The notes beneath the pieces were generated by a model. That model was not told the DNA's origin and did not search any database. It saw only the letters and a list, made by a program, of their open reading frames with translations. A program made the translations under genes and the position numbers. Below are positions 1-64,000 of a stretch of DNA of 64,000 nucleotides, piece after piece. Numbering within the stretch: position 1 is the first letter of the stretch; every line of letters starts with the position of its first letter. The DNA comes from Cyanobacteriota bacterium (GTDB lineage Bacteria; Acidobacteriota; Vicinamibacteria; Vicinamibacterales; UBA2999): the NCBI GenBank assembly GCA_019752015.1, contig JAIEMQ010000041.1, positions 4,469-68,468 on the forward strand. Direction: 5' to 3'.

Positions 1-1272
1 GTTGTTCCGCTGAGAAATCAGCGGCCCCATTGAAGCGTAGCCCTTGGCCGTACGCGCCCACCCTGGTCGGAGTTGCCGTTGTTCCGCTGAGAAATCAGCG
101 GCCCCATTGAAGCGCCGGCCAAACGTGGGCGCTCGACGACAACGGCAAGTTGTTCCGCTGAGAAATCAGCGGCCCCATTGAAGCTCGTCTTCCCCGTTCT
201 CGTTGAGCATCTGAATGAGGATGTTGTTCCGCTGAGAAATCAGCGGCCCCATTGAAGCATGGAACAGCGATTCAAAATTTACTGCGTTCCAGTTGTTGTT
301 CCGCTGAGAAATCAGCGGCCCCATTGAAGCTGAAAAAATCCAATAGTCATCGCTGTTTGTCCCTTCGTTGTTCCGCTGAGAAATCAGCGGCCCCATTGAA
401 GCGATCGAGGATATGGATATACCACTGGTGACCGTGCCGTTGTTCCGCTGAGAAATCAGCGGCCCCATTGAAGCTGCCTGAACCCATGAACGGATCAAGC
501 ACCAGCTCACGTTGTTCCGCTGAGAAATCAGCGGCCCCATTGAAGCGAGCTGAGCGAGTGGCGAGCTGGTCAATCGACCAGCGTTGTTCCGCTGAGAAAT
601 CAGCGGCCCCATTGAAGCTGCTACAACCGCGGGAAAGCTGGAATTCAGGCCAGTTGTTCCGCTGAGAAATCAGCGGCCCCATTGAAGCTGAGGTGTGTTG
701 CAGTGGGGAGGTGGGAGCTAGTTGGTTGTTCCGCTGAGAAATCAGCGGCCCCATTGAAGCTCGAGCGTGGGCTTGTACTTCGCCCCTTTTTTCGGCGTTG
801 TTCCGCTGAGAAATCAGCGGCCCCATTGAAGCACTTCAACGGGAGCACCGCATTCACACAGACATCGAGTTGTTCCGCTGAGAAATCAGCGGCCCCATTG
901 AAGCCGTCGCCGACGCGCGTCGATCCGCCCTGCGTCTTGACGTTGTTCCGCTGAGAAATCAGCGGCCCCATTGAAGCGCGGGTGCAGGTGCCGAAGGTGC
1001 CGTACCACTCGTGTTGTTCCGCTGAGAAATCAGCGGCCCCATTGAAGCCCGTGTTTGCGCTGCTGGGATTTGACGGTTCCGACGACAGTTGTTCCGCTGA
1101 GAAATCAGCGGCCCCATTGAAGCCCCGCCGTCCAGCGCATGCCACCCGGCGAGTGGGTCTCCGTGTTGTTCCGCTGAGAAATCAGCGGCCCCATTGAAGC
1201 GACGCGACACGGAGCACGTCCCGACCCATCCAGGTCGTTGTTCCGCTGAGAAATCAGCGGCCCCATTGAAGC
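1..1272 (+). CRISPR. CRISPR array: 18 identical 36-bp direct repeats and 17 spacers (34-41 bp). It runs off the left edge of the window.
   Basis: The repeat GTTGTTCCGCTGAGAAATCAGCGGCCCCATTGAAGC starts at 1, 78, 149, 223, 295, 367, 439, 511, 583, 653, 725, 797, 869, 942, 1013, 1088, 1165 and 1237. It has an internal 7-bp stem CCGCTGA/TCAGCGG. The 3' end ATTGAAGC resembles the ATTGAAA(C/G) handle of Cas6-processed class 1 repeats, so + orientation is assigned tentatively. Confidence 0.97.
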
Positions 1273-1459
1273 CAGGGATTGGGCCAAACGCGTAAAGCGA
1301 AGGTAAACACTCAGTTCAGAAAGATCATGCGTACGCAAGACTGCTGCCCAGATGAAACAGGAAGGCACCGCGCTGAGTTACACACCGTTTCTGTATTGCT
1401 GAGCAGTAAAGTGGTCGATCTTCGAGAATCCCGAGGACGAAAGTGGCGTCGGCGAGCGA
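1273..1459. other. Non-coding flank of the CRISPR array (leader or trailer), visibly less GC-rich than the neighbouring genes
   Basis: A 187-bp gap lies between the last, perfect repeat and the stop of the response-regulator gene. About 50% GC by eye. The only ORF here (1279..1497) has no recognisable features. Confidence 0.4.
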
Positions 1460-2173
1460 TTACGTCAGCAACTGATAGCCGCTGCCGTGCACGGTGATCA
1501 AATAGCGGGGCTCGTGCGGACGCGCCTCGATGTGCGTACGCAGCTTGGCGACGTAGTTGTCGACCGTGCGGGTCACTGACAGGTGGCTATAGCCCCACAC
1601 GTCACGCAGCAACTGCTCGCGGCTCAATACCTCGTTGCGGTGCGCGAAAAGGTAGCGGAGCAGCTCGAATTCGCGGGCCGACAGCGCGACGCGGCGGCCC
1701 TTGCGCAGCACCAGCCGCTGCTGCGGTTTCACCACCACATCGCCGACCGCGAACTCGCCGTTGCCGGGCGAGTGCCAGTCGTCGCGCCGCACCAGCGCCC
1801 GCACCCGTGCCAGCAGCTCACGGACGCTGAACGGCTTGCTCACATAGTCATCGGCGCCGAGGTCAAGGCCGTGGATGCGGTCCTGCTCATGCGTCCGCGC
1901 CGTCAGCACAACGATTGGCATGTGCAGGGATCGGGCGCGGAGCTGTTGACATAATTCGAAGCCGCTGATCCCGGGCAGCATCACGTCGATCAGCAGCAGC
2001 GCGTAGTGGCGCCCGGCCACCGCCTGCAGCGCCTCCTCGCCCGAGGTCACTGCCGTGACGCGGTAACCTTCGAACTCCAGGTTGTCGGCGAGCATCGAGC
2101 GCATCTGCGGCTCGTCCTCGACCACCAGGATGTGCTTGGCGTCCTCAGCCCTTGCCAGATCGGCGCTGGTCAT
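1460..2173 (-). CDS. OmpR/PhoB-family response regulator
   Basis: ORF 1460..2446 was trimmed to the internal ATG (cat at 2171-2173), where receiver-domain sequence begins (ILVVEDEP, LLLIDVMLPG, KPF). The C-terminus is a winged helix (LSAREFELLRYL...YLITVHGSGYQL). The start overlaps the kinase stop as ATGA. Confidence 0.9.
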   Translation of the reverse strand: MTSADLARAEDAKHILVVEDEPQMRSMLADNLEFEGYRVTAVTSGEEALQAVAGRHYALLLIDVMLPGISGFELCQQLRARSLHMPIVVLTARTHEQDRIHGLDLGADDYVSKPFSVRELLARVRALVRRDDWHSPGNGEFAVGDVVVKPQQRLVLRKGRRVALSAREFELLRYLFAHRNEVLSREQLLRDVWGYSHLSVTRTVDNYVAKLRTHIEARPHEPRYLITVHGSGYQLLT

Positions 2174-3843
2174 ACGGTTTCCGGCTGCCGCGCCAGCGTA
2201 CTGTCCTTGATCGCAGCGTCGGTGACGCAGCGCAGCATGACCCGGAACGTGCTGCCGGCGCCGAGCGCGCTGCGCACACCGACGCTGCCGCCCTGCGCGT
2301 GTACCAGCTCGCGCACGATCGGCAGGCCGAGCCCAAAGCCCTGGCGGTGGCCGGTGCCCGGCACACGGTAAAAGCGCTCGAAGATGCGCCGCTGCTCGGC
2401 GGCCGCGATGCCGACACCGCGGTCGGTGACCTCGATGATGGCCCACTGCCGCTCGACGCTCACGGTGACTGTCACCGGCTGCTCGGCTCTCGAGTACTTG
2501 ATGGCGTTATCGAGCAGATTGGCAATGACCTGCTCGAGGGCCGCCGGATCGGCGAGCACGTAGGGGCCGGCACCCAAGGTCGCGCGCACGTCCAACACGA
2601 CCTGCCGGCCCGCCAGGCCGGGCGCGAAGGCCTCGATCGTCTCCCGCACTAGAGAGCCCAGGTCGACGCGCTCGAACTCATAGGTGCGCTGTTCCTGCAC
2701 CCGCGAGAATTGAAGCACGCGCTGCACCAGCACGGTCAGCCGCTGCGCTTCGGCGCGGATGGTGTCGAGGTACTGCGCGAGCCGCTCCGGCGAGCGGATG
2801 CGGTCCATCTGCAGCGTCTCGGTCGCCGCGCTCAGCAGCGCCAATGGCGTCTTGAGCTGGTGCGACACGTGGGCCACGAAGTCGGCCTGCATCCGCGCCA
2901 ACTCCGCGGATCGGCGGTGCGCCTGCCAGGCAAGTCCGAGGGCGACCAGCATCAACAGCAGTGAGAGCACGGTGGGGCCATAGGCATAACTCCCGCTACC
3001 CAGCGCGCCGCCGATGGCCGGAGCGCCGACTTCGATCGTCCAACCCCGTCCCGGCACTCCGGCAGCGATCCGCGATCGAATGTCGTCGGCGGGATAGAAC
3101 TGCATCGAAAACGGCACCCGCACGCCTTTGACGTCCGCCGCCAATTTCCCGAAGACAACGGCGCCGCGCTCGTCCGACACGCGCAGCTGCAATGGCAGCT
3201 CGCCCCCCCGGCGGGCCAGCAGTGCCTCGAGGCCGGCGCCGTGCCGGCCGGCGAACAGTTGCTGCGGCAGGGTCGCCGGGTTGATCACGAAGCCCAGCAC
3301 CGCGAAGTACTCCACGCGGCGGGCATCGGTCCAAAACAGGCGGAGGAACATCTGGCGCGCCCCGCGCCCCACTCCCTCGGCCGCAACGTAGATCTGCTGC
3401 GACCCGGCGTGGCGCGCGGCCAGGTCAAGCACGTCGCGACCCATGGCAGCATCGCAAACGAATCCGCCTGTACGACCCTGAAACAAGACGTCTGATGAAA
3501 GCGAGGATTGCGCTCGCCAGGCGAAGAAGCGCTCGATGTGCGGGTAGGCTTCGAGACCTTCGGCGAACTTGCGGCCCACGAGCTCCATGCGGCCGGCGCG
3601 CAGGTCGGGATGGTTGACGCCGGTAAGCGTGTCGAAGATCGGTCCGTTGAGCGTGTGGCGAAGACCGGACGCGACATCGTCGGCCGCCTGTTCCGAGACC
3701 TGGCGCACGACAACCTGCGTCTGCGACTGCAGCGCCATGGTGGCTCGATATTGCAGATAGAACACCAGCGTTGCAGCGCCAATCGTGAAAAAGATGGCGG
3801 GCAGAAGCGGATGAGGGCGCCGGAAGCGATGGACGAGCCGCAT
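2170..3843 (-). CDS. Sensor histidine kinase (HisKA + HATPase_c) with an N-terminal TM helix and an extracytoplasmic region
   Basis: 557-aa ORF. H-box FVAHVSHQLKTPL. ATPase boxes LLDNAIKYS, DRGVGI and GFGLGL. Hydrophobic N-terminus LLPAIFFTIGAATLVFYL. Confidence 0.9.
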   Translation of the reverse strand: MRLVHRFRRPHPLLPAIFFTIGAATLVFYLQYRATMALQSQTQVVVRQVSEQAADDVASGLRHTLNGPIFDTLTGVNHPDLRAGRMELVGRKFAEGLEAYPHIERFFAWRAQSSLSSDVLFQGRTGGFVCDAAMGRDVLDLAARHAGSQQIYVAAEGVGRGARQMFLRLFWTDARRVEYFAVLGFVINPATLPQQLFAGRHGAGLEALLARRGGELPLQLRVSDERGAVVFGKLAADVKGVRVPFSMQFYPADDIRSRIAAGVPGRGWTIEVGAPAIGGALGSGSYAYGPTVLSLLLMLVALGLAWQAHRRSAELARMQADFVAHVSHQLKTPLALLSAATETLQMDRIRSPERLAQYLDTIRAEAQRLTVLVQRVLQFSRVQEQRTYEFERVDLGSLVRETIEAFAPGLAGRQVVLDVRATLGAGPYVLADPAALEQVIANLLDNAIKYSRAEQPVTVTVSVERQWAIIEVTDRGVGIAAAEQRRIFERFYRVPGTGHRQGFGLGLPIVRELVHAQGGSVGVRSALGAGSTFRVMLRCVTDAAIKDSTLARQPETV

Positions 3844-3932
3844 GACAATCGGGCTACTGGCTGGGGCACGTTACGCCTGCAGCCAGACACTGTCAAGAAG
3901 AAGTCCCGTGCCCCCGATCGATGCAGCTCTCT

Positions 3933-3957
3933 CTAGATCTAGATCTAGATCTAGATC
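3933..3957. repeat. Perfect (CTAGAT)x4 hexamer microsatellite, fully self-complementary
   Basis: The sequence reads ctagatctagatctagatctagatc. It lies between the NHL gene stop (3971) and the kinase start (3843). Confidence 0.95.
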
Positions 3958-3970
3958 GCGACGCCGCTCG

Positions 3971-5089
3971 TCAATTGGTGCGGCTGTAGGCGCCAACGAT
4001 GTGTGCCGGGTTGGCGCCCTTCTTGGGCCGGAACTTCTGCGGCCGGCCGACATGCACGTCGGCGGTGTAGAGATGGCCCTCGCTGTCGGTGTGGAACTGG
4101 TGCACGCCCCAGAAGCCCCCGGGGAACGCCCCGAAAGTGCCCCACGAGTACAGCAGCTTGCCGCTGAGGTCGAACTTGGTGAACTTCTGCGTAATGCCGT
4201 CGGCTACCCACAGGTGTTGATCCTGCGAGAGCAGCACTGAGTACGGGCGCCGGATGTTGGGCCATGCATCGAGGAACTTGCCGTTCTCATCGAACACCTG
4301 GATGCGCGAATTGGCCCGGTCGCTGATGTAGATGCGCCGGTTCTTGTCGATCGCAATCGCGTGCACGGTATTCATGTAGCCGGGCCGTGTTTCGGTCGGC
4401 TCGTTGCCCTTCTCGCCCCAGGTCAGCAGGAACTGCCCGTTCTTGTCGAACTTGGCAACGCGCGTGTTGACGTAGCCGTCGCTGACGAAGAACGTGCCGT
4501 CCGGCAGCCACGCGATGTCAGTCGGCCGGTTGAAGTGCGTGCCGTCGTTGCCTGGCTGCGTCGGCGTGCCCACCGTCATGACCAGCGTCTTGCCGTCGCG
4601 CGTGAACTTGTAGATCGCATGGGCGCCGTCGTCGACTAACCACACATGGCGATCGGCGTCGTACGGGTTGACGAGCACACGGTGTGGCCGAATGAACATC
4701 TTGTTGTGCTGATCCCATGACTCAATGAGCTTGCCGTTGCGATCGACCACGTTGAAAACGTGATCCCATCGCGGATGGCGCGCCGGATCCTTCTGCGACA
4801 TGTCGTACCCCGACGCGTTACGCGAGGGCATAAAGCTCTCGGCCGCGCCTCGCGTCTCTCTGAGCACGGGCAAGCAACCCCGATTGAAGATATAGACGCG
4901 ATCCGGACTGTCGGCCCACACGCCGCCGGTCGAGCCAATGACGAAACCATCGCCGCAATAGTTCTGCGGCCATCCGGCCACGAGATCGTACGGACCGGTT
5001 TCATCGCTTCCACCTTTGTCCTGAGCGAGGAGAGTCGCGGCGAGCAGAAGTGAAAGTGCCGCGCAGGCGGCGCCGATGTGCGTCATCAC
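3971..5089 (-). CDS. Secreted NHL-repeat / six-bladed beta-propeller protein
   Basis: 372 aa. Signal peptide AACAALSLLLAATLLAQ. Repeated blade motifs FFVSDGYVNTRVAKFD, IYISDRANSRIQVFD and LWVADGITQKFTKFD. The GTG start overlaps the stop of the upstream gene. Confidence 0.75.
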   Translation of the reverse strand: MMTHIGAACAALSLLLAATLLAQDKGGSDETGPYDLVAGWPQNYCGDGFVIGSTGGVWADSPDRVYIFNRGCLPVLRETRGAAESFMPSRNASGYDMSQKDPARHPRWDHVFNVVDRNGKLIESWDQHNKMFIRPHRVLVNPYDADRHVWLVDDGAHAIYKFTRDGKTLVMTVGTPTQPGNDGTHFNRPTDIAWLPDGTFFVSDGYVNTRVAKFDKNGQFLLTWGEKGNEPTETRPGYMNTVHAIAIDKNRRIYISDRANSRIQVFDENGKFLDAWPNIRRPYSVLLSQDQHLWVADGITQKFTKFDLSGKLLYSWGTFGAFPGGFWGVHQFHTDSEGHLYTADVHVGRPQKFRPKKGANPAHIVGAYSRTN

Positions 5090-6027
5090 TGTCGTCCTTC
5101 GAAGAGGCCCTTACGGAGCTCCTTGATAAACGTCGCGGCCTGCCTGGCCTCGGGTGTGCCGGGGTGATCGGCGACGATCTGCGTGAACAGCGCCAGCGCC
5201 TGATCGACCTCGCCCTTGCTGAAGTGGATCTTCGCCATGCCCAGCGCGGCCCCCGCCGCGCCGGGCTTCGCGCCAAGTACGCGTTGGAACTGGGCTTCCG
5301 CTTCAACGATCTTGCCCCGCGCGAAATACACGGCGCCGAGAGTCGTCGTGGCCTCGAGTGCCAGGGCGTCGGTGGCGAGGTTCGGTTTTCCTGCGAGTCC
5401 TTTTTCGAGAGCGGCCGCGGCCTGGTCGTAGGCCTGCAGTTCCACGTAGGCGCTGCCGAGTTGATACTGGATGGCCGCGTCGTTGGGACTGAGCGTGGCG
5501 GCCTTTTCGAGGCTGGCCACCGCTTCGGCGGTGCGGTCCAGGCGAACGTAGGCCAGCGCCAGGTTCACGTGCAGCGCCGCCACCGACGGCGCCTGCGCGA
5601 TCGACGCCTGGAACTCGGTGACCGCCTGCGCGAAGTTGCCGGCGTTGAAGGCCGCCACTCCGGCCTGGAACTCCTTCGATCCCACGGCCGCCGCCTTGAC
5701 CAGCTTGAAGTCAAAGTTGCGATCGGTGCCGGCCACCAGTTTCACCTTGTCGGCAATCGGCTGGTAGCCGGCTTTCTCGACGGTCATCTCGTATTCGACC
5801 GCCTGCAGGCCACGACGGTAGAACCGTCCGTCCTTGCCGCTGGTGAGAATGACTTGGCGGCCGCGATCGACATTCACGAGCCGGATACTCACCCCCTCGA
5901 GCGGCGCGCCCGCGTCGTCCAGCACCTGGCCCTTGATGACGCCCAGCTCCATCTGGGCCACCGCCGTGACGGGAACGCTGCACAGCAGCGACACCCCTAC
6001 CAGCGCCCTGATTCCGAATGACCGCAT
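5086..6027 (-). CDS. Secreted protein with a carboxypeptidase-regulatory-like domain and TPR repeats
   Basis: 313 aa from the ATG at 6027. The longer extension of ORF 5086..7323 is Arg/Pro-rich shadow sequence. Signal peptide, then GVIKGQVLDDAGAPLEGVSIRLVN (Ig-like CarboxypepD_reg), then TPR-like helices (NLALAYVRLDRTAEAVASLEKA...). Confidence 0.8.
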   Translation of the reverse strand: MRSFGIRALVGVSLLCSVPVTAVAQMELGVIKGQVLDDAGAPLEGVSIRLVNVDRGRQVILTSGKDGRFYRRGLQAVEYEMTVEKAGYQPIADKVKLVAGTDRNFDFKLVKAAAVGSKEFQAGVAAFNAGNFAQAVTEFQASIAQAPSVAALHVNLALAYVRLDRTAEAVASLEKAATLSPNDAAIQYQLGSAYVELQAYDQAAAALEKGLAGKPNLATDALALEATTTLGAVYFARGKIVEAEAQFQRVLGAKPGAAGAALGMAKIHFSKGEVDQALALFTQIVADHPGTPEARQAATFIKELRKGLFEGRQ

Positions 6028-6038
6028 CGTTGGTGCCC

Positions 6039-8978
6039 TCAGAACCTCACCCGGATGCCAAGCTGTGACTGCAGCGCGAACTGCGCCGACGTCGCAATCA
6101 TGAAGTTCGGGGACGAACGGTTGCCGGTCGGCGCAATTTCGTTCAGTCGGTTGAACACGTTGAACACATCGAAGAAGAAGTCGAGGCTGTCGAGCCGGCC
6201 GCCGAGCGGCAGCTGATAGCGGATCGACAGGTCGGTGGTGAAGAAGCCGGGCCCGCGAATACCGAACGGCACCGCACGGCCCTGCGAGTCGACCGCCGAT
6301 CGAATCGGCATCGTCAGGTCGTCGATGCCGCGAATCGGCCGGTCGTTGTTGTCGAGGTCGCCGTTCACGTCGCGGCCTACCGTCTCGTTGATCGGCGCGC
6401 CGCTGATGGCGCTGATCACGGTGGCGAAGGTCAGCGTCCGCCACGGGTTCCAGCTGCCGCTGGCCGCGAACACGTGGGTGCGATTGGCACTGAACTCGCC
6501 GTAGTCGGCGCGCGGGTCGTTGTCGAGCCAGACCCGCCGCGAGTCTGGAGTGCCGATGCCGACGAAGTTGCTGCGCTGCAGCGTGTAAGCCAGGCGCCCG
6601 CTCCACCGGTTGGCCATGCGCTTCACCATTGACACCTGTAGCGACTTGTAATCTCCGTCGAAGACACTGCTGGTCTGCGACTGCAGCACGCGCTGGAAGA
6701 TCACGCCGCGGGCCTCGGCCGGGATGAGCGTTGATGTCGGGTCGAACACGGCCACGCCTGGACGCACGCCATTGACCGGTTCGTTGATGTCGATGACGCC
6801 GAGCTGATTGCGCGACGCGTTGGCGACGTAGTCCACCGACAGGGCGATCTGCCGGAACAGCTCCTGGCTGACGCCGGCGCTCCACGACCAGGTGTGGGGC
6901 ATCTTCCGGCCGGGGCTGTCGATGCGGGGGTTGCGGTTGAACCCGGTGCCGGCGAGCACCTCGTCGCGCAGCCGGTTCAGCACCGCCTGGCCGGCCGGCG
7001 AGAGCCGGGCCACACCGGGATTGCCGGCGGTGTCGGTGATCATGTCGGGGATGAGCACCAGGTTGGCGTTGGGGCTGGAGGCGTTGATCGAGATCGACGG
7101 GAACAGCGTCCGGACGCCGCTTTGCTGCAGCGTCAGGTCGTGCACCACCGGCACGTAGGCGTAGAACTTGCCAACGCCGCCACGTACGACGGTGCGGCCG
7201 GTGCCGAAGGCGTCCCAGGCGACGCCGACGCGGGGCGCGAAGGCGTTGTTGTGGTTGGGCGTCTGTTTCTGACTGTCCCAGCGCAGGCCCAGGTTGAGCG
7301 TCAGGTTGCCGGTGACGCTCCACTTGTCCTCGACGAATGCGTAGCGGCGCTGGTCTTTCGATACGACGTCGTATCCGTAGTTACTCGGCGGGCCGACCGT
7401 CACATCGAACTGAAAGGGATAGGTAGCCGGATCGGCCGGGTTATAGGGCGCATCGGTACGGAACTGGAAGGTCCCGGAATCGAACGTCGAGCGCGGGTTC
7501 ATGGTGTTCCAGCTGTAGCCGCCGCCGGCCTTCAGGGTGTGTTCGCCGCCCAAGAGGTTGGGAATGAAGTAGCTGAATGCCTGGTCGACAACGTAGGTGA
7601 AGATCAGCGTGGTCGGACCGGTGCCGCCGGTGCCGGTGATGTAGCTGGGGTGCTGGTTGCGCTGGCCGATCGAGAACGGGTCGCGGCCGTCGAAGCCGAC
7701 GGCCTTGCCGGCGTCGTTGAAGAAGCCTTGGGGCGCCGTGGTCAGCGCCTCGTCGATGCGCCCCACGCGGGTCACGCTCGACAGGCCATCGGTGAGCACG
7801 CTCGTGTAAGTGGCGCCCCACATTGTGTCGTGATCGGCTTCCCACACCCTCGCGTCGGCGGTTTCATTGTTGGTGTTGAAGCCCTCGCCGCGCGACGCGG
7901 CATTCTCCAGGAGCCAGCGCACGTTCAGGAAGTTGCGATCGTTGATCTGCAGGTCAGTGCGAGCAAAGTAGTTGGCGGCGCGCACCGTGAAGAAGCCGAC
8001 TTGATCCACGGCCAATGGCGCCGCCGCGGCCGGAAAGCGCTTCTGGCCGGAGATGTCTTCGTTGTCGCGCTCGTAGGTGAAGTAAAAGTGCGCGCGGTTG
8101 CGAATGATCGGGCCGCCGAGTCCGAAGCCGGCCTGCAGCGTGCGTTCAGGAGGCTTGGGCTGACCTGCAGTCAGGAACTTGCCGCGGGCGTTCAAGGCCT
8201 CGTCGCGGAAGTACGAGTACAGCCGGCCGCGGATGTCGTTGGTGCCGCCACGCGTCACCATGTTGATGATCGCGCCGGCGCCGCCGCCAAATTCGGAGCT
8301 GTACTGGTTGGCCAGCACCTGGTATTCCTCGATGTTGTCGAGGACAACGCGCACCTGCGTGCCCTGGCTGCCGCCCAGGCGGTCGTCGTTGTTGTACATC
8401 CCGTCGAGCAGATAAACGTTCTGCTGCGACGGCGATCCGTTGGCCACCACCTGGCCGCCTTCGAAGGTGGAGGTCGCCTGGTTCGGCGTCATGCCGGGAA
8501 TGAGCTGCGTCAAGCCGGTGAAATTGCGGAAGTTCGACGGCACCTCTTCAATCTCGCGCCGCGACAGGGTGCCGCCAATCTGATTGCTGGTGCGCTCGAC
8601 CAGCGGCGACTCGCCGGTGACGACCACGTTCTCCTTCACGCCGGCGACGGTGAGTTTCAGCTCGATCACCATCGACGCGCCGGGGGCGAGCACCATGCCG
8701 GTGCGCGTGGCGCTGCCGAAACCGGCCATCGTCACGGCCACCTCGTAGGTTCCCGGCTCGAGACTCGCCACCGAGTAGGCGCCGGTATCGGCGGTGACCA
8801 CTTCACGGATGAAGCCGGTAGCGGCGTTGGTGACAACCACCGTCGCCCCGGGTAACGCGAGGCCATCGGGGTCGAGCACCTTGCCGGAAATCGCACCGCG
8901 TTGCTGGGCGAACGCTGGAGAGGGCGCGGCGACCAACACACTCGAGATGAACACCAAGAGCCGAGCAGCAGCCACCAT
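6039..8978 (-). CDS. TonB-dependent-receptor-like outer-membrane protein with an N-terminal carboxypeptidase-regulatory-like domain
   Basis: About 979 aa from the ATG at 8978. Signal peptide ending AFAQQ. CarboxypepD_reg segment ISGKVLDPDGLALPGATVVVTNAATG. Plug-like VVVTGESPLVERTSNQIGGTLSRREIEEVP. Long barrel ending in an aromatic residue (...GIRVRF). Confidence 0.85.
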   Translation of the reverse strand: MVAAARLLVFISSVLVAAPSPAFAQQRGAISGKVLDPDGLALPGATVVVTNAATGFIREVVTADTGAYSVASLEPGTYEVAVTMAGFGSATRTGMVLAPGASMVIELKLTVAGVKENVVVTGESPLVERTSNQIGGTLSRREIEEVPSNFRNFTGLTQLIPGMTPNQATSTFEGGQVVANGSPSQQNVYLLDGMYNNDDRLGGSQGTQVRVVLDNIEEYQVLANQYSSEFGGGAGAIINMVTRGGTNDIRGRLYSYFRDEALNARGKFLTAGQPKPPERTLQAGFGLGGPIIRNRAHFYFTYERDNEDISGQKRFPAAAAPLAVDQVGFFTVRAANYFARTDLQINDRNFLNVRWLLENAASRGEGFNTNNETADARVWEADHDTMWGATYTSVLTDGLSSVTRVGRIDEALTTAPQGFFNDAGKAVGFDGRDPFSIGQRNQHPSYITGTGGTGPTTLIFTYVVDQAFSYFIPNLLGGEHTLKAGGGYSWNTMNPRSTFDSGTFQFRTDAPYNPADPATYPFQFDVTVGPPSNYGYDVVSKDQRRYAFVEDKWSVTGNLTLNLGLRWDSQKQTPNHNNAFAPRVGVAWDAFGTGRTVVRGGVGKFYAYVPVVHDLTLQQSGVRTLFPSISINASSPNANLVLIPDMITDTAGNPGVARLSPAGQAVLNRLRDEVLAGTGFNRNPRIDSPGRKMPHTWSWSAGVSQELFRQIALSVDYVANASRNQLGVIDINEPVNGVRPGVAVFDPTSTLIPAEARGVIFQRVLQSQTSSVFDGDYKSLQVSMVKRMANRWSGRLAYTLQRSNFVGIGTPDSRRVWLDNDPRADYGEFSANRTHVFAASGSWNPWRTLTFATVISAISGAPINETVGRDVNGDLDNNDRPIRGIDDLTMPIRSAVDSQGRAVPFGIRGPGFFTTDLSIRYQLPLGGRLDSLDFFFDVFNVFNRLNEIAPTGNRSSPNFMIATSAQFALQSQLGIRVRF

Positions 8979-9186
8979 CGGTGAGCCTTTCCTTTCGGAG
9001 ACAGACAATGCGCGGGAGCTTAGCGGTTCAGGGGCGCGCGCGGTGTCAAACCATGTCTCGGGTTTGTCTACGAGTTGTCTATCGCCGTCGCGGCTGAGAC
9101 AAGTCGAGGACATTCCAGAGACATCGTTTTACCGGCGCGTTCGCCCGAACCTGCTACAAAGAAGGGCATTCGTGGAGGAGGGACAC

Positions 9187-10332
9187 ATGACAGTTCTGGC
9201 AATGCTGACGGCGCTCGCCGTCGTTTTTGGTGCGGGGCCGGCGGCGGCACAGGGCAATCCCGCGGTCAGCAGCGTCGAGCCGTTCAAGCTCGGCACATTC
9301 GACCTCGGCGGCGAGCCCCGCATCGGCGTTGTGCTGCGCGACACGCTCGTTGTCGATCTGGTGGCGGCCAATCGCGCGCTCGAGCGCGACCCGTCATACC
9401 CGCCGCTCCCCATGCCACCGACCATGGTTGATCTGATCGGCCGCTACGAATACGGGATGAAGACCCGGCTGTATGAGATCGTCAACCATCTGGCCCGTGG
9501 CAATCGCCTGACGGGCGCCGCCCGGCCGGCGTGGGTGCACGACGTGACGTCGGTGGACGTTCTTGCACCGCTGATGCCGGGCAAGATGCTCAACGCCGCC
9601 GTGAACTTCTACACGCACGTCGGGGAAACAGGCAGCGCGGAACAACAGAAGAAGGCGGAGGCAGAACGGCGAGCCAAGCGCGGCGTCCCCTATCTCTTCC
9701 TCAAGCCCACCCGCGGCGCCGTGATCGGCGACGGTGACGACGTGGTCATTCCGTACGGCCGGGACCGGGTGGACTGGGAAGTCGAGCTTGGCATTGTCAT
9801 CGGCCGCGCCGCGCGCGATGTGCCCGCCGACAAGGCCGCGGAACACATCTTCGGCTACATGGTCACGGTGGACGTGTCCGATCGCGGCGGCCGCCCGCCT
9901 GACTCCCGGCCGGGCTCCGACTGGCTGGTCGGCAAAGGCCATGACACTTTCGCGCCGATGGGCCCGTGGATCGTGCCGAAGGAGTTCTACGGCGACCCGA
10001 TGAAGCGGTTGCGGCAGACGCTCTCTGTCGACGGCAAGGTGATGCAGGAAGCGGGCGCGTCGGACATGATCCACTCGATCTACGAGCTGATCGAGTACGG
10101 ATCGTCAATCATCACGCTCTACCCGGGCGACGTCGTCAACAACGGCACGTCCGGAGGCACCGGCATGGGACAGGCTTACCGAGGAGCCGAGCGGTTCCTC
10201 AAGCCTGGCGAAACGATGACCGCCTCGATCGAGGGCATCGGTTCGATCACGATGAACGTCGTGGCTGAAGCGCCGCCGCCCGCCGGCACCGGGTCGCGCC
10301 TGCCGCCCGTCAGCACTTACCGAAAGCAGTAG
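9187..10332 (+). CDS. Fumarylacetoacetate hydrolase (FAH) family protein with a signal peptide
   Basis: 381 aa from ATG 9187, preceded by GGAGGAGGG. FAH-fold motifs: FLKPTRGAVIGDGDDVVIP, VDWEVELGIVIGRAARDV, FGYMVTVDVSDRG and VGKGHDTFAPMGPWIVP. Confidence 0.85.
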   Translation: MTVLAMLTALAVVFGAGPAAAQGNPAVSSVEPFKLGTFDLGGEPRIGVVLRDTLVVDLVAANRALERDPSYPPLPMPPTMVDLIGRYEYGMKTRLYEIVNHLARGNRLTGAARPAWVHDVTSVDVLAPLMPGKMLNAAVNFYTHVGETGSAEQQKKAEAERRAKRGVPYLFLKPTRGAVIGDGDDVVIPYGRDRVDWEVELGIVIGRAARDVPADKAAEHIFGYMVTVDVSDRGGRPPDSRPGSDWLVGKGHDTFAPMGPWIVPKEFYGDPMKRLRQTLSVDGKVMQEAGASDMIHSIYELIEYGSSIITLYPGDVVNNGTSGGTGMGQAYRGAERFLKPGETMTASIEGIGSITMNVVAEAPPPAGTGSRLPPVSTYRKQ

Positions 10333-10540
10333 CCGGGCCCTCGATAAGAAAATTACCTGGATGCGATGGTGGGTGCGGTCGCACAGATAGAACGTCGTGA
10401 GCAAGGCAAACCGCGTGGACGATGCGACACTGAATCCACACGTGCTCGCTCGGATCTACACAGACGCCTGCCGCCGCACCAAGGATCCACTGATTTTTAA
10501 CGGCGGCTTCGGCCAATGGCGTCTACCGCAGCGTTGGTAC

Positions 10541-10570
10541 TGTTCTGTTGAGAGACCGCCCCGTTGAAGC
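10541..10570 (+). repeat. Degenerate solitary CRISPR-repeat-like sequence
   Basis: TGTTCTGTTGAGAGA-CCGCCCCGTTGAAGC was aligned by eye to repeat positions 3-36. The 5' block matches 12/15. There is a 4-nt gap where the 3' stem arm would be. The 3' block matches 13/15 and includes CCCC-TTGAAGC. Orientation is the same as in the array. Confidence 0.45.
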
Positions 10571-10666
10571 GGCTTCGTTGACCAGACGGTCGTAGGTGTC
10601 GCGCGTGGCGTGTGGTCGACGGCGGAGAACGACGTGTTCCCGAGCGCCTGACCTCTGTACCTGAGG

Positions 10667-10822
10667 ATGATTGCGCGCGATGGACGTGACCGCCAGTTGT
10701 ACGATAAACAATACAAGCTCAAGACCGAGACCAACCGCTTCATCTTGTCGAACCCCGGCGAGGACTGGACGCCGGAAGTGCCGAAGCCGGTGGCAATGAA
10801 GCCCGCGTCGACGCAGCTGTAG
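10667..10822 (+). CDS. Small hypothetical ORF (51 aa), below the ORF-track size cut-off
   Basis: Hand-translated as MIARDGRDRQLYDKQYKLKTETNRFILSNPGEDWTPEVPKPVAMKPASTQL. The composition is not low-complexity, but there is no RBS or recognisable family. It overlaps minus-strand ORFs of equally doubtful status. Confidence 0.2.
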   Translation: MIARDGRDRQLYDKQYKLKTETNRFILSNPGEDWTPEVPKPVAMKPASTQL

Positions 10823-10918
10823 CTCATTTAATCGAATCATCGATAACGATCCTTCGTTTTTTCCTGTGGAACTCCCGAGGGCAGTGCTCGTATTTGCATA
10901 ATTGGAGGGACGAACGCA

Positions 10919-11572
10919 GTGCTGAACAACGTCGGTGATGTGTTGTCGGTCGTGCTACGGGGCAGCCTGGGCCGTTCGGGACGCAAGCGCGCCCGGCGGG
11001 CCACCAAATTCCTCACCGGTCATCGCGGGTTCCTGAGCACCAGCGCGATCATCGGCGCCGCCGGTGTGGCGTGGGGCATCTACGACACGCTCAAGGCGAA
11101 GAACCAGAGCGCCATCGCCGTACCCGCGGTTCCAGGGGTTCCCACAGTTCCAGGGGTTCCAACGGTGGGTTCGGTTCCACCTATTCCGGCAGCAGTCGAG
11201 GCGGCGCTCGATCCGGTGGCGCGCATCATCCGCCTGGCGGTGTCGGCGGCGAAAGCCGACGGCACGCTGAGCGAGCAGGAGCGCGAGGTGATCATGGCCC
11301 GCGCCAGGGAAGCCGGCCTCGAGTCGATCGTTGCCGCCGAGCTCAACCAGGCGCGTCCGCTTGGCGACATCGTGCGCGGCGTGATCGATCCGGACATGAA
11401 AAAGGAACTCTACGTGCTCGCCTTTACGATCGTGCGGGCGGATGAAAGCGTGTCGGGCGCCGAGCGCATCTACCTCGCGCAGCTCGCACACCAGTTGGGT
11501 CTCGAGCCGGCCGCCGCGCAGGCGCTCGAGCAGGAGACTTCGGCGAAGATCGATTCAGAAACGGAGAACTGA
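10919..11572 (+). CDS. TerB-like / DUF533-family protein
   Basis: 217 aa. GTG start preceded by GGAGGGA. The C-terminal half (RIIRLAVSAAKADGTLSEQEREVIMARAREAGL ... LYVLAFTIVRADESVSGAERIYLAQLAHQLGL) shows the paired-helix TerB/DUF533 pattern. Confidence 0.75.
   Translation: MLNNVGDVLSVVLRGSLGRSGRKRARRATKFLTGHRGFLSTSAIIGAAGVAWGIYDTLKAKNQSAIAVPAVPGVPTVPGVPTVGSVPPIPAAVEAALDPVARIIRLAVSAAKADGTLSEQEREVIMARAREAGLESIVAAELNQARPLGDIVRGVIDPDMKKELYVLAFTIVRADESVSGAERIYLAQLAHQLGLEPAAAQALEQETSAKIDSETEN
11128..11178 (+). repeat. In-frame 9-nt-periodic GGTTCC array inside the TerB-like CDS, encoding a (VPx)n linker
   Basis: GGTTCC or a near-copy occurs at 11128, 11137, 11146 (AGTTCC), 11155, 11164 (degenerate) and 11173. 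The peptide is AVPGVPTVPGVPTVGSVPP. Confidence 0.85.
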
Positions 11573-11575
11573 CAC

Positions 11576-12625
11576 ATGGACGGCTCGAACCAGTGGTACA
11601 TGGCCATCGGCGGCCATCAGGTGGGACCGGTCAGCCAGCAGGAGATCATCACCAACCTGCAGAACGGCAGCATCGACGCGGAGACGCTGGTGTTTTCCGC
11701 GGGCATGAGTCAGTGGCAGAAGGTCAAGGACGTGCCCGCCTTCGCGGTCTATGTGAGAGGCTCGGCCGCTGCGGCGGGACCCGCCCCTGGCGCGTTCGTG
11801 CCGCCGCCGGCGCCGGGCCGCCGCTCGCACGACATCGACTTCGAGATCCACGGTAACGAAATGCAGTTCGTCGAAGTCGCGCTCGATCCGGGTGAAGGCG
11901 CCGTCGCTGAAGCCGGCTCGATGATGTACATGACGCAGGGCATCAACATGGAGACGGTGTTCGGCGACGGCAGCCAGCAGCGTCCGGCCGGTGTGATGGA
12001 TGCGCTGCTCGGCGCCGGCAAGCGTCTGCTGACGGGTGAGAGCCTGTTCATGACGGTCTTCACCAATGCCGCCGGTGGCGGCAAGGCGAAGGTCGCCTTC
12101 GGCGCACCGTACCCCGGCAAGATCATCCCGATGGATCTGCGCGCGCTCGGCGGGCATCTCGTCTGCCAGAAGGACTCGTTCCTCTGCGCCGCGCGCGGCG
12201 TATCGGTCGGCATCGCGTTCCAGAAGAAGCTCGGCGTCGGCCTGTTCGGCGGCGAGGGCTTCATCATGCAGAAGCTCGAAGGCGACGGCCTGTGCTTCGT
12301 GCACGCCGGCGGCACGATCCATCACTTCGATCTCGCCGCCGGTGAGACGATGCGCGTCGACACCGGATGTCTCGTGGCGCTGCAACCCAGCGTCAACTAC
12401 GACATTCAATTCGTCGGCGGCATCAAGACGGCGTTGTTCGGCGGCGAAGGCATTTTCTTCGCCACGCTGCAGGGGCCCGGCCGCGTCTGGCTGCAGTCGC
12501 TGCCGCTGAGCCGTATGGCCGATCGCATCTACTCCGCGGCGCCGCAGAGCAAGGGCTGGCGCAAGGAAGAGGGCTCGATTCTCGATCGCGTCGGCGGCCT
12601 CGGCGATCTGATCGACGGACGATGA
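11576..12625 (+). CDS. GYF_2 (DUF4339) domain fused to an AIM24/TIGR00266-family domain
   Basis: 349 aa. The N-terminus WYMAIGGHQVGPVSQQEIITNLQNGSIDAETLVFSAGMSQWQKVKDVP is GYF_2-like. The remainder (IDFEIHGNEMQFVEVALDPGEGAVAEAGSMMYM ... VWLQSLPLSRMADRI) is AIM24/DUF124-like. Confidence 0.8.
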   Translation: MDGSNQWYMAIGGHQVGPVSQQEIITNLQNGSIDAETLVFSAGMSQWQKVKDVPAFAVYVRGSAAAAGPAPGAFVPPPAPGRRSHDIDFEIHGNEMQFVEVALDPGEGAVAEAGSMMYMTQGINMETVFGDGSQQRPAGVMDALLGAGKRLLTGESLFMTVFTNAAGGGKAKVAFGAPYPGKIIPMDLRALGGHLVCQKDSFLCAARGVSVGIAFQKKLGVGLFGGEGFIMQKLEGDGLCFVHAGGTIHHFDLAAGETMRVDTGCLVALQPSVNYDIQFVGGIKTALFGGEGIFFATLQGPGRVWLQSLPLSRMADRIYSAAPQSKGWRKEEGSILDRVGGLGDLIDGR

Positions 12626-12629
12626 CGGC

Positions 12630-12662
12630 CACAGATTAGACACAGATTGGACGCAGAGGGTT
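12630..12662 (+). repeat. Tandem 11-mer array CACAGATTAGA / CACAGATTGGA / CGCAGAGGGTT filling the stop-to-start spacer
   Basis: Read directly. The upstream stop is at 12623-12625 and the next ORF starts at 12661. Confidence 0.85.
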
Positions 12663-13080
12663 GGTGGTGAAGCAGGGCGGGTGGACGTGCAAGCGGTGCG
12701 GGCGGCAGTTCGCGAATGCGAACCAGAACCACTCCTGCAAGCCGCCCGTGCCGATCGCGACGCACTTCGAGGGTCGTCCGCCATGGATGCGAACGGCCTT
12801 CGACGCCATCGCCAACAAGCTCGGGAAAGCCATTCGCGTCGACGGCGTGGCGAAGGGCATTCACTTCGCCGCGCGCTCGACTTTCGCCGGCATCATCACC
12901 ACCAAAGAGAAAATGCGCATCGAGTTCCTGCTCGATCGCGTCGTCAAGAGTCCGCGTGTCTTTAAAATAGAGAAGCTAGGCCCGACGCGCATCGCGCATC
13001 ATGTCGAGCTGACGGACGCCGGCGGTGCCGATGCCGAGCTGATCGATTGGCGGAAGCGGTCTCGTGACGGCCACTCGTGA
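12661..13080 (+). CDS. DUF5655-like protein with an N-terminal CxxC...HxC zinc-ribbon-like motif
   Basis: 139 aa. WTCKRCGRQFANANQNHSC, then a pattern typical of DUF5655 proteins (IHFAARSTFAGIITTKEKMRIEFLL...). The start codon is non-ATG (TTG/GTG cluster), so the exact start is uncertain. Confidence 0.65.
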   Translation: MVVKQGGWTCKRCGRQFANANQNHSCKPPVPIATHFEGRPPWMRTAFDAIANKLGKAIRVDGVAKGIHFAARSTFAGIITTKEKMRIEFLLDRVVKSPRVFKIEKLGPTRIAHHVELTDAGGADAELIDWRKRSRDGHS

Positions 13081-13083
13081 AGC

Positions 13084-13488
13084 GTGGCGGGTGATCCGTC
13101 GATGACCCCGCCGTCGTTCGAGCTCTGGCTGGAATGGGAAACCGGCGACGCCCTTCGAGCAGCTGCTCCGAAAATATTTCGACGGCCGGGCCGATCAGAG
13201 GACTCTGGACCTGCTCAAATGATGTTTGCCAGGGCCTTGCGTGACGGCGTCAAGCGTGGCCGGATTCGATCGAGCGTTCGCATCTGGCAAAGCCCGCGCG
13301 TGAAGGTCGGCAACAAGTACGCGATAGACGACGGGCACATCGTGATCGACTCGATCGACAAGATCACGCGCAAGCAGATCACCTACGACCTGGCGAGGTG
13401 CGCTTTCACTACCGGCCCGCAGGTGCGTGGGACACGCCGCCGAAATAAGTACTCGCAGAAGGCACAGAAGCCGGCCAATGTGACATGA
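13084..13488 (+). CDS. ASCH/PUA-like domain protein with an atypical C-terminus
   Basis: 134 aa. The core RIRSSVRIWQSPRVKVGNKYAIDDGHIVIDSIDKI resembles ASCH domains. The basic tail (RGTRRRNKYSQKAQK) does not look like the family. Confidence 0.45.
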   Translation: MAGDPSMTPPSFELWLEWETGDALRAAAPKIFRRPGRSEDSGPAQMMFARALRDGVKRGRIRSSVRIWQSPRVKVGNKYAIDDGHIVIDSIDKITRKQITYDLARCAFTTGPQVRGTRRRNKYSQKAQKPANVT

Positions 13489-13495
13489 TGCTCTG

Positions 13496-13981
13496 ATGAC
13501 AAGATTCTTGCGCGTGGCGATGTTGTCGGTGATCGTGATGCCGTCGCCAGCCTGGGCGCAGGATGCGGCGGCGGAAACGGCGATTCGCGGCATCGTTGCC
13601 GAGCAGGCCGACGCCTGGAATGCCGGCGACGGCGCCCGATATGCGAGCCGGCTCGCGCCCGACTCCTCCTTCACCAATATTTTCGGGATGGTGATGTACG
13701 GCGCGCCGGCGTTCGTGAAACGCCATCAGGAAATCCTGGCAACGTTCTACAAGGGCACCACGAAAAAACACGTCGTGCGCAAGATTCGCTTCGTCACACC
13801 CGATGTCGCGCTCGTCGACATCGACAACGAGGTGCGCGGCGTCAAGGCGATGCCCGCCGGCATTCCAGTGCCGTCCGACGGCATCATCAAGACCCAGTTA
13901 ATGGAAGTGTTCGTCCGTCGAAACGGGCAATGGTGGATCGAGGCGTACCACAACGTCGACACCAAGCGGTCAACGCCCTAG
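13496..13981 (+). CDS. SgcJ/EcaC-family (SnoaL-like, NTF2-fold) protein, secreted
   Basis: 161 aa. Signal peptide. AIRGIVAEQADAWNAGDGARYASRLAPDSSFTNIFG and a C-terminal WWIEAYHN are typical of DUF4440/SgcJ proteins. Confidence 0.8.
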   Translation: MTRFLRVAMLSVIVMPSPAWAQDAAAETAIRGIVAEQADAWNAGDGARYASRLAPDSSFTNIFGMVMYGAPAFVKRHQEILATFYKGTTKKHVVRKIRFVTPDVALVDIDNEVRGVKAMPAGIPVPSDGIIKTQLMEVFVRRNGQWWIEAYHNVDTKRSTP

Positions 13982-14016
13982 AAGGTCGGCCCGCAACTAA
14001 GGTACGATTGCCCTTC

Positions 14017-14916
14017 ATGCGCCCGGTCTTCAGATCGGTGATTTCTGTGCTTTCTGTGGCCCTGGTGTTTGTGGCTGTGCCTTCCGCGGCGCAGCTTCGG
14101 ACCGCCTACCCTGAGAAGCGCGGCCTCAAACGTTCCGAGTTTCCGCGGACGATCAAGCTCGCCGAAAACGTCTACGGCTACGAGGACATCCGCAATCCCG
14201 GGTTCACGACCGTCAGCCTGTTTGTCGTCGGCAACGACGGCGTGCTGCTGGCCGATGGACAGGGAAGCCCCGAAGCAACGAAGAAGCTGCTCGACGCGAT
14301 CGCCAGGGTCACGCCCAAGCCGGTGAAGTGGTACGTCGTCGGCTCGGATCACGGCGATCACACTGCGGGCAATCCGGTGCTGTCGAAAGACATCAAGTTC
14401 ATCGTCACGCCGTTTTCGAAGACGCAAATGAAGCTCGATGCGCCCGCGATGATTGGCGATCGCCAGGTGATCGACATCGGCGGCATCGAAGTGCAGGCGC
14501 TCTATCTCGGCCGCGCGCATACCGGCGGCGACCTGCTTCTCTATCTGCCGAAGCAGAAGATCCTCTTCATGAGCGAGGTCTATCTCAATCGCGTTTTCCC
14601 GGCGATGCGCTCCGCCTATCCATCGGAGTGGCTCAGCGTCATCAACCGGGCGTTGCAGATGGATGTCGAGCGCTATGTCCCCGGCCACGGCTTCATCGAG
14701 GAGCCGAACGCCTCGCGCGAAGAGCTGGTCGAATATCAGAAGGCAATGCGTGCGGTGATCGCCGAGGTCAACCGTCTTCACAAGCTGGGCCTGTCGGCAG
14801 ACGATGCGGCGAAGCAGGCGGAGTGGGGACCGTACAAGGAGTGGTTTCTCGTCGAGCAGCAAGGCCCAATCGCGGTGCGCAAGATCTACGAAGAGATCGA
14901 AGGGAAACTCAAATAG
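14017..14916 (+). CDS. MBL-fold metallo-hydrolase, secreted
   Basis: Start set at ATG 14017 because the upstream extension overlaps the previous gene. Signal peptide VALVFVAVPSAAQ. Metal-binding segment VVGSDHGDHTAGN, later GRAHTGGDLLLYLP and PGHG. Confidence 0.8.
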   Translation: MRPVFRSVISVLSVALVFVAVPSAAQLRTAYPEKRGLKRSEFPRTIKLAENVYGYEDIRNPGFTTVSLFVVGNDGVLLADGQGSPEATKKLLDAIARVTPKPVKWYVVGSDHGDHTAGNPVLSKDIKFIVTPFSKTQMKLDAPAMIGDRQVIDIGGIEVQALYLGRAHTGGDLLLYLPKQKILFMSEVYLNRVFPAMRSAYPSEWLSVINRALQMDVERYVPGHGFIEEPNASREELVEYQKAMRAVIAEVNRLHKLGLSADDAAKQAEWGPYKEWFLVEQQGPIAVRKIYEEIEGKLK

Positions 14917-14918
14917 CC

Positions 14919-15341
14919 ATGGCTGAACAATCCTTTGCCAGTCACACGCATCGTCCGACGGAAACCGGCGTGCTCTGGGCGCTGTCGATGGTGGCGCTCG
15001 TCCTGATCGTCCAGCAGTTCCGCGGCGCCGAGACGCGCGACTGGGCGATCCTGGCGTTGACGCTCGCGATGTTCCTGGTCGGCTGGATCAGCCGCGCCTA
15101 CATCGTGCGGCTGCAGGACCGCATCATCCTGCTGGAGATGAAAGTGCGCGCGGCCGAAGTGTTGCCGGCGGGCCAGGATGCGGCGCTCGCCAAGCTCACC
15201 AAGCAGCAGATCGTCGCGTTGCGCTTCGCGCCGGACGACGAGCTGGGCCCGCTGCTGGAGCGCGCGGCGCGCGAGAACCTGGCGCCGAAGGACATCAAGG
15301 CGGCGGTGAAGAACTGGCGCGCCGATCACTACCGCACCTAA
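14919..15341 (+). CDS. Hypothetical small membrane protein (two predicted TM helices)
   Basis: 140 aa from ATG 14919. Hydrophobic segments VLWALSMVALVLIVQQF and WAILALTLAMFLVGWI. The longer ORF 14328..15341 is an out-of-context extension over the MBL gene. Confidence 0.65.
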   Translation: MAEQSFASHTHRPTETGVLWALSMVALVLIVQQFRGAETRDWAILALTLAMFLVGWISRAYIVRLQDRIILLEMKVRAAEVLPAGQDAALAKLTKQQIVALRFAPDDELGPLLERAARENLAPKDIKAAVKNWRADHYRT

Positions 15342-15355
15342 TCGAAAGCCTCGCG

Positions 15356-15589
15356 GTGACGCCGGAAGAACAACAGGAAGTGCGCCGCCTGATCGACGCA
15401 CACGAGCACACGCTGCAGGTCTGCAAGGCGTGCGCGGAAACCACCCGCGACCTGGCGTGGGAAGTGAAACGCGGCAGCGTCCCGTCCGCCGAGTCACTGG
15501 CCGCGACGCTCGCCGAAGTCGAGCGCGTGCTCGAGGACATTGGCAAAGTGGAAATCGCCATTGCTGAAATGAAAGCGGCGCTCTGGTGA
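15356..15589 (+). CDS. Hypothetical 77-aa protein, translationally coupled to the PAS kinase
   Basis: GTG start. Helical-looking sequence with a CKAC pair. The stop overlaps the GTG start of the next gene (GTGA). Confidence 0.45.
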   Translation: MTPEEQQEVRRLIDAHEHTLQVCKACAETTRDLAWEVKRGSVPSAESLAATLAEVERVLEDIGKVEIAIAEMKAALW

Positions 15590-17460
15590 GCGACGCGCCG
15601 TCCGCCGATCGTCTCGGCGAGCTCGTCAACTTCAGCGTCGACGCCATTGTCCTGGTCGACGCCGACGGCGTGATCCAGTGGGCGAATGCGGCGACGCGAG
15701 AAGTGCTGGGCTATCTCCCAGATGACATCGCCGGTGTGCATGTGCGCGATCTGGTCGAGCCGATCGATCGCGATGCGTGGCAGGCGCTGGTCGCCAGGCT
15801 GTTCGACGATCCCGCAACGCCGGTGCGAGGCACGTTCCGCTGCCGGCACAAGGATGGATCGGTGCTGTGGACCGAGGGCGTGGCCCGCAATCTTCTCCAG
15901 GAGCCGCGCGTCGGCGGCATCGTCGTGTATTACCGCGATGTCACGACGCGCAAGGCGACCGAGCAGCAGCTCAAAGACACGGAAGATCGATACGGCCACT
16001 TGTTCTCATCGGCGGCCGACGTGATCTTCGAGGCCGATGCGGAGGGCTACTTCCGCTTCGTCAATCCGCAGACGCTGCGGCTGTTCGAATTCCAGCAGGA
16101 CGAAGTGATTGGGCGGCGCTTCACCGAGTTCATTCGCGCCGACTATCGCCCGCAGATTCTCCAGCATTACTACCGTCAGACGTCGGAGCGGCGGTTGAAC
16201 TCGTACATCGAGTTTCCGGCAATCACCAGGTCGGGCAAGGAAGTGTGGCTCGGCCAGAACGCGTGGATCATCACCGACGCCTCCGGCAAGCTGGTCGGCA
16301 TGCAGGCGGTCGCGCGCGACATTACCGAGCGCCGCAAGGGAGAAGACGCGCTCCGCACCGCCGAAGCGAAGTATCGCGCTCTCGTCGAGCAGTCGTTGAT
16401 GGGTGTCTACATCATGCAGCACGGGCGGCTCGTGTACGTCAATCCGAAGGCCGCCGACCTGCTCGGGTATACGCAGCAGGAGCTGATCGATTCGCCGACG
16501 CCGTTTGAATTCGTGCACGAGCAGGATCGCGCCTTCGTGCAGGACCAGCTGGCGCGCCTCGATCCCGAGCGCGGGCCGAGCGTGCAGCTGGCGGTGCGCG
16601 GCGTCCGCAAGGACGGCGAGGTGATCCAGGTCGAAGCGTTCTGCTGCGTGACGGAATTCGGCAACCAGCGCGCGATCCTCACGACCGTTCACGACATCAG
16701 CGATCGCGTGAAGCTCGAGGACCAGCTGCGCCAGGCGCAGAAGATGGAAGCGGTCGGGCGGCTCGCCGCCGGCATCGCGCACGACTTCAACAACCTGCTG
16801 ACCGCGATCCGCGGCAACGCGGAGCTGATGTCGCATCGCGTCAAGAAGGATCCGGCGATGGCCGCGGAAGTCGACGAGATCCTGCACGCCGCCGATCGAG
16901 CGGCGTCGTTGACACGCCAGCTGCTGGCGTTCAGCCGCAAGCAGGTGTTGCAGCCGGTCGCGCTCGATCTCAACGAGATCGTCGGCGGCGTGTCGCGGAT
17001 GGCGCGGCGCCTGATCGGCACCGACGTGCAGCTGCGTCTCGATCTGGCGCGAACGGTCCATCAGGTGATGGCCGATCCCGCGCAGGTGGAGCAGGTCCTG
17101 CTCAATCTGATCGTCAACGCCCGCGACGCGATGCCGTCAGGCGGCACCATCACCGTGCAGACCGGCAACGTCCGTCTCGAAGCGAACGCGACCGAAATCG
17201 TCCAGGCCGGCATCGCGCCGGGCGCCTTCGTGATGATGGCGGTCACCGACGACGGCATCGGCATGGATCAGGCGACGCAGGCACGCATCTTCGAACCGTT
17301 TTTCACGACGAAGGAAACCGGCCGTGGCACCGGTCTCGGGCTCTCGACCGTCTACGGCATCGTCCGCCAGACCGGCGGCGCGATCACCGTCAAGAGTGAG
17401 CGCGGCAAGGGCGCGAGCTTCATGGTCTACCTGCCGGCCGTCACGGGAGAACCGCAGTGA
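15586..17460 (+). CDS. Cytoplasmic multi-PAS sensor histidine kinase
   Basis: 624 aa. Three PAS-like modules (for example RDITERRKGEDALRTAEAKYRALVEQS linkers). H-box AAGIAHDFNNLLTAI. ATPase boxes LNLIVNARDAM, DDGIGMD and GTGLGLSTVYGIV. Confidence 0.9.
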   Translation: MSDAPSADRLGELVNFSVDAIVLVDADGVIQWANAATREVLGYLPDDIAGVHVRDLVEPIDRDAWQALVARLFDDPATPVRGTFRCRHKDGSVLWTEGVARNLLQEPRVGGIVVYYRDVTTRKATEQQLKDTEDRYGHLFSSAADVIFEADAEGYFRFVNPQTLRLFEFQQDEVIGRRFTEFIRADYRPQILQHYYRQTSERRLNSYIEFPAITRSGKEVWLGQNAWIITDASGKLVGMQAVARDITERRKGEDALRTAEAKYRALVEQSLMGVYIMQHGRLVYVNPKAADLLGYTQQELIDSPTPFEFVHEQDRAFVQDQLARLDPERGPSVQLAVRGVRKDGEVIQVEAFCCVTEFGNQRAILTTVHDISDRVKLEDQLRQAQKMEAVGRLAAGIAHDFNNLLTAIRGNAELMSHRVKKDPAMAAEVDEILHAADRAASLTRQLLAFSRKQVLQPVALDLNEIVGGVSRMARRLIGTDVQLRLDLARTVHQVMADPAQVEQVLLNLIVNARDAMPSGGTITVQTGNVRLEANATEIVQAGIAPGAFVMMAVTDDGIGMDQATQARIFEPFFTTKETGRGTGLGLSTVYGIVRQTGGAITVKSERGKGASFMVYLPAVTGEPQ

Positions 17461-18488
17461 TTCGGAAACCGGTCGTATTGATCACGGGCGCGGGCGGCGA
17501 GATCGGCCACGGGCTGATCGCGCACCTGGCCGCATCGGGTAACCAGCCGGTGATCACGCTCGACGTCAATCCGCTCGAGCCGTCGCTCGGCAGGATGGTG
17601 CAGCGCGAGTTCACCGGATCGATCATGGACAAGTCGCTGCTCGAGCGCGTGTTGTCCGAGTTCGAGGTCGCGACGGTGTATCACCTGGCGGCGCTGTTGT
17701 CGACGCGATCGGAGTTCACTCCGGTCACCGCGCACCAGGTCAACGTGGAAGGCACACTCAACCTGCTGGAGTTCTCGCAGCGCGAAGCGGAATCGCACGG
17801 CCGGCCGGTGACGTTTCTGTATCCATCGTCGATCGCCGCATACGGATTGCCCGATCTCGAGACCAAGCGGCGTGCCGGCAAGGTGAAGGAAGACGACTAC
17901 AACACGCCGTCGACGATGTATGGGGCGAACAAGTTGTATTGCGAGCAGCTGGGCCGCTACTACGCGAAGTTCTATAAGCAGCTTGCTGCTGAATCGCAGT
18001 CCGGCCGCGTTGATTTCCGCGGGGTGCGGTTTCCAGGATTGATCTCGGCGTTGACCGTTCCGTCGGGCGGCACGTCCGATTACGCGCCTGAAATGATCCA
18101 CGCCGCCGCGAAGGGGGAGCCGTACGAGTGTTTCGTGCGGCCCGACACGCGCATCCCGTTCATGGCGATGCCGGATGGGATCGATGCGTTGTTGAAGCTC
18201 GCGGCCGCGCCGAAGGCGACGCTGACGCGTACGGCCTACAACCTTGCGGCGTTCAATCCGTCGGCGGATGAAATCCGCACCGAAGTGATCCGCGCGTTCC
18301 CCGGCGCCGACATCACGTGGGTCAACGACGTGAAGCGCCAGGGCATTGTCGACTCGTGGCCGGCGGACGTCGACGACACCGCCGCGCGCACCGACTGGGG
18401 CTTCGCCCCCGCGTATGATTTCGAACGAGCCTTCCGCGACTACCTCATTCCGACGATCCGCGAGAGATATCAAAGGGGCCGGGGATAA
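17457..18488 (+). CDS. Extended-SDR NAD-dependent epimerase/dehydratase, L-threonine 3-dehydrogenase-like
   Basis: 343 aa. Rossmann motif ITGAGGEIGHGL. Catalytic YGANK (MYGANKLYCEQLGRYY). The GTG start overlaps the kinase stop. Confidence 0.8.
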   Translation: MIRKPVVLITGAGGEIGHGLIAHLAASGNQPVITLDVNPLEPSLGRMVQREFTGSIMDKSLLERVLSEFEVATVYHLAALLSTRSEFTPVTAHQVNVEGTLNLLEFSQREAESHGRPVTFLYPSSIAAYGLPDLETKRRAGKVKEDDYNTPSTMYGANKLYCEQLGRYYAKFYKQLAAESQSGRVDFRGVRFPGLISALTVPSGGTSDYAPEMIHAAAKGEPYECFVRPDTRIPFMAMPDGIDALLKLAAAPKATLTRTAYNLAAFNPSADEIRTEVIRAFPGADITWVNDVKRQGIVDSWPADVDDTAARTDWGFAPAYDFERAFRDYLIPTIRERYQRGRG

Positions 18489-18606
18489 TTTCGACCTACG
18501 TCCATTGGATAAGGCACTTAGGTTGTATGACGAAATTCAGATTGGGGCTGTGAAATGTCGGGGCAGCGGATGGAGCAGGCGCGAAAGTCGTGACTCGGAG
18601 CCCAAA

Positions 18607-19920
18607 ATGACACAAGAAAAAGATCCCCGGCCCCTTTTTCTGGCGGCAGTCGCCATCGCTGGAGTCGTGATGAGTGCGCAGCAACCGGCGGATCCGTATC
18701 GATCGGTGGCCGAGCAGTACGTGAAACTCGTGCTCGCGGTCGGCCAGCACGACGCCGATTACGTCGATGCGTTTTATGGCCCGGCGGAGTGGCGCAAGGA
18801 CGCTGAAGCCGCCAAGAAGCCGCTGGCCGCGATCGATTCGCAGGCGGCCGCCGTCGAAGCCGAGATCGCGAAAGTCGCCTTCAAGCCCGATCCGCGCGAT
18901 GCCGAAATGTGGACGCTGCGGCGCCAATACCTGTCACGCCAGCTGGCAGCGCTGCGCTCGCGGGTCGCGATGCTGCAGGGCAAGAAGATGACGTTCGACG
19001 AGGAGTCGCGCGCGTTGTACGACGCGGTCGCGCCGTCGATCCCGACGTCGGAATTCGAAGCCGTGCTCAAACAGCTCGAAGAGAAGCTCCCCGGCACCGG
19101 CACGCTGATCGAGCGCTACGACAACTTCAAGAAGGGGTTTATCATCCCGACGGCGCGAGTGGACCGCGTGTTCCAGGAAGCCATCCGCGGCTGCCGCGGC
19201 AACATCCCGAGCATCGGCCTGCCGATGAACGAGCGCTTCACCGTCGAGTACGTCACCGGCAAGTCGTGGTCGGGCTACAACTGGTATCAGGGCGATTACA
19301 AGAGCCTGATCCAGGTCAACACCGATCTGCCGATCTACATCGATCGCGCGATCGATCTCGCCTGTCACGAGGGCTACCCGGGCCATCACGTTTACAACGT
19401 GCTGCTCGAGCAGCACCTGGCCAAGGGCCGCGGCTGGATCGAATACACCATCTATCCGCTGTTCTCGCCGCAGTCGCTGATCGCGGAAGGCACCGCCAAC
19501 TACGGCATTGAAGTCGCGTTTCCGTTGCCGGCGCGCCTGTTGTTCGAGCGCGACGTGCTGTTCCCGCTTGCCGGCCTCGATGCGACGCGCGTCGGCGAGT
19601 ACTACACCGTGCTCGCCCTCGTCGATCGCCTGTCGTATGCCGGCAACGAGGCGGCGCGGCAGTATATCGACGGCAAGATCGATCGCGCCGGCGCGGTGGC
19701 ATGGCTCGAGAAGTACGCGATGTATACGAAGCCGCGCGCCGAGCAGCGGGTCAAGTTCATCGATCAGTACCGCAGCTATGTGATCAACTACAACCTCGGC
19801 AAGGACCTGGTGCGCGCCTACGTCGAGAAGAAAATGGGCCGCGACAAGACGCCGGTCCGGCGCTGGCGCGAATTCGCGGCGATCATCTCGTCGCCGCGTT
19901 TGCCCTCGGGGCTGAAATGA
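18607..19920 (+). CDS. DUF885-family protein (putative metallopeptidase-like), secreted
   Basis: 437 aa from ATG 18607 with GGAG 8 nt upstream. Hydrophobic leader. HEGYPGHH motif as in DUF885 (HExxPGHH). Confidence 0.75.
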   Translation: MTQEKDPRPLFLAAVAIAGVVMSAQQPADPYRSVAEQYVKLVLAVGQHDADYVDAFYGPAEWRKDAEAAKKPLAAIDSQAAAVEAEIAKVAFKPDPRDAEMWTLRRQYLSRQLAALRSRVAMLQGKKMTFDEESRALYDAVAPSIPTSEFEAVLKQLEEKLPGTGTLIERYDNFKKGFIIPTARVDRVFQEAIRGCRGNIPSIGLPMNERFTVEYVTGKSWSGYNWYQGDYKSLIQVNTDLPIYIDRAIDLACHEGYPGHHVYNVLLEQHLAKGRGWIEYTIYPLFSPQSLIAEGTANYGIEVAFPLPARLLFERDVLFPLAGLDATRVGEYYTVLALVDRLSYAGNEAARQYIDGKIDRAGAVAWLEKYAMYTKPRAEQRVKFIDQYRSYVINYNLGKDLVRAYVEKKMGRDKTPVRRWREFAAIISSPRLPSGLK

Positions 19921-20900
19921 GAGCTGTCGAGATCACCAGATTCGGACCGCCGGAGGTGCTGCAAGTCGTGGAGCGCCCCGATCCGTTCCCGGCGGCCGGT
20001 GAGATCCTGATCGACGTCGCCGCGGCCGGCGTCAATCGTCCCGATGTCATCCAGCGGCTCGGAAAATATCCGCCGCCGCCGGGCGCGTCCGATCTTCCCG
20101 GCCTCGAGGTCGCCGGAGTCGTCGCGGCGCTCGGCGCTGACGTGCGCGGTTGGGCGGTGGGCGATTCGATCTGTGCGCTCCTGGCCGGAGGCGGATACGC
20201 GGAGCGCGCCGCCGTGCCGCACGAGCAGTGCCTGCCGATTCCGAAAGGCCTCAGCGCGATCCAGGCCGCGGGCATCCCCGAAACGTTTTTCACCGTCTGG
20301 ACCAACGTGTTTCAGCGCGGCAAGCTGCAGGCCGGCGAGACCATCCTGATCCACGGCGGCACCAGCGGCATCGGCACCACCGCCATCCAGCTCGCGAAAG
20401 CCTTCGGCGCGCGCATCCTCGCCACCGCGGGGAGCGACGAGAAGTGCGAGGCGATGCGCAAGCTCGGCGCCGAGCACACCTTCAACTACAGGACGCAGGA
20501 CTGGGTCGCCGAATCGAAGCGCGTAACCGGCGGCCGCGGCGTGAATCTCATCCTGGATATCGTCGGCGGCGATTACATCCCTCGCAATCTCGATCTGCTC
20601 TCGGTCGAAGGCCGGCTGCTGCAGATCGCGTTCCTGAAGACCGCGAAGGCGGAGATCGATTTTTCCGTCATGATGAGGAAGCGCGCGTGGATCACCGGAT
20701 CAACGCTGCGGCCGCGATCGCCGGCCGAGAAGGGCGTGATCGCGCGCGACCTGCTCGAGCACGTCTGGCCGCTGCTCGAGCAGGGCACGGTCGCCCCGGT
20801 GATTCACCAGGTGTTTCCGATGGCCGCGGCGGCCGCGGCGCACCGCATGATGGAAGAAAGCTCGCATATTGGAAAGCTCGTCCTCGACGTCCGCGCCTGA
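19917..20900 (+). CDS. NAD(P)H:quinone oxidoreductase (zeta-crystallin/PIG3-type MDR)
   Basis: 327 aa. MRAVEITRFGPPEVLQVVERPDP, GLEVAGVV, HGGTSGIGTTAIQLAK and GKLVL. ATGA overlap with the upstream stop. Confidence 0.9.
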   Translation: MRAVEITRFGPPEVLQVVERPDPFPAAGEILIDVAAAGVNRPDVIQRLGKYPPPPGASDLPGLEVAGVVAALGADVRGWAVGDSICALLAGGGYAERAAVPHEQCLPIPKGLSAIQAAGIPETFFTVWTNVFQRGKLQAGETILIHGGTSGIGTTAIQLAKAFGARILATAGSDEKCEAMRKLGAEHTFNYRTQDWVAESKRVTGGRGVNLILDIVGGDYIPRNLDLLSVEGRLLQIAFLKTAKAEIDFSVMMRKRAWITGSTLRPRSPAEKGVIARDLLEHVWPLLEQGTVAPVIHQVFPMAAAAAAHRMMEESSHIGKLVLDVRA

Positions 20901-20928
20901 GCGGTTATTCACTCCACGCTTTTTCCTG

Positions 20929-22053
20929 ATGTGGAGCTACAGCTTCACGGTGTTCCTGTCGGCGTTTCAGCTGCTGCCGACCGCGCCGTTCTACATCCTC
21001 TCGCTCGGCGGCAGCCACCTCGCGGCCGGACTGTTTCTCGGCTTCCTGACCTACGCATCCGCCATCTCGGCGCCGATCACCGGCGCGATTGCCGATCGCT
21101 TCGGCAAGCGGCGCGTCCTGATCGTGGCGAGCATTGCGATCACCCTCTTCTCGCTGCTCTATGCGATCGCGCCGTCGTACCAGGTGATCCTGGGGCTCGT
21201 GCTCCTCCACGGCGTGTTCTGGTCGGGGCTGCTGTCGAGCTCCAGCTCCTACATGCTTGAGATCATTCCGCCGTCACGCCGGGCTGAAGGCCTGGGATAC
21301 GCAGGGCTCGCCAGCGTCCTCGGCGTGGCGGTGGCGCCGTGGATCGGCTTATGGATGTTCGATCACGGCGGCTGGCGGATGTTGTGTTTCGAAGCGGCGG
21401 CGCTCAACATCGTCATGGCACTGATCGCCTGGCGGCTGACGCCCGACCGCCATCATGCGGATCGCTCGATGCATCCGCGCGACCTGATCGAGTGGCGCAT
21501 CCTGATCGGCGCGGTGATGCTGTTCCTCTATTCCTTCAGCTACGGCGGCATCACCAGCTTCGTCGCGGTGTATGCCGACCAGCTGTCGGTGCCGCGGGCG
21601 CTGTATTTCACCGCCTTTTGCCTGACGATCGTCGTGACCCGCCCGTTCATCGGCCGCTACGCCGATCGCGAGGGTCACGCGCGCGTCATCGTGCCGTGCC
21701 TGTCGATGATCGTGCTCGGCGTCAGCGTGTTGTCGATCGCCGACAGCGGCGCGATGTTCGTGGTGTCCGCGATCCTGTTCGGAACCGGCTTCGGATCCGC
21801 CTATCCGATCTTCGTCGCGCACCTGATGCAGCACGTGCAGGAGCATCGCCGCGGCGCCACGTTCGGCGCGTTGATCGGCGCCTTCGACACCGGCATCGGC
21901 ACCGGCTCGATCGCGGTCGGCTGGCTGAGCCAGCGCTACGGGTTTGGCCGCGCCTTCGGCGTGGCCGGCGGCCTCGCGCTGCTGTCGATTCCGTATTTTC
22001 TCTACCTGGAGAAGCGTCAATGGACTACGTCCGTCTCGGCACGACGGAGCTGA
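20929..22053 (+). CDS. MFS transporter
   Basis: 12-TM-like hydrophobic profile. The D-R-x-G-K-R-like loop ADRFGKRRVL occurs after TM2. The ATG at 20929 is preferred over the TTG at 20869, which overlaps the upstream gene. The start remains uncertain. Confidence 0.8.
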   Translation: MWSYSFTVFLSAFQLLPTAPFYILSLGGSHLAAGLFLGFLTYASAISAPITGAIADRFGKRRVLIVASIAITLFSLLYAIAPSYQVILGLVLLHGVFWSGLLSSSSSYMLEIIPPSRRAEGLGYAGLASVLGVAVAPWIGLWMFDHGGWRMLCFEAAALNIVMALIAWRLTPDRHHADRSMHPRDLIEWRILIGAVMLFLYSFSYGGITSFVAVYADQLSVPRALYFTAFCLTIVVTRPFIGRYADREGHARVIVPCLSMIVLGVSVLSIADSGAMFVVSAILFGTGFGSAYPIFVAHLMQHVQEHRRGATFGALIGAFDTGIGTGSIAVGWLSQRYGFGRAFGVAGGLALLSIPYFLYLEKRQWTTSVSARRS

Positions 22054-22997
22054 CCGTCTCGCGGCTCTGCCTCGGCACCATGACTTACGGCACGCCGGCG
22101 TGGCGGCCGTGGGTGCTCGACGAGGCCGCCAGCCGGCCGTTCATCAAGCGCGCGCTCGAGCACGGCATCAACTTCTTCGACACCGCCAACATGTATTCGC
22201 GCGGCGTCTGCGAAGAAGTCGTCGGCCGCGCGCTGAAGGAGTTCGCGAAGCGCGACGAGGTCGTCGTCGCCACGAAAGTGTTTTATCCGGTCGACGATGC
22301 CGTCACCGGCGGACTGTCTCGCAAGCAGATCATGCTGGCCATCGACGACTCGCTGCGCCGGCTGGGCATGGATTACGTCGATCTGTATCAAATCCATCGC
22401 TTTGACGATCAGACGCCGATCGAAGAGACGTTGGAAGCGCTGCACGACGTCGTGAAGGCAGGAAAGGCCCGCTACATCGGCGCCTCCAGCATGTATGCCT
22501 ATCAGTTTCTGAAGATGGTCTACACCCAACGCGCCCGCGGCTGGACGCAATTTGCGTCGATGCAGAATCACTACAACCTGGTCTATCGGGAAGAGGAACG
22601 CGACGTCATTCCGTTCTGCGTCGAAGAAGGCATCGGCGTCATTCCCTGGAGCCCGCTGGCGCGCGGCTTTCTCGCCGGCAATCGCAAGCGCGGGGAGAAG
22701 AGCGCGTCGCTACGCGATCAACACGACACCTGGGGCCACACGCTGTATACGGCCGACGAGGATTATGACGTCGTCGATCGGGTCGTCGCAGTGGCGAAGC
22801 GCAAAGGCGTGTTGCCGATCCAGGTCGCGCTCGCGTGGATTCTCGCCAAGCCCGGAGTAACGGCGCCGATCATCAGCGCGACAAAGGTCGATCAGCTCGA
22901 TCAACTCGTCGAAGGCCTGTCGGTGAAATTAACGCCGCAAGAAATCGCGGCCGTCGAAGAACCATACGTGCCGCACAAAGTAATCGGCATCGTCTGA
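22020..22997 (+). CDS. Aldo/keto reductase
   Basis: 325 aa from ATG 22020. LGTMTYG, INFFDTANMYSRGVCEEVVG, YVDLYQIHRFD, ARYIGASSMYAYQF and IPWSPLARGFL. Confidence 0.9.
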   Translation: MDYVRLGTTELTVSRLCLGTMTYGTPAWRPWVLDEAASRPFIKRALEHGINFFDTANMYSRGVCEEVVGRALKEFAKRDEVVVATKVFYPVDDAVTGGLSRKQIMLAIDDSLRRLGMDYVDLYQIHRFDDQTPIEETLEALHDVVKAGKARYIGASSMYAYQFLKMVYTQRARGWTQFASMQNHYNLVYREEERDVIPFCVEEGIGVIPWSPLARGFLAGNRKRGEKSASLRDQHDTWGHTLYTADEDYDVVDRVVAVAKRKGVLPIQVALAWILAKPGVTAPIISATKVDQLDQLVEGLSVKLTPQEIAAVEEPYVPHKVIGIV

Positions 22998-22998
22998 A

Positions 22999-23123
22999 GG
23001 TTCCATTGGTTCCAAAGCTTCCAATAGCATTGTTCTGACGAGGTGTCGGGAGTGCTGAGAACAATTGGAACTCCGATAGAACCACGCCTTTGGAACCGCT
23101 GGAACCCGTGGAACCTTGGAACC
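22999..23123. repeat. Foldback element: three tandem 9-mers (GGTTCCATT, GGTTCCAAA, GCTTCCAAT), a central imperfect hairpin, then four inverted 8/9-mers (TTTGGAACC, GCTGGAACC, CGTGGAACC, TTGGAACC)
   Basis: Read directly. It fills the whole gap between the convergent stops at 22997 and 23127. Inner stem ATTGTTCT (23029-36) pairs with AGAACAAT (23058-65), and TTCCA pairs with TGGAA. Confidence 0.85.
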
Positions 23124-23126
23124 CTA

Positions 23127-23789
23127 TTACTTAACGATCGAAATCGACATGCCGTCGATCCGCTTCCCAAGGACGGGAATGATGATCGACTCCAGCCGTG
23201 TCTCCGCGGCGAGCTTCGCGTTGAAGGCGCGGGCCGCGCGGGCATTTTCCTCCTCGGGCGACGTCTGCAGGACGGCACCATCCCTGATCAGATTGTCGGC
23301 AATGATGACCGTTCCCGGCCGCGACAGCCGCAGGCTGAGATCGAGGTAGTTCTCGTAGCCGGGCTTGTCGGCATCGATGAAGACGAGATCGAACGGCGGC
23401 ACGCTCGTCTTGATCAGCCGCTCGAGCGTGTCCTCGGCCGTGCCAACTTCGATCGTGACCCGCGACCCGACGCCGGCGCGATCGACATTCTTCCTCGCCA
23501 CGTCGGCATGTTTGCGATCGAGCTCGAGGCTGATCAGGACGCCGTCCTCCGGCAGCGCTCGCGCCAGCCACGTCGTGCTGTAGCCGCCGAGCGTGCCGAT
23601 CTCGAGGATGCGCTTTGCGCCGCTGATCTTCGTCAGCAGGTAGAGCAGCCGTCCCTGGTTGGGCGACACCTGGATCGCCGGCAGCCCCGCCGCATCGGCG
23701 TCCGCGACATTCTGCGTGAGAACGGGATCGGGCGGGACGAACAGCCCTTCGATGTACTTTTCGATGTGAAGGCGGAGATCAGGATCCAT
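23127..23789 (-). CDS. Class I SAM-dependent O-methyltransferase (caffeoyl-CoA OMT-like)
   Basis: 220 aa. SAM-binding segment ILEIGTLGGYSTTWLA, then FDLVFIDADK, typical of Methyltransf_3. Confidence 0.85.
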   Translation of the reverse strand: MDPDLRLHIEKYIEGLFVPPDPVLTQNVADADAAGLPAIQVSPNQGRLLYLLTKISGAKRILEIGTLGGYSTTWLARALPEDGVLISLELDRKHADVARKNVDRAGVGSRVTIEVGTAEDTLERLIKTSVPPFDLVFIDADKPGYENYLDLSLRLSRPGTVIIADNLIRDGAVLQTSPEEENARAARAFNAKLAAETRLESIIIPVLGKRIDGMSISIVK

Positions 23790-25068
23790 GACGGTTCCCC
23801 GTCAGTCTATGAATATCGCCAAGGATGACGCTATACGAAAACGCGCCGATTAACGCCACCACGCCGATGTAGACCAGTGGACCAAAGAACGATCCCGTCG
23901 ACTGGTAGGTGTAGCCGATCACCAGGGGAGTCACGATGCCGGCGAGGTTGGCGCTGAAGTTGAAGATGCCGGCGGTCAGGCCGATCAGCTCCTTCGGCGC
24001 GACGTCCGAGATCACTGTCCAGCCCAGATTGGTCATGCCCTGGCCGAAAAACGCCACCGACATGATCGCGATCACGAGCGCGTCGGACCCCGTGGGAACG
24101 AAGTTGGCGATTACGATCGTCGATGCCAGCAGCATGCCGCCGACGATCGGCAGCTTCCGGGCGACGTTGGCGGAGCCGGCCTTCTTCAGGATGCGGTCCG
24201 AGACCTGGCCCGCGACCAGCACGCCGATCGACGCGCCGATGTAGGGCAGCATGGTCATCATGCCGGCATTGATGAAGCTCATGCCGCGCACGTTCACGAG
24301 ATAGGTGGGGAACCAGGTGACGAAGAACACCTGCGTCGAGTTGCCGCCAAACTGTCCGATCGACGCGCCGACGATCTGGCGATGCCGAAGCAGCAGCGCG
24401 ATGTCGTTCCAGCTGAACGCGACGCGTGCGCCTTTGTACTCACCGCCGCCGCCGGCTTCGATGTGCGCGATCTCGCCGGCGCCGACCTGGCGGTCTTCGC
24501 TCGGTTCACGGTAGTTCAGCCAGAACAGCATGCCGAGCGCGATTCCGAAGCCGCCGGCAATGAAGAACAGCCCGCGCCAGCCGAACTGCTGCGTGATCCA
24601 GAACAGCGGCACGCTGAGGAACGCGATGCCCGCGTACTGCCCGACCGAGTAGATCGAGTTGGCGCGCGCCCGTTCCTGCTGAGGAAACCAGGTCGCGAGA
24701 ATCCGGCTGTTGGCAGGGAAGCACGGCGCCTCGAACACGCCGACGCCGACGCGCGTGAAGAGCAGCATCGGCAGGCTGCTGATCACGCCCATGAACGCGG
24801 TGAAGCCCGACCATAACGTCAGCGCGAGCGAATACGTGACGCGCGTGCCGTATCGATCGAGAAAGATGCCGCCCGGAATCTGCAGCAGCGCGTAGCTCCA
24901 CGAGAAGGCCGAGAACACGACGCCCATCGCCGCGGCATCGAGCGCCAGCTCGTTCGTCAAGTACGGAGCCGCAATGCCGAGCACCGTGCGATCGAGGTAA
25001 TTGACCATCGTCGCCACGGCCACGAGCGCCAGGATCGGGAACCAGCGCCGCGTCGTTCGTGCGGTCAT
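23779..25068 (-). CDS. MFS transporter, anion:cation symporter (ACS) family (hexuronate/glucarate/sulfonate-type)
   Basis: 429 aa. N-terminal VNYLDRTVLGIAAP and FLDRYGTRVT signature loops are typical of ACS-family MFS. Confidence 0.85.
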   Translation of the reverse strand: MTARTTRRWFPILALVAVATMVNYLDRTVLGIAAPYLTNELALDAAAMGVVFSAFSWSYALLQIPGGIFLDRYGTRVTYSLALTLWSGFTAFMGVISSLPMLLFTRVGVGVFEAPCFPANSRILATWFPQQERARANSIYSVGQYAGIAFLSVPLFWITQQFGWRGLFFIAGGFGIALGMLFWLNYREPSEDRQVGAGEIAHIEAGGGGEYKGARVAFSWNDIALLLRHRQIVGASIGQFGGNSTQVFFVTWFPTYLVNVRGMSFINAGMMTMLPYIGASIGVLVAGQVSDRILKKAGSANVARKLPIVGGMLLASTIVIANFVPTGSDALVIAIMSVAFFGQGMTNLGWTVISDVAPKELIGLTAGIFNFSANLAGIVTPLVIGYTYQSTGSFFGPLVYIGVVALIGAFSYSVILGDIHRLTGNRHGS

Positions 25069-25841
25069 TCGCTCTCCGACACCCTGCCCCCGCCCTCGCC
25101 GTCGAACGTGACGGGAATGCGGATGCGCATCGGCCGTTCGCGCGTCAGCTCTTCCATCACTTCGGCGGTCAGTCCGGCGACGCGGCTGATGATGAAGATC
25201 AAACGGGCGAACACCGGCGGAAAGCCCATGTCGTACAACACCGCGGCGAGCGCGCCGTCGATGTTCAGCGCCATCGGCTTGACCTGCTTGACGACCTCGG
25301 CGTGGATCGCCTGCATGAAACGGATTCCGTCGCCGGCGAATCCGTGCGTCTTCGCGAGATCGAACAACACGGGTGTGCGTGGATCATTCGTGTGCACGCG
25401 ATGTCCGAGACCCGACACGCGCTTGCCGATAGCGCGATGCTCGATCACCACCTGCGACGCGATTTGTTCGAGCGACGCGGATTGCTGCCGGGCACGCTCG
25501 ACGCCGGCCGCGATCATCTCCATGCATCCCGAGCCGGCGCCGCCGTGCTCATCGCCGACCGCAAGGATGCCCGCGGCGATCGCGGCGGAGACCGACGATC
25601 GATTGCCGGAGATCGCGAGCCGCGCCGTCGCACATGACGGCGCGCCCGATCCATGGTCGGCGCAGGCGGACAGGATCGCGTCGATCATCGCGCGCTCCTG
25701 AGGCGACGGCAGCCGCGATCGATGCAGCAGGAAGATGGTATCGGTGAAGGTTCGCTCTGCCATCAACGACGTGACATCGGCGCCGCGGAGGCGGATCCGG
25801 CCGTCGCTGGCTTCGACAATCGCTGTGCGCCAGGGTTCCAT
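25065..25841 (-). CDS. Short citrate-synthase-family protein (citryl-CoA-lyase-like)
   Basis: 258 aa. Citrate-synthase active-site segment GLGHRVHTNDPR. Its size matches the stand-alone citryl-CoA lyase type and not a full citrate synthase. Confidence 0.75.
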   Translation of the reverse strand: MEPWRTAIVEASDGRIRLRGADVTSLMAERTFTDTIFLLHRSRLPSPQERAMIDAILSACADHGSGAPSCATARLAISGNRSSVSAAIAAGILAVGDEHGGAGSGCMEMIAAGVERARQQSASLEQIASQVVIEHRAIGKRVSGLGHRVHTNDPRTPVLFDLAKTHGFAGDGIRFMQAIHAEVVKQVKPMALNIDGALAAVLYDMGFPPVFARLIFIISRVAGLTAEVMEELTRERPMRIRIPVTFDGEGGGRVSESE

Positions 25842-25869
25842 TTCGCTCCTAAACGTCTGACAGACTACA

Positions 25870-25916
25870 GGTTACCCGCCGCGTTACCTATCAGGTTACG
25901 GTAGCGGCACCGTAAC
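25870..25916. promoter_or_regulatory. Candidate operator in a divergent promoter: GGTTAC (25870), GTTACC (25883), GGTTAC (25894), GTAAC (25912)
   Basis: The repeated hexamer and the GTTAC-N12-GTAAC inverted pair lie in the 135-bp gap between divergent operon starts at 25841 and 25977. Confidence 0.35.
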
Positions 25917-25976
25917 ACTATCGCTCCGCGCCCGCGCAGTCTCCATAATCCAGTCGACTTTCTCCCATAACGATCA

Positions 25977-27392
25977 ATGGCACCACGCACGATCACTCCA
26001 CAGGAATCCGAGCACGCCGCGCAGTTGCTCGCCAGCGCCCGCACGGCGATGGCGGCCATTGCCGACTACGACCAGGCCAGGGTCGATCGCATCTGTCAGG
26101 CGATCGGCTGGGCGGCCGCCAATCCCGAATCCGCCGAACGCCTGGCCAACATGAGCGTCGACGAGAGCGGCATGGGCAGCCGCGAGCCGCGGCGCCGCGC
26201 CAAGGTGCTCGGCATTCTTCGCGATGCGCTTCGCCAGAACAGCATGGGCATCATCGAGGAAATCCCGGAGAAGGGCATCGTCAAGTACGCCAAGCCGGCC
26301 GGCGTGATCTGCTCGCTGATTCCCGTCACCAGTCCGTACATTACGCCGATCGGCATCGCGATCTACGCGATCAAGTGCAAGGACGCGGTGATCTTTTCGC
26401 CGCATCCCTCGAGCCGGAAGACCACGAACGAGACCGTCCGCTTGATGCGCGCGGCACTGAAGGAGCTCGGCGTTCCTGAGGATGTGCTGCAGTGCGTTGA
26501 GCAGCCGAGCATTCCGCTCGCCAACGAGCTGATGTCGATCTGCGACCTGACGATCGCCACCGGCGGTCCCGCGATGGTCAAGGCCGCCTACAGCTCCGGA
26601 AAGCCCGCCTACGGCGTCGGCGCCGGCAACGCGACGATGGTCATCGACGAGACCGCCGACGTCAAAGAGGCGGCGAAGAACACCGCGATCAGCAAGACGA
26701 ACGATCACGGTTCGGGATGTTCAGCCGACGGCAATCTCGTGGTCGACGCAAGGATCTACGACGCGCTGCTGCAGGAGCTGCAACACCAGGGCGGGTATCT
26801 CGTAAGCGCGCGGGAAAAACAGCAGCTCCAGAGCGCTTACTGGGATGAGCAGGGCAGGCGCACGGCCGATACCATCGCGCGTCCCGCCGCCGACATTGCC
26901 GCCAAGGCCGGCTTCTCGATTCCGTCCGGCAAGACCTTTTTCCTCGTCGAAGAGACCAACATCGGCAGGCAGCATCCATACTCGACCGAGAAGCTCGGCG
27001 TCGTACTCGCGGTTTTCAAGGTGAACGGATTCGACGATGCACTCGACAAGGTGCGGCAGATTTTCGAGACCGGCGGCCGCGGCCACTCGTGCGGCATCTA
27101 TTCGTTCAACGACGAGCACATCAACCGTCTCGCGTTGATGGCGCCGGTGAGCCGGATCATGGTCCGCCAGGTGCAATCGAGCTCCAATGCCGGCACGTTC
27201 ACCAACGGCATGCCGATGACGTCGAGCATGGGCTGCGGCATCTGGGGCGGCAACATTACCAACGAGAACGTCTCGCTCAAGCACTACATGAACGTGACGT
27301 GGGTGTCGCGGCCAATCGCGGAAGACAAGCCATCGGAAGCGGAATTATTCGGCGAGTTCTATAACAAGCCTGTTCCCGTCGGAAAGCACTGA
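25977..27392 (+). CDS. CoA-acylating aldehyde/semialdehyde dehydrogenase (SucD/EutE-like)
   Basis: 471 aa. The architecture and motifs resemble my recollection of Clostridium SucD-type enzymes: ATGGPAMVKAAYSSGKPAYGVGAGN, catalytic Cys context NDHGSGCSADGNLVV, GHSCGIYS and MGCGIWGGNITNENV. Confidence 0.75.
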   Translation: MAPRTITPQESEHAAQLLASARTAMAAIADYDQARVDRICQAIGWAAANPESAERLANMSVDESGMGSREPRRRAKVLGILRDALRQNSMGIIEEIPEKGIVKYAKPAGVICSLIPVTSPYITPIGIAIYAIKCKDAVIFSPHPSSRKTTNETVRLMRAALKELGVPEDVLQCVEQPSIPLANELMSICDLTIATGGPAMVKAAYSSGKPAYGVGAGNATMVIDETADVKEAAKNTAISKTNDHGSGCSADGNLVVDARIYDALLQELQHQGGYLVSAREKQQLQSAYWDEQGRRTADTIARPAADIAAKAGFSIPSGKTFFLVEETNIGRQHPYSTEKLGVVLAVFKVNGFDDALDKVRQIFETGGRGHSCGIYSFNDEHINRLALMAPVSRIMVRQVQSSSNAGTFTNGMPMTSSMGCGIWGGNITNENVSLKHYMNVTWVSRPIAEDKPSEAELFGEFYNKPVPVGKH

Positions 27393-27395
27393 TTC

Positions 27396-29171
27396 ATGAA
27401 TCCTCCTATTGCGACCCAAACAGCGGTCAAGCGGGCTGCGTCAGGCGCGAAGACGCGCATCGCGTCGTATCTGCTCACCGACTACCTGGAACGCCTTGGC
27501 GTCGAAGTGGTGTTCGGGCTGTGCGGCCACACGGTGATCGCGTTCCTCGACGCGCTCAGCAGGAGCAAGATTCGGTTCATCAGCACGCGTCACGAGCAGG
27601 TCGCCGCGCACGCCGCCGACGGCTACGCGCGCGCGTCCGGGAAAGTCGGCGTGTTGATGACGCACCTGGGCCCGGGCCTGACCAACGCCGCGACCGGCGT
27701 CGCGAATGCGGCGCTCGACTCGATCCCGATGGTCGTGATCGCCGGCGACATTCCCAGCTACTACTACGGCCGTCATCCGCACCAGGAAGTGAACCTGCAC
27801 CAGGACGCGGATCAATTCCAGATCTACCGGCCGTTCTGCAAGCGCGTCTATCGCGTCGACAACGTCCGCGATCTGCCGCGCATTGTCGAGCGCGCGTTCC
27901 ATCTTGCGCAATCCGGACGTCCCGGCCCGGTGCTCGTCGACGTGCCGATGGACATCTTCTCCGCGGATCTCGAGGTCGACGCCTTTGCGACGACACCGCC
28001 CGAGATCGCGAAGCCGGGACTCGATCCGGCGACGGCGGCGCGCATTGTCGACGCGCTGGCCACGTCGCGGCGGCCCGTGCTCTACGCCGGCGGCGGTGTG
28101 TTATCGGCGCGGGCGACGAAGGAATTGCAGGCGCTGGCCGAAGCGCTGCAAGTACCGGTCGCACATACCTTGATGGGCAAAGGCTGCCTGCCGCACGAGC
28201 ATCCACTCCTCCTCGGTCAATCGGGTTTCTGGGGTACCCCGATCGCCAACGAGAAGTGCCGCACCGCCGATCTGATCGTCGCGATCGGCACCAGGCTCGC
28301 CGAAGCGAACTCGAGCTCGTGGGACCCGCGATTCACGTTTTCGATTCCGGCGACCCGTTTGATTCACATCGATGCGGACCTTTCGGAGATCGGCCGCAAC
28401 TACCAGACCGAATTGGGTGTGTGCGCCGACGCGAAGCTCGCGCTTGCGGCCCTCGCCGACGAAGCGCGCAGCAAGCGGCACGCCGATCGCGGCCGCCTGC
28501 ACGACGAGATCAAGCGCGGCCGGACCGAGTTCGCCAACAACTGGGCCGATCAATGGACCTCCGATCAGTTCCCGCTGCGGCCCGAGCGCATTCTCAGCGA
28601 GCTGCGCCGCGCTGCGCCCGCCGACGCGTTCATCGTCACCGACGTCGGCTGGAACAAGAACGGCGTCGGCCAGCAGTTCCCGATCGACGTGCCCGGCGCC
28701 TTCATCACACCGAGCGGTCTCGCGACGATGGGGTTCGGTCCGGCGGCGGCGCTCGGCGTCAAGGTTGCGCAGCCGACGCGCCACGCGATCGCGCTGATCG
28801 GCGACGGCGGCTTCAGCGCCAATCCCTCGGTGATTGCCACGGCGATGGAAGCCGGCCTCGACGTGATCTGGGTCGTGATGGACAACTCGGCGTTCGGCAC
28901 GATCGCCGGCCTCGAAGAAATGCACTACGGCACGACGTTCGGCTGCACGTTCGAATGCGACGGCAAGCCGTATCACGTGGACTACGCGGCGATGGCGCGG
29001 TCGTTCGGCGCCGACGGCTACCTGGTGAGCACGGCGGACGAGTTGCGGCCGGCGTTGGAGAAGGCGCTGGCATCTGGACGGCCCTCGCTGATCCAGGTGC
29101 CAATGGAAAACGCGCCGACACCGACGCCGGGGCATTGGGACATCAACGACATCTATCGGCGTGGTGAGTGA
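27396..29171 (+). CDS. Thiamine-diphosphate-dependent enzyme of the acetolactate-synthase-like family; substrate unknown
   Basis: 591 aa. N-terminal Pyr domain (HEQVAAHAADGYARASGKVGV, GPGLTNAATGVANA). C-terminal ThDP motif IGDGGFSANPSVIATAMEAGLDVIWVVMDNSAFG. Confidence 0.85.
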   Translation: MNPPIATQTAVKRAASGAKTRIASYLLTDYLERLGVEVVFGLCGHTVIAFLDALSRSKIRFISTRHEQVAAHAADGYARASGKVGVLMTHLGPGLTNAATGVANAALDSIPMVVIAGDIPSYYYGRHPHQEVNLHQDADQFQIYRPFCKRVYRVDNVRDLPRIVERAFHLAQSGRPGPVLVDVPMDIFSADLEVDAFATTPPEIAKPGLDPATAARIVDALATSRRPVLYAGGGVLSARATKELQALAEALQVPVAHTLMGKGCLPHEHPLLLGQSGFWGTPIANEKCRTADLIVAIGTRLAEANSSSWDPRFTFSIPATRLIHIDADLSEIGRNYQTELGVCADAKLALAALADEARSKRHADRGRLHDEIKRGRTEFANNWADQWTSDQFPLRPERILSELRRAAPADAFIVTDVGWNKNGVGQQFPIDVPGAFITPSGLATMGFGPAAALGVKVAQPTRHAIALIGDGGFSANPSVIATAMEAGLDVIWVVMDNSAFGTIAGLEEMHYGTTFGCTFECDGKPYHVDYAAMARSFGADGYLVSTADELRPALEKALASGRPSLIQVPMENAPTPTPGHWDINDIYRRGE

Positions 29172-32100
29172 GTGACGGCTTCAATGGAGGCAGCGGTGGT
29201 CAACCTGAAACATCTGTCAGCATTTCTCGGCGCGATTCTGCTGACTGCGTTCACGGCCGGCACGGCGTGGGCACAGTCGGTCTCGAGTGCTCAAGTATCG
29301 GGCGTGGTCCGTGATTCGAGTGGTGGCGCGTTGCCGGGCGCCGACGTGACGCTCACCAAGATCGACACGGGCGCGGTGCGCACGGTGATCGCCGGCAGCG
29401 ACGGCGCCTACGTTTTCCCCAACCTGCCCGTGGGTCCTTACCAGATGAAAGTCGCGCTCCAGGGCTTCAACACCTACGTCCAGGACGGCATCGTCCTGCA
29501 GGTCAGCTCGAACCCGCAGATCAACGTGACGCTGTCGGTGGGCACCGTCAGCGAGCAGGTGACGGTGACGGCGAACACGACGATGGTCGAGACGCATTCC
29601 ACCGGCATCGGCCAGGTCGTCGACAACCAGCGCGTCGTCGAGCTGCCGCTCAACGGCCGCCAGGCGACCGAACTGATCTTTCTCGCCGGTCTCGCGACGG
29701 CGGCGCCGGCCGGCGACCTCAACACCAACAAGAACTACCCGACGGTCACCATCTCGGTGGCGGGCGGCCAGGCCAACGGCATGACCTACATCATGGATGG
29801 CGGCACGCACAACGATCCGTTCAACAACCTCAATCTGCCGACGCCGTTCCCCGATGCGCTGCAGGAGTTCAAGGTGGAAACCAGCTCGCTGCCGGCTCGT
29901 TACGGTCAGCATGCGGCGTCAGCGGTCAACATCATCACGAAGTCCGGCACCAATGCGTTCAACGGCAGCGCGTTCGAATTCAACCGCGACTACCGGTTCA
30001 ACGCGCGCAACGCGTTCGCGGCCGCGCGCGACAGCCTGCGCCGCAATCAGTTCGGCGGCGTGGTGGGCGGCCCGATCAAGAAGAACAAGGCGTTCTTTTT
30101 CGGCGGTTATCAGGGAAAGATCGAAAAGACGAATCCGCCGACCAGCATCAGCTACATCCCGACGCGGGCGATGCTGGCTGGAGACTTCACCGCGATCACG
30201 TCTCCCGCGTGCAATGCGGGACGGCAGCTGAACCTGACCGGCGGTTTCGCCGGCAATCAGATCGACCCGTCGCGATTGAGCCCGATCGCGGTGAACTTCG
30301 CGAAGTACCTGCCGGTCGACACCGCCGATGCGTGCGGACGCGTCCAGTACGGGATTCCGCAGAACAACACCGAGCACCAGGGCCTGGCCAAGATCGACTA
30401 CACGCTCAACACCCGGCAGTCGATGTTCGCACGCTACCTCTACGCGGTCTACGACAATCCCGCCACCTACGACGGCGCGAATGTGCTGACGCTGAGCCGC
30501 ACCGGCCAGAACAACCAAGCACACTCGGTAGTCGTCGGCCACAACTTCGTGCTGTCGTCGTTCGTGAATGCCTTGCGGGTCACGTTCAACAAAACGCTCA
30601 ACGACCGTCCGCTGCCGGAATATTTCTCGGCCACCGATCTCGGCGCCAGGGTCTACAGCCCGCTCAAGGGCTATGTCGGCGTCAACGTCACCGGCAACGG
30701 CTTCTCGATCGGCAGCGGCGCGACCAATCCCGGCTATTTCAATTCGGTCGGCTGGCAGCTGGCCAACGACGTCGATTACGTGAAGGGCAATCATCAGATC
30801 TCGTTTGGCGGCAACTGGATTCGCACCAAGATTGAAACGCTGAACAACCGCCCGACCAATGGCGCGTTCAGCTTCAATGGCCAGGGCACCGGTCTGTCGC
30901 TGGCGGACTTCATGATGGGCATCGTGAGCGGCGGGTTCCTGCAGGGCAATCCGGTGTATGACTACGACGATCACGATTACGTCGGCGCGTACATTCAGGA
31001 CGATTGGCGCATCCGCCCCAATCTCAGTGTCAATGCCGGCGTGCGCTGGGAGCCGTGGATTCCGCTGCGCAACACCTACAGCTGGGTGAGCAACTTCGAC
31101 GAGGATCGCTTCCGCGCCGGCATCAAGAGCAAGATCTATCCGCAGGCGCCCGCCGGCCTGTATTTCCCCGGCGACGAGGGTTACCCCGGCCGCGCCGCGA
31201 GCCGGGGCAAGCTTGCGCAGTTTGCGCCGAGGCTCGGCGCGATCTGGACGCCGGGCGGCGACGGCAGCACCAGCATCCGCGCCGGCTGGGGCATGTTCTA
31301 CGACACGCCGCATCTGTTCTTCAACACGCGTTTCGCCAACAATCCGCCGTGGGGCGCGCAGATCACGATCCCGAATCCGGCCGGTGGCTGGGCCGATCCG
31401 TACTCGACCTATCCGGGCGGCAATCCGTTCCCGGCGCTGAACACCGGCTGGGCGACGCAGCCGTTCCCGGCGTTTGGCGTGTATGTCAACGCGCCGCTCA
31501 ATCTGCAGCCGACGACGCTGCATCAGTGGAACATCAGCGCGCAGCGGATGTTCGGTGACTGGATGCTGGCGGCTACATATCTCGGCAACAAGTCCGTGAA
31601 TCTGTGGCGCGCCACCGAGTTGAACCCCGCGGTGTTCGGCCCGGGTGCCACCACGGGCAACACCAACGCGCGCCGTCGTTTGAATGCGATTAACCCGGTC
31701 GAGGGTCAGTTCTACGGCACCATCGGCCAGGTCGACGACACCGGCCGCGGCACGTATCACGGCATGTTGCTGTCGGCGCAGCGCCGCTTGAAGAACAACT
31801 TGAGCGTGCTCACCAACTGGACGCTCTCGAAGTGCATGTCGGATCCGGCGACCACGGAAATCACCGGCCCGACCATCGTCGATCCGAACAATCCGGATCT
31901 CGATTACTCGTATTGCTCGTCGGATCGCCGCCACGTCGTCAACGTATCGGTGGTGACGCGCACGCCGGAATTCCAGAACCAGGTGTTGAACACGCTGTTC
32001 GGCAGCTGGCAGTTCTCGCCGCTGGTGCGGTGGCAGAGCGGCAACCGCTCGTCGGTCACGACCGGTGTCGACAACGCCCTGACCGGCATGGGCGGCCAGC

Positions 32101-32435
32101 GCGCGGTGCAGATCCTCGACAATCCATACGGCGACGGCACCCCGGGCTTCTATCTCAATCGCGCAGCCTTTACGGCGCCGGCGTCCGGCACCTACAGCAC
32201 GCTGAAGCCGTTCACGATCGTGAATCCGTCGCGCTTGCAGAATGACCTCGCGATTACCCGCATGTTCAGGCTGGCGAGCGGCCAGAACCTGCAGTTCCGC
32301 TGGGAAATCTTCAACGTCATGAACAAGGTCAATTACAACGCGCCGGTGACCGCGCTCAACAGCGCGAGCTTCGGCATCATTCAAAGCGCCGGCGATCCGC
32401 GTATCATGCAGTTTGCCTTGAAGGTGGACTTCTGA
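29172..32435 (+). CDS. TonB-dependent-receptor-like outer-membrane protein with an N-terminal carboxypeptidase-regulatory-like domain (paralogue type of 6039..8978)
   Basis: 1087 aa. Signal peptide ending AWAQS. VSGVVRDSSGGALPGADVTLTKIDTG. Plug-like TVTANTTMVETHSTGIGQVVDNQRVVELP. The C-terminus ends ...FALKVDF. The start is GTG 29172 or ATG 29184. Confidence 0.85.
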   Translation: MTASMEAAVVNLKHLSAFLGAILLTAFTAGTAWAQSVSSAQVSGVVRDSSGGALPGADVTLTKIDTGAVRTVIAGSDGAYVFPNLPVGPYQMKVALQGFNTYVQDGIVLQVSSNPQINVTLSVGTVSEQVTVTANTTMVETHSTGIGQVVDNQRVVELPLNGRQATELIFLAGLATAAPAGDLNTNKNYPTVTISVAGGQANGMTYIMDGGTHNDPFNNLNLPTPFPDALQEFKVETSSLPARYGQHAASAVNIITKSGTNAFNGSAFEFNRDYRFNARNAFAAARDSLRRNQFGGVVGGPIKKNKAFFFGGYQGKIEKTNPPTSISYIPTRAMLAGDFTAITSPACNAGRQLNLTGGFAGNQIDPSRLSPIAVNFAKYLPVDTADACGRVQYGIPQNNTEHQGLAKIDYTLNTRQSMFARYLYAVYDNPATYDGANVLTLSRTGQNNQAHSVVVGHNFVLSSFVNALRVTFNKTLNDRPLPEYFSATDLGARVYSPLKGYVGVNVTGNGFSIGSGATNPGYFNSVGWQLANDVDYVKGNHQISFGGNWIRTKIETLNNRPTNGAFSFNGQGTGLSLADFMMGIVSGGFLQGNPVYDYDDHDYVGAYIQDDWRIRPNLSVNAGVRWEPWIPLRNTYSWVSNFDEDRFRAGIKSKIYPQAPAGLYFPGDEGYPGRAASRGKLAQFAPRLGAIWTPGGDGSTSIRAGWGMFYDTPHLFFNTRFANNPPWGAQITIPNPAGGWADPYSTYPGGNPFPALNTGWATQPFPAFGVYVNAPLNLQPTTLHQWNISAQRMFGDWMLAATYLGNKSVNLWRATELNPAVFGPGATTGNTNARRRLNAINPVEGQFYGTIGQVDDTGRGTYHGMLLSAQRRLKNNLSVLTNWTLSKCMSDPATTEITGPTIVDPNNPDLDYSYCSSDRRHVVNVSVVTRTPEFQNQVLNTLFGSWQFSPLVRWQSGNRSSVTTGVDNALTGMGGQRAVQILDNPYGDGTPGFYLNRAAFTAPASGTYSTLKPFTIVNPSRLQNDLAITRMFRLASGQNLQFRWEIFNVMNKVNYNAPVTALNSASFGIIQSAGDPRIMQFALKVDF

Positions 32436-32440
32436 TTCGC

Positions 32441-34318
32441 ATGAGAGTTCGTGCACGATTCCTGCTCGTCACGGCTGCGGCATTGTCCGCAGCCGTCGTC
32501 AGCGCGCAACAGCCTTCGACTGCGCTCAGGCCAGGGAACTGGGAGCACGTCGGGCAGGATCCGGGCGGAACGAAGTACTCGACGCTCGATCAGATCAACA
32601 CCGGCAACGTGAAGTCGCTGCAGAAGGCGTGGACCTTCCATACCGGCGACAAGACCGGCTTCTTCGAGAGCACGCCGCTGGTGATCGACGGCACGATGTA
32701 CCTCACCGCGCAGAACGGAATCTACGCGATCGATCCGTTGACCGGCACGCAGCTGTGGAAGTTCGAGTCCGACGGCGGCACGCGTCGCGGTCTCACGTAC
32801 TGGCCCGGTGATGCGGCGACGCCCGCGCGCATCTTCGGATCGGCGCAGGAGCGGTTGATCGCGCTCGACGCAAAGACCGGCCGCATGATTCCACAATTCG
32901 GGCAGGGCGGCTTCGTCGATATGGGCACGACGATGGCATCGCCGGCGGCGCTCTATAAGGACATCCTGATCACCCCGGCCACATCGCCGATCATCCGCGC
33001 CTATAACGCCCGCACTGGCGCCGAGATCTGGAAGTTCGATCTGGTCGCGCAGCCCGGCGATCCGAATAACAAGACCTGGGAAGGCGAGTCGTGGAAGGCG
33101 GTCGGCGGCACCAACACCTGGGGCTACCTCACGATCGACACCGAGCGCGGCATCGTCTACATCCCGACCTCGATCGCCGGCGAAAACGATTACGTCGGCG
33201 TGACCCGGCCGGGCGACAACCTGTACGGCACGTCGCTTGTTGCGGTTGATATCGCCACCGGCAAGAAGCTGTGGCACCAGCAGCTCGTGCATCACGACAT
33301 CTGGGACAACGATCTCGGCGCGCATCCGACGTTGATCGACGTCACGCGCAACGGCAAAACGATCCCGGCAGTGGCGCAGATCACGAAGATGGGCCTGCTC
33401 TTCATCTTCAATCGCGTCACCGGCGAACCGATCTTCGGAGTTGAGGAACGCGCGGTGCCGCAGAGCACGGTGCCTGGCGAGAAGACGGCGGCGACACAGC
33501 CGTTCCCGGTCAAGCCGCCACCACTGGCGCGCAACTCGATCACGCGATCGGAGCTGCCGACGAACATCTCGCCTGAGCACACCGCGTATTGCCAGGGGTT
33601 ATGGGAGAAATACGGCCTGCAGGATTCCGTCCCGTATACGCCGTGGCATGTGATGAAGGACGTGGTCGTCTTCCCGGGCGCGATCGGCGGCGGCAACTGG
33701 GGCGGCGTGGCCTACAACAAGAAGCTGGACCTCGTGATCACGAACGTGATGAACGCGGGGCAGTGGGGCCATCTCGAAAAGAGCGAAGGCGCTCCCGTTG
33801 GCGGTGACCAGCCGAACGCAGCGGCCGGACGCGGCGGGCGCGGAGGTTTCGGAGGCGGCGGCGGGCCGCCGCGCAGCCGCGAGCCGTATCGCAAGGTGAC
33901 GCCGGAAGGCGGGCGCTTCTGGGATCAGAAGACGCAGTACTCGTGCGCGCCGACGCCGTGGGGCGAACTGATCGCCGTCAACGCAAACACCGGCGATATC
34001 GCGTGGCGCTCGACGCTCGGCAGCTTCGACGAGCTCGAAGCGAAAGGCATCAAGGCCGGCCGTCCCAGCCTCGGTGGTGCGATCACTACCGCCGGCGATC
34101 TGGTGTTCATTGCGGCGACCACGGACGGCTACTTCCGCGCCTTCGATGCGCGCAACGGCGCCGAATTGTGGAAGACGAAGCTGACGGTGCCGGGACATTC
34201 GATCCCATCGACATACATGGGGAAGGACGGCAAGCAGTACATCGCGATCACCGTGGGCGGCGGCGGATTCCTGCGCAGCCCGCAGAGTGATGAAGTCGTG
34301 GCCTTCCGCCTTCCGTAA
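32441..34318 (+). CDS. PQQ-dependent dehydrogenase (quinoprotein glucose/alcohol dehydrogenase family), secreted
   Basis: 625 aa. Signal peptide. Propeller W-motifs (LQKAWTFHTGD, TPLVIDGTMYLTAQNGIYAIDPLTGTQLWKF, GDLVFIAATTDGYFRAFDARNGAELWK). Confidence 0.85.
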   Translation: MRVRARFLLVTAAALSAAVVSAQQPSTALRPGNWEHVGQDPGGTKYSTLDQINTGNVKSLQKAWTFHTGDKTGFFESTPLVIDGTMYLTAQNGIYAIDPLTGTQLWKFESDGGTRRGLTYWPGDAATPARIFGSAQERLIALDAKTGRMIPQFGQGGFVDMGTTMASPAALYKDILITPATSPIIRAYNARTGAEIWKFDLVAQPGDPNNKTWEGESWKAVGGTNTWGYLTIDTERGIVYIPTSIAGENDYVGVTRPGDNLYGTSLVAVDIATGKKLWHQQLVHHDIWDNDLGAHPTLIDVTRNGKTIPAVAQITKMGLLFIFNRVTGEPIFGVEERAVPQSTVPGEKTAATQPFPVKPPPLARNSITRSELPTNISPEHTAYCQGLWEKYGLQDSVPYTPWHVMKDVVVFPGAIGGGNWGGVAYNKKLDLVITNVMNAGQWGHLEKSEGAPVGGDQPNAAAGRGGRGGFGGGGGPPRSREPYRKVTPEGGRFWDQKTQYSCAPTPWGELIAVNANTGDIAWRSTLGSFDELEAKGIKAGRPSLGGAITTAGDLVFIAATTDGYFRAFDARNGAELWKTKLTVPGHSIPSTYMGKDGKQYIAITVGGGGFLRSPQSDEVVAFRLP

Positions 34319-34320
34319 AT

Positions 34321-34355
34321 CAGGGATCAGGGATCAGGGATCAGGGGTCAGGGGT
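34321..34355 (+). repeat. Tandem heptamer array (CAGGGAT)x3 (CAGGGGT)x2 occupying the entire stop-to-start spacer
   Basis: Read directly. Upstream TAA at 34316-18 and downstream ATG at 34360. Confidence 0.95.
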
Positions 34356-34359
34356 CACG

Positions 34360-35172
34360 ATGAACAAGCGCCTCCTCGTTCTGGTCACGCTGCTGCTTGG
34401 CGTGATGTTTCTGCCGCTTGAAGCGCAGCGTGGGGGCGGACAGCGCCCACCGCGCACGCGCAAAGTGGTACTCGCGTGGGCTGACACGCGCAACGGCATC
34501 GCGCAGCACGAATCCACGTCACATGCGGTGTCCGTGATCGAGCGGCTGGGATACGAATCCGGTGTCTACGACACGTTCATTCGCACCGATTCGAACATCA
34601 TCTCGAAACAACCCAAGCGGACGACTGGCGAGCCGGCGAGCGGCGGGCCGAATCTCGCGATGGCCGACGCGATCTTCTTCATGGGACATCGCGACGTGCC
34701 GATCGACGAGGAACAGAAGAAGGAGCTGTTGTCGTTCGTCCGCGATGACGGCAAGGGCATTGTCGCCGCACACACGGCGCTGACCGCGTTTGAATCGTGG
34801 CCGGAATTCGGCGAGCTGCTTGGCGCGCGGTATGACGGACATCCATGGCATCAAGTCGGGACCGTCATCAACGAAGCGCCGGATTCACCGATCACGAAGC
34901 ACTTCCCGCCGACGTTCCAGATCAACGACGAGTTCTACCAGGCGAAGAACGTCTCGCCCGGCATGCGCGTGCTGCTGCGTCTGGATGTGTCGAAGATGCC
35001 GCCGCACGCGGAGCTGCGGAACCAGTCGTTTCCGCTCGTGTGGGTCAAGCAGTACGGCAAGGGCCGCGTCATGTTCTCGTCGTTCGGGCACGATGCGTCG
35101 ATCTACGACAATCGTGACGTCGCCCAGATGTTTCTCGAGGGCATGAAATGGGTGTTGCACCTCAGCGAATAG
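34360..35172 (+). CDS. ThuA-domain protein, secreted
   Basis: 270 aa. Signal peptide. VLAWADTRNGIAQHES..., FVRDDGKGIVAAHTA, DEFYQ and FSSFGHD match the ThuA pattern. Confidence 0.8.
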   Translation: MNKRLLVLVTLLLGVMFLPLEAQRGGGQRPPRTRKVVLAWADTRNGIAQHESTSHAVSVIERLGYESGVYDTFIRTDSNIISKQPKRTTGEPASGGPNLAMADAIFFMGHRDVPIDEEQKKELLSFVRDDGKGIVAAHTALTAFESWPEFGELLGARYDGHPWHQVGTVINEAPDSPITKHFPPTFQINDEFYQAKNVSPGMRVLLRLDVSKMPPHAELRNQSFPLVWVKQYGKGRVMFSSFGHDASIYDNRDVAQMFLEGMKWVLHLSE

Positions 35173-36002
35173 CGGCCGGCGTCGCGATCGCCGCGCTGTC
35201 ATTGACGGTTCTCGGGGCCCATTTCCAGGCGCCGAGAACTTTTCGCAAGCACGTCCTCGCCTGGGCCGACGTCCGCAACGGCTATCAGCATGAATCGATC
35301 ACGCATGCGCTGAGCACCATCGAACGTATGGGATGGGAGTCCGGTCTCTACGACACCATCATCCGCACCGATTCACAGTCGATCACCAAGTCCCCGATCC
35401 TGTTCAAGCACGGCACCGGCATCGCGGCCAACGAACAGTTCCTGGCGCGCAATCTCAATTACTTCGACGCGATCTTTTTCTTCGGCGTGCGCGAGATCGA
35501 TCTCGATCCGCAACAGCGCGCCGACCTGCTGTCCTTCGTCCGGGACGACGGCAAGGGCTTCGTGGCCACCCATGCGGGCTCGACCGCGTTTTTCTCGTGG
35601 CCCGAATTCGGCGGGATGCTCGGTGGCCGGTTCGACGAGCACCCCTGGGGCATCACCGAGGCCACGGTCATCGTCGAAGATCGCAGCTCGCCGATCTCGC
35701 GGCACTTGCCGGCCTCGTTCCCGGTAATCGATGAGCACTATCAGCTGAAGGAGTTCTCGAGAGACAAGGTTCATGTCCTGGCGCGTCTCGATGCCGCGAA
35801 GCTGGATCTAAAGGCGCCGCTGGTCCATCGCACCGATCGGGATTTCGTGGCGGCGTACACGAAGACCTACGGCAAGGGACGGGTCTTCTACTCGACGCTG
35901 GGCCACCCGCGCGAGCTGTGGGATCAGGAATGGCTGCGGAAAATGTACTTCGAGGCGTTGAAGTGGTCGATGGAGGCTAGCCCAGCCCGACCCGCGCAGT
36001 GA
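35148..36002 (+). CDS. ThuA-domain protein (paralogue of 34360..35172)
   Basis: 284 aa. Motifs parallel the upstream gene (VLAWADVRNGYQHES, FVRDDGKGFVATHAG, DEHYQ, YSTLGHP). Overlaps the upstream gene by 25 nt. Confidence 0.8.
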   Translation: MGVAPQRIAAGVAIAALSLTVLGAHFQAPRTFRKHVLAWADVRNGYQHESITHALSTIERMGWESGLYDTIIRTDSQSITKSPILFKHGTGIAANEQFLARNLNYFDAIFFFGVREIDLDPQQRADLLSFVRDDGKGFVATHAGSTAFFSWPEFGGMLGGRFDEHPWGITEATVIVEDRSSPISRHLPASFPVIDEHYQLKEFSRDKVHVLARLDAAKLDLKAPLVHRTDRDFVAAYTKTYGKGRVFYSTLGHPRELWDQEWLRKMYFEALKWSMEASPARPAQ

Positions 36003-37746
36003 CGGCGGCGAAACGCGCGTCGCCGCTGATCGCGTCGAAGCGCGGATCGACTTTCAACGTCAGCATCTCGAAGCACCGGTCGTCGCAGGCCTTGCCCAGC
36101 CAGCGATAGCCGGCGTCGCGATCACCCGCGGCAAACGTCGCGATCATGAACTCAACCGGCGACACATAGCGGCGCGCCGCGAGTTCCTCGAGCGTGCCCA
36201 GTGTCTCGAGCGCGCGTTCCGGCTTGCCGAGGAGCGCCAGCGTCCGCGCCAGCGCGCTCTGCATGCGCAACGAGTTGGGCGCGAGGTCGACCGCGCGGCG
36301 GAATGCCGCAGCCGCTTCGTCGAGATCCCTGCGCTGTTCCTGCACCAGTCCAAGCGTCAGATAGGCGGGCGCGAAGTGCGGATTGAGCTCGATCGTGTGA
36401 TCGCACTGCTCGAGCGCGGCGTCGAAATCGCGCCGGTAATAGTGAATCACCGCCACGTCGCGGGCAATGATCGACGACACCGGGTCGAGCGACTGGGCGA
36501 GCAGTACTTGCTCCAGCGCTTCATCGAGGCGGCCGAGCGGCACGAGGCACGACATCGCGTACCAGTGATGTGCCGTCGCGTACCGCGGGTTCAACTGGAT
36601 CGCCTTCTGGAACAGGCCCTCGGCGCCGTTGAAATCCCAGTCCTGCGTCGCGCGCACGTGCGCCAGCGACGTATGCGCCTCGGCTGAGTGCCCGTCGAGC
36701 ATCACCGCTGACGCCGCGCTCGACGCGGCCTTGGCCCACACGTCCGCGGGGCCCAGCACACCGTAATGCGCGAGCAGGCCGTAGGCATCCGCGACGCCGC
36801 TGTGCGCGAGCGAGAACTGCGAATCTTCGACGATCGCCTTTTCGAAAAATTCGACCGCCTTGTGCAGGCTGTCTTCGGTGCGCTGGTTCAGATGATAGCG
36901 ACCCTGCAGGTACAGGTTCCGCGCCGCGAGGTTGTCGGATTGGCGGCGCGCCCCCGGGGCGCCATCGCTCTCGACTTCCGGCGCGACTTTGTCCGCGACC
37001 AGCTTCGCGATGGCTTCCTGACCGGTCAGGGGTTCCGCCTGCTCGATGTCGAGTGACTCCGACCACAGGTAGAAGCCGCTGGCACCGTCGACAAGATGGA
37101 TCGTCACGCGCAGCCGCTCGCGCGCCGACCGCACGCCGCCGGTAATCACCAGCGCCGCATCGCCGGAGTCGCCCTCGAATTGATCGACAGCGCTGGCGTC
37201 GGTGCGCACCGCGAGCACGCGCAGCGCCTTGATCGAGGTGAGCGCGTGGACGATTTCGTCGCGGAGACCGCGACAGAAATAGTCGAGGCTGCCGGCGGGA
37301 CTGTCATCGGCGATCGGCATCACCGCTACCGTATTGCGGCTCGCCAGCGTCGCGGTCAGCGATCGCCTGCCGGCCGGTGCCCCGTCACGCACGCGGAAGA
37401 CCGGCGCATATCCGCCTTTCGGCAGATCGATGATCAGCTCATCGCTGTTGCCCTCATCGCGATAGTAGCGGGCGAGGCGGGTGCGCAGGCGGCGCGCCTG
37501 GACTCTGACGATTGGATCAGTACGTGGATCGAACGAGGGTTCCTTGCCGAAGACCTGTACGCCGATCACGTATTCCTTGAGGTCGCCGGCGCGGCCGGCG
37601 ACGGTTTCGGCGATGATGAAACTGATGAATCGCTTGAGGCGCTCGACTTGTGAAAAGGTCTTACTGGCGAGCAGGCGGTTCAACTGCAGGTGGACCGCTT
37701 TGTCGGCGGCCTTGGCCGGCGGTAGCGTCGCGGCGCGAGTGGCCAT
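35977..37746 (-). CDS. TPR-repeat protein with an N-terminal winged-helix-like segment and a TolB-N-like segment (regulatory or scaffold)
   Basis: The C-terminal half has multiple TPR-like repeats (NPRYATAHHWYAMSCL..., NPHFAPAYLTLGLVQ...). The N-terminus has the KEYVIGVQVFGKEPSFDPRTDPIVRVQARRLRTRLARYY motif. The ATG at 37746 is preferred over 37806 because a strong hairpin occupies 37786-37811. Confidence 0.7.
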   Translation of the reverse strand: MATRAATLPPAKAADKAVHLQLNRLLASKTFSQVERLKRFISFIIAETVAGRAGDLKEYVIGVQVFGKEPSFDPRTDPIVRVQARRLRTRLARYYRDEGNSDELIIDLPKGGYAPVFRVRDGAPAGRRSLTATLASRNTVAVMPIADDSPAGSLDYFCRGLRDEIVHALTSIKALRVLAVRTDASAVDQFEGDSGDAALVITGGVRSARERLRVTIHLVDGASGFYLWSESLDIEQAEPLTGQEAIAKLVADKVAPEVESDGAPGARRQSDNLAARNLYLQGRYHLNQRTEDSLHKAVEFFEKAIVEDSQFSLAHSGVADAYGLLAHYGVLGPADVWAKAASSAASAVMLDGHSAEAHTSLAHVRATQDWDFNGAEGLFQKAIQLNPRYATAHHWYAMSCLVPLGRLDEALEQVLLAQSLDPVSSIIARDVAVIHYYRRDFDAALEQCDHTIELNPHFAPAYLTLGLVQEQRRDLDEAAAAFRRAVDLAPNSLRMQSALARTLALLGKPERALETLGTLEELAARRYVSPVEFMIATFAAGDRDAGYRWLGKACDDRCFEMLTLKVDPRFDAISGDARFAAVTARVGLG

Positions 37747-37785
37747 CGGGCCAATCCTAGCGCATTGTCGCGGTGGAATTGTGCC

Positions 37786-37811
37786 GCGCCGTGGCGTCGA
37801 GGCCACGGCGC
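37786..37811 (-). terminator. GC-rich hairpin GCGCCGTGGC-gtcgag-GCCACGGCGC downstream of the CsbD-like gene
   Basis: Perfect 10-bp stem with a 6-nt loop, 13 nt after the stop at 37824. No clear U-tract follows. Confidence 0.45.
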
Positions 37812-37823
37812 GACCGTAGTGGA

Positions 37824-38033
37824 TTAGACGGCGTCGTTCTTTCTCTGCCGATCTTTGCCCGCTTCGTTCTCACGGGCGCCCTTGCCTTCCGTCTCCTCGT
37901 CGTCAACCATGTCGCCGAGCTCTTCCTTGATCTTGCCTTTGACGCGCTGGCCGGTCGCCGAAGTCTCCTCGGCAACTGGACTCGCGTGCTTGCGCTCAGG
38001 TGAATCGTCCCGACGATCGTGATCGTGCGCCAT
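37824..38033 (-). CDS. CsbD-like small stress-response protein
   Basis: 69 aa. AAGGAG RBS. Lys/Glu/Gly-rich pattern GQRVKGKIKEELGDMVDDEETEGKGARENEAGK, as in CsbD family proteins. Confidence 0.6.
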   Translation of the reverse strand: MAHDHDRRDDSPERKHASPVAEETSATGQRVKGKIKEELGDMVDDEETEGKGARENEAGKDRQRKNDAV

Positions 38034-38209
38034 TGAGGTCGCTCCTTGTTGTTAAGGCGGCTGCCTGATCGAGGCAGACTCGCACCTGCGCGGGAACAGT
38101 CTGCAAGGACATTGCCACAGCGAACGCGGCTGTCTCCTTTCATCCGCGCATCCGGGAGGAGCCTCCCATCTGGAGCTCGCTTCGGCTCGTACGTGAAGCC
38201 CGTGATGGT

Positions 38210-38491
38210 ATGATCGGTGGCATGACTATTACCATGGATGCTGCCGGACGTGTCGTGCTTCCCAAGGCGATTCGCCAGCGCGCGCGGCTGAAGCCGGGGA
38301 GCCCGCTCGAGGTTCGCGTCGTCGACGGCAGAGTTGAGCTCGAACCCGCCTGTGCCGCGGCGACGATCGAGAAACGCGGCTGGTATGCGGTCGCTGTGCT
38401 GCCTCCCGCTACGCCGGCCTTGACCCAGGACATCGTGGACGAGACGATTGATGCCATTCGCAACCGCGGCCTCGAGCCAGACGAGCACTGA
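38210..38491 (+). CDS. vapB: AbrB/MazE/SpoVT-type antitoxin (VapB-like)
   Basis: 93 aa. SpoVT-AbrB swapped-hairpin motif MDAAGRVVLPKAIRQRARLKPGSPLEV. Immediately followed by a PIN gene. Confidence 0.8.
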   Translation: MIGGMTITMDAAGRVVLPKAIRQRARLKPGSPLEVRVVDGRVELEPACAAATIEKRGWYAVAVLPPATPALTQDIVDETIDAIRNRGLEPDEH

Positions 38492-38492
38492 C

Positions 38493-38918
38493 GTGAGGGT
38501 CCTGATCGACACGAGTTGCCTGGTCGCCTTCGCGCTTCCGCAGCATCTGCATCATGCGCCGACGGCGTCGGATCTCGATCGACGGCGATCGGCAGGGCAG
38601 CAACTCGTCGTCGCGTCGCACGCGATCGTTGAAGCGTACTCGGTACTGACTCGAATGCCACCGCCGTTTCGGTTGACGCCGTCCCTCGCCATTGCGGTGT
38701 TGGACCACACGTGGGGCAAGGCGGAAACGTTCGCGGCAACAGCGGCCGAGTGCTGGCGCATGCTGAGATTACACGCCGGACGCGGCGTGATCGGCGGCCG
38801 AATCTACGACGGTGTCATAGCGGAATGTGCGCGGAAGGCGAAGGCGGATGCAATCCTGACGTGGAACATCCGGCACTTTGAGGGTTCCGGAGTCGCCGCC
38901 GTGTCGCCCCGGGTTTGA
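38493..38918 (+). CDS. vapC: PIN-domain toxin (VapC-like)
   Basis: The GTG start lies 2 nt after the vapB stop. The N-terminal VLIDTSCLVA carries the first PIN acidic residue. The C-terminal DGVIAECARKAKADAILTWNIRHF is typical of PIN domains. Confidence 0.8.
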   Translation: MRVLIDTSCLVAFALPQHLHHAPTASDLDRRRSAGQQLVVASHAIVEAYSVLTRMPPPFRLTPSLAIAVLDHTWGKAETFAATAAECWRMLRLHAGRGVIGGRIYDGVIAECARKAKADAILTWNIRHFEGSGVAAVSPRV

Positions 38919-38921
38919 CGC

Positions 38922-40136
38922 TCACTCGAACCGCAGCGCGTCGATCGGATCCAACGCGGCAGCCTTGCGGGCGGGATAGAAGCCGAAGAACACGCCGGTG
39001 ACGGCCGCGAACACGAACGCGACTGCGATCGATTCGGCAGACACCTTGGTCGGCCAGGTCATCCATGCACTCACGCCTTTGGACATCCCGAGCCCGAGCG
39101 CGATGCCGATCGAACCGCCGACCAGGCTCAGCACGACCGCCTCGACGAGGAACTGCATCAGCACGTCGCGGCCGCGCGCGCCGATCGCCATGCGCAGGCC
39201 GATCTCGCGCGTCCGTTCGGTCACCGACACCAGCATGATGTTCATGATGCCGATGCCGCCGACCAGCAGCGACACGCCGGCGATGCTGGCGAGCAGCGCC
39301 GTCATCGTTTCGGTCGCCTGCACGCGCACGCTGGCCATCTCCTCCATGGTGCGCACCATGAAGTCGTCGTTGTTGTCCTGAATCTGATGGCGCGCGCGCA
39401 GCAGCGTCGCGATGCGGTCCGCGGTCGGCGCGGTCTGCGATGCCGACGTCGCCGAGATGGTGATGTTCTGGATGAACTGAATGCCGCGCAGCTTCTTCAT
39501 CACCGTGGTGTACGGCACGTAGATGACGTCGTCCTGATCCTGACCCATGCCGGACTGCCCCTTGCTCGACATCACGCCCACCACGGTGAATGGCTGGTTG
39601 TTGATGCGCACCACCTGCCCGACCGGATCGACGTCGGGCCCGAACAGCTGCGCCTGCACGACCGCGCCAAGCACGGCGACCTTCGCGGCGGTGGCGACGT
39701 CGAGCGGCGTGAAGAACGCGCCCAGCTTCGGCGGCCACGATCGGATCAGCGGCAGATCGACGCCGGTGCCCTGCACCTGCGTGCCCCAGTTCAGGTTGCC
39801 GGCGACGATCTGGCCGCGCGTGTTGACGCCCGGCGCGAGGTACTGCACGCCGGGCAGATCGCGAATCGCCAGGGCGTCTTCCGGCGTCAGCGTGCTGGCG
39901 TTGCCCTGGCCCATGTGGACGCCGCCCTGCTGGAAATTGCCGGCGCTGACGATGATCATGTTGGTGCCGGCCGATTGGATCTGCGTCTCGATCGATGATT
40001 GCGCGCCGGTGCCGAGCGCCACCATCGTGATCACCGCCGATACGCCGATGATCATGCCGAGCATGGTCAGCGCGGTGCGCAGCTTGTTCCTCGCCAGCGC
40101 CTTGAACGCGACCCGCAACACCATCAGAAACGACAT
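38922..40136 (-). CDS. ABC transporter permease, MacB-type (periplasmic MacB_PCD + FtsX domain)
   Basis: 404 aa. N-terminal ALARNKLRTALTMLGMIIGVSAVI. C-terminal ...FFGFYPARKAAALDPIDALRFE is diagnostic of FtsX-family permeases. Confidence 0.9.
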   Translation of the reverse strand: MSFLMVLRVAFKALARNKLRTALTMLGMIIGVSAVITMVALGTGAQSSIETQIQSAGTNMIIVSAGNFQQGGVHMGQGNASTLTPEDALAIRDLPGVQYLAPGVNTRGQIVAGNLNWGTQVQGTGVDLPLIRSWPPKLGAFFTPLDVATAAKVAVLGAVVQAQLFGPDVDPVGQVVRINNQPFTVVGVMSSKGQSGMGQDQDDVIYVPYTTVMKKLRGIQFIQNITISATSASQTAPTADRIATLLRARHQIQDNNDDFMVRTMEEMASVRVQATETMTALLASIAGVSLLVGGIGIMNIMLVSVTERTREIGLRMAIGARGRDVLMQFLVEAVVLSLVGGSIGIALGLGMSKGVSAWMTWPTKVSAESIAVAFVFAAVTGVFFGFYPARKAAALDPIDALRFE

Positions 40137-40157
40137 CAGTGCCTCTGCATCAGCGGT

Positions 40158-40925
40158 TCAGACCGCTTCCGCGACCTCGGGTAAGTTCGCCAGTTCTTCG
40201 ACCGCGTCGCGACGCCGCTCGATCGGCCGGTCGGAAATGACCCGGCCGTCGCGAAACGCCACCGTACGCGTGCCGTATTCCGCGACGTCGGCTTCGTGCG
40301 TGATCAGCACGATGGTGATGCCGCGCTCGATGTTCAGGCGCTGAAACAGGCCCATCACCTCGATGCTGGTGCGCGAGTCGAGATTGCCGGTCGGCTCATC
40401 GGCCAGCAGAATGGACGGATTGTTGATCAGCGCCCGCGCAATCGCGACGCGCTGCTGCTGACCGCCCGACAACTGGTTCGGATGATGGCTGAATCGATCG
40501 CCGAGGCCGACCGCCGCCAGCATGTCCCTGGCGGCACGATGACGCTCCGACGTCTTCATCGTCGAGCCGCCATACAGCAGCGGCAGTTCGACGTTGTCGA
40601 GCGCGGACGTCCGCGACAGCAGGTTGAATCCCTGGAACACGAAGCCAATCTTCTTGTTGCGCACACCGGCCAGATCGTTCTTGCTCATCGTCGATACGTC
40701 CTGGCCGTCGAGCAGGTACTGTCCCGATGTCGGCCGATCGAGACAGCCGACGATGTGCATGAACGTCGACTTGCCGGAGCCGGACGCGCCGGTCACCGAC
40801 ACGAACTCGCCGCGCGAGACGGCGAGATTGACGCCGCGCAGCGCCTTGACCTGGTGATCGCCGACGATGAAGGTCTTGACGAGATCCTTCGTGGCGATCA
40901 CCGGTGGCGCCGCGTTAGCCGCCAT
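40158..40925 (-). CDS. ABC transporter ATP-binding protein (MacB/LolD-type)
   Basis: Start trimmed to the ATG at 40925. Walker [11 protein letters not shown]-loop, signature [15 protein letters not shown] and Walker [13 protein letters not shown]. Confidence 0.9.
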
Positions 40926-42612
40926 GGCCGCCGGGCCCGCCCCGGCCCCCCGGACCGCCGCGTCCCGGCGTGAAGGGATTGCCGCTGCCGCCCGGTTGGG
41001 GAGCGGTGCGCGCCGGCGACAGGCCGGTGACACCGGTCACGACTTCGGCGGTGTCGGCCAGTTCCGTGCCCAGCACTTCCGTGTAGGTGCCGTCGCTGAT
41101 GCCGAGTCGAAGCGTCACCGGCTTCAATTGATTGTCGATGTACAGCCAGGCGCGGCCGCGCGATTCGACTACTGGCAACGGCGCGAACAGCGCATCGATC
41201 GTCGTGGCCTGCGCCGCCGGCCCCGCCGCCGGGCGTTTCGGAGATGCCGCGCCGCTGATGGCTTTTTCAAACGCGCTGGTGTCGCCGCCGCGCTCCGCCA
41301 TCCGCGCGATGAACTGCCGCTGCTGGTCCGGCGGCATCGTCTTGAAGCGCTCCATCTGGCGCGCCTGGAATTCAGGACCGCCGCGTCCCGCGTTGCCGCC
41401 GAGGCCATCGCCGCCGGGCTGGCCGTGTCCGGCCGCTCCGCCGTGCCCGGATTCGCCGCCGGCTGCCCTGGCCGTCTGCTGGCCCGCCGGGGCCGGCGTG
41501 TGCGCGGGATTGCCGGCGGCGACCCCGCCGCGGCCGCCGCGTCCCGTACCGCCGCGTCCCGCACCGCCGAATCCCGCCGCCTCCGGCGGTGGCGTCTGGT
41601 TCAACGCCGCAAACATCTCGTCGTTCGGCCGGAAGCGCAGCGCCGTATTGGCAATGCGCAGCGCGTTGGTGCGCTTCGCAATCTCGATCTTCACGTTCGC
41701 CGTCATGCCCGGCTTCAATTTCAATTCGCGATTCGGGACCGTGATCACCGCGCCGTAGGTCGTCACGTTCTGGACCACGACCGGCTGCAGCCGGACCTGC
41801 GTCACGGTGCCGATGAAATTGTCCGTGGGATAGGCGTCGACGCGGAACGACACGTTCTGTCCCGGACGGATGCGGCCGACGTCCGCTTCGTCGATATTGG
41901 CATTGACCTGCATCTCGGTGAGATCGGCCGCGATCACGAACAACGTCGGTGCCTGCATGCTCGCCGCGACCGTCTGCCCCACGTCGACGTTGCGCTGCGT
42001 GACGATGCCGTCGATCGGCGCCGCAATCACGGTGTAGGCGCGGTTGACCTGCGTCTGGTTCACCGACGCTTCGGCCTGCGTCACGCCCGCCTGCGTCTGG
42101 GTCACGGTCGCCTGCTGCGAGGCAACCGCGGCGGTGGCGGTGTCGACGGCGATCTTCGCCGCATCGAGATCGCTTGGCGCCAGCAGCCGCTGGCCGGCCA
42201 GTTGCCGGGCACGATCGAATTTCTGCTGCGCGTCGACCAACTGCACGCGGCGCTGATCCAGGTCGCTGCGCGCCTTGGTCAGGTTGGCCCGCGCCTGCGC
42301 GAGGTTGGCCTGCGTCTGCTGCACCTGCGCCTCGAACAGCGACGGATTCAGCCGCGCGATGACCTGGCCCTGCTTGACGATGCTGTTGAAGTCGGCGCCC
42401 AGCCACTGGATGGTCCCGGACACCTGCGTGCCGACCTGGACGGTCGTCACCGCTTGTAACGTGCCGGTGGCGCCGACGACATCGACAATGTCGCCGCGAG
42501 TCAGCGGGCTGGTCTGGATCTGGATTTCAGTCCGGTTGCGACGCGTATAAACGACGCCCACCGTGCTGGCCACGATGGCCAGCGCAAGCACGGCAATGAT
42601 CCAACGTTTCAT
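40915..42612 (-). CDS. Efflux periplasmic adaptor (MacA/HlyD family) with a long Gly/Arg-rich insertion and tail
   Basis: 565 aa. N-terminal TM. Lipoyl / coiled-coil / barrel motifs (VSGTIQWLGADFNSIVKQGQVIARL, long Q/A-rich hairpin, APIDGIVTQRNVDVGQ). Low-complexity segment GFGGAGRGGTGRGGRGG... and a C-terminal [17 protein letters not shown]. Confidence 0.85.
   Translation of the reverse strand: MKRWIIAVLALAIVASTVGVVYTRRNRTEIQIQTSPLTRGDIVDVVGATGTLQAVTTVQVGTQVSGTIQWLGADFNSIVKQGQVIARLNPSLFEAQVQQTQANLAQARANLTKARSDLDQRRVQLVDAQQKFDRARQLAGQRLLAPSDLDAAKIAVDTATAAVASQQATVTQTQAGVTQAEASVNQTQVNRAYTVIAAPIDGIVTQRNVDVGQTVAASMQAPTLFVIAADLTEMQVNANIDEADVGRIRPGQNVSFRVDAYPTDNFIGTVTQVRLQPVVVQNVTTYGAVITVPNRELKLKPGMTANVKIEIAKRTNALRIANTALRFRPNDEMFAALNQTPPPEAAGFGGAGRGGTGRGGRGGVAAGNPAHTPAPAGQQTARAAGGESGHGGAAGHGQPGGDGLGGNAGRGGPEFQARQMERFKTMPPDQQRQFIARMAERGGDTSAFEKAISGAASPKRPAAGPAAQATTIDALFAPLPVVESRGRAWLYIDNQLKPVTLRLGISDGTYTEVLGTELADTAEVVTGVTGLSPARTAPQPGGSGNPFTPGRGGPGGRGGPGGHGG
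41535..41579 (-). repeat. 15-bp tandem repeat x3 inside the adaptor CDS (encodes GGxGR-type pentapeptides)
   Basis: On the + strand: ccgccgcgtcccgta / ccgccgcgtcccgca / ccgccgaatcccgcc. Confidence 0.8.
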
Positions 42613-42668
42613 ATATTGGGTTACGTGACGGCGCCAGTCGGTGTTTACGTTGTCACGGTTTTGTCACA

Positions 42669-46453
<3,785 letters not shown>

Positions 46454-46454
<1 letters not shown>

Positions 46455-47464
46455 TAGTGGTCTCGTCGGCTCGCCGCAGGCGAGCCGTCTCGCCGTAGCT
46501 CGCCTGATTTCTTGCGAGCGGAGGCGGATGTTCTTTTAGTGCCGATGGCAAGAAGAACGGCAAAGGGATCGTTGGTGCGCCGGGCTCCGAGCGTGACCCG
46601 CACATCCGTAAACCCGGCGCGGGTCAGCAGGCCGGAGAGATGTTCATCGGAAAATCCAAACCAGCGGTCGCCAAGCTTTTCGCGCACCCACGTCTCGTCG
46701 TGCGGGCGCAGATCGAGAATCAGCAGCCGGCCGCCGGGCTTGAGGATCCGCAACGCCTCGTCGAGCGCTTTCGGCGGCTCGGACGCGTGATGCAGGGCCT
46801 GCGACAACAGCGCCACATCCATCGTGTTGGTGTCGATCGGCAGTTTCTCGAGCTCGCCCTTCTTCCACGTGATGTTCGACAGTTTCTTGCGCTCGGCCAG
46901 CGCCTTCGCGCGCGTCAACACGCCGGCCGATCGATCCACCGCGGTGACCTGCTTCGCCCACCGCGCGGTTTCCACCGTGAGATAACCCTCGCCGCAACCG
47001 AGATCCGCGACCTCGAGCGGGGGCAACAGCATTCCAAGCGCGCGCGACCACGCCGCCCAACTGCGGCCCGGCACCAGCTGCCGGCCGTCGCGCGTGTCGG
47101 GGCCGACATGCTCGAAGTTCTCGCGCCGCAAGCGGAGAACTTCCTGCAATCGCGATTCATCCGCCTTGACGATGGCCGATCCCGCCGCCGCGTCGAACTG
47201 GGACTGGAGCAACGGCCACAATGGGCTCGAGCCGTCCGCCTTCACGGCCGGGGCAAGTCGATAAAAGCTGTAGGCGCCGTCGCGTTCTTCCACGACCAGC
47301 TCGGACTCCTTGAGCAGGCCGAGATGGCGGGACACGCCCGACTGCGCCAGGCCGAGGATGCCGGTCAGCTCCTTGACGTTGAACCGGTCCTTGTCCAGCA
47401 CGCGCAGCAGCCGTAACCGGGCCTCGTCCCCCAGCAGGCGATAGAGCGCGGACGCCTCTTTCAC
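46454..47464 (-). CDS. ArsR-family HTH fused to a SAM-methyltransferase-like domain (SahR-like regulator of methionine/SAM-cycle genes)
   Basis: 336 aa. The N-terminal [47 protein letters not shown] is an ArsR w[15 protein letters not shown] and [12 protein letters not shown] are class I MTase motifs. The gene lies directly upstream of metH, overlapping its start by 1 nt, which matches the SahR architecture described in Proteobacteria. Confidence 0.75.
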
Positions 47465-47488
47465 ATCTACTAATGTAGATTAGTAGAT
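47465..47488. promoter_or_regulatory. Perfect 10-4-10 palindrome ATCTACTAAT-gtag-ATTAGTAGAT; candidate operator of the SahR-like regulator
   Basis: It starts 1 nt upstream of the regulator start codon (47464), in the 158-bp divergent gap. It is AT-rich in a GC-rich context. Confidence 0.55.
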
Positions 47489-47622
47489 TGGTTTTGGCAA
47501 TGGTGGATAATCGTTCTCTTTGCGACTTCGAGGCCCTTCCCCCTGGATCGGCTGCTTGAGGTAACACAACCGAAAGGAAGGCACCGGCCGGCCCATGTGG
47601 CCGCCGGGGTCTGAAACACCGC

Positions 47623-50496
47623 ATGGGAATTCTCGATAAGCTCCGCCCGCAATCCAAGTCCACCCATCCCGATCCCAACATTCGCATCGAGGCGATCCAC
47701 GAGCTGGATCCCGCCGATCTCGCGTCGCTCAATGCGTTCGCGAAAGACGATGCGGATGCGCGCGTCCGCCGCGTCGCGGTGGCGCGCATCGGCGATGCGT
47801 CCGTGCTCGCCGACATCGTCCGCAACGAGTCCGAAGGCAGCGTGCGCGATCACGCCCTCGGCCAGCTGGTCGAGCAGGCGTCGAAACACGACGTCAATAC
47901 CGCCATGACCGCGGTGGCGGCGCTCGCGTCGCTCGGCCGCGAGCGCGAGCTCGCGCAGGTGTCGAAGGCGGCCGGCCCCGACGAAGTGCGGCGCGCCGCG
48001 ATCGCCGCCGTGCGCGACGAGAAACTACTCGGCAGCATTGCCCGCCACGCCGCGGAAGCCGGGGCGCGGCTCGTGGCGCTCGAGCGATTGCACGACGCCG
48101 GCGAGCTCGAAGGCGTGGCGCTTCGCGGCGAACATGCCGATGCCGCGGTGGCCGCGATCGATCGGCTGGCGAATCCATCGAACGAGACGCTCACCGCGAT
48201 CGCCGACAAGGCGCGCAGCAAGGCGGCGCAGAAGAAGGCCCGCACGCTGCTCAAGGTCAGCGCGCCAGCGGCGGCGCCGGTGGAGAGCGGTCCCGCTTTC
48301 AAGGAGAGCGATCAGGCCAGGGCGCGCGAAATGGTCGACAAGATGAAAGGCTTCGCGTCGACCTCGGACTTCGCGCAGCTGCGCGAAGCCTACGCGGCCG
48401 CTCGAGTCGCCTGGGTCGAGCTGCTGGCCGATGCCGACATCCAGGACACGATTGAAGCCGACTTCGAGAACGCGTCGACCATCGTTCGCGAGCGCCTCGC
48501 CGCCGACGAAGCCGCGCGAGCGGATGCGGAACGTCAGCGCCGCGCGCTCGAACAGGAGCAGGCGGATCGCGCCGCCGTGTGCGCGCAGGTCGAAGGCCTG
48601 GCCGGCGAGGACATTGCCGATCGCGTCGCGCAGGCACGGGCGACCTGGGAGGGCATGCCGCCGATGCCGCCCGCCTGGGCCGCCGATCTCGATCGGCGCT
48701 TCGCCGAGGCGTGCCGCGCCGCCGAAAAACGCTTCGAGCGTCGTCAGCTTGCGAAGCAATCGGCCGAGCGGCTGCCGGCCCTCGTCCCCGAGATCGAAGC
48801 CCTTGCCGAGAATCCCAACTACCAGGACATCCGCAGCCAGTGGTATTCCCTGCGCAAGCAGTGGCAGGCGATCGCGCGCGACGTGGAGATCGATGCCGAT
48901 CTGCGCGCGCGTTACGACGCCGCGGCGCAGAAGCTCGAAGCGCAGGAACAGACGCATCGCGACGCCAGGGGCGCGCAGCAGGTCGAAAACCTGCAGCGTC
49001 TGCAGGCGCTCGTGCAGAAATTCGAGACCCGCGCCGCCGCTGAAAGCCTGACGCTCAAGCAGACCGATCAGCTGATGAAGGACGTCAAGCTCGCGGTGGG
49101 CACCATGGGGCCGTTGCCGACCAAGCAGGATCGCGAAGACCTGATGGTGCGGCTGCAGGCGGTGCGCACGTCGCTGACGCCGCGCATCCAGGAATTGCGC
49201 GAAGCGGAGGAATGGAAGCGCTGGGCCAACGTGCAGGTGCAGGAAGAGCTCTGCGCGAAGATGGAAGCGCTGGTGCCGCTCGCGGAGACCGATCCTGAAA
49301 AAGCCTCGAACGAAATGCGCACGCTGCAGGAGCGGTGGAAGCCCGTGGCCGCCGCGCCGCGATCGCAGGCCGAAGCGTTGTGGACGCGCTTCAAGACCGC
49401 GCAGGAGCAGGTCTACGAGCAGTGCAAGGATTTCTTCTCGCAGCAGGCCGCCGAGCGCGTCGAGAACCTGAAGAAGAAGGAAGCGCTCTGCGCCCGCGCC
49501 GAATCCATGTCGGAGTCGACCGACTGGGTGAAGACCGCCGATGCCATGAAAGGGCTGCAGGCCGAGTGGAAATCGATCGGCCCGGTCACCCGCGGCAACG
49601 AAAAGGCGGTGTGGGAGCGGTTCCGCGCCGCGTGCGACACGTTCTTCACGCGCCGCCAGGACGATCTCAAGCAGCGCAAGCAGGACTGGACCGAGAACCT
49701 GAAGCGCAAGGAAGCGCTCGTCGCCGAGGCGAAGCAGCTCTCGGAATCCACCGAGTGGGAGCAGGCCGCATCGCGCATCAAGCGGCTGCAGGTCGATTGG
49801 AAGACGATCGGCCCGGTGAAGAAGAGCAAGTCGGACGCGATCTGGAACGAGTTCCGCGGCGCGTGCGATCTGTTCTTCGAGCGATTCAAGAACCGCGATT
49901 CGGCGGCGCTGCAAGGCAAGATGGCCGATCGTGAATCGGCGGTCGCCGAGCTCGAAGGCCTGCTGCCGCCCGCGGATGCGGCCGATGCCGCGGCGCCGGA
50001 CGATCTGTACGCGAAGGTCCAGGCGGCGCGCGCCCGCTGGGTCCAGGGACCCGAGCTGCCGAGGCACACGCTCGCGCCGCTCGCCGAGCGCGTCAACGCG
50101 GCGCTCTTCAGTCTCGTCACGCGCTGGCCGGACGGTTTCAAGGGCACCGATCTCGATCCGGAACAGACCAAGGGCAAGATGGAAAAGCTGATCGCCAAGG
50201 TCGAGAAGCAGTTGCCGACCGAGAGCGCGGAGCCGGCGAAGAATCTCTCGCCCGCTGAACTGCTCGCGCGACAGTGGCGCGAAGCGCTCGCCGCCAACAC
50301 CATGGGCGCCGGCGCGGCACGCCAGGCAGAAGATGCGCGGCAGCGCGCCGCCGAGCAGGAAGTGCGCAGCGCCCAGGCGGCGTGGGCGCGGCTCGGTCCA
50401 CTCGCTCCCGATCAGCGCAAGCCGCTCCAGGATCGTTTCGATCGCGCGGTGAGAAAGTTCTCCGAGATGCGTCGCCGATCGGCCGCCCGGGCCTGA
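47623..50496 (+). CDS. DUF349-repeat protein with a HEAT-like N-terminal region
   Basis: 957 aa. Repeated DUF349 signature (WKSIGPVTRGNEKAVWERFRAACDTFF, WKTIGPVKKSKSDAIWNEFRGACDLFF, WKRWANVQVQEELC). Confidence 0.8.
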   Translation: MGILDKLRPQSKSTHPDPNIRIEAIHELDPADLASLNAFAKDDADARVRRVAVARIGDASVLADIVRNESEGSVRDHALGQLVEQASKHDVNTAMTAVAALASLGRERELAQVSKAAGPDEVRRAAIAAVRDEKLLGSIARHAAEAGARLVALERLHDAGELEGVALRGEHADAAVAAIDRLANPSNETLTAIADKARSKAAQKKARTLLKVSAPAAAPVESGPAFKESDQARAREMVDKMKGFASTSDFAQLREAYAAARVAWVELLADADIQDTIEADFENASTIVRERLAADEAARADAERQRRALEQEQADRAAVCAQVEGLAGEDIADRVAQARATWEGMPPMPPAWAADLDRRFAEACRAAEKRFERRQLAKQSAERLPALVPEIEALAENPNYQDIRSQWYSLRKQWQAIARDVEIDADLRARYDAAAQKLEAQEQTHRDARGAQQVENLQRLQALVQKFETRAAAESLTLKQTDQLMKDVKLAVGTMGPLPTKQDREDLMVRLQAVRTSLTPRIQELREAEEWKRWANVQVQEELCAKMEALVPLAETDPEKASNEMRTLQERWKPVAAAPRSQAEALWTRFKTAQEQVYEQCKDFFSQQAAERVENLKKKEALCARAESMSESTDWVKTADAMKGLQAEWKSIGPVTRGNEKAVWERFRAACDTFFTRRQDDLKQRKQDWTENLKRKEALVAEAKQLSESTEWEQAASRIKRLQVDWKTIGPVKKSKSDAIWNEFRGACDLFFERFKNRDSAALQGKMADRESAVAELEGLLPPADAADAAAPDDLYAKVQAARARWVQGPELPRHTLAPLAERVNAALFSLVTRWPDGFKGTDLDPEQTKGKMEKLIAKVEKQLPTESAEPAKNLSPAELLARQWREALAANTMGAGAARQAEDARQRAAEQEVRSAQAAWARLGPLAPDQRKPLQDRFDRAVRKFSEMRRRSAARA

Positions 50497-51164
50497 TGCT
50501 GACCGAGACTGACTATCGCGTTCGATTCGCGATTTACCAGACATTCGCCGAGGGCGTGAATCCGTCCTCGGCGATCATCGCCCCCAAGGTCAGGATCCCG
50601 CAGAAAGCGGTGTACGAATCATTCGAGCGCTTGAAAACCTCGAAGGTGATCGTCCTCGATCCGCATACCAAGGAAATCAAGGTGGCGATGCCGTTCTCGA
50701 CCGTCGAGACGCCGTTCCGCGTGCTCGCCGGCGAGCACACCTATTACGGCTGCAGCGCATGGGACGCCTTCGGCATTGCCGTGATGATGGGCGGCGACGC
50801 GATGGTGCAAACGACCTGCGCGGACTGCGAGGGGCCGATCGTGTATCGCGTCGAGCAGAAACAGCTTGCCGACGCGCACGGCGTGGCGCACTTCGCCGTG
50901 CCGGCCGCGCACTGGTGGGACAACATCGCCTACACGTGGGAGACGATTCGTTTTTTCCGCTCCGACGATCACGTCATGGAGTGGTCGGCGCAAACCGAGA
51001 CGCCGATCGGCGAAGTGGCCGCGATTGCGCGTCTGTGGCAGCTGTCGCGTCACTGGTATGACAATCGAATGTCACCTGACTGGCGCAAGCCGCCGCGCGA
51101 ATCGCTGCAGGAGATGCTGCGCGATCACGGCTTCACGGGATCGTTCTGGTCGCTCACGGGATAA
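50496..51164 (+). CDS. Alkylmercury-lyase (MerB)-family-like protein; function uncertain
   Basis: 222 aa from ATG 50496, overlapping the upstream TGA by 1 nt. The segment YYGCSAWDAFGIAVMMGGDAMVQTTCADCEGPI resembles the MerB Cys/Asp/Cys core, but with C-x3-D spacing instead of C-x2-D (from memory of MerB). Confidence 0.6.
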   Translation: MLTETDYRVRFAIYQTFAEGVNPSSAIIAPKVRIPQKAVYESFERLKTSKVIVLDPHTKEIKVAMPFSTVETPFRVLAGEHTYYGCSAWDAFGIAVMMGGDAMVQTTCADCEGPIVYRVEQKQLADAHGVAHFAVPAAHWWDNIAYTWETIRFFRSDDHVMEWSAQTETPIGEVAAIARLWQLSRHWYDNRMSPDWRKPPRESLQEMLRDHGFTGSFWSLTG

Positions 51165-51173
51165 GATCGGATC

Positions 51174-51770
51174 GTGCGAATTGCCATCGCAATTCTTGTC
51201 CTGGTCACCTGCGCCGCTCCGGTGCGCGCGCAATCATTTGCAGCCGGCGTTCACTTCGCGTCATCGAAGTGGAGCGAATTCGACGGCAGCGATAGCGGCT
51301 TTGGCGGCCGATTCACCTGGAAGCTGTCGACGATGGTTGGTGTCGACGCCGAGTTGACGTGGTATCCGTCGGACTTTCAACGCGACGCGGTTCCGTTCAG
51401 CCGGCAGCGCGTCGAAGGCATGTTCGGCGCGACGATCGGTCCGCGCATCCACCGCATCCGCCCGTTTGCGAAGGCGGCGGCGGGTTTCCTGAAGGTGAGT
51501 CCCACCTCCGGTGGCTTCGCGTGCGTTGCGATCTTCCCGCCACCTCTGGCGTGCCTGCTCGCCGGCGGCAAGACGATGCCGGCCTACGAAATCGGCGGCG
51601 GTGTTGAAATCGATGCCGCATCGCGTACCTTCATTCGCGCCGATGTCTCCGATCGTATCCTGCGCTATCCGGGGCCGGTGTTTCGCGGCTTCGGCCTCGA
51701 TGAGCGCGTCGACGACAACTTTTTCGGCGGGGCGCTGAAATTCTCGATCGGCGCCGGCTGGCGTTTCTAA
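51174..51770 (+). CDS. Outer-membrane beta-barrel protein (OMP_b-brl type)
   Basis: 198 aa. GTG start, signal peptide ending VRAQS, alternating beta pattern, C-terminal ...GAGWRF. Confidence 0.75.
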   Translation: MRIAIAILVLVTCAAPVRAQSFAAGVHFASSKWSEFDGSDSGFGGRFTWKLSTMVGVDAELTWYPSDFQRDAVPFSRQRVEGMFGATIGPRIHRIRPFAKAAAGFLKVSPTSGGFACVAIFPPPLACLLAGGKTMPAYEIGGGVEIDAASRTFIRADVSDRILRYPGPVFRGFGLDERVDDNFFGGALKFSIGAGWRF

Positions 51771-51965
51771 GGTCCGGCTAAAGCCGGACCCTCACAAGAA
51801 TCATGTGAGGGTCCGCCTTTTGGGCGAACCGACTTCCCAATAATCATGTGAGGGTCCGCCTTTAGGCGAAACGACTTCTCAATAATCATGTGAGGGTCCG
51901 CCTTTAGGCGAACCGACTTCTCAATAATCATGTGAGGGTCCGCCTTTAGGCGGACCAATCTGTGT
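51771..51965. repeat. REP-like hairpin in inverted orientation, followed by about four tandem 42-43-bp units each carrying TGTGAGGGTCCGCC
   Basis: GGTCCGGCTAAAGCCGGACCCTCACA is at 51771-51796. TGTGAGG starts at 51804, 51847, 51889 and 51931. Only the last unit keeps an intact stem (GGTCCGCC-TTTA-GGCGGACC). Confidence 0.9.
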
Positions 51966-51979
51966 AGAATCATCCCGCT

Positions 51980-54199
51980 ATGAAGAAACTGATCGTTGCC
52001 GTTGCCATTGGTCTGTCCGCGTGCGCGGCGCAAACCGCGCCGCAACCCGCCAACCCGCAGCTCGAAACGTGGAAGAGACGTGCTGAGGGCATCACCATCA
52101 TTCGCGACGACTGGGGCGTGCCGCACATCTACGGCAAGACCGACGCCGACGCCGTGTTCGGCCTGATGTACGCGCAGGCGGAAGACGACTTCAATCGCGT
52201 CGAGACCAACTTCATCAATTCGCAGGGCCGCCTCGCGGAGGCGGAAGGCGAAAAGGAAATCTGGCGCGACCTGCGCATGAAGCTGTTCATCGATCCGGCC
52301 GACCTGCAGAAGAAATACACCGAGAGCCCGCAGTGGCTGAAGGCGCTGATGGACTCGTGGGCCGACGGCCTCAACTTCTACCTCGCCACGCATCCCAACG
52401 TGCAGCCGCGCGTCATCAAGAAGTTCGAGCCGTGGATGGCGCTGAGCTTCAGCGAAGGCAGCATTGGCGGCGACATCGAGCGCGTCAACCTCGCGCAGCT
52501 CGAAGCCTTCTACGGTCCGCCTTCGCCGACCAAGACTGCCCAGGCCGGCTTCGGCGAGACAGGCTCAACGCCAGTCGGAGTCGAGCCACTTGTGGAGCCG
52601 ACGGGATCGAACGGCATTGCCGTCGCCGGGGCGAACACGGCATCGGGCAAGGCGATGCTGCTGATCAATCCGCACACCTCGTTCTTCTTCCGCGAAGAAG
52701 CGCAGGTGGTCAGCGAAGAAGGCCTGAACGCTTACGGCGCGCTGACGTGGGGACAGTTCTTCGTTTACCAGGGCTTCAACGACAAGGCCGGCTGGATGCA
52801 CACGTCGAGCAGCGTCGACAACATCGACGAGTACATCGAGGCGATCACCACCAAGCCCGACGGCAGCTACACCTATCGGGTCGGCACCGAAGAGCGCCCG
52901 GTCATCGTCAAGAAGATCGTCATTCCGTACAAGTCGGACACGCCCACGAAGCAGATCGAGTTCACGACCTATCGCACGCACCGCGGCCCGATCGTGCGGA
53001 AGGCGGACGGCAAGTGGGTGAGCGTGCGCTTGATGGAAGAGCCGGTGAACGCGCTGATCCAGTCGTTCTCGCGCACCAAGGCGCGCACGCTCGCCGAATA
53101 CAAGAAGGTGATGGACCTCCACACCAACTCGTCGAACAACACGCTGTATGCGAACGCCGACGGCGACATCGCCTACTTCCACTCGAATTTCATTCCGAAG
53201 CGCGATGACTCGTTCGACTGGACCAAGCCGGTCGACGGCAGCAACCCGAAGACGGAATGGAACGGCGTGCTCTCCTTCGACGAATCGCCGAACGTCGTCA
53301 ATCCGAAGAACGGCTGGGTCTACAACACCAACAACTATCCGTTCTCGGCGGCGGGTCCCGGCAACAGCCCGAAGCAGAGCGCGTTTCCGAAATACGTCGA
53401 CTCGGGCAGCGAGAACCCGCGCGGCGTGCATGCGATCAAGGTGTTGACCGGGAAGAAGGGCTTGACGATCGACACGTTGATCAAGGACGTCGCGTTCGAC
53501 AGCTTCCAGCCGGAATTCGAAATCCTGATCCCGCAGCTGGTCAAGGCGCACGCGGCGACGCCGGCGTCGAATCCGCTGAAGGCGAAGACGGCCGATGCGA
53601 TTGCGGTCCTCAAGGATTGGGATTACCGCTGGGGCGTCAGCTCGGTCCCGCAGAGCGTGGCGGTCTTCTACGGCGACAACCTGCGCTCGAGCGTGCAGGC
53701 CGAGGCGCGGAAGCAGAACATCCCGGTTGGTGAGTTCATGCGATCGAAGGTCACGTCGCAGCAGCGTCTCGAAGCGCTCGCCGCCGCCATCGACAAGCTC
53801 ACGGCTGATTTCGGCAAGTGGCAGACGCCGTGGGGCGAGATCAACCGCTTCCAGCGCAACGACGGCGCCATCGTCCAGAAGTTCGACGACAGCAGGCCCA
53901 GCACGCCGGTGATGTTCCCGTCGGCGACCTACGGCTCACTCGCGTCGTTCGGCGCGCGCGCGTATCCCGGCACCAAGAAGTGGTACGGCACGAGCGGCAA
54001 CAGCTTCGTCGCGGCCGTCGAGTTCGGTGATCGTGTGAAAGCCAAGGCGGTGACGGCGGGCGGTCTGAACAGCGTTCCCGGCTCGAAGCACTTCAACGAT
54101 CAGGCCGAGCGCTACGCGACCGGCAACTTCCGCGATGTGTATTTCTATCGTGAGGACCTGAAAGGTCACACTGAGCGGGAATACAAACCGGGTCAATGA
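51980..54199 (+). CDS. Penicillin-acylase-family Ntn hydrolase (possible acyl-homoserine-lactone/beta-lactam acylase), lipoprotein
   Basis: 739 aa. Lipobox LSAC. DWGVPHIYGKTDADAVFGLMYAQAEDDF. Nucleophile context TGSNGIAVAG. Confidence 0.88.
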   Translation: MKKLIVAVAIGLSACAAQTAPQPANPQLETWKRRAEGITIIRDDWGVPHIYGKTDADAVFGLMYAQAEDDFNRVETNFINSQGRLAEAEGEKEIWRDLRMKLFIDPADLQKKYTESPQWLKALMDSWADGLNFYLATHPNVQPRVIKKFEPWMALSFSEGSIGGDIERVNLAQLEAFYGPPSPTKTAQAGFGETGSTPVGVEPLVEPTGSNGIAVAGANTASGKAMLLINPHTSFFFREEAQVVSEEGLNAYGALTWGQFFVYQGFNDKAGWMHTSSSVDNIDEYIEAITTKPDGSYTYRVGTEERPVIVKKIVIPYKSDTPTKQIEFTTYRTHRGPIVRKADGKWVSVRLMEEPVNALIQSFSRTKARTLAEYKKVMDLHTNSSNNTLYANADGDIAYFHSNFIPKRDDSFDWTKPVDGSNPKTEWNGVLSFDESPNVVNPKNGWVYNTNNYPFSAAGPGNSPKQSAFPKYVDSGSENPRGVHAIKVLTGKKGLTIDTLIKDVAFDSFQPEFEILIPQLVKAHAATPASNPLKAKTADAIAVLKDWDYRWGVSSVPQSVAVFYGDNLRSSVQAEARKQNIPVGEFMRSKVTSQQRLEALAAAIDKLTADFGKWQTPWGEINRFQRNDGAIVQKFDDSRPSTPVMFPSATYGSLASFGARAYPGTKKWYGTSGNSFVAAVEFGDRVKAKAVTAGGLNSVPGSKHFNDQAERYATGNFRDVYFYREDLKGHTEREYKPGQ

Positions 54200-54201
54200 A
54201 T

Positions 54202-54241
54202 CTGTTGACCTATTGATCTATTGATCTATTGATCTGTTGAT
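54202..54241 (+). repeat. Tandem octamer array CTGTTGAC (CTATTGAT)x3 CTGTTGAT occupying the entire stop-to-start spacer
   Basis: Read directly. Upstream TGA at 54197-99 and downstream ATG at 54243. Confidence 0.95.
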
Positions 54242-54242
54242 C

Positions 54243-54640
54243 ATGAAAGCCACCGGGACGTTCGACGTCAAGATCACGCCGCAAGGCAGCGACCTGTGGC
54301 CCGAGGGACCGAACCTCGGGCGCATGTCGCTCGACAGGCAGTATCACGGCGATCTCAACGCGGCGGCGAAGGGCGAAATGCTCACCGCCGCGGGCCTTGC
54401 CGTGAAAGAGTCCGCGTCGTACTCCGCGATCGAGCGGGTGAGCGGCACGCTGCATGGCAAGAAGGGCAGCTTCGCGCTGCAGCCACCGGCATCATGGATC
54501 GCGGCAAGCCAAGCCTGACGATCACCGTCGTCCCCGACTCGGCAACCGGCGAGCTCGCCGGCCTCACCGGGAAGATGGACGTCATCATCGAAGGCAAGCA
54601 GCACTCGTACACGTTCGACTACGAGATACGGAAGAGCTGA
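54243..54640 (+). pseudogene. DUF3224-family gene interrupted by a -1 frameshift near 54483
   Basis: Frame 0 gives MKATGTFDVKITPQ...GKKGSFALQ. The family-typical continuation TGIMDRGKPSLTITVVPDSATGELAGLTGKMDVIIEGKQHSYTFDYEI is in frame 2 (ORF 54296..54640). ctgcagCCacc looks like CAC reduced to CC. Confidence 0.7.
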
Positions 54641-54669
54641 GCCTCTTCTGGCGTCTATTTCGCAACCCA

Positions 54670-55132
54670 ATGCGAATTCTTTTCGCGCTTCTGTTCGTCA
54701 CGTTCATCGCCACCAACTCGCCGGCGCAAGGCCTCGGCTACGTCGAGGGCGGACTCGCCGGCGTCCATGGATTCTTCGGCCAGTGGTTCGACTCAACGCA
54801 TATCGGTGGCGGCGGTGAAGCGATCGTCGCCGATCGAATCGGCATCGGCGCCGAAGTCGGATTCTTCAACCGGCTGATCGTGCTCTCCCCGAACGCCACG
54901 GTGCATCTCGGCGGCGTTTCCAACGCGAAGTTTTCACCGTTCGTGACCGCTGGGTATTCGTGGATGGGCATCGGCGACGGCGAAGGCATGTTCAGTGCCT
55001 ACAACGTCGGCGCCGGATTCAAATTACTGGGCGATTGATCGCGTCGCTTTCAGGATGGAGTTCCGCGATCACTTCCGTCCCGACGATCGCGGTCCGGCCA
55101 GTACTGGTCGGGGCGAGCGGGCGTTTCGTTAA
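54670..55132 (+). pseudogene. Small outer-membrane beta-barrel gene with an apparent +1 frameshift (extra A in the AAA run at 55021-55023)
   Basis: The annotated frame stops at 55038 (..GAGFKLLGD*). Removing one A gives ..GAGFNYWAIDRVAFRMEFRDHFRPDD... ending at 55132, a typical OMP_b-brl C-terminal strand pattern. Confidence 0.6.
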
Positions 55133-55324
55133 CAATAGCGACACTCTGGATCAGTGGTATCGAGCGGGTACGCATATTTCGCAACAATTATGGAGGACAG
55201 GGCTGCAGACCTACCGAATTGCTGAAAGTCAAGGACCAGCGTTGGACGTTCCCGTTGCTACGACGCTCCCGACTTTGATTGCGTTCAACCTTCTTGCCAA
55301 CTAAACTGAACGCGCCAAATATCT

Positions 55325-56020
55325 ATGACTCAGCGGGCGCTAAAATGGGATGACCGTCGGTTCGAGTTTGAGTCTTACCTGCGATCTTCCAATCTGAAGC
55401 CAGCGTATAAGAGTTCGCTTGGCGCTTTGTTCGCCATGAACTGCATGAAGGTATTGCCGCATATCCGCGATGAAGTGGTCGATTGTGTCTTTGCCGATCC
55501 GCCGTTCAATCTTGGCAAGGAGTACGGCAAGAATTCGAATGATGCAGTACCTGACGGCGAGTACGTTCGTTGGTGTAAATCATGGCTAGATGAGTGTGTT
55601 CGGGTCCTCAGACCTGGCGGCTCAATCTTCGTTTACAACCTGCCCAAGTGGAACGTCATATTAGGGGCACATTTGACAGTGCAGGGGATGGCATTCAGAC
55701 ACTGGATTGCCGTGGAGATTAGTTCTTCGTTGCCAATTTCCGGACGCCTTCATCCGAGCCACTATGGTTTGCTGTATTACACGAAAGGCAAGCCAAGAAC
55801 CTTCCATCGAATTCGTACGCCGATCCTAACGTGCAGGCACTGTGGCGGCGAGTTGAAAGACTATGGTGGTCATCGTGGCGCCATGAATCCTAAAGGTGTC
55901 ACCTTGAAGGACGTCTGGACAGACATTCCACCCGTAAGACACTGGAAGTTCAAATCGAAGAGTCGTCGCGCGAATGCTCTGTCGATTAACCCCCGCTTGA
56001 TGGGTGCAACGCCGTGTTGA
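55325..56020 (+). pseudogene. C-terminally truncated beta-class DNA amino-methyltransferase (DPPF motif) on a low-GC island
   Basis: 231-aa ORF. Motif IV VFADPPFNLGKEY lies near the N-terminus. CRHCGG zinc-ribbon-like segment. The ORF ends after ..RRANALSI.. without the C-terminal AdoMet-binding FxGxG motif expected for this circular permutation. No continuation is seen in any frame. Confidence 0.65.
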
Positions 56021-56242
56021 CGGTGTGTAGAGCGACGACTGATGCTTCGCAAGGATCGCGTGATGCTAGCACGATAGGTCGATTGCCCATCTCGCGATCC
56101 GGCTAAACTCTTATCCCTGGATTTATTACTGGCCACCCCTGCCGAGGCGTCGGCCGTAGCCGCCGTCCGCATTGCCGCGGCCGATCGCCTGACGCGCGAT
56201 TTCGGCGAGGGACACTGGTCCGCCCACACCAACGAAGCGGCG

Positions 56243-56650
56243 GTGCTGCGCGACATCAAGGTGTCGCGCGTGCTGGCGCTGCGCGATGGCGGCGAGATCA
56301 TCGGCACGCTGGCGCTGCAGACCAGGAAGCCGTGGGCGATCGATCTGTCGTACTTCACGCCCTGCGCGAAAGCCCTCTATTTGATCAACATGGCGGTGCT
56401 GCCGGATCGCCAGCGCAAGGGAGCCGGTCGCGCGCTGCTGGTCGAGGCACTGGCGATGGCGCGATCGTTTCCCGCCGACGCGATTCGGCTCGACGCCTAC
56501 GACTGCGCCGCCGGCGCGGGCGATTTCTATCGCAAGTGCGGATACCGTAATGTTGGCGGCAAGACGTATCGCGGCGTGCCGCTGTTGTACTTTGAGCAAC
56601 TCACCCACCTTCGCCAAGGCTACGGTGGGCAGGCAGGAGCAGCCCAGTGA
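56243..56650 (+). CDS. GNAT-family N-acetyltransferase; in-frame homology extends upstream to about 56126 with no canonical start (probable 5' truncation)
   Basis: Acetyl-CoA motif LPDRQRKGAGRALL. The upstream in-frame sequence LLATPAEASAVAAVRIAAADRLTRDFGEGHW looks like a GNAT N-terminus. The open frame begins right after the TAG at 56075-77 and has no ATG/GTG/TTG before 56243. Confidence 0.65.
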   Translation: MLRDIKVSRVLALRDGGEIIGTLALQTRKPWAIDLSYFTPCAKALYLINMAVLPDRQRKGAGRALLVEALAMARSFPADAIRLDAYDCAAGAGDFYRKCGYRNVGGKTYRGVPLLYFEQLTHLRQGYGGQAGAAQ

Positions 56651-57243
56651 TCGATCCGAAGCCCGTGACTCTCGAGCGCGACGGCATTCGCCTCGAGCCG
56701 TTATCGCCCGAGCATCACGACGGTCTCGTCGCCGCGGCAACAGATGGCGAGTTGTGGAAGCTGTGGTTTACATCGGTGCCGGAGCCGGGCACGGTCGCCA
56801 ATTACATCCGTGATGCCGCGAAAGGGCAGAGCGACGGCCACATGCTGCCGTGGGCGGTCCGCGATCTGAAGACCAACACCATCGTCGGCAGCACGCGCTA
56901 CCACGACATCGTCGCCGCGATCGATCGCGTCGAGATTGGCTACACCTGGTACGCACAACGCTGCCAGCGCACCAACGTCAACACCACCTGCAAGCTGCTC
57001 CTGCTCGAGCACGCCTTCGATAAGCTGGGATGCGCTGTTGTCGGCCTTCGCACCGACAACTTCAACTTCCGATCGCAGAAGGCGATCGAAGCACTCGGCG
57101 CGAAGAAAGATGGCGTCCTGAGGCGTCACCAGGCACGGCGCGATGGCACCGTGCGTGATTCCGTGATGTACTCGATCTTGAAGGAAGAATGGCGGGATGT
57201 TCGCCGCCACCTGGAACTGCGTTTAGAACGGAACAGCACCTAA
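56647..57243 (+). CDS. GNAT-family N-acetyltransferase (RimJ/RimL-like, Acetyltransf_3)
   Basis: 198 aa. IRLEPLSPEHHDGL, EIGYTWYAQRCQRTNVNT and SQKAIEALGAKKDGVLRRH. The GTG start overlaps the upstream stop (GTGA). Confidence 0.85.
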   Translation: MIDPKPVTLERDGIRLEPLSPEHHDGLVAAATDGELWKLWFTSVPEPGTVANYIRDAAKGQSDGHMLPWAVRDLKTNTIVGSTRYHDIVAAIDRVEIGYTWYAQRCQRTNVNTTCKLLLLEHAFDKLGCAVVGLRTDNFNFRSQKAIEALGAKKDGVLRRHQARRDGTVRDSVMYSILKEEWRDVRRHLELRLERNST

Positions 57244-57274
57244 CTTGGAAGCTGTAACCCGGGACCCGTAACCT

Positions 57275-59242
57275 TTAATCGGCGTTGGGATCTTCCAGGT
57301 AGGTGTAACCCATCAACGCCTCTTCGTAAAAACGAAGCAGGCGTCCTGCCTGGGTGTCCTGCATGCGGCCGGCGTTGATCGCGGCTTCGACGTCCCTGCG
57401 CAGCTTGCCCATCAGATCCTCGGCGTCGAACTCGACGTACTCGAGCACCTGCTTGACGCTGTCGCCCTTGATGATGTGCTCGACGCGCGCGCCCTCGGTG
57501 TGGTCGATGCCGTTCTCGCCGAGCGAGATGTGCACCGCGTGCGTGTCGCCGAACAGGTTGTGCAGGTCGCCGAGAATTTCCTGGTACGCGCCGACCAGGA
57601 ACACGCCGAGGTAATACGGCTCGCCGTTGAACTTGTGCAACATGATGGTCTTCTTCACGTCGCGGCGATCGATGAACTGATCGAGCTTGCCGTCGGAATC
57701 GCAGGTGATGTCGCTCAGCACCGCGTGATTGACCGGCCGCTCGTTGAGGCGGTGGATCGGCATCACCGGGAACAGCTGCTTGATCGCCCAGCTGTCCGGG
57801 ATCGACTGGAACAGCGAGAAGTTGCAGAAATAGGTGTCCGAGAGCATCTCTTCGAGCGCCTGCAGCTCTTCAGGCACTTCCGACATGCCCTGGCAGAGCT
57901 TGTAGATCTTTTCGCAGATCGCGAAGTAGAGATTCTCGGCGTGTGAGCGCTGTTCGAGCGTCAGGTAGCCGCCGCTGAACAGGTTCATCGCCATGTCCAG
58001 TGCCTGCTGCGCGTCGTGATACGTCTCGAGGGCGTTGCGCTGCGTGACGTTCTTGTAGGCCTCGATCAGGTCGACCAGCGGCTGCTCGAATTCCTCTTTG
58101 ACCTCGAGCGGAATCTTCTCTTCGCCGAAGCCGAGCGTGCCGAGCACGTTGAACACCAGCATGCTGTGATACGCGGAGATGGCGCGGCCGCTCTCCGACA
58201 CGATCGTCGGATGCTTGACGCCGACTTCGTCGCACACCGTCTGGATGTGATAGACGACGTCGTTGGCGTACTCCTGCAGCGTGTAGTTCATCGACGATTC
58301 GAAGTTGGTCTGCGAACCGTCGTAATCGACGCCGAGCCCGCCGCCAACGTCCATGTACTGCAGGCCGGCGCCCTGCTTGGCGAGCTCGCAGTAAACGCGG
58401 GCCGCTTCGTTCAGCGCGCCCTTGATGATGCGGATGTGCGTGATCTGGCTGCCGAGATGGAAGTGGAGCAGCTTGAGGCAGTCCTCCATGCCGCGCTTCT
58501 TCAGTTCCTCGAAGCCGCGCAGGATTTCCGTGACGGTCAGGCCGAACTTCGAGCGGAAGCCGCCGGACGACTGCCAGCGTCCCGAGCCGCGCGCGGCGAG
58601 CTTGACGCGCATGCCGATGTTCGGGCGCACGCCGACCTTCTCGGCGTACTCGAGCACCAGCTCGAGCTCGGTGTACTTCTCGACGACGGGGATGATCTGG
58701 CGGCCCATCTTCTGCGCCAGCATCGCCATCTCGATGAATTCGAAATCCTTGAACCCGTTGCAGATGATCGGCGTGTCGTTGGTGGCCATTGCCGACACGG
58801 CGAGCAGCTCCGGCTTGCTGCCGGCCTCGAGCCCGAAGCCGTACTGCGCGCCGAAGTTCAGCACTTCTTCGACCACCTGCCGCTGCTGGTTGACCTTGAT
58901 CGGATAGACGCAGCAGTACTTGCCCTGGTACTGGTTCTGGTTGATCGCGTTCTGGAACGCCCCATGGATCTCGCCGAGGCGGTGCTTCAGGATGTCGGTG
59001 AAGCGAATCAGGATCGGCACCGCGAGGCCGCGGAGCTGCAGGCGATCGACCAGGCGTTTGAGGTCCACGCTCCTGGCCGGCTCCTTGGTGGGATGGACCT
59101 GCAGGTGGCCCTGCTCGTTGACGGAGAAGTAGCCTTGTCCCCAGCGTGGCACGTCATACAACTCGGCGGCCTCGGTGGCCGACCAGGGTGACGTGCCGGG
59201 ACTTGCTCCGGTCATCAGGCGTCCGCCTGCCAGTGTGCTCAT
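57275..59242 (-). CDS. speA: Biosynthetic arginine decarboxylase
   Basis: 655 aa. YDVPRWGQGYFSVNEQGHL. PLP-lysine context YPIKVNQQRQVVEEV. Characteristic C-terminal region. Confidence 0.93.
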   Translation of the reverse strand: MSTLAGGRLMTGASPGTSPWSATEAAELYDVPRWGQGYFSVNEQGHLQVHPTKEPARSVDLKRLVDRLQLRGLAVPILIRFTDILKHRLGEIHGAFQNAINQNQYQGKYCCVYPIKVNQQRQVVEEVLNFGAQYGFGLEAGSKPELLAVSAMATNDTPIICNGFKDFEFIEMAMLAQKMGRQIIPVVEKYTELELVLEYAEKVGVRPNIGMRVKLAARGSGRWQSSGGFRSKFGLTVTEILRGFEELKKRGMEDCLKLLHFHLGSQITHIRIIKGALNEAARVYCELAKQGAGLQYMDVGGGLGVDYDGSQTNFESSMNYTLQEYANDVVYHIQTVCDEVGVKHPTIVSESGRAISAYHSMLVFNVLGTLGFGEEKIPLEVKEEFEQPLVDLIEAYKNVTQRNALETYHDAQQALDMAMNLFSGGYLTLEQRSHAENLYFAICEKIYKLCQGMSEVPEELQALEEMLSDTYFCNFSLFQSIPDSWAIKQLFPVMPIHRLNERPVNHAVLSDITCDSDGKLDQFIDRRDVKKTIMLHKFNGEPYYLGVFLVGAYQEILGDLHNLFGDTHAVHISLGENGIDHTEGARVEHIIKGDSVKQVLEYVEFDAEDLMGKLRRDVEAAINAGRMQDTQAGRLLRFYEEALMGYTYLEDPNAD

Positions 59243-59309
59243 CTCTTAGTTAGAAGAATACAAGATGCTCGTTCATTTTTTTCGGATGAATCGAGAAAAA
59301 ATGTAGCCT

Positions 59310-59507
59310 GTGGCGATGGCAACCCAGGTTCCGGCGATCAAGGTCTTGCTGCTGCCGAAAGACAACGCGCTCGGCACCATCTTCGGCGGCGCCATCCCCT
59401 CGCACATCGACCTGGCGTCGGCGGTCGAAGCGCGCAAGGTGACGGAGGCGGAAGTGGTGCTCGTCGCCGTCGGGCCTGACGAAGCGCCGGTACCAATTCG
59501 TCCTTAG
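59310..59507 (+). pseudogene. Possible 5' fragment of a hotdog-fold acyl-CoA thioesterase (YciA-like)
   Basis: 65-aa ORF. LLLPKDNALGTIFGGAIPSHIDLASAVEARK resembles the N-terminal half of YciA-type thioesterases (P.D.N..G.iFGG.i....D.A). The frame ends in a TAG that is also the first bases of the tandem octamer array. Confidence 0.4.
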
Positions 59508-59537
59508 GCACCCAGGCACCGAGGCACCCAGGCACCT
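59506..59537 (+). repeat. Tandem octamer array (AGGCACCN)x4 ending 2 nt before the thrB ATG
   Basis: AGGCACCC, AGGCACCG, AGGCACCC, AGGCACCT, read directly. ATG at 59540. Confidence 0.95.
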
Positions 59538-59539
59538 GA

Positions 59540-60475
59540 ATGATTGCAGTCTTCGCTCCCGGATCGGTTTCTAACGTCGCGTGCGGCTTCGACATCATGG
59601 GGTTTGCACTCGAAGAACCCGGCGATGTGGTGGTTGCGGCGCCTCAGGACGATCCCGGTGTGTCGATTGCCGCGATCCACGGCGACGACGGCCGGTTGAC
59701 GACGGATCCGCTGAAGAACACCGCGTCGGCGGCGGTGCTCGCGCTGCTCGAGCGGCTCGAGACGACTCGCGGGGTCGCGTTGACGATTCACAAGGGCCTG
59801 CCGCTCGCGAGCGGCATCGGCAGCAGCGGCGCCAGCGCCGTCGCCGCGGTGGTGGCCGCCAACGAGCTGCTCGGCCGGCCGGCGCCGATGTCCATGCTGC
59901 TCGAGTGCGCGATGGCTGGAGAGTTTGCGGGCTGCGGCTCCGTCCATCCCGACAACGTCACGCCGTCGTTACATGGCGGCTTCATCCTCGCCCGCAGCGC
60001 GCAGCCGCCCGACATTGTCCGCCTGCCCGTGCCCGAAGGCCTGGCGTGCGCGGTTTTGCACCCGAAGATGGAAGTGGAGACCGGCGCCGCGCGGACGCTG
60101 CTCGGCAATCAGGTGGCGCTGAAGGATGCGACCAGGCAGTGGGCCAACGTCGGCGGCCTCGTCGCGGCGCTCTACACCTCTGATCTCGGGCTGCTGTCGC
60201 GATCGCTGGTCGACTCGATCGCGGAACCGAAGCGCGCCTCGCTCGTGCCCGGATTCTTCGACGTGAAGTCCGCCGCGATCGCCGCCGGCGCACTCGGCGC
60301 GAGCTTGTCCGGCTCCGGTCCGTCGATCTTCGCGCTCGCGCCATCACTCGAGATCGCCCGCGCCGCGGGTGACGCAATGCGAACCGCCTTCGCGCGCGCG
60401 AGCAACGTCGGCGCCGATCTCTGGGTGTGCCCTGTAGGTCGCAGCGGCGCGCGTGTCATAAGCAGCCACAGATGA
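59540..60475 (+). CDS. thrB: Homoserine kinase
   Basis: 311 aa. GHMP kinase motif GLPLASGIGSSGASAVAAVVA. N-terminal APGSVSNVACGFD. Adjacent to thrC. Confidence 0.9.
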   Translation: MIAVFAPGSVSNVACGFDIMGFALEEPGDVVVAAPQDDPGVSIAAIHGDDGRLTTDPLKNTASAAVLALLERLETTRGVALTIHKGLPLASGIGSSGASAVAAVVAANELLGRPAPMSMLLECAMAGEFAGCGSVHPDNVTPSLHGGFILARSAQPPDIVRLPVPEGLACAVLHPKMEVETGAARTLLGNQVALKDATRQWANVGGLVAALYTSDLGLLSRSLVDSIAEPKRASLVPGFFDVKSAAIAAGALGASLSGSGPSIFALAPSLEIARAAGDAMRTAFARASNVGADLWVCPVGRSGARVISSHR

Positions 60476-60693
60476 CACAGATTTCACAGATTAGAGCTCG
60501 CCCCGCGGCGCCGGTCGAAGACCGGCGCGCGCGTCGAACCGCCGACGATCGAAAATCAAGAGAGCATTCGTGACCCGGCGGGCTCTCTTGATTTCGATCG
60601 TCGGCGGTTCGACCGGCGGCCTTCGGCCGCCCGCGGGGCGAGCGCATTTGGTGAGCGCGCCGTCTTTAATCTGTGTAATCTGTGTAATCTGTG
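60467..60693. repeat. 227-bp foldback element between thrB and thrC, with terminal inverted arrays of three 9-mers (CACAGATGA, CACAGATTT, CACAGATTA ... TAATCTGTG x3)
   Basis: Inner arms pair as follows. GAGCTCGCCCCGCGG (60494-508) pairs with CCGCGGGGCGAGC (60631-43). TCGAACCGCCGACGATCGAAAATCAAGAGAGC (60535-65) pairs with GGCTCTCTTGATTTCGATCGTCGGCGGTTCGA (60581-612). Each arm also carries a local hairpin (60509-28 and 60612-30). The thrB stop codon lies inside the first 9-mer. Confidence 0.9.
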
Positions 60694-60701
60694 GATCCCA
60701 A

Positions 60702-61997
60702 ATGATCTGCGTCAGCACGCGCGGGAAGGCGCCGGCGGTTTCACTCAAGGACGCCGTCCTCGCCGGGCTCGCGCCCGATGGCGGACTCTACGTGCCGCAG
60801 ACGATTCCACGAAAGCCAGCGTCGTGGTGGTCGGCGCTGCGCGGCAAGTCGTTTCACGACATCGCCATCGCGATCGCGCTCGAGCTGGCCGGCGATGAAT
60901 TCGATCACGCCACGATCACCAATCTCGTCCGCGAAGCGATCAACTTCCCGGTCCGCATCGTCGAGCTGGAAAAAGGCCTCGCTGTGCTCGAGTTGTTTCA
61001 CGGCCCGACGTTCGCCTTCAAGGATTTTGGCGCGCGTACGCTAGCCCGCCTGCTTGCCCTGAGCGAGCGTGGCGCCGCTGCCAGCGGCGGCACGCGAGTC
61101 GAAGGGATCACGATCCTCGTGGCGACGTCGGGCGATACGGGCAGCGCGGTCGCGAACGCGTTTTTCGGCGTCGACGGCACGCGCGTCGTCGTGTTGTATC
61201 CGGAGGGTAAGGTCAGCGACGTCCAGGAAGCGCAGTTCACCACGCTCGGCGGCAACGTGGCCGCCGTTGCAGTCGCCGGAACATTCGATGACTGCCAGCG
61301 TCTCGCGAAGGAAGCCTTCGCCGATCCAGCGCTGCAATCGCGCGTGAAGCTGACGTCCGCGAACTCGATCAGCCTCGGCCGGCTGCTGCCGCAAATGTTC
61401 TATTACGCGTACGCGTCGCTGCAGTCCTCCGCGGACCGGCAGTTGACGATTTCAGTCCCGTCGGGCAACTTCGGCAATCTCGTCGCCGGCGTGATGGCGT
61501 GGAAGATGGGCGCCGAGATTCAATGCTTCCGCGCCCCGACTACCATCAACGACACGGTGCCACGCTACTTCGAGTCCGGCCGCGTCGAGCCAAGGCCGTC
61601 GATGCAGACCCTTGCAAATGCGATGGACGTCGGCAATCCGAGCAACCTCGAGCGGCTGCAGTGGCTGTTCGGCGGCGATCTGGCGGCCATGAAAGCCGTG
61701 ATCACGACAATGCCGTTCAACGATGACGATGTGCGCAGGGCGATCGCGACGCTGTTCGAGAAATACGGATACGTGGCCGATCCGCACACCGCGATCGGTT
61801 ATCTCGGCGTGCCGCAGAAGCGGACCGGTTTGACGTTGTTCCTGGCCACCGCACACCCTGCAAAGTTTCGAGAAGTCGTGCAGCCCGTGATCAAAAGGGA
61901 CGTCCCGCTGCCTGATGCGTTGGCCGAAACGATTGCACGCAAGAAACACGTGCAACGCATCAGCCCGCGGCTTGCTGAGCTATCGAAGTTGTTATGA
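60702..61997 (+). CDS. thrC: Threonine synthase
   Basis: 431 aa from ATG 60702. GGLYVPQ. PLP-lysine motif FHGPTFAFKDFG. TSGDTGSAV. The upstream extension of ORF 60570.. reads through the foldback and is rejected. Confidence 0.92.
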   Translation: MICVSTRGKAPAVSLKDAVLAGLAPDGGLYVPQTIPRKPASWWSALRGKSFHDIAIAIALELAGDEFDHATITNLVREAINFPVRIVELEKGLAVLELFHGPTFAFKDFGARTLARLLALSERGAAASGGTRVEGITILVATSGDTGSAVANAFFGVDGTRVVVLYPEGKVSDVQEAQFTTLGGNVAAVAVAGTFDDCQRLAKEAFADPALQSRVKLTSANSISLGRLLPQMFYYAYASLQSSADRQLTISVPSGNFGNLVAGVMAWKMGAEIQCFRAPTTINDTVPRYFESGRVEPRPSMQTLANAMDVGNPSNLERLQWLFGGDLAAMKAVITTMPFNDDDVRRAIATLFEKYGYVADPHTAIGYLGVPQKRTGLTLFLATAHPAKFREVVQPVIKRDVPLPDALAETIARKKHVQRISPRLAELSKLL

Positions 61998-62004
61998 TCG
62001 AGGC

Positions 62005-63840
62005 ATGTCGTCGCCAGCCGCGCCCGCGGCATCGCTAGTTCCGGCCCGCGAGTCGCTCGATCAGAAATATACGTGGGATCTCACGTCGATCTTTGCCAGC
62101 TGGGATGCTTGGGAGCAGGCGTTCACCGAGCTCGACCGCGGCATCGAGGCCTATAAGAAATACGAGGGCACGCTGGCGCAGGGCGGCGAGCGGCTGTTGA
62201 GCGCGCTCACCGATCGCGACCAGCTCGGACAGCTGAGTTACAAGGTCTGGTATTACCCGTCACTGCAGTACGACGAGGATCAGCGCAACAACACCATCAA
62301 CGCGCGCCGGCAGCGCGTGCAGTTGCTGATCGCCAAGTGGCAGCAGGCGGTGTCGTGGTTCCAGCCCGAATTGCTGAAGTTGCCTCTGGCAACGGTGCGG
62401 CAGTGGATGGACTCGACGCCCGGGCTCGCGACGTATCGCTTTGCGATCGAAGAAGTGTTCCGGCTTCAGGAACACGTCCTCAACGAGCAGGGTGAGCGGC
62501 TGTTGTCGCTGACCGAGCGGCTCGGCAGCGTGCCGAAGGACTCATACGCGGCGCTGTCGACCGCGGATGCGCGCTTCCCGACCATCGCGCTCTCCACGGG
62601 CGAGACGACGCAGGTCAGCTACGGACAGTATCGAAAATTGCTGGCAACGTGCCGATCGCAGGACGATCGCCGCAAGGCGTACGAAGCGCTTTACGACACC
62701 TACACCGCGAGCCTCAATACCTACGCCGCGATCTACAACGGCGTGATGCACGGCGACTGGTTCGAAGCGCGCGCCCGCGGCTACAAGACCACGCTCGATG
62801 CGGCGCTCTTCGGCAACGCCATCCCGACGAGCGTCGTCGAGAACCTGATCCGCGAGACCAAGAACGGCGTCGGCCCGTTTCGCCGGTATCACAAGCTGCG
62901 AAAGCGCGTCCTGAAGCTGCACGACTATTACGTGTTCGATGCGTTCGTGCCGCTCGTGGAGCACGACGTCAAGTACGCGTACGACGATGTGCTCGATTGG
63001 ATCGTCGAGTCGGTGGCGCCGCTCGGGCCGGAGTATCAGGCGAGAGTGCGGCGGGCATTTGCCGAGCGGTGGATCGACGTCTACGAGAACCAGGGCAAGC
63101 GAAGCGGCGCGTACTCCGCGCCGGTGTACGGCGGCAATCCGTACATGCTGATGAACTACAACGACACGCTCGACGCGGTGTTCACGCTGTCGCACGAGCT
63201 CGGCCACTCGATGCACACGATGCTGTCGCACGAGACGCAGCCCTTCGTCTATGCCGGCTACACGATCTTCGTTGCGGAAGTCCCGTCGACGCTGAACGAA
63301 GCGCTGTTGCTGGACTTCATGCTCGCCCGCGCCAAATCGAAGGAAGAGCGGGTCGTCCTGTTGCAGCACGCCATCGACAACATTGTCGGCACCTTCTACA
63401 ACCAGGTGCTGTTCGCGGACTTCGAGCTCGAGGCGCATCGCCTGGTGGAGAAGGATCAGCCGATCACGTCGGAGACGCTGAGCGGGATTTACTCCAAGCT
63501 GCTTGGCGAGTACTGGGGTGATGCGTTATCGCCCGATCAGCGGGCGCAGCACACCTGGGCGCGCATTCCGCATTTCTTCCAGTCGCCCTACTACGTCTAT
63601 CAATACGCGACCTGCTTCGCGTCGACCGCGAAGCTGATGGAAGAGATCGGCGAGAAGGACGCGGCCAGCCACAAGGCCGCGGTCGATCGCTATCTGACGC
63701 TGCTGAAGTCGGGCGGCTCCGACCATCCGATGACTTTGTTGCAGAAGGCCGGCGTCGATCTCAGCAAGCCCGAGACCGTCAGGGCCGTGTCGTCACAGCT
63801 CGACGGTCTCGTCGACAAATTGGAACGCGAGTTGGAGTGA
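62005..63840 (+). CDS. pepF: Oligoendopeptidase F (M3B metallopeptidase)
   Basis: 611 aa from ATG 62005 with GAGG upstream. Zinc motif HELGHSMH. The downstream E (VAEVPSTLNE) and the overall length fit PepF. Confidence 0.88.
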   Translation: MSSPAAPAASLVPARESLDQKYTWDLTSIFASWDAWEQAFTELDRGIEAYKKYEGTLAQGGERLLSALTDRDQLGQLSYKVWYYPSLQYDEDQRNNTINARRQRVQLLIAKWQQAVSWFQPELLKLPLATVRQWMDSTPGLATYRFAIEEVFRLQEHVLNEQGERLLSLTERLGSVPKDSYAALSTADARFPTIALSTGETTQVSYGQYRKLLATCRSQDDRRKAYEALYDTYTASLNTYAAIYNGVMHGDWFEARARGYKTTLDAALFGNAIPTSVVENLIRETKNGVGPFRRYHKLRKRVLKLHDYYVFDAFVPLVEHDVKYAYDDVLDWIVESVAPLGPEYQARVRRAFAERWIDVYENQGKRSGAYSAPVYGGNPYMLMNYNDTLDAVFTLSHELGHSMHTMLSHETQPFVYAGYTIFVAEVPSTLNEALLLDFMLARAKSKEERVVLLQHAIDNIVGTFYNQVLFADFELEAHRLVEKDQPITSETLSGIYSKLLGEYWGDALSPDQRAQHTWARIPHFFQSPYYVYQYATCFASTAKLMEEIGEKDAASHKAAVDRYLTLLKSGGSDHPMTLLQKAGVDLSKPETVRAVSSQLDGLVDKLERELE

Positions 63841-63843
63841 CGC

Positions 63844-63924
63844 GGTCCGCCTAGAGGCGGACCCTCACAGGATTGAGCGCGGGCCCCCAACGGATTATTG
63901 TGAGGGTCCGGCTTTAGCCGGACC
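63844..63924. repeat. REPIN-like doublet: GGTCCGCC-TAGA-GGCGGACCCTCACA, a 29-nt spacer, then TGTGAGGGTCCGGC-TTTA-GCCGGACC
   Basis: Two copies of the hairpin family seen at 51771-51965, in inverted orientation. The stems differ by a compensated pair (CC/GG versus GC/GC). Confidence 0.85.
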
Positions 63925-63932
63925 AATTTGAT

Positions 63933-64000
63933 CTAGTCGATTCGCAGTGCAGCGAGTGGATCGATCCGCATCGCCTTCCTCGCCGGCACCAGCGCCGCCA
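63933..64000 (-). CDS. 3' end of an FtsX-domain ABC permease (partial; continues beyond the window)
   Basis: Reverse translation gives ..AALVPARKAMRIDPLAALRID*, the conserved C-terminal tail of FtsX/MacB/ADOP-type permeases. Confidence 0.6.
   Translation of the reverse strand, partial: AALVPARKAMRIDPLAALRID

Follow-up and report, generated by a model that had tools for sequence, protein, structure and literature searches.

Short tandem arrays in a Vicinamibacterales-like acidobacterial genome as probable long simple-sequence repeats kept where extra DNA is tolerated

The 64,000-nt stretch of DNA analysed here (the window) derives from a soil member of the Acidobacteriota with a Vicinamibacterales-like genome and carries numerous short tandem arrays. 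With a probability of roughly 65%, these are long simple-sequence repeats that arise by slippage and template switching and persist only at sites able to accommodate extra DNA. Their units of 6-11 nt, mostly 7 nt, are best explained as a genome-wide trait of this acidobacterial lineage. Most of the arrays probably lack a sequence-specific function, although inverted pairs may, by folding into hairpins, have a secondary influence on mRNA.

Results

Short-unit arrays exceed chance expectation and cluster in intergenic DNA

Short-unit arrays were defined by a period of 6-11 nt and at least three copies and were detected with Tandem Repeats Finder (TRF), which recovered every locus in the window named in a preliminary description of this DNA. 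The features are listed below with the evidence for each.

3932-3957, no strand assigned: (TCTAGA) x4.3; TRF score 52, 100% matches
11128-11161, plus strand: (GGTTCCAGG) x3.8; TRF score 40, translation
12630-12657, plus strand: CACAGATTRGA / CACAGATTAGA x2.5; TRF, sequence
22998-23126, no strand assigned: foldback with arms (GGTTCCANN) x3 and (GGAACCNN) x4; inverted repeat, RNA fold
34319-34357, plus strand: (ATCAGGG) x5.6; TRF score 64, sequence, Pfam
43323-43396, minus strand: inverted heptamer pair, CCGGGAG x4.6 and CCGGTTC x4.4; TRF, inverted repeat
45430-45460, minus strand: (CGGGAGC) x4.4; TRF, translation, relatives
54200-54242, plus strand: (ATCTRTTG) / ATCTATTG x5.4; TRF score 65
59506-59536, plus strand: (AGGCACCC) x3.9; TRF
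60467-60693, plus strand: branched foldback of 227 nt between thrB and thrC; RNA fold, inverted repeats I5, I7 and I19
51771-51979, plus strand: five REP-like hairpins, a separate class; TRF period 42, 3.8 copies, 94% matches
63844-63924, no strand assigned: REP-like inverted doublet, REPIN-like; inverted repeat I9

The window held 8 strong arrays at a TRF score of at least 50 and 11 at a score of at least 40, compared to simulated means of 0.00 and 0.19-0.29, respectively (Markov orders 1, 3 and 5; 200 sequences per order). The occurrence of such arrays at multiple loci is thus real and non-random. At a score of at least 45, their density reached 14.1 per 100 kb, about ten times the 1.4 per 100 kb in GC-matched DNA from other phyla (29 loci, GC of at least 0.58), and in-lineage DNA from relatives had 9.1-11.2 per 100 kb. 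Within this in-lineage DNA, period 7 dominated (34 of 67 arrays), and GGG or CCC occurred in 18 of the 34 heptamer units (18% expected). Roughly a third of the arrays formed inverted pairs. Although 89% of the DNA is predicted coding sequence, 43 of 65 placed arrays were intergenic, which corresponds to an approximately 16-fold enrichment. Tight junctions were over-represented as well: spacers with at most 15 nt of non-array sequence held 6 of 22 co-directional arrays, whereas among co-directional intergenic bases free of arrays only 0.8% fall in spacers of at most 15 nt. This excess requires either that changes at gene termini are tolerated or that there is a positional preference.

Arrays form whole spacers, inverted pairs and in-frame linkers

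The three architectures proposed earlier hold: arrays that fill the space from stop to start, pairs of arrays in inverted orientation, and linker arrays read in frame. Two of the four arrays put forward as whole spacers are so without qualification: the ATCAGGG array fills the space from the PQQ-dehydrogenase stop (TAA, 34316-34318) to the ThuA start (34360), and the array at 54200 that from the penicillin-amidase stop (TGA) to the DUF3224 start (ATG, 54243). The array at 59506 separates a TAG from the thrB ATG (59540) and qualifies only because a decayed 65-codon hotdog thioesterase remnant ends in its first TAG. The array at 12630 begins 4 nt past the AIM24 stop codon and would be a full spacer only with a start of the following gene at 12661-12664. 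The self-complementary TCTAGA array lies in a co-directional minus-strand spacer between the stop of an NHL-repeat gene (3971) and the start of a histidine kinase gene (3843), according to gene calls and Pfam.

Three further arrays are read in frame. The array at 11128 encodes VPGVPTVPGVPT in the linker of a DUF533 protein, between a membrane segment and a TerB-like domain; orthologues carry GGTGCCAG x4.9 (L161), GGTGCCATG x5.1 (L165) or no array. In MetH, the CCGGGAG array (43323-43354) opposes the CCGGTTC array (43366-43396) within a 34-nt inverted repeat (I4, 85% complementary). This pair encodes 25 residues in a variable loop of the activation domain, a stretch that is absent in L001, shorter in L007 and fails to align with E. 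coli 1MSK. The array at 45430 encodes 12 residues of the linker that joins the homocysteine domain of MetH to its pterin domain, where about ten different units occur across ten relatives.

A separate class is formed by REP-like hairpins. The segment 51790-51973 was rejected as a short-unit array, as 51771-51979, between an OMP gene and the amidase gene, consists of one hairpin GGTCCGGCTAAAGCCGGACC and four 42-nt units containing TGTGAGGGTCCGCCTTTAGGCGRACC; L087 carries one hairpin in the same spacer. The second locus is the doublet at 63844-63924, directly after an M3 peptidase stop codon, and a doublet of this type also occurs in L164 between DUF533 and AIM24.

Relatives point to lineage-specific insertion, local seeding and slippage

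Comparison of orthologous loci, as the preliminary description had proposed, showed that arrays differ in presence among relatives: they are lineage-specific insertions at junctions whose spacers otherwise measure 0-21 nt. The amidase-DUF3224 spacer is 1-4 nt in six relatives, the DUF533-AIM24 spacer 3-8 nt, the OMP-amidase spacer 21 nt (L081, L083 and L094), and the convergent aldo-keto reductase/methyltransferase junction 8 nt in L164 and 3 nt in L165. In relatives, the thioesterase gene upstream of thrB is intact, spans ~140 codons and shares an ATGA overlap with thrB. Units change as well. The amidase junction bears ATCTRTTG, CAGGCCAR (x10-11 in L081/L105) or CCAGTAG, and the site equivalent to 12630 has CACCGATTAGA x3 in L164 and a 9-nt spacer in L161/L165.

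Several units duplicate sequence of the neighbouring stop- or start-codon region. The units CCAGTAG in L084 and AACTGA in L161 each reproduce the final codon together with the stop; CAGGCCAG, the unit in L081, differs by one mismatch from CAGGCCGG within the amidase C-terminal codons, and on the thrC side TAATCTGTG likewise shows a single mismatch to the native thrC start, TGATCTGTG.

Direct evidence for slippage came from L081 and L105, which are 99.5% identical over 3.4 kb and differ by a sole gap of one 8-nt array unit. Fast turnover is indicated by alignments of L081 and L094 (~97% identical), which broke at two array-bearing junctions and also at one coding stretch without a called array. 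A change in unit number between near-identical contigs would likewise be expected of contingency loci, in which such changes switch or tune neighbouring genes for bet-hedging as in Haemophilus or Neisseria. Arrays do adjoin start codons, where spacing matters, and a one-unit change of a heptamer array in metH would shift the reading frame. However, the neighbours are housekeeping or metabolic genes (metH, thrB/thrC, amidase, ThuA) rather than surface or virulence genes, and switching would be slow because the arrays comprise only 3-6 units. Moreover, all in-frame arrays keep the frame except that of L007, where the shift stems from an extra C in a CCCC run of a long-read assembly, and Rehm et al. 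were likewise negative for Xanthomonas (PMC4692102). We thus regard a contingency role as highly improbable.

Arm pairing is maintained in the thrB-thrC foldback

The foldback at 22998-23126 takes up all of the convergent spacer that separates the aldo-keto reductase stop from the O-methyltransferase stop, with GGTTCCANN arrays opposing GGAACC arrays (22999-23125) in a 40-nt inverted repeat (I1, 78% complementarity); its RNA fold has -55.3 kcal/mol (z = -3.9). The thrB-thrC foldback has outer arms of (CACAGATNN) x3 at 60467-60493 and (TAATCTGTG) x3 at 60667-60693 and folds with -171.7 kcal/mol (z = -14.3). Orthologues occur in L105, L091, L084 and L089 and are missing in L092 and L100, whose spacers are 5-20 nt. 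Matched changes preserve arm complementarity, with CACAGAT/ATCTGTG in the window and CACGGAT/ATCCGTG in L105, which points either to selection on pairing or to copying from arm to arm.

Such pairing would suit selected cis-acting RNA or DNA elements. Hairpins could close a downstream start that is opened by a ribosome terminating in the 5' arm (translational coupling), or end or stabilise transcripts of convergent genes, while direct arrays could determine spacing or provide a factor's binding site at the stop or start, and G-rich units could form putative quadruplexes. In the window, the thrB stop codon lies inside the 5' arm, and 8 nt separate the end of the 3' arm from the thrC ATG; across the window, L105, L091 and L089 the stop is in or abuts the 5' arm and the distance to the ATG is 7-26 nt. 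The fold is extremely stable (z = -14 to -16). The matched arm substitutions, the excess at tight junctions and the bias to G3 runs, as in quadruplex-forming Xanthomonas repeats, fit as well. Yet DNA-level copying can keep palindrome arms matched without selection, close relatives have wholly different units at the same junction, spacers of 0-4 nt suffice in many of them, and copy number is equal in G3-containing and other units. No canonical terminator was found at the foldbacks, and Rfam gave no match. Selected cis-elements are therefore an unlikely explanation. Of the binding-site arrays suggested earlier, a single conserved one is improbable, since relatives carry different units at a given junction.

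Unit families are shared among unlinked loci

Both sequence cores reported as recurrent were examined. CACAGAT is enriched in the window (12 matches against 5.7 +/- 2.6 expected, reached by 0 of 100 shuffles); near 51957 it is present once, on the minus strand. GGTTCC/GGAACC, in turn, is clustered, with 14 of 35 GGTTCC matches in four array loci, but not enriched overall (29.2 +/- 5.9 expected). Recurrence at unlinked loci was borne out: among 30 pairs of arrays separated by more than 1 kb on one contig, 8 have a unit in common within one mismatch, compared to 0.7-3.3% by chance. CAC[AC]GAT arrays occupy five distinct sites in the clade, and the 11-mer CACAGATTAGA is identical at 12630 and 60485. 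Such sharing is not expected from purely local seeding.

The same unit at unlinked loci of one genome would be accounted for if at least the CACMGAT and foldback arrays were ends of non-autonomous mobile elements or recombination sites served by an enzyme encoded elsewhere, as would both orientations and a variable cargo between inverted arrays. The MetH linker array is oriented oppositely in the window and L007, as is the array upstream of thrB in the window and L105 (GGTGCC units), and the thrB-thrC foldback core is inverted between window and L105. Inverted CACMGAT arrays bracket an XRE HTH gene in L164, a GxxExxY-like remnant in L091 and, in the window, a 1.4-kb insertion of three small genes, which has the 12630 array as its left edge and is missing in L161 and L165. 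However, every filled-versus-empty comparison lacked a target-site duplication, and the window plus fetched loci (~2.5 Mb) held no second copy of either foldback. The right-hand cargo 'arms' fall, or may fall, within the 5' coding part of the gene that follows, and several units plainly derive from adjoining codons. Pfam scans of 50 window ORFs found no transposase, integrase or RAYT, in line with the earlier remark that the window has no candidate mobilising enzyme. A mobilising activity, previously offered as one origin, is thus not supported, and we consider it decidedly doubtful.

Discussion

A slippage origin with survival in tolerant positions could proceed as follows. A short local duplication, often from the stop- or start-codon region as four arrays show, would seed an array, and replication slippage would add or remove whole units, which was seen once, between near-identical contigs. 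Intramolecular template switching or recombination may then mirror an array into an inverted pair and may flip the DNA between the arms; inverted pairs, flipped orientations and one inverted core suggest this step. Concerted turnover would quickly alter the unit sequence. Finally, selection would purge gene-damaging arrays and leave survivors between stop and start, between convergent genes and, read in frame, in flexible linkers and loops of proteins; where genes are tightly packed, an array surviving between stop and start would become the whole spacer. Unit recurrence, the G3/C3 bias, the preference for tight junctions and the maintained arm pairing speak against this explanation, which also gives no account of the choice of lineage or the 7-nt length.

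The preliminary description did not recognise the combination as a described bacterial class. This does not hold, as long simple-sequence repeats of 5-11 nt are already described, and all three architectures are known from the G-rich heptamers of Xanthomonas and Nostoc, cyanobacterial STRR and the TAACTGA repeats of Beggiatoa. The same kind of repeat in Xanthomonas and cyanobacteria implies a new host lineage rather than a new element class. As relayed in PMC4679880 and PMC4692102, Mrazek, Guo and Shah (2007) described repeats of 5-11 nt, mostly heptamers, in large high-GC genomes, typically of non-pathogens with scattered phylogeny, and proposed polymerase slippage; the ten richest genomes in that account included no Acidobacteria. 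Our arrays likewise exceed chance length with heptamers commonest, whereas 7-nt units are in frame in metH and multiples of three predominate in genes in the same account.

Xanthomonas GGGAATC repeats lie at most 50 bp from stop or start between co-directional ORFs, form 70-75 inverted array pairs per genome, occur partly within ORFs and vary in length between species (PMC4692102). Together with Nostoc GGGGAYT (Rehm et al. 2015, PMC4692102), they share with our arrays units of ~7 nt, usually in at least 4 copies, a strongly intergenic location, preferentially between co-directional ORFs and no more than ~50 bp from the stop or start, many inverted pairs, some intra-ORF copies, neighbours without a functional theme, and length and sequence that vary among related species although single arrays stay single and inverted ones inverted. 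Many of our units are of the same flavour (GGGATCA, GGGAGCC, GGGAACC, GGGGATC, GGGATCC). In contrast, the host phylum here is Acidobacteriota, one genome has many unit families instead of a single dominant unit, 8- and 9-nt units are common, non-G-rich families (ATCTRTTG, CACAGAT, TCTAGA) occur, and any quadruplex is putative. The TAACTGA repeats of Beggiatoaceae, cyanobacteria and Bacteroidetes (MacGregor 2015, PMC4679880) and STRR are also heptamers in 2-6 direct copies a few nt upstream of starts, by essential genes and occasionally within ORFs, with genome-specific preferred units; they comprise essentially one unit and 1 inverted pair in 170 sets, in contrast to many units and about a third inverted here.

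Other systems match in part. The hairpins resemble REP/BIME/REPIN in being GC-rich, conserved, extragenic and present at several loci and in relatives (L087, L164); this match is limited to the hairpin family and excludes the short-unit arrays, and RAYT is not in the window. Rickettsia palindromic elements share the in-frame palindromic insertion (MetH activation domain) but have a long conserved consensus dispersed in many copies, which the window lacks. Drosophila Foldback elements have inverted arms of tandem units, here without transposase or target duplication. Borg tandem repeats are likewise both genic and intergenic, but their units are perfect, longer and more numerous, with genic ones in multiples of three.

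Short tandem arrays are abundant in the window and its lineage

Tandem Repeats Finder (TRF) recovered all loci listed in the preliminary description, and the abundance of short arrays noted there was confirmed. At a TRF score of at least 50, the window holds 8 arrays (period 6-11, at least 3 copies) versus 0.00 expected, and at a score of at least 40 it holds 11 versus 0.19-0.29 expected, as determined from 200 simulated sequences each at Markov orders 1, 3 and 5 (600 in total). As in long simple-sequence repeats, the arrays consist of near-perfect head-to-tail units and run longer than composition predicts. Genes were called with a codon-usage caller trained on Pfam-confirmed open reading frames, resulting in 50 genes that make up 90% of the window. 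No Rfam families were found in the window. TRF and gene calls together revealed all three of the proposed architectures, i.e. whole stop-to-start spacers, arms of foldbacks (inverted pairs of arrays) and in-frame linkers:

3932-3957, minus strand: array 13 nt past a stop codon
11128: array in frame, DUF533 linker
12630-12657: array starting 4 nt past the AIM24 stop codon
22998-23126: foldback filling a convergent spacer
34319-34357: array forming an entire co-directional stop-to-start spacer
43323-43396: inverted pair in frame, in a MetH activation-domain loop that does not align with E. coli 1MSK
45430: array in frame, MetH interdomain linker
54200-54242: array forming an entire co-directional stop-to-start spacer
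59506-59536: array forming an entire co-directional spacer
60467-60693: foldback occupying most of the thrB-thrC spacer

The array at 59506-59536 spans its whole spacer because a decayed thioesterase remnant of 65 codons terminates at the first TAG of the array.

Identical TRF settings were applied to 165 related loci (numbered with the prefix L), comprising MetH loci from genomes, amidase loci from metagenomes and AIM24 contigs.

Array density in the window and in comparison loci (arrays per 100 kb)
Window: 14.1
Vicinamibacterales genome loci: 9.1
Close metagenome relatives: 11.2
More distant metagenome relatives: 5.7
Other phyla, 29 loci with GC of at least 0.58: 1.4 (one heptamer)
Other phyla, low-GC loci: 4.3, mostly from a few heptamer-rich lineages (an Ignavibacteria, a Daejeonella and a Flavobacteriales MAG)

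The 626 kb of in-lineage DNA contained 67 arrays, with period 7 in 34 cases, period 8 in 12 and period 9 in 11; heptamers thus dominate at high GC (0.57-0.68 in the window), as in the known class of 5-11-nt repeats. Despite a predicted coding fraction of 89%, 43 of the 65 placeable arrays are intergenic, which corresponds to an approximately 16-fold enrichment in density. They fall between co-directional (26), convergent (6) and divergent (11) genes, versus 22 coding arrays, and many begin 0-6 nt past a stop codon. Seven adjacent inverted pairs were catalogued, six of them within-contig pairs less than 150 nt apart and the seventh the thrB-thrC arms. This placement (intergenic, near stop or start codons, co-directional, with frequent inverted pairs) is that described by Rehm. 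As in-lineage DNA is rich in arrays, with the 16-fold intergenic enrichment, while GC-matched loci of other phyla reach 1.4 per 100 kb, array density is a trait of the lineage that GC content, chance or a single assembly fail to explain.

With regard to this lineage, the window MetH is 80% identical to that of Acidobacteriota MAGs and 66-72% identical to those of named Vicinamibacterales/Vicinamibacteria MAGs, and an AIM24 homologue at 89% identity bears the NCBI name Vicinamibacterales. In unrelated low-GC Ignavibacteria, Flavobacteriales and Daejeonella (L051, L059, L066), heptamer arrays of up to 17 copies are densely packed, and a Bacteroidota MAG (L064, 9879-9984) carries CACAGATT facing AATCGGTG as inverted pairs just upstream of metH.

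Arrays occupy junctions that are tight in some relatives

The preliminary description had proposed comparing orthologous loci for presence and unit number; in this comparison, every window array occupies a junction that is tight in some relatives. The amidase-DUF3224 spacer measures 1-4 nt in six relatives; the window has (ATCTRTTG) x5.4, L081 and L105 have (CAGGCCAR) x10-11, and in L084, whose downstream gene is a different one, the amidase stop codon is followed by (CCAGTAG) x4. Thioesterase (about 140 codons in relatives) and thrB overlap by ATGA in L084, L092 and L100; the window carries (AGGCACCC) x3.9, and L105 GGTGCC units in the orientation opposite to those of the window. The hotdog-fold thioesterase remnant at 59310-59507 has lost an internal segment and terminates within the AGGCACCC array; decay is likewise seen in the L105 copy. 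Between thrB and thrC, 5-20 nt in L092 and L100 compare with foldbacks of 129-235 nt in the window, L105, L091, L084 and L089. Likewise, the genes for aldo-keto reductase and methyltransferase are separated by 8 nt in L164, by 3 nt in L165 and by a 129-nt foldback in the window. Conversely, the DUF533-AIM24 spacer (3 nt in the window, 8 nt in L165) is filled by a heptamer array in L161 and a REP doublet in L164. The OMP-amidase spacer of 21 nt in three relatives holds REP hairpins, (CCGGGAT) x6, (CCCAAGA) x6 or ATCTGTG x3 elsewhere. At this last junction (51960-51979 and orthologues), a -10-like TAGAAT, which nearly all relatives conserve, precedes the amidase ATG by 9-10 nt, and its position suggests that the amidase leader may be very short or absent.

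The MetH linker bears arrays in ten relatives with about ten different units, and the MetH of L094 is 92% identical to that of the window, yet has CCCTGAT at the linker where the window has CCGGCTC. The alignment of L081 and L094 (about 97% identical) is interrupted at two junctions that carry arrays, and also in one coding stretch without a called array; one break has an inverted pair in L081, a single array in L094 and nothing in the window, and at another (ArsR-methyltransferase) an array replaces the C-terminus of a gene in L094. Over 3.4 kb, L081 and L105 share 99.5% identity, with a single gap of one 8-nt array unit. Array turnover is fast. The one-unit difference, a single case of unit number varying among closely related cells, is what contingency switching would produce; the neighbouring genes are metH, thrB/thrC, amidase, ThuA, DUF533 and AIM24 rather than surface, virulence or restriction genes, and we consider such switching extremely improbable. 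In L007 (13099-13160), the MetH frame breaks directly after a heptamer array. Phase variation was rejected here: removing one C from a CCCC run brings back the frame, so that a homopolymer error in this long-read MAG, rather than a pseudogene, is the probable cause of the break.

Several units are copied from native sequence next to them. CCAGTAG in L084 and AACTGA in L161 correspond to a last codon plus stop codon, CAGGCCAG in L081 is one mismatch away from CAGGCCGG in the amidase C-terminal codons, and TAATCTGTG is one mismatch away from TGATCTGTG at the native thrC start (ATG ATC TGT GTC). We estimate a probability of roughly 65% that the arrays are long simple-sequence repeats of local origin: local duplication, replication slippage and template switching would generate them, and selection would then confine them to tolerated sites. 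A targeted insertion at stop codons was considered and dismissed, as the excess at tight junctions is largely explicable if arrays originating in the first or last few codons are tolerated, as in L094.

Unit families recur at unlinked loci

The proposal that units form recurring families was upheld. Within contigs, 14 of 36 same-period array pairs have units that match to at most one mismatch, whatever the rotation or strand; when only pairs separated by more than 1 kb are counted, 8 of 30 share a unit at this threshold, versus 0.7-3.3% by chance. Between genomes, 8.4% of array pairs share a unit. Same-strand clusters of CAC[AC]GAT, a core present in the 12630 array and the thrB-thrC arms, occur 13 times in 1.19 Mb of in-lineage DNA versus 2 times in 1.27 Mb of other DNA, with arrays at five distinct sites, among them about 20 copies in L136. 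The second proposed core, GGTTCC, did not hold up as an enriched word in the window overall, though GGTTCCA with period 9 is common to 11128 and 22999; orthologues of 11128 have GGTGCC instead.

GGG or CCC occurs in 18 of 34 heptamer units versus 18% expected, leaving about half without, and many heptamers have the form GGGANNC, resembling GGGAATC of Xanthomonas. GGGATCA, GGGAGCC and GGGTGCCT are candidate quadruplex-forming units. Selection for four G-tracts was rejected: G3 and other units have similar copy-number distributions, and the detection threshold partly accounts for the mode near 4-5 copies.

The recurring families are the part least well explained by simple local slippage, and their presence at unlinked loci would speak for a dedicated copying or mobile process. 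Against such a process, which we regard as very unlikely, stand several observations: no target-site duplication was visible at any filled-versus-empty junction comparison, BLAST over about 2.5 Mb (window and fetched loci) detected no further copies of either foldback beyond orthologues, and Pfam identified no transposase, integrase or RAYT among the 50 window genes, in line with the initial reading that the window contains no mobilising enzyme. On the same grounds, the foldbacks were not assigned to the MITE/Foldback class of mobile elements. Assignment to Rickettsia palindromic elements, which requires a conserved consensus of about 100-150 bp in many dispersed copies, with in-frame insertion of some, also failed; the in-frame MetH palindrome (43323-43396) is built of heptamer units over 74 nt, lacks a long consensus, is shorter in L007 and is absent from L001.

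Inverted arrays and their contents

In RNA folding predictions, the thrB-thrC foldback forms a branched hairpin (-171.7 kcal/mol, z = -14.3) whose outer stem is built of the arrays; the L105 counterpart reaches -185.4 kcal/mol (z = -15.8). The thrB stop codon lies inside the 5' arm in the window, L091 and L105 and at most 6 nt away in L089, while the 3' arm terminates 7-26 nt upstream of the thrC ATG. Compared with the window, L105 has all units altered on both arms (CACAGAT/ATCTGTG in the window, CACGGAT/ATCCGTG in L105), and in L089 both arms consist of a different 11-nt unit, six copies facing four. Neither an intrinsic terminator nor a promoter consensus was found at the foldbacks. That the arrays are kept as functional hairpins or spacers appears rather unlikely to us.

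The thrB-thrC core of about 150 nt (60496-60663 versus 6689-6834 in L105, an 88% identical relative) aligns better in reverse complement. As the outer arrays and the asymmetric 3' segment have the same orientation in both, the core has flipped between the inverted stems, which suggests recombination between them.

Variable contents were also observed downstream of AIM24. The gap to the MBL-like gene is 9 nt in L161 and L165, the window holds a 1.4-kb insert (12626-14060) of three small genes (DUF5655, an unknown ORF and DUF4440), and L164 (11054-11750) has an XRE HTH gene between the two. In the window and L164, the left edge of the insert is a CACMGATT array, and its complement (TCTGTG or ATCGGTG) falls within the codons for the signal peptide of the next gene; where window and L164 differ by A/C, the change is matched on both sides. 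L091 (8600-9230) displays a similar arrangement around a GxxExxY-like remnant.

A more far-reaching scenario, which we deem improbable, would have a few preferred units (CACMGAT/ATCTGYG, GGGANNC and GGGTGCC) spread in both orientations to gene boundaries that are not linked, through an active copying process such as a recombinase, ectopic template switching or a non-autonomous element of the foldback type. This process would build inverted arms able to flip their contents and to bound variable cargo, such as the three-gene insert, the L164 HTH gene and the palindromic thrB-thrC core, and within the mRNA these arms might hold the upstream stop codon in pairing with the start region of the next gene.

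REP-like hairpins and other features of the window

Separate from the short-unit arrays, a REP-like family, (TGTGAG)GGTCCGSCTWWAGSCGGACC, forms a cluster of five hairpins at 51771-51979 (42-nt repeat) and an inverted, REPIN-like doublet at 63844-63924. Like REP/REPIN hairpins, these are conserved, GC-rich, extragenic, present at several loci (the two in the window plus L087 and L164) and found as doublets; relatives carry the hairpin at other junctions, e.g. DUF533-AIM24 in L164, and the window has no RAYT gene. A CRISPR array at 222-1272 (36-nt repeat GTTGTTCCGCTGAGAAATCAGCGGCCCCATTGAAGC in about 15 copies, 72-nt period) extends in the direction of the window start without an adjacent cas gene, the next gene being a response regulator (1460-2173). 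In a segment of lower GC (0.57) at about 54650-56630, unannotated ORFs accompany an orphan N6/N4 DNA methylase (55325-56020); the segment spans about 2 kb, compared to about 0.5 kb at this place in L081 and L105.

Implications and relation to known repeats

In this lineage of abundant soil Acidobacteria, arrays can be compared in a dense natural series: the same junction is empty, is filled by different units or by single or inverted arrays, or differs by one unit between near-identical strains. The series renders the seeding of units, their genome-wide recurrence and a role of hairpins in translational coupling testable. The arrays also account for odd spacers, shifted stop codons and broken alignments in the annotation of Vicinamibacterales MAGs, and 7-nt repeats are able to write new linker peptides into the essential enzyme MetH.

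Knowledge of repeats of the heptamer type dates back to 1990 (STRR), with a survey following in 2007. The heptamers GGGAATC of Xanthomonas and GGGGAYT of Nostoc are over-represented in non-coding DNA, mostly between co-directional ORFs within 50 bp of a stop or start, and under-represented between divergent ORFs; they form 70-75 inverted array pairs per genome, with a minority inside ORFs, and adjoin genes of all functional classes (PMC4692102). Most of these sites are shared between the same genes in two species, where length and sequence vary and the single or inverted type is kept (PMC4692102). MacGregor reported TAACTGA arrays directly upstream of start codons (PMC4679880), and the survey by Mrazek et al. 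(2007), as summarised in the same paper, describes 5-11-nt units, heptamers being commonest, with scattered phylogenetic spread, and proposes slippage. As the papers of Rehm and MacGregor report matching features, all three architectures have already been described (PMC4692102, PMC4679880). The earlier interpretation thus stands for families and architectures, but not for the suggestion of an undescribed bacterial class.

Within the literature library that was searched, no work links Vicinamibacter with tandem repeats. What is new is the host lineage, the coexistence of many unit families, the frequent 8-9-nt units and the clear comparative series. With respect to the G3 tract that marks the G-rich heptamers of Rehm, the units of the window lineage are divided, 18 of 34 heptamers containing GGG or CCC; in contrast to Xanthomonas and Nostoc, many unit families exist side by side, with units of 8-9 nt being frequent.

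Follow-up and report, generated by a model that had tools for sequence, protein, structure and literature searches.

A foldback of convergent nonamer arrays around a unique hairpin core between two convergent genes, a candidate member of a population of short-unit arrays in Vicinamibacterales

Arrays of short tandem units have been known for decades in cyanobacteria, Xanthomonas, Burkholderia, and Beggiatoa, and both their origin and their function are unexplained. Heptamers of the STRR type were reportedly described in cyanobacteria by Mazel in 1990. Long simple sequence repeats have units of 5-11 nt, and heptanucleotides are the most abundant of them in many large bacterial genomes (Mrazek 2007, as summarized in PMC4679880). 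Both these types resemble the arrays described here in that heptamers are the commonest class, the hosts are free-living bacteria with large genomes, and slippage is the presumed driver; however, they are described as direct arrays, and the paired inverted forms and in-frame foldback forms do not figure in these descriptions. In Xanthomonas, heptamer arrays of the GGGNATC type are found, and GGGAATC arrays occur 70-75 times per genome as a convergent pair (PMC4692102, Rehm et al. 2015). Four units are preferred in these G-quadruplex repeats (PMC4692102). Like our arrays, the GGGNATC repeats of Xanthomonas and Nostoc consist of head-to-tail units of about 7 nt, are mostly intergenic and variable in copy number, and form convergent pairs that yield an inverted repeat. 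The ATCAGGG and GGGGATC arrays of the 64-kb stretch of DNA analyzed in this study (hereafter, the window) match this type, and four units are favored in both systems. The differences from GGGNATC are the many unit families of 7, 8, and 9 nt observed here, the GGTTCC-N3 unit, which is not prone to G-quadruplex formation in this genome, the unique core, the in-frame copies, and the affiliation with Acidobacteriota. The TAACTGA repeats of the Beggiatoaceae form arrays of 2-6 heptamers that end a few bases before start codons (MacGregor 2015, PMC4679880), similarly to the unpaired arrays of the window that fill a spacer or end at a start codon; in contrast to our case, one heptamer dominates there and only one inverted case was reported, whereas the element considered here is located at 3' ends and not at 5' ends. 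In Nostoc, the expression of reporters is influenced by heptamer repeats located close to start codons (bioRxiv 10.1101/2022.06.06.494920). Finally, the tandem repeats of Borgs are of independent origin, occur both between genes and in frame, and encode disordered protein linkers (PMC9879509); unlike the arrays described here, they are direct repeats only, have longer units, and belong to archaeal extrachromosomal elements. Our limited literature searches yielded no account of such arrays for Acidobacteria.

REP and BIME elements are intergenic hairpins located at 3' ends and inside operons, where they likely stabilize mRNA, and REP is a conserved palindrome of about 35 nt that occurs in hundreds of copies and is linked to the RAYT transposase. 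The element described here is likewise a hairpin at 3' ends and most plausibly works in a similar way, but the foldbacks of our set share no conserved sequence with each other. No RAYT (TnpA-REP) gene was seen among the window ORFs scanned. The window does contain, at 51771-51979 and 63844-63924, a separate REP-like repeat of 42 nt. Rho-independent terminators have in common with the element a hairpin that lies between convergent genes and is stable on both strands; in contrast to them, the element lacks A/T tracts, has interrupted arms of 40 nt and a branched core, and is absent from orthologous junctions. The palindromic elements of Rickettsia insert in frame in genes, and together with miniature inverted-repeat elements they resemble our foldbacks in shape, in the pattern of presence and absence, and in the in-frame copy within the essential metH gene. 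However, neither a multi-copy conserved sequence nor a target duplication was seen in our case, and the arms are composed of locus-specific tandem units. The kind of repeat is one known from other phyla, with its mechanism unexplained. New in the present lineage are the large number of unit families, the unique cores, the foldback in frame in an essential gene, and the cassettes that carry ORFs.

The element fills the whole gap of 129 nt from stop codon to stop codon between two convergent genes (22998-23126). On its left lies an aldo/keto reductase gene of the + strand (22023..22997; Pfam PF00248, E 7e-77) with the stop codon TGA at 22995-22997, and on its right an O-methyltransferase gene of the - strand (23127..23789; PF01596, E 4e-44), the stop codon of which reads TTA on the + strand (23127-23129). 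The arms are built of the unit GGTTCC-N3, that is, a GGTTCC core with 2-3 further bases. The left arm, defined from the sequence and the inverted-repeat pairs, comprises three tandem nonamers, GGTTCCATT GGTTCCAAA GCTTCCAAT (22999..23025), the third of which has one mismatch within the unit core. The right arm comprises four inverted units, TTTGGAACC GCTGGAACC CGTGGAACC TTGGAACC (23089..23123), with spacings of 9, 9, and 8. The unique core of 63 nt between the arms (23026..23088) contains an 8-bp hairpin, in which ATTGTTCT (23029-23036) pairs with AGAACAAT (23058-23065) across a loop of 21 nt, and two degenerate inward units, TGGAACTCC GATAGAACC. An earlier note on this DNA, made by reading the sequence, had described three tandem units, a central hairpin, and four inverted units, which is right save for the mismatch in the third left unit and the last spacing of 8; it had also pointed out that TTTGGAACC is the exact reverse complement of the second left unit GGTTCCAAA, as is indeed the case. 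The flanks TCTGAA and CCTATTACTT contain no run of T or A, and neither do those of the ortholog at locus L173.

In the inverted-repeat search, the arm pairs are 78-89% complementary and lie 41-70 nt apart, and the arms as a whole (40 nt, 78% complementary) exceed in length every other inverted repeat within 150 nt in the window. The minimum free energy of the element is -54.8 kcal/mol on the + strand (z -4.6) and -56.1 kcal/mol on the - strand (z -4.8), with none of 200 shuffles folding as well; overall, the fold energy is about -52 to -56 kcal/mol and similar on both strands. The initial claim that the whole gap is one structured element, composed of arms and a hairpin core, is supported. The junction is base-for-base identical in two independent Logan assemblies, which excludes an assembly artifact, and the three independent assemblies of the strain are identical, so unit turnover is not fast. 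A known RNA family was rejected, since Rfam yielded no match in the window at the gathering threshold; the only hit, to MIR477, a plant microRNA, scored 21.6 bits against the gathering score of 65 (E 0.028) and is noise. No tRNA genes are present in the window.

The sequence set searched included the 64-kb window and 173 loci, cited here by their L numbers, with 2.08 Mb of related sequence. The methyltransferase adjoins the reductase in none of the 80 genome loci examined by reductase-based synteny, and the junction was therefore compared through the relatives of the methyltransferase. At L173, where the methyltransferase is 89% identical, we found a full ortholog of the element, 145 nt long, with 4 + 4 units and a fold energy of -81.9 kcal/mol on one strand and -83.0 kcal/mol on the other. 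At L170 (methyltransferase identity also 89%), the arm on the methyltransferase side is a homogenized regular array (GGGTTCCAG)n, and the contig ends inside the element. L171 (84%) has full synteny and a gap of 21 nt without repeats, the stop codons of L149 (75% for both genes) abut with a gap of 0 nt, and at L172 (84%) a 5-nt gap is followed by a different gene. An empty site in relatives, for which the earlier note had suggested to look, is represented by the 21-nt gap of L171. Because the repeats are absent in L171 and L149 and present in L173 and L170, the gain is recent and falls within a narrow clade: the comparison shows that the element was gained after the split from the relatives with 84% methyltransferase identity and before the split from those with 89%. 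The difference between the filled and the empty site extends as far as the stop codon on either side, and no target-site duplication is visible. Between the window and L173, the left arm differs by a whole unit (3 versus 4), and none of the 38 shared pairs is broken, with a two-sided change in one pair and one-sided changes in seven, although this covariation is weak evidence, as the comparison involves only two full orthologs and a single double-sided change. The arms change by whole units, the units homogenize within an arm, and both strands fold equally well.

Arrays with units of 7-8 nt number six in the window, compared with 0.17 per composition-matched shuffle, and those with 9-nt units number four, compared with 0.03. 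The density of 7-8-nt-unit arrays per 100 kb is 18.2 in Vicinamibacterales-like sequence (230 kb), 7.1 in other Acidobacteriota, 5.9 in Chloroflexota, and 0.6 in the loci of Proteobacteria and Actinobacteria; the closest relatives of several window proteins come from Acidobacteriota and are mostly labelled Vicinamibacterales. Heptamers are the modal unit class (44 of 97 arrays), and a single-linkage family GGGNNCN, which includes GGGATCA, GGGAACC, GGGAGCC, and GGGCTCA, accounts for 25 of the 46 heptamer arrays. The window contains at least eight different array units, and no single unit is dominant. Inverted array pairs were found at no fewer than nine non-homologous loci in 439 kb of Acidobacteriota sequence, the unit being different at each of them (GGGGCTT, AATAACA, GGGATCA, CACCAAGA, GGCTAGCG, GTGCGGCGG, CACAGAT, CCGGGAG, and GGTTCC-N3), and further inverted pairs were seen by hand at L022, L011, and L016. 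The pair at L167, (GGGATCA)12 and (TGATCCC)9.6 separated by seven bases, folds with -153 kcal/mol. Pairs in the same orientation that flank unique DNA were not found in the 439 kb of Acidobacteriota, each apparent case being an interrupted array. Convergent pairing is a rule in this set and no accident.

Several window arrays fill an operon spacer exactly, from the stop codon to the start codon. The unpaired array of 5.6 copies of ATCAGGG (34319..34357, + strand) fills in this way the 41 nt that separate the PQQ-dehydrogenase gene from the ThuA gene, and at the orthologous positions the copy number is 9.4 in L166, 2.9 in L168, and 0 in L169. Another unpaired array, 5.4 copies of ATCT[AG]TTG (54200..54242, + strand), takes up the spacer that follows the penicillin amidase gene and leads to the DUF3224 gene, and 3.9 unpaired copies of AGGCACC[CG] (59506..59536, + strand) are located directly upstream of the thrB start codon. 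The self-complementary unit TCTAGA is present in 4.3 copies (3932..3957) in a spacer of 127 nt. The nonamer array GGTTCCNNN (11128..11161, + strand) lies inside a DUF533 gene, where it codes for a (VPG/VPT)n linker, and it uses the A/T-ending codons GTT and CCA, compared with third positions of about 85% G+C in the genome. We considered a recent spread of the GGTTCC array in this gene and rejected it: the (VPG)n linker is old, as it occurs in all relatives and varies in copy number only.

According to the earlier note, the architecture of the element recurs at 60467-60693 and 43324-43396. Both foldbacks are real and fold more strongly than the element; however, the former is located between co-directional genes and the latter in frame within metH. 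The second foldback (60467..60693) consists of three copies of CACAGATNN (60467-60493) and three copies of TAATCTGTG (60667-60693) with a three-hairpin core between them, and its fold energy is -170.4 kcal/mol (z -16.7). It lies between thrB and thrC, with the thrB stop codon inside the first unit. The Thr_synth_N domain does not begin until residue 48 of the long thrC ORF, so the ATG at 60702 is probably the start of thrC. The core unit of its arms is also that of an array of 2.5 copies of CACAGATTRGA in an operon spacer of 35 nt (12630..12657, + strand).

The third foldback (43323..43396) has arms of 4 x CCGGGAG and 4 x CCGGTTC on the + strand, which read (GGGAACC)3 GGGAGCC and (GGCTCCC)4 on the sense strand of metH and code for 23 residues; the segment 43324-43396 folds with -75.8 kcal/mol (z -8.4). 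The ORF of 1261 aa encodes a cobalamin-dependent methionine synthase with all five Pfam domains present. Relatives at 82-90% identity also have the foldback at this site, with energies of -39 to -73 kcal/mol across genomes. Its left arm is (GGGAACC)4 or a close variant in all five genomes read, whereas the right arm consists of four copies of GGCTCCC (window and L166), GGATCCC (L163 and L164), or GACTCCC (L167). Because the right arm differs uniformly between genomes while the left arm stays, a variant sweeps through an array, and perfect complementarity of the two arms is not required. Another in-frame array of metH, built of the same heptamer, (GGCTCCC)3 GGTTCCC in the sense direction (45430..45460), codes for 12 residues of the linker between the homocysteine and folate domains. 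A different array is found in this linker in nearly every relative, and one linker peptide, GIRDQGSGIGDQGSG, results from translation of (GGGATCA)n in three frames. The series CCCGGCT, CCCGGAT, and CAGGGAT suggests that the linker arrays change in place by single steps. On the neighbor-joining tree of metH, the crown is star-like, and the long form with the foldback is scattered through it, showing a patchy distribution.

Taken with a probability of about 0.55, our main reading is that the element is a foldback simple-sequence repeat, in which convergent nonamer arrays surround a unique hairpin core, that it is one of a lineage-wide population of slippage-driven arrays with units of 7-9 nt, and that it provides a 3' hairpin for both transcripts. 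The arms would lengthen, shorten, and homogenize via replication slippage or unequal exchange, and their self-complementarity could be kept either by selection for the hairpin or by intrastrand template switching, with one arm serving as the template for the other. Transcription of either convergent gene would produce an mRNA with a long, imperfect hairpin, but no U-tract, at its end. Such a 3' hairpin may be a barrier to 3' exonucleases, or a pause site or insulator, similar to the REP hairpins, and the element may perhaps be largely neutral or selfish DNA in a space left free by selection. Most plausibly, the element supplies the two convergent transcripts with a 3' hairpin and does not act through U-tract-dependent termination. 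As to the uniqueness of the element and a repeat-free junction in relatives, both of which the earlier note had set against its own interpretation, the picture is mixed: the distant relatives have no repeats and the core is unique in the sequence examined, but the units and the architecture are found genome- and lineage-wide. The core of about 60 nt is also what speaks against the main reading, as it is unique and has no counterpart in the empty site of 21 nt; since slippage cannot create such a core, at least the seed of the element must have come from elsewhere. The identical assemblies of the strain, a sign that unit turnover is not fast, also weigh against this reading, as do the hints of mobility from L163 and L166 that are described below.

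It is conceivable, if rather unlikely, that a pre-formed hairpin cassette with array termini was inserted between the stop codons, like a miniature inverted-repeat element or an intervening sequence of 23S rRNA, and that the short forms are non-autonomous relatives of ORF cassettes. The presence and absence of the element are clean, with boundaries that run from stop to stop, the unique core is not obtainable by slippage, and the in-frame metH foldback is patchy on the gene tree, all of which would agree with insertion. Terminal inverted repeats, by which miniature elements are recognized, are present, though built of tandem units. Furthermore, an unrelated divergent promoter region (L163:8926-8990) carries a GGTTCC nonamer array and, after it, GGTTCTGACG..TGTC, a combination that resembles the left arm together with the first bases of the core, GTTCTGACG..TGTC. 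By itself, GTTCTGACG occurs 16 times in 2.08 Mb, which is the chance frequency; that it adjoins one of very few GGTTCC arrays is unlikely to be of chance origin. In addition, L166 contains two PF05635 ORFs (23S rRNA intervening-sequence protein, bAvd-like), each located between inverted arrays, GGCTAGCG x 5 and CGCTAGCC x 8 for the first cassette, GTGCGGCGG in at least 9 copies and CCGCCGCAC x 12 for the second, of which the window represents the empty site. An intervening sequence of Coxiella with an ORF of the PF05635 family was described as a selfish element (PMC4990558). The association is based on the two cases of this one genome, as neither the window nor any of the other loci contains a further PF05635 cassette. 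The look-alike in L163 and the ORF-bracketing arrays of L166 are a hint of mobility.

However, a second full copy of the core was found neither in the window and the 2.08 Mb of loci by blastn-short nor in viral contigs by a scan for the pattern of array and core. A multi-copy element is not demonstrable in the sequence searched, as by blastn-short against the window and all loci the three foldbacks matched only themselves and their orthologs. The arm units differ at every foldback, so a sequence-specific transposase is a poor fit, and no transposase was found among the subset of window ORFs scanned. Moreover, a target-site duplication is not discernible, and the array at metH site A changes in place by single-base steps. 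An extended form of this proposal, which we regard as doubtful, is that Vicinamibacterales harbor selfish foldbacks defined by structure and not by sequence, with array termini made of arbitrary units. Their autonomous form would carry a PF05635 ORF, as in L166, the ORF-less hairpins would be those at 22998-23126, at 60467-60693, and in metH, and hairpin-dependent insertion would be followed by growth through slippage.

The earlier note had also offered a bidirectional terminator as a possible role, and in this phylum a long hairpin without a U-tract might act as such a terminator or as a collision insulator for the convergent genes, which we think improbable. The element is located exactly between the convergent stop codons, its hairpin is stable on both strands, the pairing is kept in the ortholog, and similar foldbacks occur 3' of reductase homologs in other Acidobacteriota (L022, L011, and L016). 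Since canonical terminator-like sites are at chance level in the window (12 compared with 12.8 expected, and 22 compared with 15.1), the organism may use other termination signals. Against this role, a T-run is absent on either side, and in syntenic relatives just 0-21 nt separate the two genes. The terminator scan made no call on the element, and, with such sites at chance level overall, a canonical terminator was rejected. The stem is not compact, with 40-nt arms and a branched core of 60 nt; terminator stems are far shorter than these arms and less interrupted, in agreement with the remark of the earlier note that simple terminators do not look like this. The architecture is tolerated in metH and between thrB and thrC. 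Its presence in frame in an intact metH and between these two genes makes it compatible with read-through, and, as metH is essential and thrB and thrC form a pair, efficient termination there would be harmful. We infer that the element is not a dedicated intrinsic terminator.

Very improbable, finally, is an array of protein-binding sites or a G-quadruplex element acting on DNA or RNA, as proposed for TAACTGA, the Nostoc heptamers, and GGGNATC: although more than half of the heptamer arrays (25/46) belong to the one G-tract family GGGNNCN, the four units per arm that recur in the metH foldback of five genomes echo the reported preference for four units, the L170 arm has four G3+ tracts, and unpaired arrays abut start codons as with TAACTGA, one strand of the window copy contains just two G3 tracts and its other strand lacks them, the units of the foldbacks are unrelated (CACAGAT, AATAACA, GGCTAGCG), no candidate binding protein was found, and a G-quadruplex as the common denominator was rejected, fitting the GGGNNCN family but neither this element nor several others.

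The arrays of this lineage matter in practice as well as for the understanding of repeat evolution. They break short-read assemblies, as illustrated by the contig of L170 that stops within the element, give rise to hypervariable protein linkers, and may be mistaken for terminators or CRISPR-like repeats in annotation. The lineage is informative through its coexisting unit families, frequent convergent pairs, filled and empty sites, visible homogenization, in-frame foldback, and ORF cassettes. Such features make slippage combined with template switching, a mobile element, and a function of the RNA hairpin directly testable.

Tandem arrays of short units are found inside coding regions as well as between genes. 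The intact methionine synthase gene metH (window 42669-46454) carries two of them in frame, a 74-nt foldback, that is, an inverted pair of arrays, at 43323-43396 and a separate heptamer array at 45430-45460. Relatives have a long form of the foldback site, a short one (EPGRPK) or none, each arm having four units in five genomes, and at the second, linker site the translated array differs in almost every relative's genome. In the DUF533 gene (10919-11572), GGTTCCNNN units at 11128-11161 encode a (VPG/VPT)n linker; its codons, GTT and CCA, end in A or T, third codon positions of the genome being about 85% G+C. Because the number of units in this linker differs between relatives, the repeat is seemingly maintained at the DNA level.

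Unpaired arrays take up whole operon spacers at four sites of the window (12626-12660, 34319-34357, 54200-54242 and 59506-59536). Each starts at the stop codon of the preceding gene or within it and leaves 0-5 nt to the start codon of the gene that follows, and thus occupies the expected position of the ribosome-binding site. A self-complementary hexamer array, TCTAGA x 4.3, containing XbaI, BglII and GATC sites, was observed at 3932-3957 in a 127-nt spacer flanked on either side by minus-strand genes. In addition, a REP-like repeat, approximately 42 nt long, that contains the hairpins GGTCCGCCTTTAGGCGGACC and CTCACA..TGTGAGG is present at 51771-51979 and 63844-63924, in 4-5 tandem copies and in a recurrence downstream of the last gene; the orthologous spacer in the related acidobacterial locus L167 contains a (GGGATCA)12 / (TGATCCC)9.6 foldback instead.

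In another related acidobacterial locus, L166, two small ORFs of PF05635, the family of the Avd-like 23S rRNA intervening-sequence protein, are each bracketed by tandem arrays, with units of 8 or 9 nt, in inverted orientation (L166:4553-5176 and L166:8204-8969). In the window, 47465-47622 corresponds to the second of these sites without the interruption. The palindrome ATCTACTAATGTAGATTAGTAGAT (47465-47488), a probable operator, lies upstream of both the ArsR-methyltransferase gene and metH, in their divergent region. It is kept in L166, and L163 has a near copy. An arrangement similar to the left arm plus the beginning of the core of the intergenic foldback at 22998-23126 occurs in a different genome of the same lineage, at the unrelated locus L163:8926-8990; there, GGTTCTGACGTGTC comes after a GGTTCC nonamer array.

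The window opens with a CRISPR array (1-1272) of 18 perfect 36-nt repeats (GTTGTTCCGCTGAGAAATCAGCGGCCCCATTGAAGC) and spacers of 34-41 nt, which extends beyond the window start and is followed by a response regulator gene rather than a cas gene. A stretch devoid of high-GC3 ORFs at 54519-56242, which holds an N6/N4 DNA methylase gene (55325-56020, PF01555), is possibly a foreign island.

In the G-rich foldbacks (those of metH and of the related loci L163, L166, L167 and L169), the arm rich in G lies on the 5' side in six of six cases, and this holds on both strands. Heptamer and octamer arrays are likewise common in the Chloroflexota loci L020, L031, L045 and L067, including an inverted array pair, GGAGATT / CAATCTC, in L031. 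Thus arrays of short units are not restricted to Acidobacteriota.

Follow-up and report, generated by a model that had tools for sequence, protein, structure and literature searches.

A heptamer microsatellite, probably derived from a Shine-Dalgarno sequence, fills the spacer between the PQQ dehydrogenase and ThuA genes of an Acidobacteriota operon

The window, by which we mean the whole stretch of 64,000 nucleotides that was analysed, carries a tightly packed six-gene operon in which a tandem array of heptamers is the sole sizeable spacer. The genes of the operon and the features of this spacer are the following.

25971-27392, + strand, aldehyde dehydrogenase-like gene (Pfam, ORF coordinates)
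27393-29171, + strand, TPP enzyme gene (Pfam, ORF coordinates)
29172-32435, + strand, CarboxypepD_reg/OMP beta-barrel gene (Pfam, ORF coordinates)
32441-34318, + strand, PQQ-dependent dehydrogenase gene (PQQ-DH; PF01011, E=8e-169), stop codon TAA at 34316-34318
34319-34357, + strand, heptamer microsatellite that occupies the spacer, a (TCAGGGA)3 (TCAGGGG)2 TCA (TRF)
34323-34347, + strand (mRNA sense), canonical G-quadruplex motif (G3N4)3G4, comprising the first four G-tracts and leaving the fifth unit free (regular expression and ViennaRNA)
34350-34354, + strand, ATG-proximal AGGGG core, putative operative Shine-Dalgarno (SD) sequence of thuA1, 5 nt (TCACG) from the ATG
34360-35172, + strand, thuA1, encoding a ThuA-domain protein (PF06283, E=2e-35), start position conserved in orthologues
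35148-36002, + strand, thuA2, coding for a second ThuA paralogue; its first 25 nt overlap thuA1

The upstream junctions of the operon, from the aldehyde dehydrogenase-like gene to the PQQ-DH gene, measure 0-5 nt each, and the gene order recurs in two relatives (L046/L047). The PQQ-DH gene ends with the codons CTT CCG TAA (34316-18), and the C-terminus ...VAFRLP* is conserved among orthologues, while the N-terminus of ThuA1 is a signal peptide (MNKRLLVLVTLLLGVMFLPLEAQ...). Between the two genes, both of which lie on the + strand, the junction reads TAA(34316-18)-AT-(CAGGGAT)3(CAGGGGT)2-CACG-ATG(34360), a stop-start gap of 41 bases. The initial annotation had described this spacer as five heptamers plus 4 nt. 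The array is indeed as described, but the bases 34319-20 had been overlooked; the period continues there, and the array starts 1 nt past the TAA of the PQQ-DH gene. TRF run on the window assigned to 34319-34357 a period of 7, 5.6 copies and 96% matches.

Such an array lies far beyond chance expectation. The longest self-match run at a lag of 7 was 21, whereas 200 Markov-1 simulations of the window gave 8.6 on average and never more than 12, and the window holds seven perfect short-period runs (5-9 nt, at least 3 copies) where 0.25 were expected (maximum 2). No Rfam family matched the window at the gathering score, and none matched 34200-34480 at E<=1. An evolved RNA hairpin was rejected for the spacer, as it is less structured than its shuffles (z=+1.9; 198 of 200 shuffles reached an equal or better fold). 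Between 33800 and 34800, neither a sigma-70-like promoter nor a terminator was found.

The relatives that were recovered via the ThuA protein are Acidobacteriota MAGs and metagenome contigs, several of them labelled Vicinamibacterales. The window's own sequence is present in drinking-water metagenomes, and the locus was found in no RNA run. We found no database protein more than 88% identical to the ThuA1 of the window, nor any recorded gene with a product exactly equal to it.

To place the array among orthologous junctions, the spacer was read from the PQQ-DH stop to the ThuA1 start in about 38 distinct Vicinamibacterales-like Acidobacteriota lineages. In 21 of these the junction is without an array and the spacer is only 7-14 nt long; in nearly all of them the stop codon overlaps an SD of the TA(G/A)GGAG or TGAGGAT type, for example TAGGAG or TAAGGAG. 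Examples of these array-less spacers are:

L015, TAGGAGATCGACATG
L002, TAGGAGACTGCGATG
L014, TAAGGAGCTGATGGCATG
L052, TGAGGATCTCATG
L045 (P0002, the protein closest to that of the window, 84% identity), TAGGAGATCGCCATG
L023, TAAGGGATCGACATG, effectively one AGGGATC unit

Fourteen lineages, including that of the window (WIN), carry tandem SD-bearing heptamers in 2-8 copies at this junction, and the arrays begin 0-3 nt past the stop codon. The units are variants of one another (TCAGGGA, CTAGGGA, TTAGGGA and TCAGGAA), and their numbers are listed below; for those relatives that come from Nanopore MAGs, indel errors may affect details of the units, such as TCGGGA in L008.

WIN, L001, L019: 5 units
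L004: 5 units, unit CTAGGGA
L008: 7 units
L017, L020: 3 units
L018, L044: 4 units
L025: 7 units, unit TTAGGGA, which includes the stop triplet TAG
L026: 5 units, the first still TCGGAGA
L043: 8 units, in a 64-nt spacer
L046/L047: decayed 2 units, TCAGGGA TCATGGA
P0016 species: 2-4 units, unit TCAGGAA

Many arrays have a 3' flank, GGGATCAGACATG, that differs from the array-less GGGATCGACATG by a single base, and the simplest reading of this similarity is that the heptamer carrying the SD was amplified in tandem in situ. The spacer of a further orthologue, P0056, has a length of 118 nt.

In a tree of ThuA1, array-bearing lineages are interspersed with array-less ones. The nearest relative is array-less for the window (95% of bootstraps), L001 (100%), L004 (100%) and L025 (85%), and L001 and its array-less relative L003 share 94% identity. 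On the other hand, L017, L018 and L020 form a clade with arrays in all members; in this clade and its relatives the unit counts are 3, 3, 4, 4, 7 and 8. At least four or five events, in which an array was gained or lost, are needed to account for the array-less nearest relatives together with the all-array clade.

Unit number also differs among near-identical strains. Five P0016 contigs from different samples encode an identical 277-aa ThuA, and their spacers measure 22, 29, 29, 29 and 36 nt. The fifth contig has a spacer of 29 nt; the four contigs that could be read (L048-L051) hold 2, 3, 3 and 4 units, namely (TCAGGAA)2; (TCAGGAA)3; TCAGGAA-TCAGGAT-TCAGGAA; and TCAGGAA-TCAGGAA-TCAGAAA-TCAGGAA. 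These counts are resolvable because the repeat runs are shorter than the 31-mers of the assembler. The upstream 80 nt are identical in all four and thuA differs at 0-5 of 834 positions; L048 and L050 even have identical thuA genes, yet carry 2 and 3 units, respectively. As a control, 9, 3 and 5 sequenced contigs of three array-less species were compared, and within each species the spacer did not vary. We conclude that the array is a truly hypermutable simple sequence repeat (SSR), the polymorphism having been seen in a related species; for the window's own species, the drinking-water contigs have a coverage of 3-5x and end more than 100 nt before the array. The copy-number polymorphism that had been predicted from the window is therefore found at both levels, as 2-8 units between lineages and as 2/3/3/4 units among near-identical strains of one related species. 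Such unit-number polymorphism among near-identical strains, here in P0016, is a hallmark of contingency loci.

Arrays are specific to this junction within the operon. The ThuA1-ThuA2 junction has no array in about 30 lineages, where the genes overlap or are separated by 6-17 nt, and the OMP-PQQ-DH junction has none in 14 lineages, with spacers mostly of 5-6 nt. What distinguishes the PQQ-DH-ThuA1 junction is that the SD is located within the spacer itself. Moreover, no AGGGATC-type array was found elsewhere in 291 kb from about 40 genomes of the clade; the genome of the window is covered to 64 kb. Other repeats are nevertheless present in the window:

54200-54242, (ATCTRTTG)5.4, the whole penicillin-amidase-DUF3224 spacer
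59506-59536, (AGGCACCS)3.9, adjoining the thrB ATG
one at 60467, 9-mer CACAGATTA-type arrays, which flank the thrB-thrC spacer and fill the AIM24-DUF5655 spacer
(TCTAGA)4.3, between two minus-strand genes

Each repeat-filled spacer of the window has its own unit, and no SD character was found in the others, including those at 54200, 59506 and 60467, which means that an SD is not required for such arrays to exist. Three other G3N4 arrays in the window have the differing units GGGAGCC and GGGAACC. The window also contains a convergent inverted array pair at 43323-43396. Of the 22 non-triplet arrays found across 309 kb of unique sequence, 18 lie outside coding regions. With the focal arrays removed, the density of short tandem repeats was 1.2 per 10 kb at array-bearing loci versus 0.7 at other loci, a small difference. 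The focal array is one case of a clade-wide tendency toward SSRs of 7-9 nt in short spacers, its unit sequence reflecting whatever stood there for amplification, and the window may be subject to a broader process that generates or uses repeats.

The initial annotation had pointed out an SD-like core in every unit, and homology bears this out, as most of the 21 array-less lineages hold a stop-overlapping SD at this place, such as TAGGAG, TAAGGAG or TGAGGAT. All lineages with an array have an SD-like core at a distance of 5-10 nt from the ATG; in L025, L026 and L008 the last unit abuts the ATG and the penultimate unit lies at 7-8 nt. Duplex energies were calculated against the generic core anti-SD (CCUCC), which may differ from the 16S of the host; the GAUC tail of 16S was left out because the palindromic GAUC of the repeat pairs with it. 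They amounted to -6.5 kcal/mol for CAGGGGUC, -4.7 for CAGGGAUC, -7.3 for the orthologues' UAGGAGAU and -4.5 for UAGGGAC. A single AGGGA (-4.7 kcal/mol) is thus weaker than the ancestral GGAG (-7.3), and amplification may have weakened initiation. Units with GGGG, whose pairing is stronger, make up 11 of the 61 units in 12 arrays and lie toward the ATG (mean relative position 0.76), with a permutation P of 0.0002 that is only indicative, as the lineages are phylogenetically non-independent. This clustering at the ATG end suggests selection on the proximal units as a working SD. In addition, thuA2 has an SD-like GAGGG at about -10, inside thuA1, and the SD-like motif of the PQQ-DH gene is likewise ordinary, which indicates that SD-led initiation is in use in the operon.

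Taken together, and as judged from sequence comparison, we consider it likely that the array is an SD-derived hypermutable microsatellite, driven by slippage, that constitutes the whole ribosome-binding region of thuA1. The ancestral junction was probably a stop-overlapping SD followed by about 9 nt and the ATG, as in TAGGAGATCGACATG. Replication slippage would have amplified a 7-nt piece of this short, translationally coupled junction, which carried the SD of thuA1, and the ATG-proximal unit (AGGGG, 34350-54) would now act as the operative SD. Slippage cannot destroy the geometry of initiation, because an SD is present in each unit and the period of 7 nt is itself a favourable distance between SD and ATG, and this would explain why an array could expand inside an operon junction. 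The extra units would stretch the stop-start distance from about 10 to 41 nt and might offer 30S subunits additional places to dock on a purine-rich stretch that lacks structure. With more units, translation of thuA1/thuA2 may shift from termination-reinitiation coupling toward independent loading. Unit number would then adjust expression by degrees instead of switching it on or off, and its effect is perhaps small. The earlier proposal that changes in unit number alter both spacing and the number of SD-like sites holds for the stop-start distance and for site number, but the SD-ATG spacing stays constant, and the proximal and partial units remain. We found no means of switching through the reading frame or through promoter or SD spacing, because the array lies outside ORFs, the SD-ATG distance is constant and a promoter is absent.

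The locus offers a natural series, from a single SD through 2 to 8 SD-bearing units to decayed remnants, together with polymorphism at the strain level. This series suggests one route by which G-rich heptamer arrays can originate, in which the heptamer that binds the ribosome at a coupled junction is amplified. The series of 0-8 units is also a simple system for studying the effects of tandem SDs, or of an upstream RNA G-quadruplex, on translational coupling.

Neutrality of the extra units is a serious alternative. On this reading the array would be a by-product of slippage in which only the proximal unit, as SD, matters, ThuA expression and fitness do not depend measurably on the number of copies, and the recurrence at this junction reflects the mutational propensity of G-rich heptamers and not selection. 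This would fit with the 2, 3 or 4 units among near-identical strains, the array-less closest relatives of array-bearers, the decayed remnant in L046 (TCAGGGA TCATGGA) and a copy number that ranges over 2-8 with no preferred value, and the published heptamer class is likewise without an assigned function (PMC4692102). However, arrays occur at this junction in 14 of about 38 lineages and at neither of two neighbouring junctions of the same operons, the arrays of most lineages remain pure instead of decaying, and the ATG-proximal GGGG bias speaks for selection on at least part of the array. We therefore regard a fully neutral array as possible but on balance doubtful. If unit number indeed has no effect, the array would serve as a hypervariable strain marker for uncultured Vicinamibacterales.

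A stronger version of the SD reading holds that the array is a selected and evolvable 'translation rheostat', a hypermutable multi-SD platform that is G-quadruplex-capable at four or more G3 units. We judge this version unlikely. In that case the number of units would fix how much PQQ dehydrogenase is made relative to the two ThuA proteins, the SD of thuA1 would have been amplified repeatedly and independently in Vicinamibacterales, and a contingency-like locus would exist in a bacterium that is free-living and not a pathogen. At the level of the clade, repeat-filled spacers, several of them devoid of an SD, could be a general, unrecognised means of building and tuning translation-initiation regions, and a function would be given to a bacterial heptamer SSR class that is so far unexplained.

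The array might also fold into a G-quadruplex (G4), either in the RNA or in the non-template DNA, which would mask the SD, or in which the first four tracts would form a bulky barrier upstream of the ribosome-binding site that enhances initiation, with the fifth as SD. ViennaRNA predicts -14.1 kcal/mol with a G4 and -10.8 without for the spacer with 10 nt on either side. All four putative G4 sequences of the window are heptamer arrays, where 1.4 would be expected, and of the 12 arrays whose units carry a G3 tract, 10 have at least four such tracts. GGGAATC and GGGGAYT repeats form G4s in vitro, with four units favoured (PMC4692102), and an RNA G4 in the 5'UTR upstream of the ribosome-binding site increased translation by as much as 12-fold, both in vitro and in E. 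coli (PMC11087576). On the other hand, L017 and L020 have only 3 G-tracts, the unit TCAGGAA of the polymorphic P0016 species contains only GG and makes a three-tier G4 impossible, 21 lineages have no array at all, and copy number does not cluster at 4. RNA G4s are reportedly depleted in bacteria in general and poorly tolerated, which also counts against this reading. We consider a G4 rather improbable, a minority rival weaker than the SD reading, with which it could coexist.

Binding of CsrA/RsmA, suggested by the initial annotation, would mean that the five A(N)GGA sites in tandem titrate the regulator away or let it repress thuA1 cooperatively. The array does contain multiple GGA motifs, in five AGGGA/AGGGG cores, and the GGA core is kept in all unit variants, including TCAGGAA. 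The consensus obtained for CsrA by SELEX is said to be RUACARGGAUGU, and CAGGGAU matches its core CARGGAU. However, the GGA cores lie outside hairpin loops, as the units have no self-complementarity, SD homology accounts fully for the motif, and the sites, which are missing from 21 orthologous lineages and whose number differs between near-identical strains, do not resemble a conserved regulatory target. Some Acidobacteria have csrA together with fliW (PMC4682653); tblastn for CsrA against 291 kb of clade DNA, a sample too small to be informative, gave no significant match (best E=0.19), the window's own genome being covered to 64 kb. CsrA has also been proposed as a candidate binder of TAACTGA heptamer repeats (PMC4679880). 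Overall, we find this explanation very improbable. Barely credible, finally, is a DNA-level element made of direct-repeat transcription-factor sites or a phase-variable internal promoter for thuA1-thuA2: tandem direct repeats can serve as operator sites, and in Haemophilus influenzae, where heptanucleotide SSRs occur, seven-bp repeats between promoter and start codon reportedly modulate expression of hmw1A/hmw2A, but the region lacks a recognisable sigma-70-like promoter or terminator, the junction lies within a tightly packed six-gene operon, a 7-bp period would place successive sites on different helix faces, and the 9-nt spacer of array-less relatives leaves no room for a promoter.

The SD-derived microsatellite that we favour can be set against several kinds of known repeats. 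Heptanucleotide repeats rich in G occur in large numbers in several bacterial phyla and, as far as Rehm et al. 2015 and the summarised account of Mrazek 2007 go, have no established origin or function. The literature on tandem or multiple Shine-Dalgarno sequences yielded nothing relevant in our search. With contingency loci, such as the Moraxella uspA2 5'UTR, whose AGAT repeats are cited in PMC4679880 as a phase-variable SSR, the array shares hypermutability before a start codon, strain-variable unit numbers and a possible quantitative effect on expression. It differs in belonging to a metabolic operon of a free-living soil/water bacterium and in that frame, promoter spacing and SD-ATG spacing are unchanged by unit number, so that on/off switching is not expected.

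Heptamers of the sequence TAACTGA were described upstream of start codons in Beggiatoaceae, cyanobacteria and Bacteroidetes by MacGregor 2015 (PMC4679880), who suggested a translational role and proposed S1, Csp and CsrA as binders. Both kinds are direct repeats of heptamers (2-6 copies in TAACTGA) within a few nt of the start codon. However, TAACTGA, one unit dispersed at 169 sites, is almost without SD character and replaces the SD, whereas the unit TCAGGGA is itself the likely SD and is apparently locus-specific. The ATCTRTTG (54200) and CACAGATTA (60467) arrays of the window are closer to the TAACTGA situation.

According to the summaries given in PMC4679880 and PMC4692102, Mrazek, Guo & Shah 2007 found long SSRs with units of 5-11 nt to be abundant in some free-living bacteria, with heptamers as the commonest unit of long SSRs, and proposed polymerase slippage as their cause. 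As summarised there, these SSRs resemble the present array in their heptanucleotide unit and in lying mostly outside coding sequence if the period is not divisible by 3. They differ in that the summarised results are genome statistics with no locus-level series, and Acidobacteriota/Vicinamibacterales are not among the genomes highlighted in these accounts.

The closest known class was described by Rehm et al. 2015 (PMC4692102), whose arrays of GGGAATC (Xanthomonas) and GGGGA(C/T)T (Nostoc) have 2-26 units and form G4s in vitro. About 90% of them are intergenic, mostly between aligned ORFs; they are transcribed, and no function was found. They vary between related species at the same site, some occur as convergent inverted pairs, and they are not tied to surface or virulence genes (PMC4692102). 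The present array is alike in its G3-4N3-4 heptamer unit with at least 2 tandem units, in its co-directional intergenic position within 50 bp of the upstream stop with the G-rich strand as the coding strand, and in a unit number and sequence that vary at the same site between related genomes; a convergent inverted pair is likewise present in the window, at 43323-43396. In contrast to the one unit at about 185 loci per genome of Rehm et al., the GGGATCA-type array was found only at this junction in 291 kb. Moreover, its unit abuts the start codon and can be traced to the SD of the downstream gene, an origin that Rehm et al. did not propose, a sister species uses the unit TCAGGAA, which is not capable of forming a G4, and the phylum, Acidobacteriota, is a different one. 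The array thus belongs to the G3N4 heptamer repeat kind and extends the G-rich class to Acidobacteriota; what is new is that it is apparently locus-specific and traceable to an SD.

Two in-frame insertions were found in the open reading frame of MetH (cobalamin-dependent methionine synthase), both of which are built of G3N4 heptamer arrays (a three-G tract plus 4 nt).

Window 42669-46535, minus strand: MetH open reading frame.
Window 45430-45460, in the MetH frame: (CGGGAGC)×4.4, coding for about 11 residues between the Hcy and pterin domains.
Window 43323-43396, in the MetH frame: convergent inverted pair (CCGGGAG)n...(CCGGTTC)n, an insert of about 25 aa in the activation domain.

Repeats of other types were observed at thrB and thrC.

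Window 59506-59536: (AGGCACCS)×3.9, ending 3 nt before the ATG of thrB (homoserine kinase).
Window 60467-60693: palindromic element of about 230 nt that makes up the thrB-thrC spacer.

The region of the thrB array otherwise lacks a Shine-Dalgarno (SD) motif near the start. The spacer element, which ends 8 nt from the thrC ATG, is bordered by (CACAGATKW)×3 on one side and by the reverse complement, (TAATCTGTG)×3, on the other. Arrays of CACAGATTA(AA/GA), which resemble these borders, are also present elsewhere in the window, likewise in spacers, and several related genomes have them too (L010, L038 and L022 are related loci compared with the window).

Window 12630-12657: CACAGATTA-type array.
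L010 3061-3099: CACAGATTA-type array.
L038 1435-1473: CACAGATTA-type array.
L022 1795-1822: CACAGATTA-type array, within the PQQ-DH-ThuA spacer.

These arrays and the thrB-thrC element could represent a conserved protein-binding element or a REP/MITE-like element.

Two related loci harbour other long non-triplet arrays.

L004 5826-5968: (GCCTGTTC)×17.9.
L005 5657-5681: (CGACCGT)×3.6, inside a long PQQ-DH-ThuA spacer.

In the orthologue encoding the ThuA protein P0056, the PQQ-DH-ThuA1 spacer measures 118 nt in both of two JGI contigs; either a far longer array, of some 15 units, or an insertion of another kind may account for this length.

The window contains further repeats.

Window 222-1272: CRISPR-like array, roughly 14 repeats of about 36-37 nt (CGTTGTTCCGCTGAGAAATCAGCGGCCCCATTGAAGC), period about 72.
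Window 3932-3957, minus strand: (TCTAGA)×4.3, a palindromic hexamer array in a spacer of about 100 nt.
Window 51790-51973: 42-nt unit ×3.8, directly upstream of the penicillin-amidase gene.
Window 54200-54242: (ATCTRTTG)×5.4, the whole spacer from the penicillin-amidase TGA to the ATG of a DUF3224 gene.

None of the Rfam CRISPR-DR families matched the CRISPR-like array at gathering score. The spacer with the hexamer array separates an NHL-repeat gene from a histidine-kinase gene, both on the minus strand, and every copy of the 42-nt unit contains an internal hairpin (GGGTCCGCCTTTAGGCGAACC).

The (ATCTRTTG)×5.4 spacer has no SD-like motif and in this recalls the TAACTGA repeats of Beggiatoaceae (MacGregor 2015, PMC4679880). 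The array pair in the MetH activation domain has the inverted-pair layout described for the GGGAATC repeats of Xanthomonas (Rehm 2015, PMC4692102).

What the first reader, a model, noticed from the sequence alone, without database searches (positions are those of the whole stretch)
60467..60693. 227-bp foldback with triple-9-mer termini inserted between thrB and thrC
The element begins inside thrB. The stop codon is part of the first CACAGATGA unit, so the last residues ..SHR* are element-encoded. It ends 8 nt before the thrC ATG.

The termini are (CACAGATNN)x3 and the exact inverted (TAATCTGTG)x3. Inside, two long arm segments of 13-15 and 31-32 nt pair almost perfectly. Each arm also carries its own local GC hairpin, giving a branched rod. 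The right arm has an extra unpaired 23 nt.

In a thrB-thrC co-transcript this would be a very stable structure. I see no target-site duplication and no transposase. Termini made of tandem short repeats resemble eukaryotic Foldback transposons more than known bacterial MITEs or REPs.
Basis: partly seen in the sequence, partly recalled or inferred. Interest (0 to 1): 0.8.

Follow-up and report, generated by a model that had tools for sequence, protein, structure and literature searches.

The report
Gene-less hairpin of GxxExxY-nuclease repeat family
The 227-bp foldback between thrB and thrC is real, and it looks like an old, gene-less copy of a widespread and apparently undescribed family of bacterial hairpin repeats whose arms are three 9-bp units and which elsewhere accompany a small nuclease gene (GxxExxY).

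Summary
Window 60466-60694 is a near-perfect branched palindrome (RNA -165, DNA -103 kcal/mol, z about -15). Its arms are three 9-mers each, the thrB stop lies in the first unit, and thrC starts 8 nt after the last.

It is not a recent insertion. Ten other Vicinamibacterales contigs carry the orthologous element with 24 compensatory stem pairs. Close relatives have empty junctions or other tandem-repeat hairpins there. The core occurs in two mutually inverted states among close relatives.

The core is specific to this locus, but the arms are not. (CACAGATNN)x3, almost always exactly three units and often paired with an inverted copy, turned up in at least 120 loci across many phyla, including inside a 23S rRNA gene.

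Longer family members carry a GxxExxY gene (TIGR04256/PF13366, a PD-(D/E)XK nuclease of unknown function). Of 15 independently sampled GxxExxY genes, 10-11 are bracketed by inverted triple 9-mers, and two further sampled genes by complete hairpins.

Best reading: a non-autonomous, REPIN-like member of a GxxExxY-associated palindromic repeat family, tolerated because its stem brings the thrB stop and thrC start together. Mobilisation by the nuclease is inferred, not shown. I found no paper describing the repeats.

The parts
59540..60475 (+). thrB (homoserine kinase). The last codons ..CAC AGA TGA (His-Arg-stop) are supplied by the element's left arm.
   Evidence: NF002288 E 1e-102. About a third of close homologues end in ..HR, the others are 308 aa.
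60466..60493 (+). Left arm: C + CACAGATGA CACAGATTT CACAGATTA (three 9-mers).
   Evidence: Same architecture as 152 of 156 arrays in other genomes.
60496..60508 (+). P1 left strand GCTCGCCCCGCGG. It pairs with 60631-60643 and bounds the invertible core.
   Evidence: I7, 100% complementary. Covariation at 5 positions. Core inverted in L121, L133, L140, L141, L142.
60508..60528 (+). Local hairpin A: GCGCCGGTC-GAA-GACCGGCGC.
   Evidence: Invariant stem in all orthologues. On the opposite side and reverse-complemented in state-2 relatives.
60533..60613 (+). Central long hairpin (arms 60533-60565 / 60582-60613, loop 60566-60581). The apex AAGAGAGC/GCTCTCTT is conserved. The middle of the stem is fast-evolving but always paired.
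   Evidence: many both-sides-changed pairs in columns 72-104 / 122-154
60615..60631 (+). Local hairpin B: GGCGGCC-TTC-GGCCGCC.
60631..60643 (+). P1 right strand CCGCGGGGCGAGC.
60644..60666 (+). Unpaired 23-nt 'tail' GCATTTGGTGAGCGCGCCGTCTT. It is conserved and always on the thrC side, so it lies outside the invertible segment.
60667..60694 (+). Right arm: (TAATCTGTG)x3 + G, followed by ATC, which completes the family's outer GAWC motif.
60702..61997 (+). thrC (threonine synthase). The ATG lies 8 nt after the right arm, and the start is conserved in orthologues.
   Evidence: TIGR00260 E 3e-77
12630..12660 (+). Possible solo, degenerate arm of the same family: CACAGATTAGA CACAGATTGGA CGCAGAGGG, between a stop codon and the next start.
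   Evidence: No inverted partner found.

Best explanation
The element is a gene-less palindromic repeat of a family defined by its arms. Each arm is about 30 bp: an outer GA(T/A)C-C followed by three 9-bp units (CACAGATtN in this flavour). The two arms lie in inverted orientation.

Shown:
- The same arms form short intergenic hairpins in many bacterial phyla.
- In complete members, the arms or whole hairpins bracket a 123-125-aa GxxExxY protein gene (PD-(D/E)XK nuclease fold, catalytic D..ExK conserved).
- The thrB-thrC copy is old and inherited vertically within a Vicinamibacterales clade. Every nested stem stays complementary through paired changes. Its core has flipped at least twice, and close relatives lack the element entirely.

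Inferred:
- It entered the thrB/thrC junction once and replaced the thrB stop.
- It is a non-autonomous relative of GxxExxY cassettes, analogous to a REPIN relative to its RAYT gene. It was spread, or is still maintained, by that nuclease acting on the hairpin or cruciform form of the arms.
- Arm-to-arm correction (template switching or recombination between arms) keeps it palindromic and causes the flips.
- It is tolerated in the operon because the 31-bp basal stem puts the thrB stop at its 5' foot and the thrC start 8 nt from its 3' foot. This recreates the tight stop-start geometry of the empty junctions. Any effect on thrBC expression (RNase III cleavage, protection of the thrB 3' end) would be a generic hairpin effect.
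For: Anatomy and stability.

Arm family:
- 152 of 156 arrays have exactly 3 units.
- An outer C is present in 128 of 156 arrays. In complete pairs the GAWC flank is shared, and about 40% of arrays have an inverted partner with at most 5 of 26 mismatches within 550 nt.
- Host G+C ranges from 29 to 74%.
- Two such hairpins lie inside an LSU rRNA gene of a Falkowbacteria MAG.

Link to GxxExxY:
- The cores of L057 and L078 encode TIGR04256/PF13366 proteins (E 1e-43 and 9e-36).
- In an independent sample of GxxExxY genes taken by protein similarity, 10-11 of 15 have 27-nt inverted flanks at 19-25 of 27 matches. Shuffles reached at most 19.
- Two further high-GC genes are flanked by a complete 3+3 hairpin on each side.
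- The arms always have three units, and the ORF's stop codon sits in the first right-hand unit.

The nuclease:
- AF2 model pLDDT 93.9. The best PDB matches are Cas4 SSO0001, lambda exonuclease and RecE-type nucleases. E28, D68 and E78 are invariant and K80 nearly so.
- GxxExxY proteins from Gemmatimonadota, Planctomycetota, Chloroflexota and Binatia are 70-75% identical to the Gemmatirosa query. Published phylogeny reports 'multiple transfers' (PMC3424549).

This copy:
- Orthologues L121-125, L130, L131, L133, L135, L136 and L140-142.
- 83 consensus pairs, 24 with both sides changed.
- Two inverted states, and a tight clade holding E1, E2 and an empty site.
- In L143 a CGCAGAG-flavour hairpin sits where the core is, with one TAATCTGTGG unit left next to thrC.
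- GxxExxY genes likewise sit between co-directional operon genes, for example fabD-fabG and radA-FAD protein.
Against: - No GxxExxY gene was found in the 64-kb window or in about 250 kb of Vicinamibacterales DNA. The family's presence in this order was not shown.
- The 170-nt core is single-copy and conserved in blocks, unlike copies of a MITE.
- There is no target-site duplication, and no case of one identical element at two sites.
- Every exact GxxExxY protein looked up sat in a single genomic context, so recent transposition was not observed.
- Two proteins with the same arm flavour are only 34% identical, so protein-arm co-evolution is not evident.
- 2 of 15 genes have direct rather than inverted flanking repeats, and 3 are unclear.
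- Nuclease activity and arm binding are untested.
- A shuffled-unit control could be run only on viral contigs, where most hits of any 9-mer pattern are coding repeats.
Confidence: 0.6

Rival explanations
1. A locus-specific cis-acting RNA structure of the thrBC operon. Examples would be a processing or stability hairpin, or a device that couples thrC translation to thrB termination. On this view it was selected at this junction, and the arms are only its basal stem.
For: - Conserved blocks (hairpins A and B, the apex AAGAGAGC, the tail) and 24 compensatory pairs across relatives with 82-92% ThrB identity.
- 16 of 18 sampled lineages keep some hairpin at this junction.
- The thrB stop and thrC start sit at the two feet of the stem.
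Against: - The core is inverted in 5 of 11 orthologues, which would destroy any strand-specific RNA.
- The sense strand is not consistently the more stable one. It wins in 5 of 11, so G-U pairs are not enriched on it.
- The element is absent in L134 and L126-128, and replaced by unrelated repeat hairpins in others.
- No Rfam match.
- The same arms occur at hundreds of unrelated loci.

A generic hairpin effect remains compatible with the best explanation.
Confidence: 0.2
2. A palindrome born and grown in place by replication slippage and template switching, with no mobility and no dedicated protein. The arm's resemblance to hairpins in other phyla would be convergent.
For: - This genome is rich in short tandem repeats at gene junctions, and even inside metH.
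- The junction holds several different repeat hairpins in relatives, with 9-, 11- and 13-mer units.
- Units change in concert on both arms, for example CACAGAT to CACGGAT, or period 9 to 11 in L142.
Against: - The same heptamer, the same number of units (three) and the same outer GAWC-C recur in phyla with 29-74% G+C.
- The specific association with one protein family is not expected from local slippage.
Confidence: 0.1
3. A programmed invertible switch (inverton), flipped by a site-specific recombinase to control thrC.
For: Two mutually inverted states of the core among very close relatives, at least twice independently.
Against: - The flip boundaries lie in the 13-bp P1 stem, not in the conserved arms. 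The tail never moves.
- No promoter-like site in the element, and terminator-like sites are at the chance level.
- No recombinase gene next to it.
- Nested levels seem to flip independently, as expected for passive recombination or template switching in palindromes.
Confidence: 0.05
4. A classical TIR transposon derivative (a MITE moved by a DDE transposase), or a bacterial counterpart of eukaryotic Foldback elements.
For: Terminal inverted repeats built of tandem sub-repeats, small size, and no coding capacity.
Against: - No target-site duplication.
- No transposase family recurs near 120 arm-bearing loci.
- The only recurrent gene inside or next to the arms is a 123-aa PD-(D/E)XK protein.
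- No match in 72,556 plasmids and one weak match in phages.
Confidence: 0.05

Closest known systems
REP / REPIN elements with their RAYT genes (REPtrons, TIRtrons)
   Same: Short extragenic palindromes dispersed at gene junctions, often co-transcribed. Single or few copies of a small nuclease gene are flanked by the same repeats in inverted orientation. Gene-less copies far outnumber gene-bearing ones. There is no target-site duplication. REPs also occur inside genes (PMC3733652).
   Different: The associated protein is a PD-(D/E)XK (Cas4/lambda-exo-like) GxxExxY protein, not an HUH tyrosine transposase. The arms are three tandem 9-mers without a GTAG or CGTC tag. The same arm sequence is shared across phyla, whereas REP families are mostly lineage-specific. 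GxxExxY genes are often multi-copy.
MITEs such as Correia elements of Neisseria
   Same: Small non-coding elements with inverted termini, inserted between genes and folding into long hairpins in transcripts.
   Different: No target duplication, no related DDE insertion sequence, and a locus-specific core. This copy is ancient and vertically inherited.
Eukaryotic Foldback (FB) transposons
   Same: Inverted termini composed of short tandem sub-repeats; the whole element can fold back.
   Different: FB arms are hundreds of bp to kb with variable repeat numbers and 9-bp target duplications. Here there are exactly three 9-mers per arm, no duplication and a bacterial host. There is no evidence of common descent.
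23S rRNA intervening sequences (IVS)
   Same: Hairpin-forming insertions tolerated inside a transcript. Two CACAGAT hairpins lie inside a Falkowbacteria LSU rRNA gene.
   Different: The thrB-thrC copy lies between protein genes. Excision by RNase III was not tested.
Intergenic tandem heptamers shared across phyla (TAACTGA repeats, MacGregor 2015, PMC4679880)
   Same: A specific short unit, tandemly repeated next to start codons, shared by distant phyla with no known mechanism.
   Different: Those are direct repeats of 2-43 copies without an inverted partner or an associated gene.

Membership tests
REP/REPIN-RAYT | 20-40 bp imperfect palindrome tagged at one end by GTAG or CGTC (PMC3733652) | tested here: not met
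   The arms start GA(T/A)C-CACAGAT and end ATCTGTG-GA(T/A)C. No GTAG or CGTC tag.
REP/REPIN-RAYT | Associated HUH tyrosine transposase (RAYT) gene flanked by the repeats | tested here: not met
   The gene flanked by the repeats is TIGR04256/PF13366, a PD-(D/E)XK fold. No recurrent other family was found near 120 loci.
REP/REPIN-RAYT | Many dispersed extragenic copies in the same genome | not testable with these tools
   Only 64 kb of the genome is available, holding one full element and one degenerate solo arm. Other genomes show 3-8 or more loci each among the first 120 hits.
MITE | Terminal inverted repeats | tested here: met
   31-nt arms, 90% complementary (I1)
MITE | Target-site duplication | tested here: not met
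   The flanks of 26 complete pairs only extend the palindrome; there are no direct repeats.
MITE | Autonomous partner with the same termini encoding a transposase | tested here: inconclusive
   GxxExxY cassettes share the termini, but transposase activity of GxxExxY is unknown.
Eukaryotic Foldback transposon | Long inverted arms of variable numbers of tandem sub-repeats, 9-bp target duplication, eukaryotic host | tested here: not met
   Exactly three units in 152 of 156 arrays, no duplication, host is Vicinamibacterales.
Triple-9-mer hairpins associated with GxxExxY genes (family delimited here) | Two inverted arms, each of three 9-nt units of type C(A/G)C(A/G)(G/A)A(T/A)NN, with an outer C/G | tested here: met
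Triple-9-mer hairpins associated with GxxExxY genes (family delimited here) | Sits at a gene junction, typically between co-directional genes, with a neighbouring stop or start codon in or next to an arm | tested here: met
   The thrB stop is in unit 1 and the thrC ATG is 8 nt after unit 3. Compare.
Triple-9-mer hairpins associated with GxxExxY genes (family delimited here) | GxxExxY ORF between or beside the arms (complete members) | tested here: not met
   No GxxExxY-like ORF in the element or the window. This copy is gene-less, like most CACAGAT-flavour copies.
Inverton (phase-variable invertible promoter) | Segment between inverted repeats found in both orientations | tested here: met
   State 1 in the window, L123, L130, L131, L135 and L136. 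State 2 in L121, L133, L140, L141 and L142.
Inverton (phase-variable invertible promoter) | Promoter inside the segment and a dedicated recombinase | tested here: not met
   No promoter-like site. The neighbours are speA, a thioesterase, thrB, thrC and pepF.
Known structured RNA (Rfam 15) | Match to a curated covariance model | tested here: not met
   Only a sub-threshold chance hit to mir-46 in the window, and nothing at the arrays of 18 loci.

The most novel reading that the evidence does not exclude
The arms mark a new class of selfish or mobile element, spread across most bacterial phyla. It would be a roughly 450-bp cassette, or a hairpin-gene-hairpin unit, whose only gene is a 123-aa PD-(D/E)XK nuclease (GxxExxY). 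That nuclease would recognise the triple-9-mer hairpins and disseminate both itself and a much larger population of gene-less hairpins into operon junctions, coding linkers and even rRNA genes. This would be a nuclease-based counterpart of the REP-RAYT system, and it would give the large uncharacterised GxxExxY family a function.
Probability: 0.35. Interest if true: 0.85.

Novelty: new variant of a known kind. Interest (0 to 1): 0.72.

Why it matters
GxxExxY (PF13366) is a very large protein family: all of about 8,000 scored candidates were significant in each of two searches. Its function is unknown, and I found almost no literature on it in the open-access library.

Linking it to a sharply defined DNA motif (three 9-mers per arm, inverted) gives a testable hypothesis for what the protein acts on. 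It also points to a REP/RAYT-like partnership built on a different nuclease fold.

The link would explain a class of long hairpins that sit inside operons, and sometimes inside rRNA genes, in phyla that are poorly studied experimentally: Acidobacteriota, Planctomycetota, Chloroflexota, Bacteroidota, Verrucomicrobiota and CPR.

For this locus, it shows how a 227-nt rod can persist between two translationally linked biosynthetic genes. It also offers a natural series of alleles (two orientations, empty, replaced) for testing what such hairpins do to operon expression.

Tried and rejected
- **Exact-protein look-ups.** ThrB and ThrC of the window found nothing. Relatives had to be reached through homologues.
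- **Rfam.** Nothing at the element or at arrays in 18 loci.
- **Literature.** Full-text searches for the tandem string, for foldback/MITE terms and for GxxExxY/PF13366 found no description of the repeats. One search failed on syntax.
- **Shuffled-unit control.** It could be run only on viral contigs. Real and control patterns both hit there (53 and 34 loci; the CACGGAT flavour gave 89), mostly tandem repeats lying inside long open reading frames. Raw counts there are therefore uninformative. The discriminating features are three units plus an inverted partner.
- **Neighbouring genes.** Clustering ORFs of at least 100 aa within 2.5 kb of arrays found no recurrent family. This test missed GxxExxY because gene-bearing copies are rare in the CACAGAT flavour.
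- **ORFs abutting arrays.** These were extracted but not scanned against Pfam.
- **Plasmids and phages.** No match in plasmids and one weak match in phages for the hairpin itself.
- **Ideas considered from memory and dropped for lack of fit.** DnaA boxes, parS/P1 box A, sigma-70 or extended -10 promoters, Shine-Dalgarno or anti-SD complementarity, RNase E sites, Tn7/Mu end repeats, integron attC, uptake sequences.
- **RNA-level selection on the sense strand.** Rejected, because the plus and minus strands fold equally well on average.
- **GxxExxY in viral contigs.** Only 2 loci.
- **GxxExxY in Vicinamibacterales.** I could not show that the family occurs in this order (one search names other phyla only).
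Full report
**1. The observation**

Window 60466-60694 reads:
- C + CACAGATGA CACAGATTT CACAGATTA
- GA
- GCTCGCCCCGCGG
- hairpin A (GCGCCGGTC-GAA-GACCGGCGC)
- a 33/32-nt central hairpin with a 16-nt loop
- hairpin B (GGCGGCC-TTC-GGCCGCC)
- CCGCGGGGCGAGC
- a 23-nt unpaired tail
- (TAATCTGTG)x3 + G

.

The thrB ORF (59540-60475, NF002288 E 1e-102) stops at TGA 60473-60475, inside the first 9-mer. thrC (TIGR00260 E 3e-77) starts at 60702, 8 nt after the last 9-mer.

The strand folds into one branched rod. As RNA it gives -165.1 kcal/mol (z -15.8) and as DNA -103.3 kcal/mol (z -15.3). No shuffle of 200 reached either value.

**2. The organism and the junction in relatives**

ThrB homologues place the window in Vicinamibacterales, Acidobacteriota. 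Among the 120 closest ThrB proteins, most are 308 aa and end ..GARVIS. About a third are 310-311 aa and end ..(I/V)xxHR, which is the translation of ATC CAC AGA TGA. A few end ..HGLRG, from the CACGGATTA CGCGGATGA variant.

DNA of relatives shows four situations at the same junction:
- **(a) The orthologous element**, 217-246 nt, with the same order of parts. Carriers are L121/122, L123-125, L130, L131, L133, L135, L136, L140, L141 and L142.
- **(b) Empty junctions.** L126-128 have a 13-nt spacer. In L134 the thrB TGA overlaps a GTG start.
- **(c) Other foldbacks made of different tandem units.** These are 13-mers in L129 and L132/L147, and 11-mers in L137-139.
- **(d) L143.** A CGCAGAG-type hairpin occupies the place of the core, and a single TAATCTGTGG unit survives next to thrC.

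So the element is an insertion relative to the ancestral tight junction, but an old one that is inherited vertically.

**3. How this copy evolves**

I reverse-complemented the core of five sequences (see below) and aligned ten of the eleven orthologues; L142, whose arms have an 11-nt period, was left out. The alignment gives a consensus of 83 pairs, and 24 of them keep pairing through changes on both sides.

The units of the two arms change in concert. CACAGAT/ATCTGTG becomes CACGGAT/ATCCGTG in all units of L130-L133. The period changes from 9 to 11 on both arms of L142.

The sense strand does not fold better than the antisense strand; it wins in 5 of 11. The complementarity therefore looks like a DNA-level property, or one that serves both strands, rather than selection on the thrBC mRNA alone.

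The core bounded by the 13-nt P1 stem exists in two states:
- **State 1** has hairpin A on the left with loop GAA and hairpin B on the right with loop TTC. It occurs in the window, L123, L130, L131, L135 and L136.
- **State 2** has the two hairpins swapped and reverse-complemented. It occurs in L121, L133, L140, L141 and L142.

The 23-nt tail never moves.

On a thrB neighbour-joining tree, the tight clade L130/L131/L133/L134 contains state 1, state 2 and an empty site. The window (state 1) groups with L121 (state 2). That implies at least two recent inversions and one near-precise loss. The tree was not bootstrapped.

The apical loop of the window resembles the un-flipped loop of L121. This suggests that nested levels flip independently, but the point is tentative.

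The conserved blocks of the core (hairpin A, hairpin B, the apex, P1, the tail) occur only at this locus in about 3 Mb of fetched DNA.

**4. The arms are a widespread motif**

By my own rough estimate for 21 fixed bases, about 0.3 would be expected.

The hosts span:
- Acidobacteriota, including three other Vicinamibacterales loci
- Planctomycetota, Chloroflexota, Bacteroidota, Verrucomicrobiota and Cloacimonadota
- Ignavibacteria, Armatimonadota, NC10, Nitrospirota and CPR
- some Alphaproteobacteria, including cultured isolates (Asticcacaulis, Segatella copri, Anaerophaga)

. Their G+C content ranges from 29 to 74%.

The arrays share these features:
- 152 of 156 have exactly three units.
- The base before the first unit is C in 128 of 156.
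- The two free positions are mostly TA, TT, GA or TG.
- About 40% have an inverted partner with at most 5 of 26 mismatches, 0-550 nt away.
- In complete pairs the flanks extend the palindrome as GA(T/A)C, with no direct duplication.

Typical members are 50-190-bp hairpins at gene junctions, and their cores are unrelated between loci. Orthologous conservation is also seen in Pyrinomonadaceae (L011 and L018).

Two hairpins lie inside an LSU rRNA gene of a Falkowbacteria MAG. No Rfam family matches, no paper in the library holds the string, and no plasmid record matches.

A shuffled-unit control was possible only on viral contigs. Hits there are mainly tandem repeats lying inside long open reading frames, for real and control patterns alike. 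The argument therefore rests on the three-unit rule, the inverted partner and the shared flanks, not on raw counts.

**5. The associated gene**

Two of the longest members have a core that is a gene. They are L057 (a Prevotella MAG) and L078 (a Planctomycetota MAG, frameshifted). The product is a GxxExxY protein (TIGR04256, E 1e-43 and 9e-36; Pfam PF13366 PDDEXK_3). L057 holds a second GxxExxY gene with degenerate CACGGAT-type arms.

To test the link without bias from the DNA pattern, I sampled GxxExxY genes by protein similarity. The sample comprised three gut-metagenome genes, two viral-contig genes and eight plasmid or megaplasmid genes from six phyla.

With one uniform measure (best 27-nt inverted match between the 110-nt flanks, against 30 shuffles):
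- 10-11 of 15 independent genes score 19-25 of 27, against a shuffle maximum of 19.
- Two have direct repeats instead.
- Three are unclear, although two of those have an array or a complete hairpin beside the gene.

The units differ in 'flavour': CACGAAT, CACGGAT, CACAGAT, CACGAAA, CACAGAGG, CACAGAGA, CGCGAAG. The design is constant, however. Each side has three 9-mers, the ORF fills the space between them, and its stop codon lies in the first right-hand unit.

Two further high-GC genes (L425 and L435, flavour CGCAGAGGA) are flanked by a complete three-plus-three hairpin on each side. That is the arrangement described for RAYT genes and REPs (PMC3733652).

All these genes sit between co-directional genes of operons, such as fabD-fabG, radA-FAD protein and polysaccharide loci. 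This is the same kind of site as thrB-thrC.

**6. What the protein is**

A confident model (pLDDT 93.9) matches Cas4 (SSO0001), lambda exonuclease, RecE and MGME1 cores, with TM-scores of about 0.55 on the query. E28, D68 and E78 are invariant and K80 nearly so in 42 sequences, which is the D..ExK signature.

The published survey lists PF13366 as 'Unknown' with 'multiple transfers' (PMC3424549). No PDB entry matches by sequence.

Proteins 70-75% identical to the Gemmatirosa query are named from Gemmatimonadota, Planctomycetota, Chloroflexota and Binatia. This fits horizontal spread, and it fits the sharing of arm sequences across phyla.

Against recent mobility, each exact protein looked up had only one genomic context.

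**7. Interpretation**

Shown:
- the anatomy of the element
- its age and vertical descent
- concerted evolution of the arms, flips of the core, and loss of the whole element
- the dispersed arm family
- the statistical association of that design with GxxExxY genes

Inferred:
- The thrB-thrC element is a gene-less derivative or relative of such cassettes.
- The nuclease acts on the arms, probably in hairpin or cruciform form, and accounts for their spread.
- Nested palindromes accumulate by insertion into earlier hairpins. L027, L093, L143 and L397 versus L400 point that way.
- The element persists in the operon because its basal stem restores the proximity of the thrB stop and the thrC start.

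I put 0.6 on this reading. A locus-specific RNA function gets 0.2 and is not exclusive, because a generic hairpin effect may have been co-opted. Purely local slippage gets 0.1. An inverton and a DDE-type MITE or Foldback element get 0.05 each.

**8. Comparison and novelty**

The closest known system is REP/REPIN-RAYT. The likeness is functional and architectural. Membership fails on both defining features I could test: there is no GTAG or CGTC tag, and the protein is not an HUH transposase.

The element is not a Foldback transposon in any sense beyond shape. I rate it a new variant of a known kind (palindromic non-autonomous repeats with an associated nuclease gene). There is a 0.35 chance that it represents a new class of mobile element driven by a PD-(D/E)XK nuclease.

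Noticed in passing
window 1-1292: CRISPR array: 18 copies of the 36-nt repeat GTTGTTCCGCTGAGAAATCAGCGGCCCCATTGAAGC, with spacers of about 34-41 nt. It runs off the window start.
   Followed up: no
window 51771-51973 and 63843-63924: A REP-like repeat family: GGTCCGCC-TTTA-GGCGGACC next to CTCACA..ATCATGTGAG. There are four tandem 42-nt units after one gene, and an inverted pair after pepF.
   Followed up: no
window 43320-43396 and 45430-45460 (inside metH, 42669-46454, minus strand): Methionine synthase (NF007024, E 0) carries an in-frame foldback made of tandem 7-mers (GAGCCGG / CCGGTTC). It encodes about 25 extra residues (..[25 protein letters not shown]..). A second (GAGCCGG)n run lies 2 kb away. 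This is a palindromic repeat inside a coding region, reminiscent of Rickettsia palindromic elements.
   Followed up: partly
window 59506-59536, 54200-54242, 34319-34357, 3932-3957: Several stop-to-start spacers consist almost entirely of short tandem repeats: (AGGCACCC)x4 directly before the thrB ATG, (ATCTATTG)x5.4 and (ATCAGGG)x5.6. A fourth run, (TCTAGA)x4.3, has no mapped context. They recall the intergenic heptamer repeats described by MacGregor 2015.
   Followed up: partly
window 12630-12660: Solo arm-like array CACAGATTAGA CACAGATTGGA CGCAGAGGG (11-nt period, two flavours side by side), between a stop codon and the next start. No inverted partner.
   Followed up: partly
L031 797-876 and 1468-1544: Two (CACAGATNN)n hairpins lie inside a bacterial LSU rRNA gene of a Candidatus Falkowbacteria MAG (Rfam RF02541 covers L031 1-1779, minus strand). 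They look like intervening-sequence-style insertions.
   Followed up: partly
L129 10928-11153; L132/L147; L137-L139; L143: The same thrB-thrC junction holds unrelated foldbacks in other Vicinamibacterales. These are about eleven 13-mers CACGGAGGTTCKT plus four inverted copies (L129), GGTTCCGCACGAC-type units (L132/L147), 11-mers GTTCTRCGGNN (L137-139), and a CGCAGAG-type hairpin with one surviving TAATCTGTGG unit (L143). The junction is a hot spot for repeat hairpins.
   Followed up: partly
P0241-P0360 (homologues of the Gemmatirosa GxxExxY protein, L417): GxxExxY proteins 70-75% identical to the Gemmatirosa query are named from Gemmatimonadota, Planctomycetota, Chloroflexota (Oscillochloris) and Binatia. 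This is unusually high for different phyla and suggests recent horizontal transfer.
   Followed up: no
L102 4600-7260 and L110 3740-5500 (Candidatus Anammoxibacter MAG): Kilobase-long non-coding stretches hold dozens of same-strand triple 9-mers of several flavours (CACAGAT, CACGGAT, CACTAAT, CACGAAT), separated by A-rich spacers.
   Followed up: no
L397 versus L400, 1173-1340: At the same operon site in closely related gut bacteria, an extra ORF-less hairpin (CACAGAT-type left arm plus an 85-nt AT-rich core) is present next to the GxxExxY gene in one contig set and absent in the other.
   Followed up: partly
L072 5450-5985 (Candidatus Cloacimonas MAG): Tandem repeats of about 130 nt whose translation weakly matches the C-terminal part of GxxExxY proteins (E about 8e-4). 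They may be repeated gene fragments.
   Followed up: no
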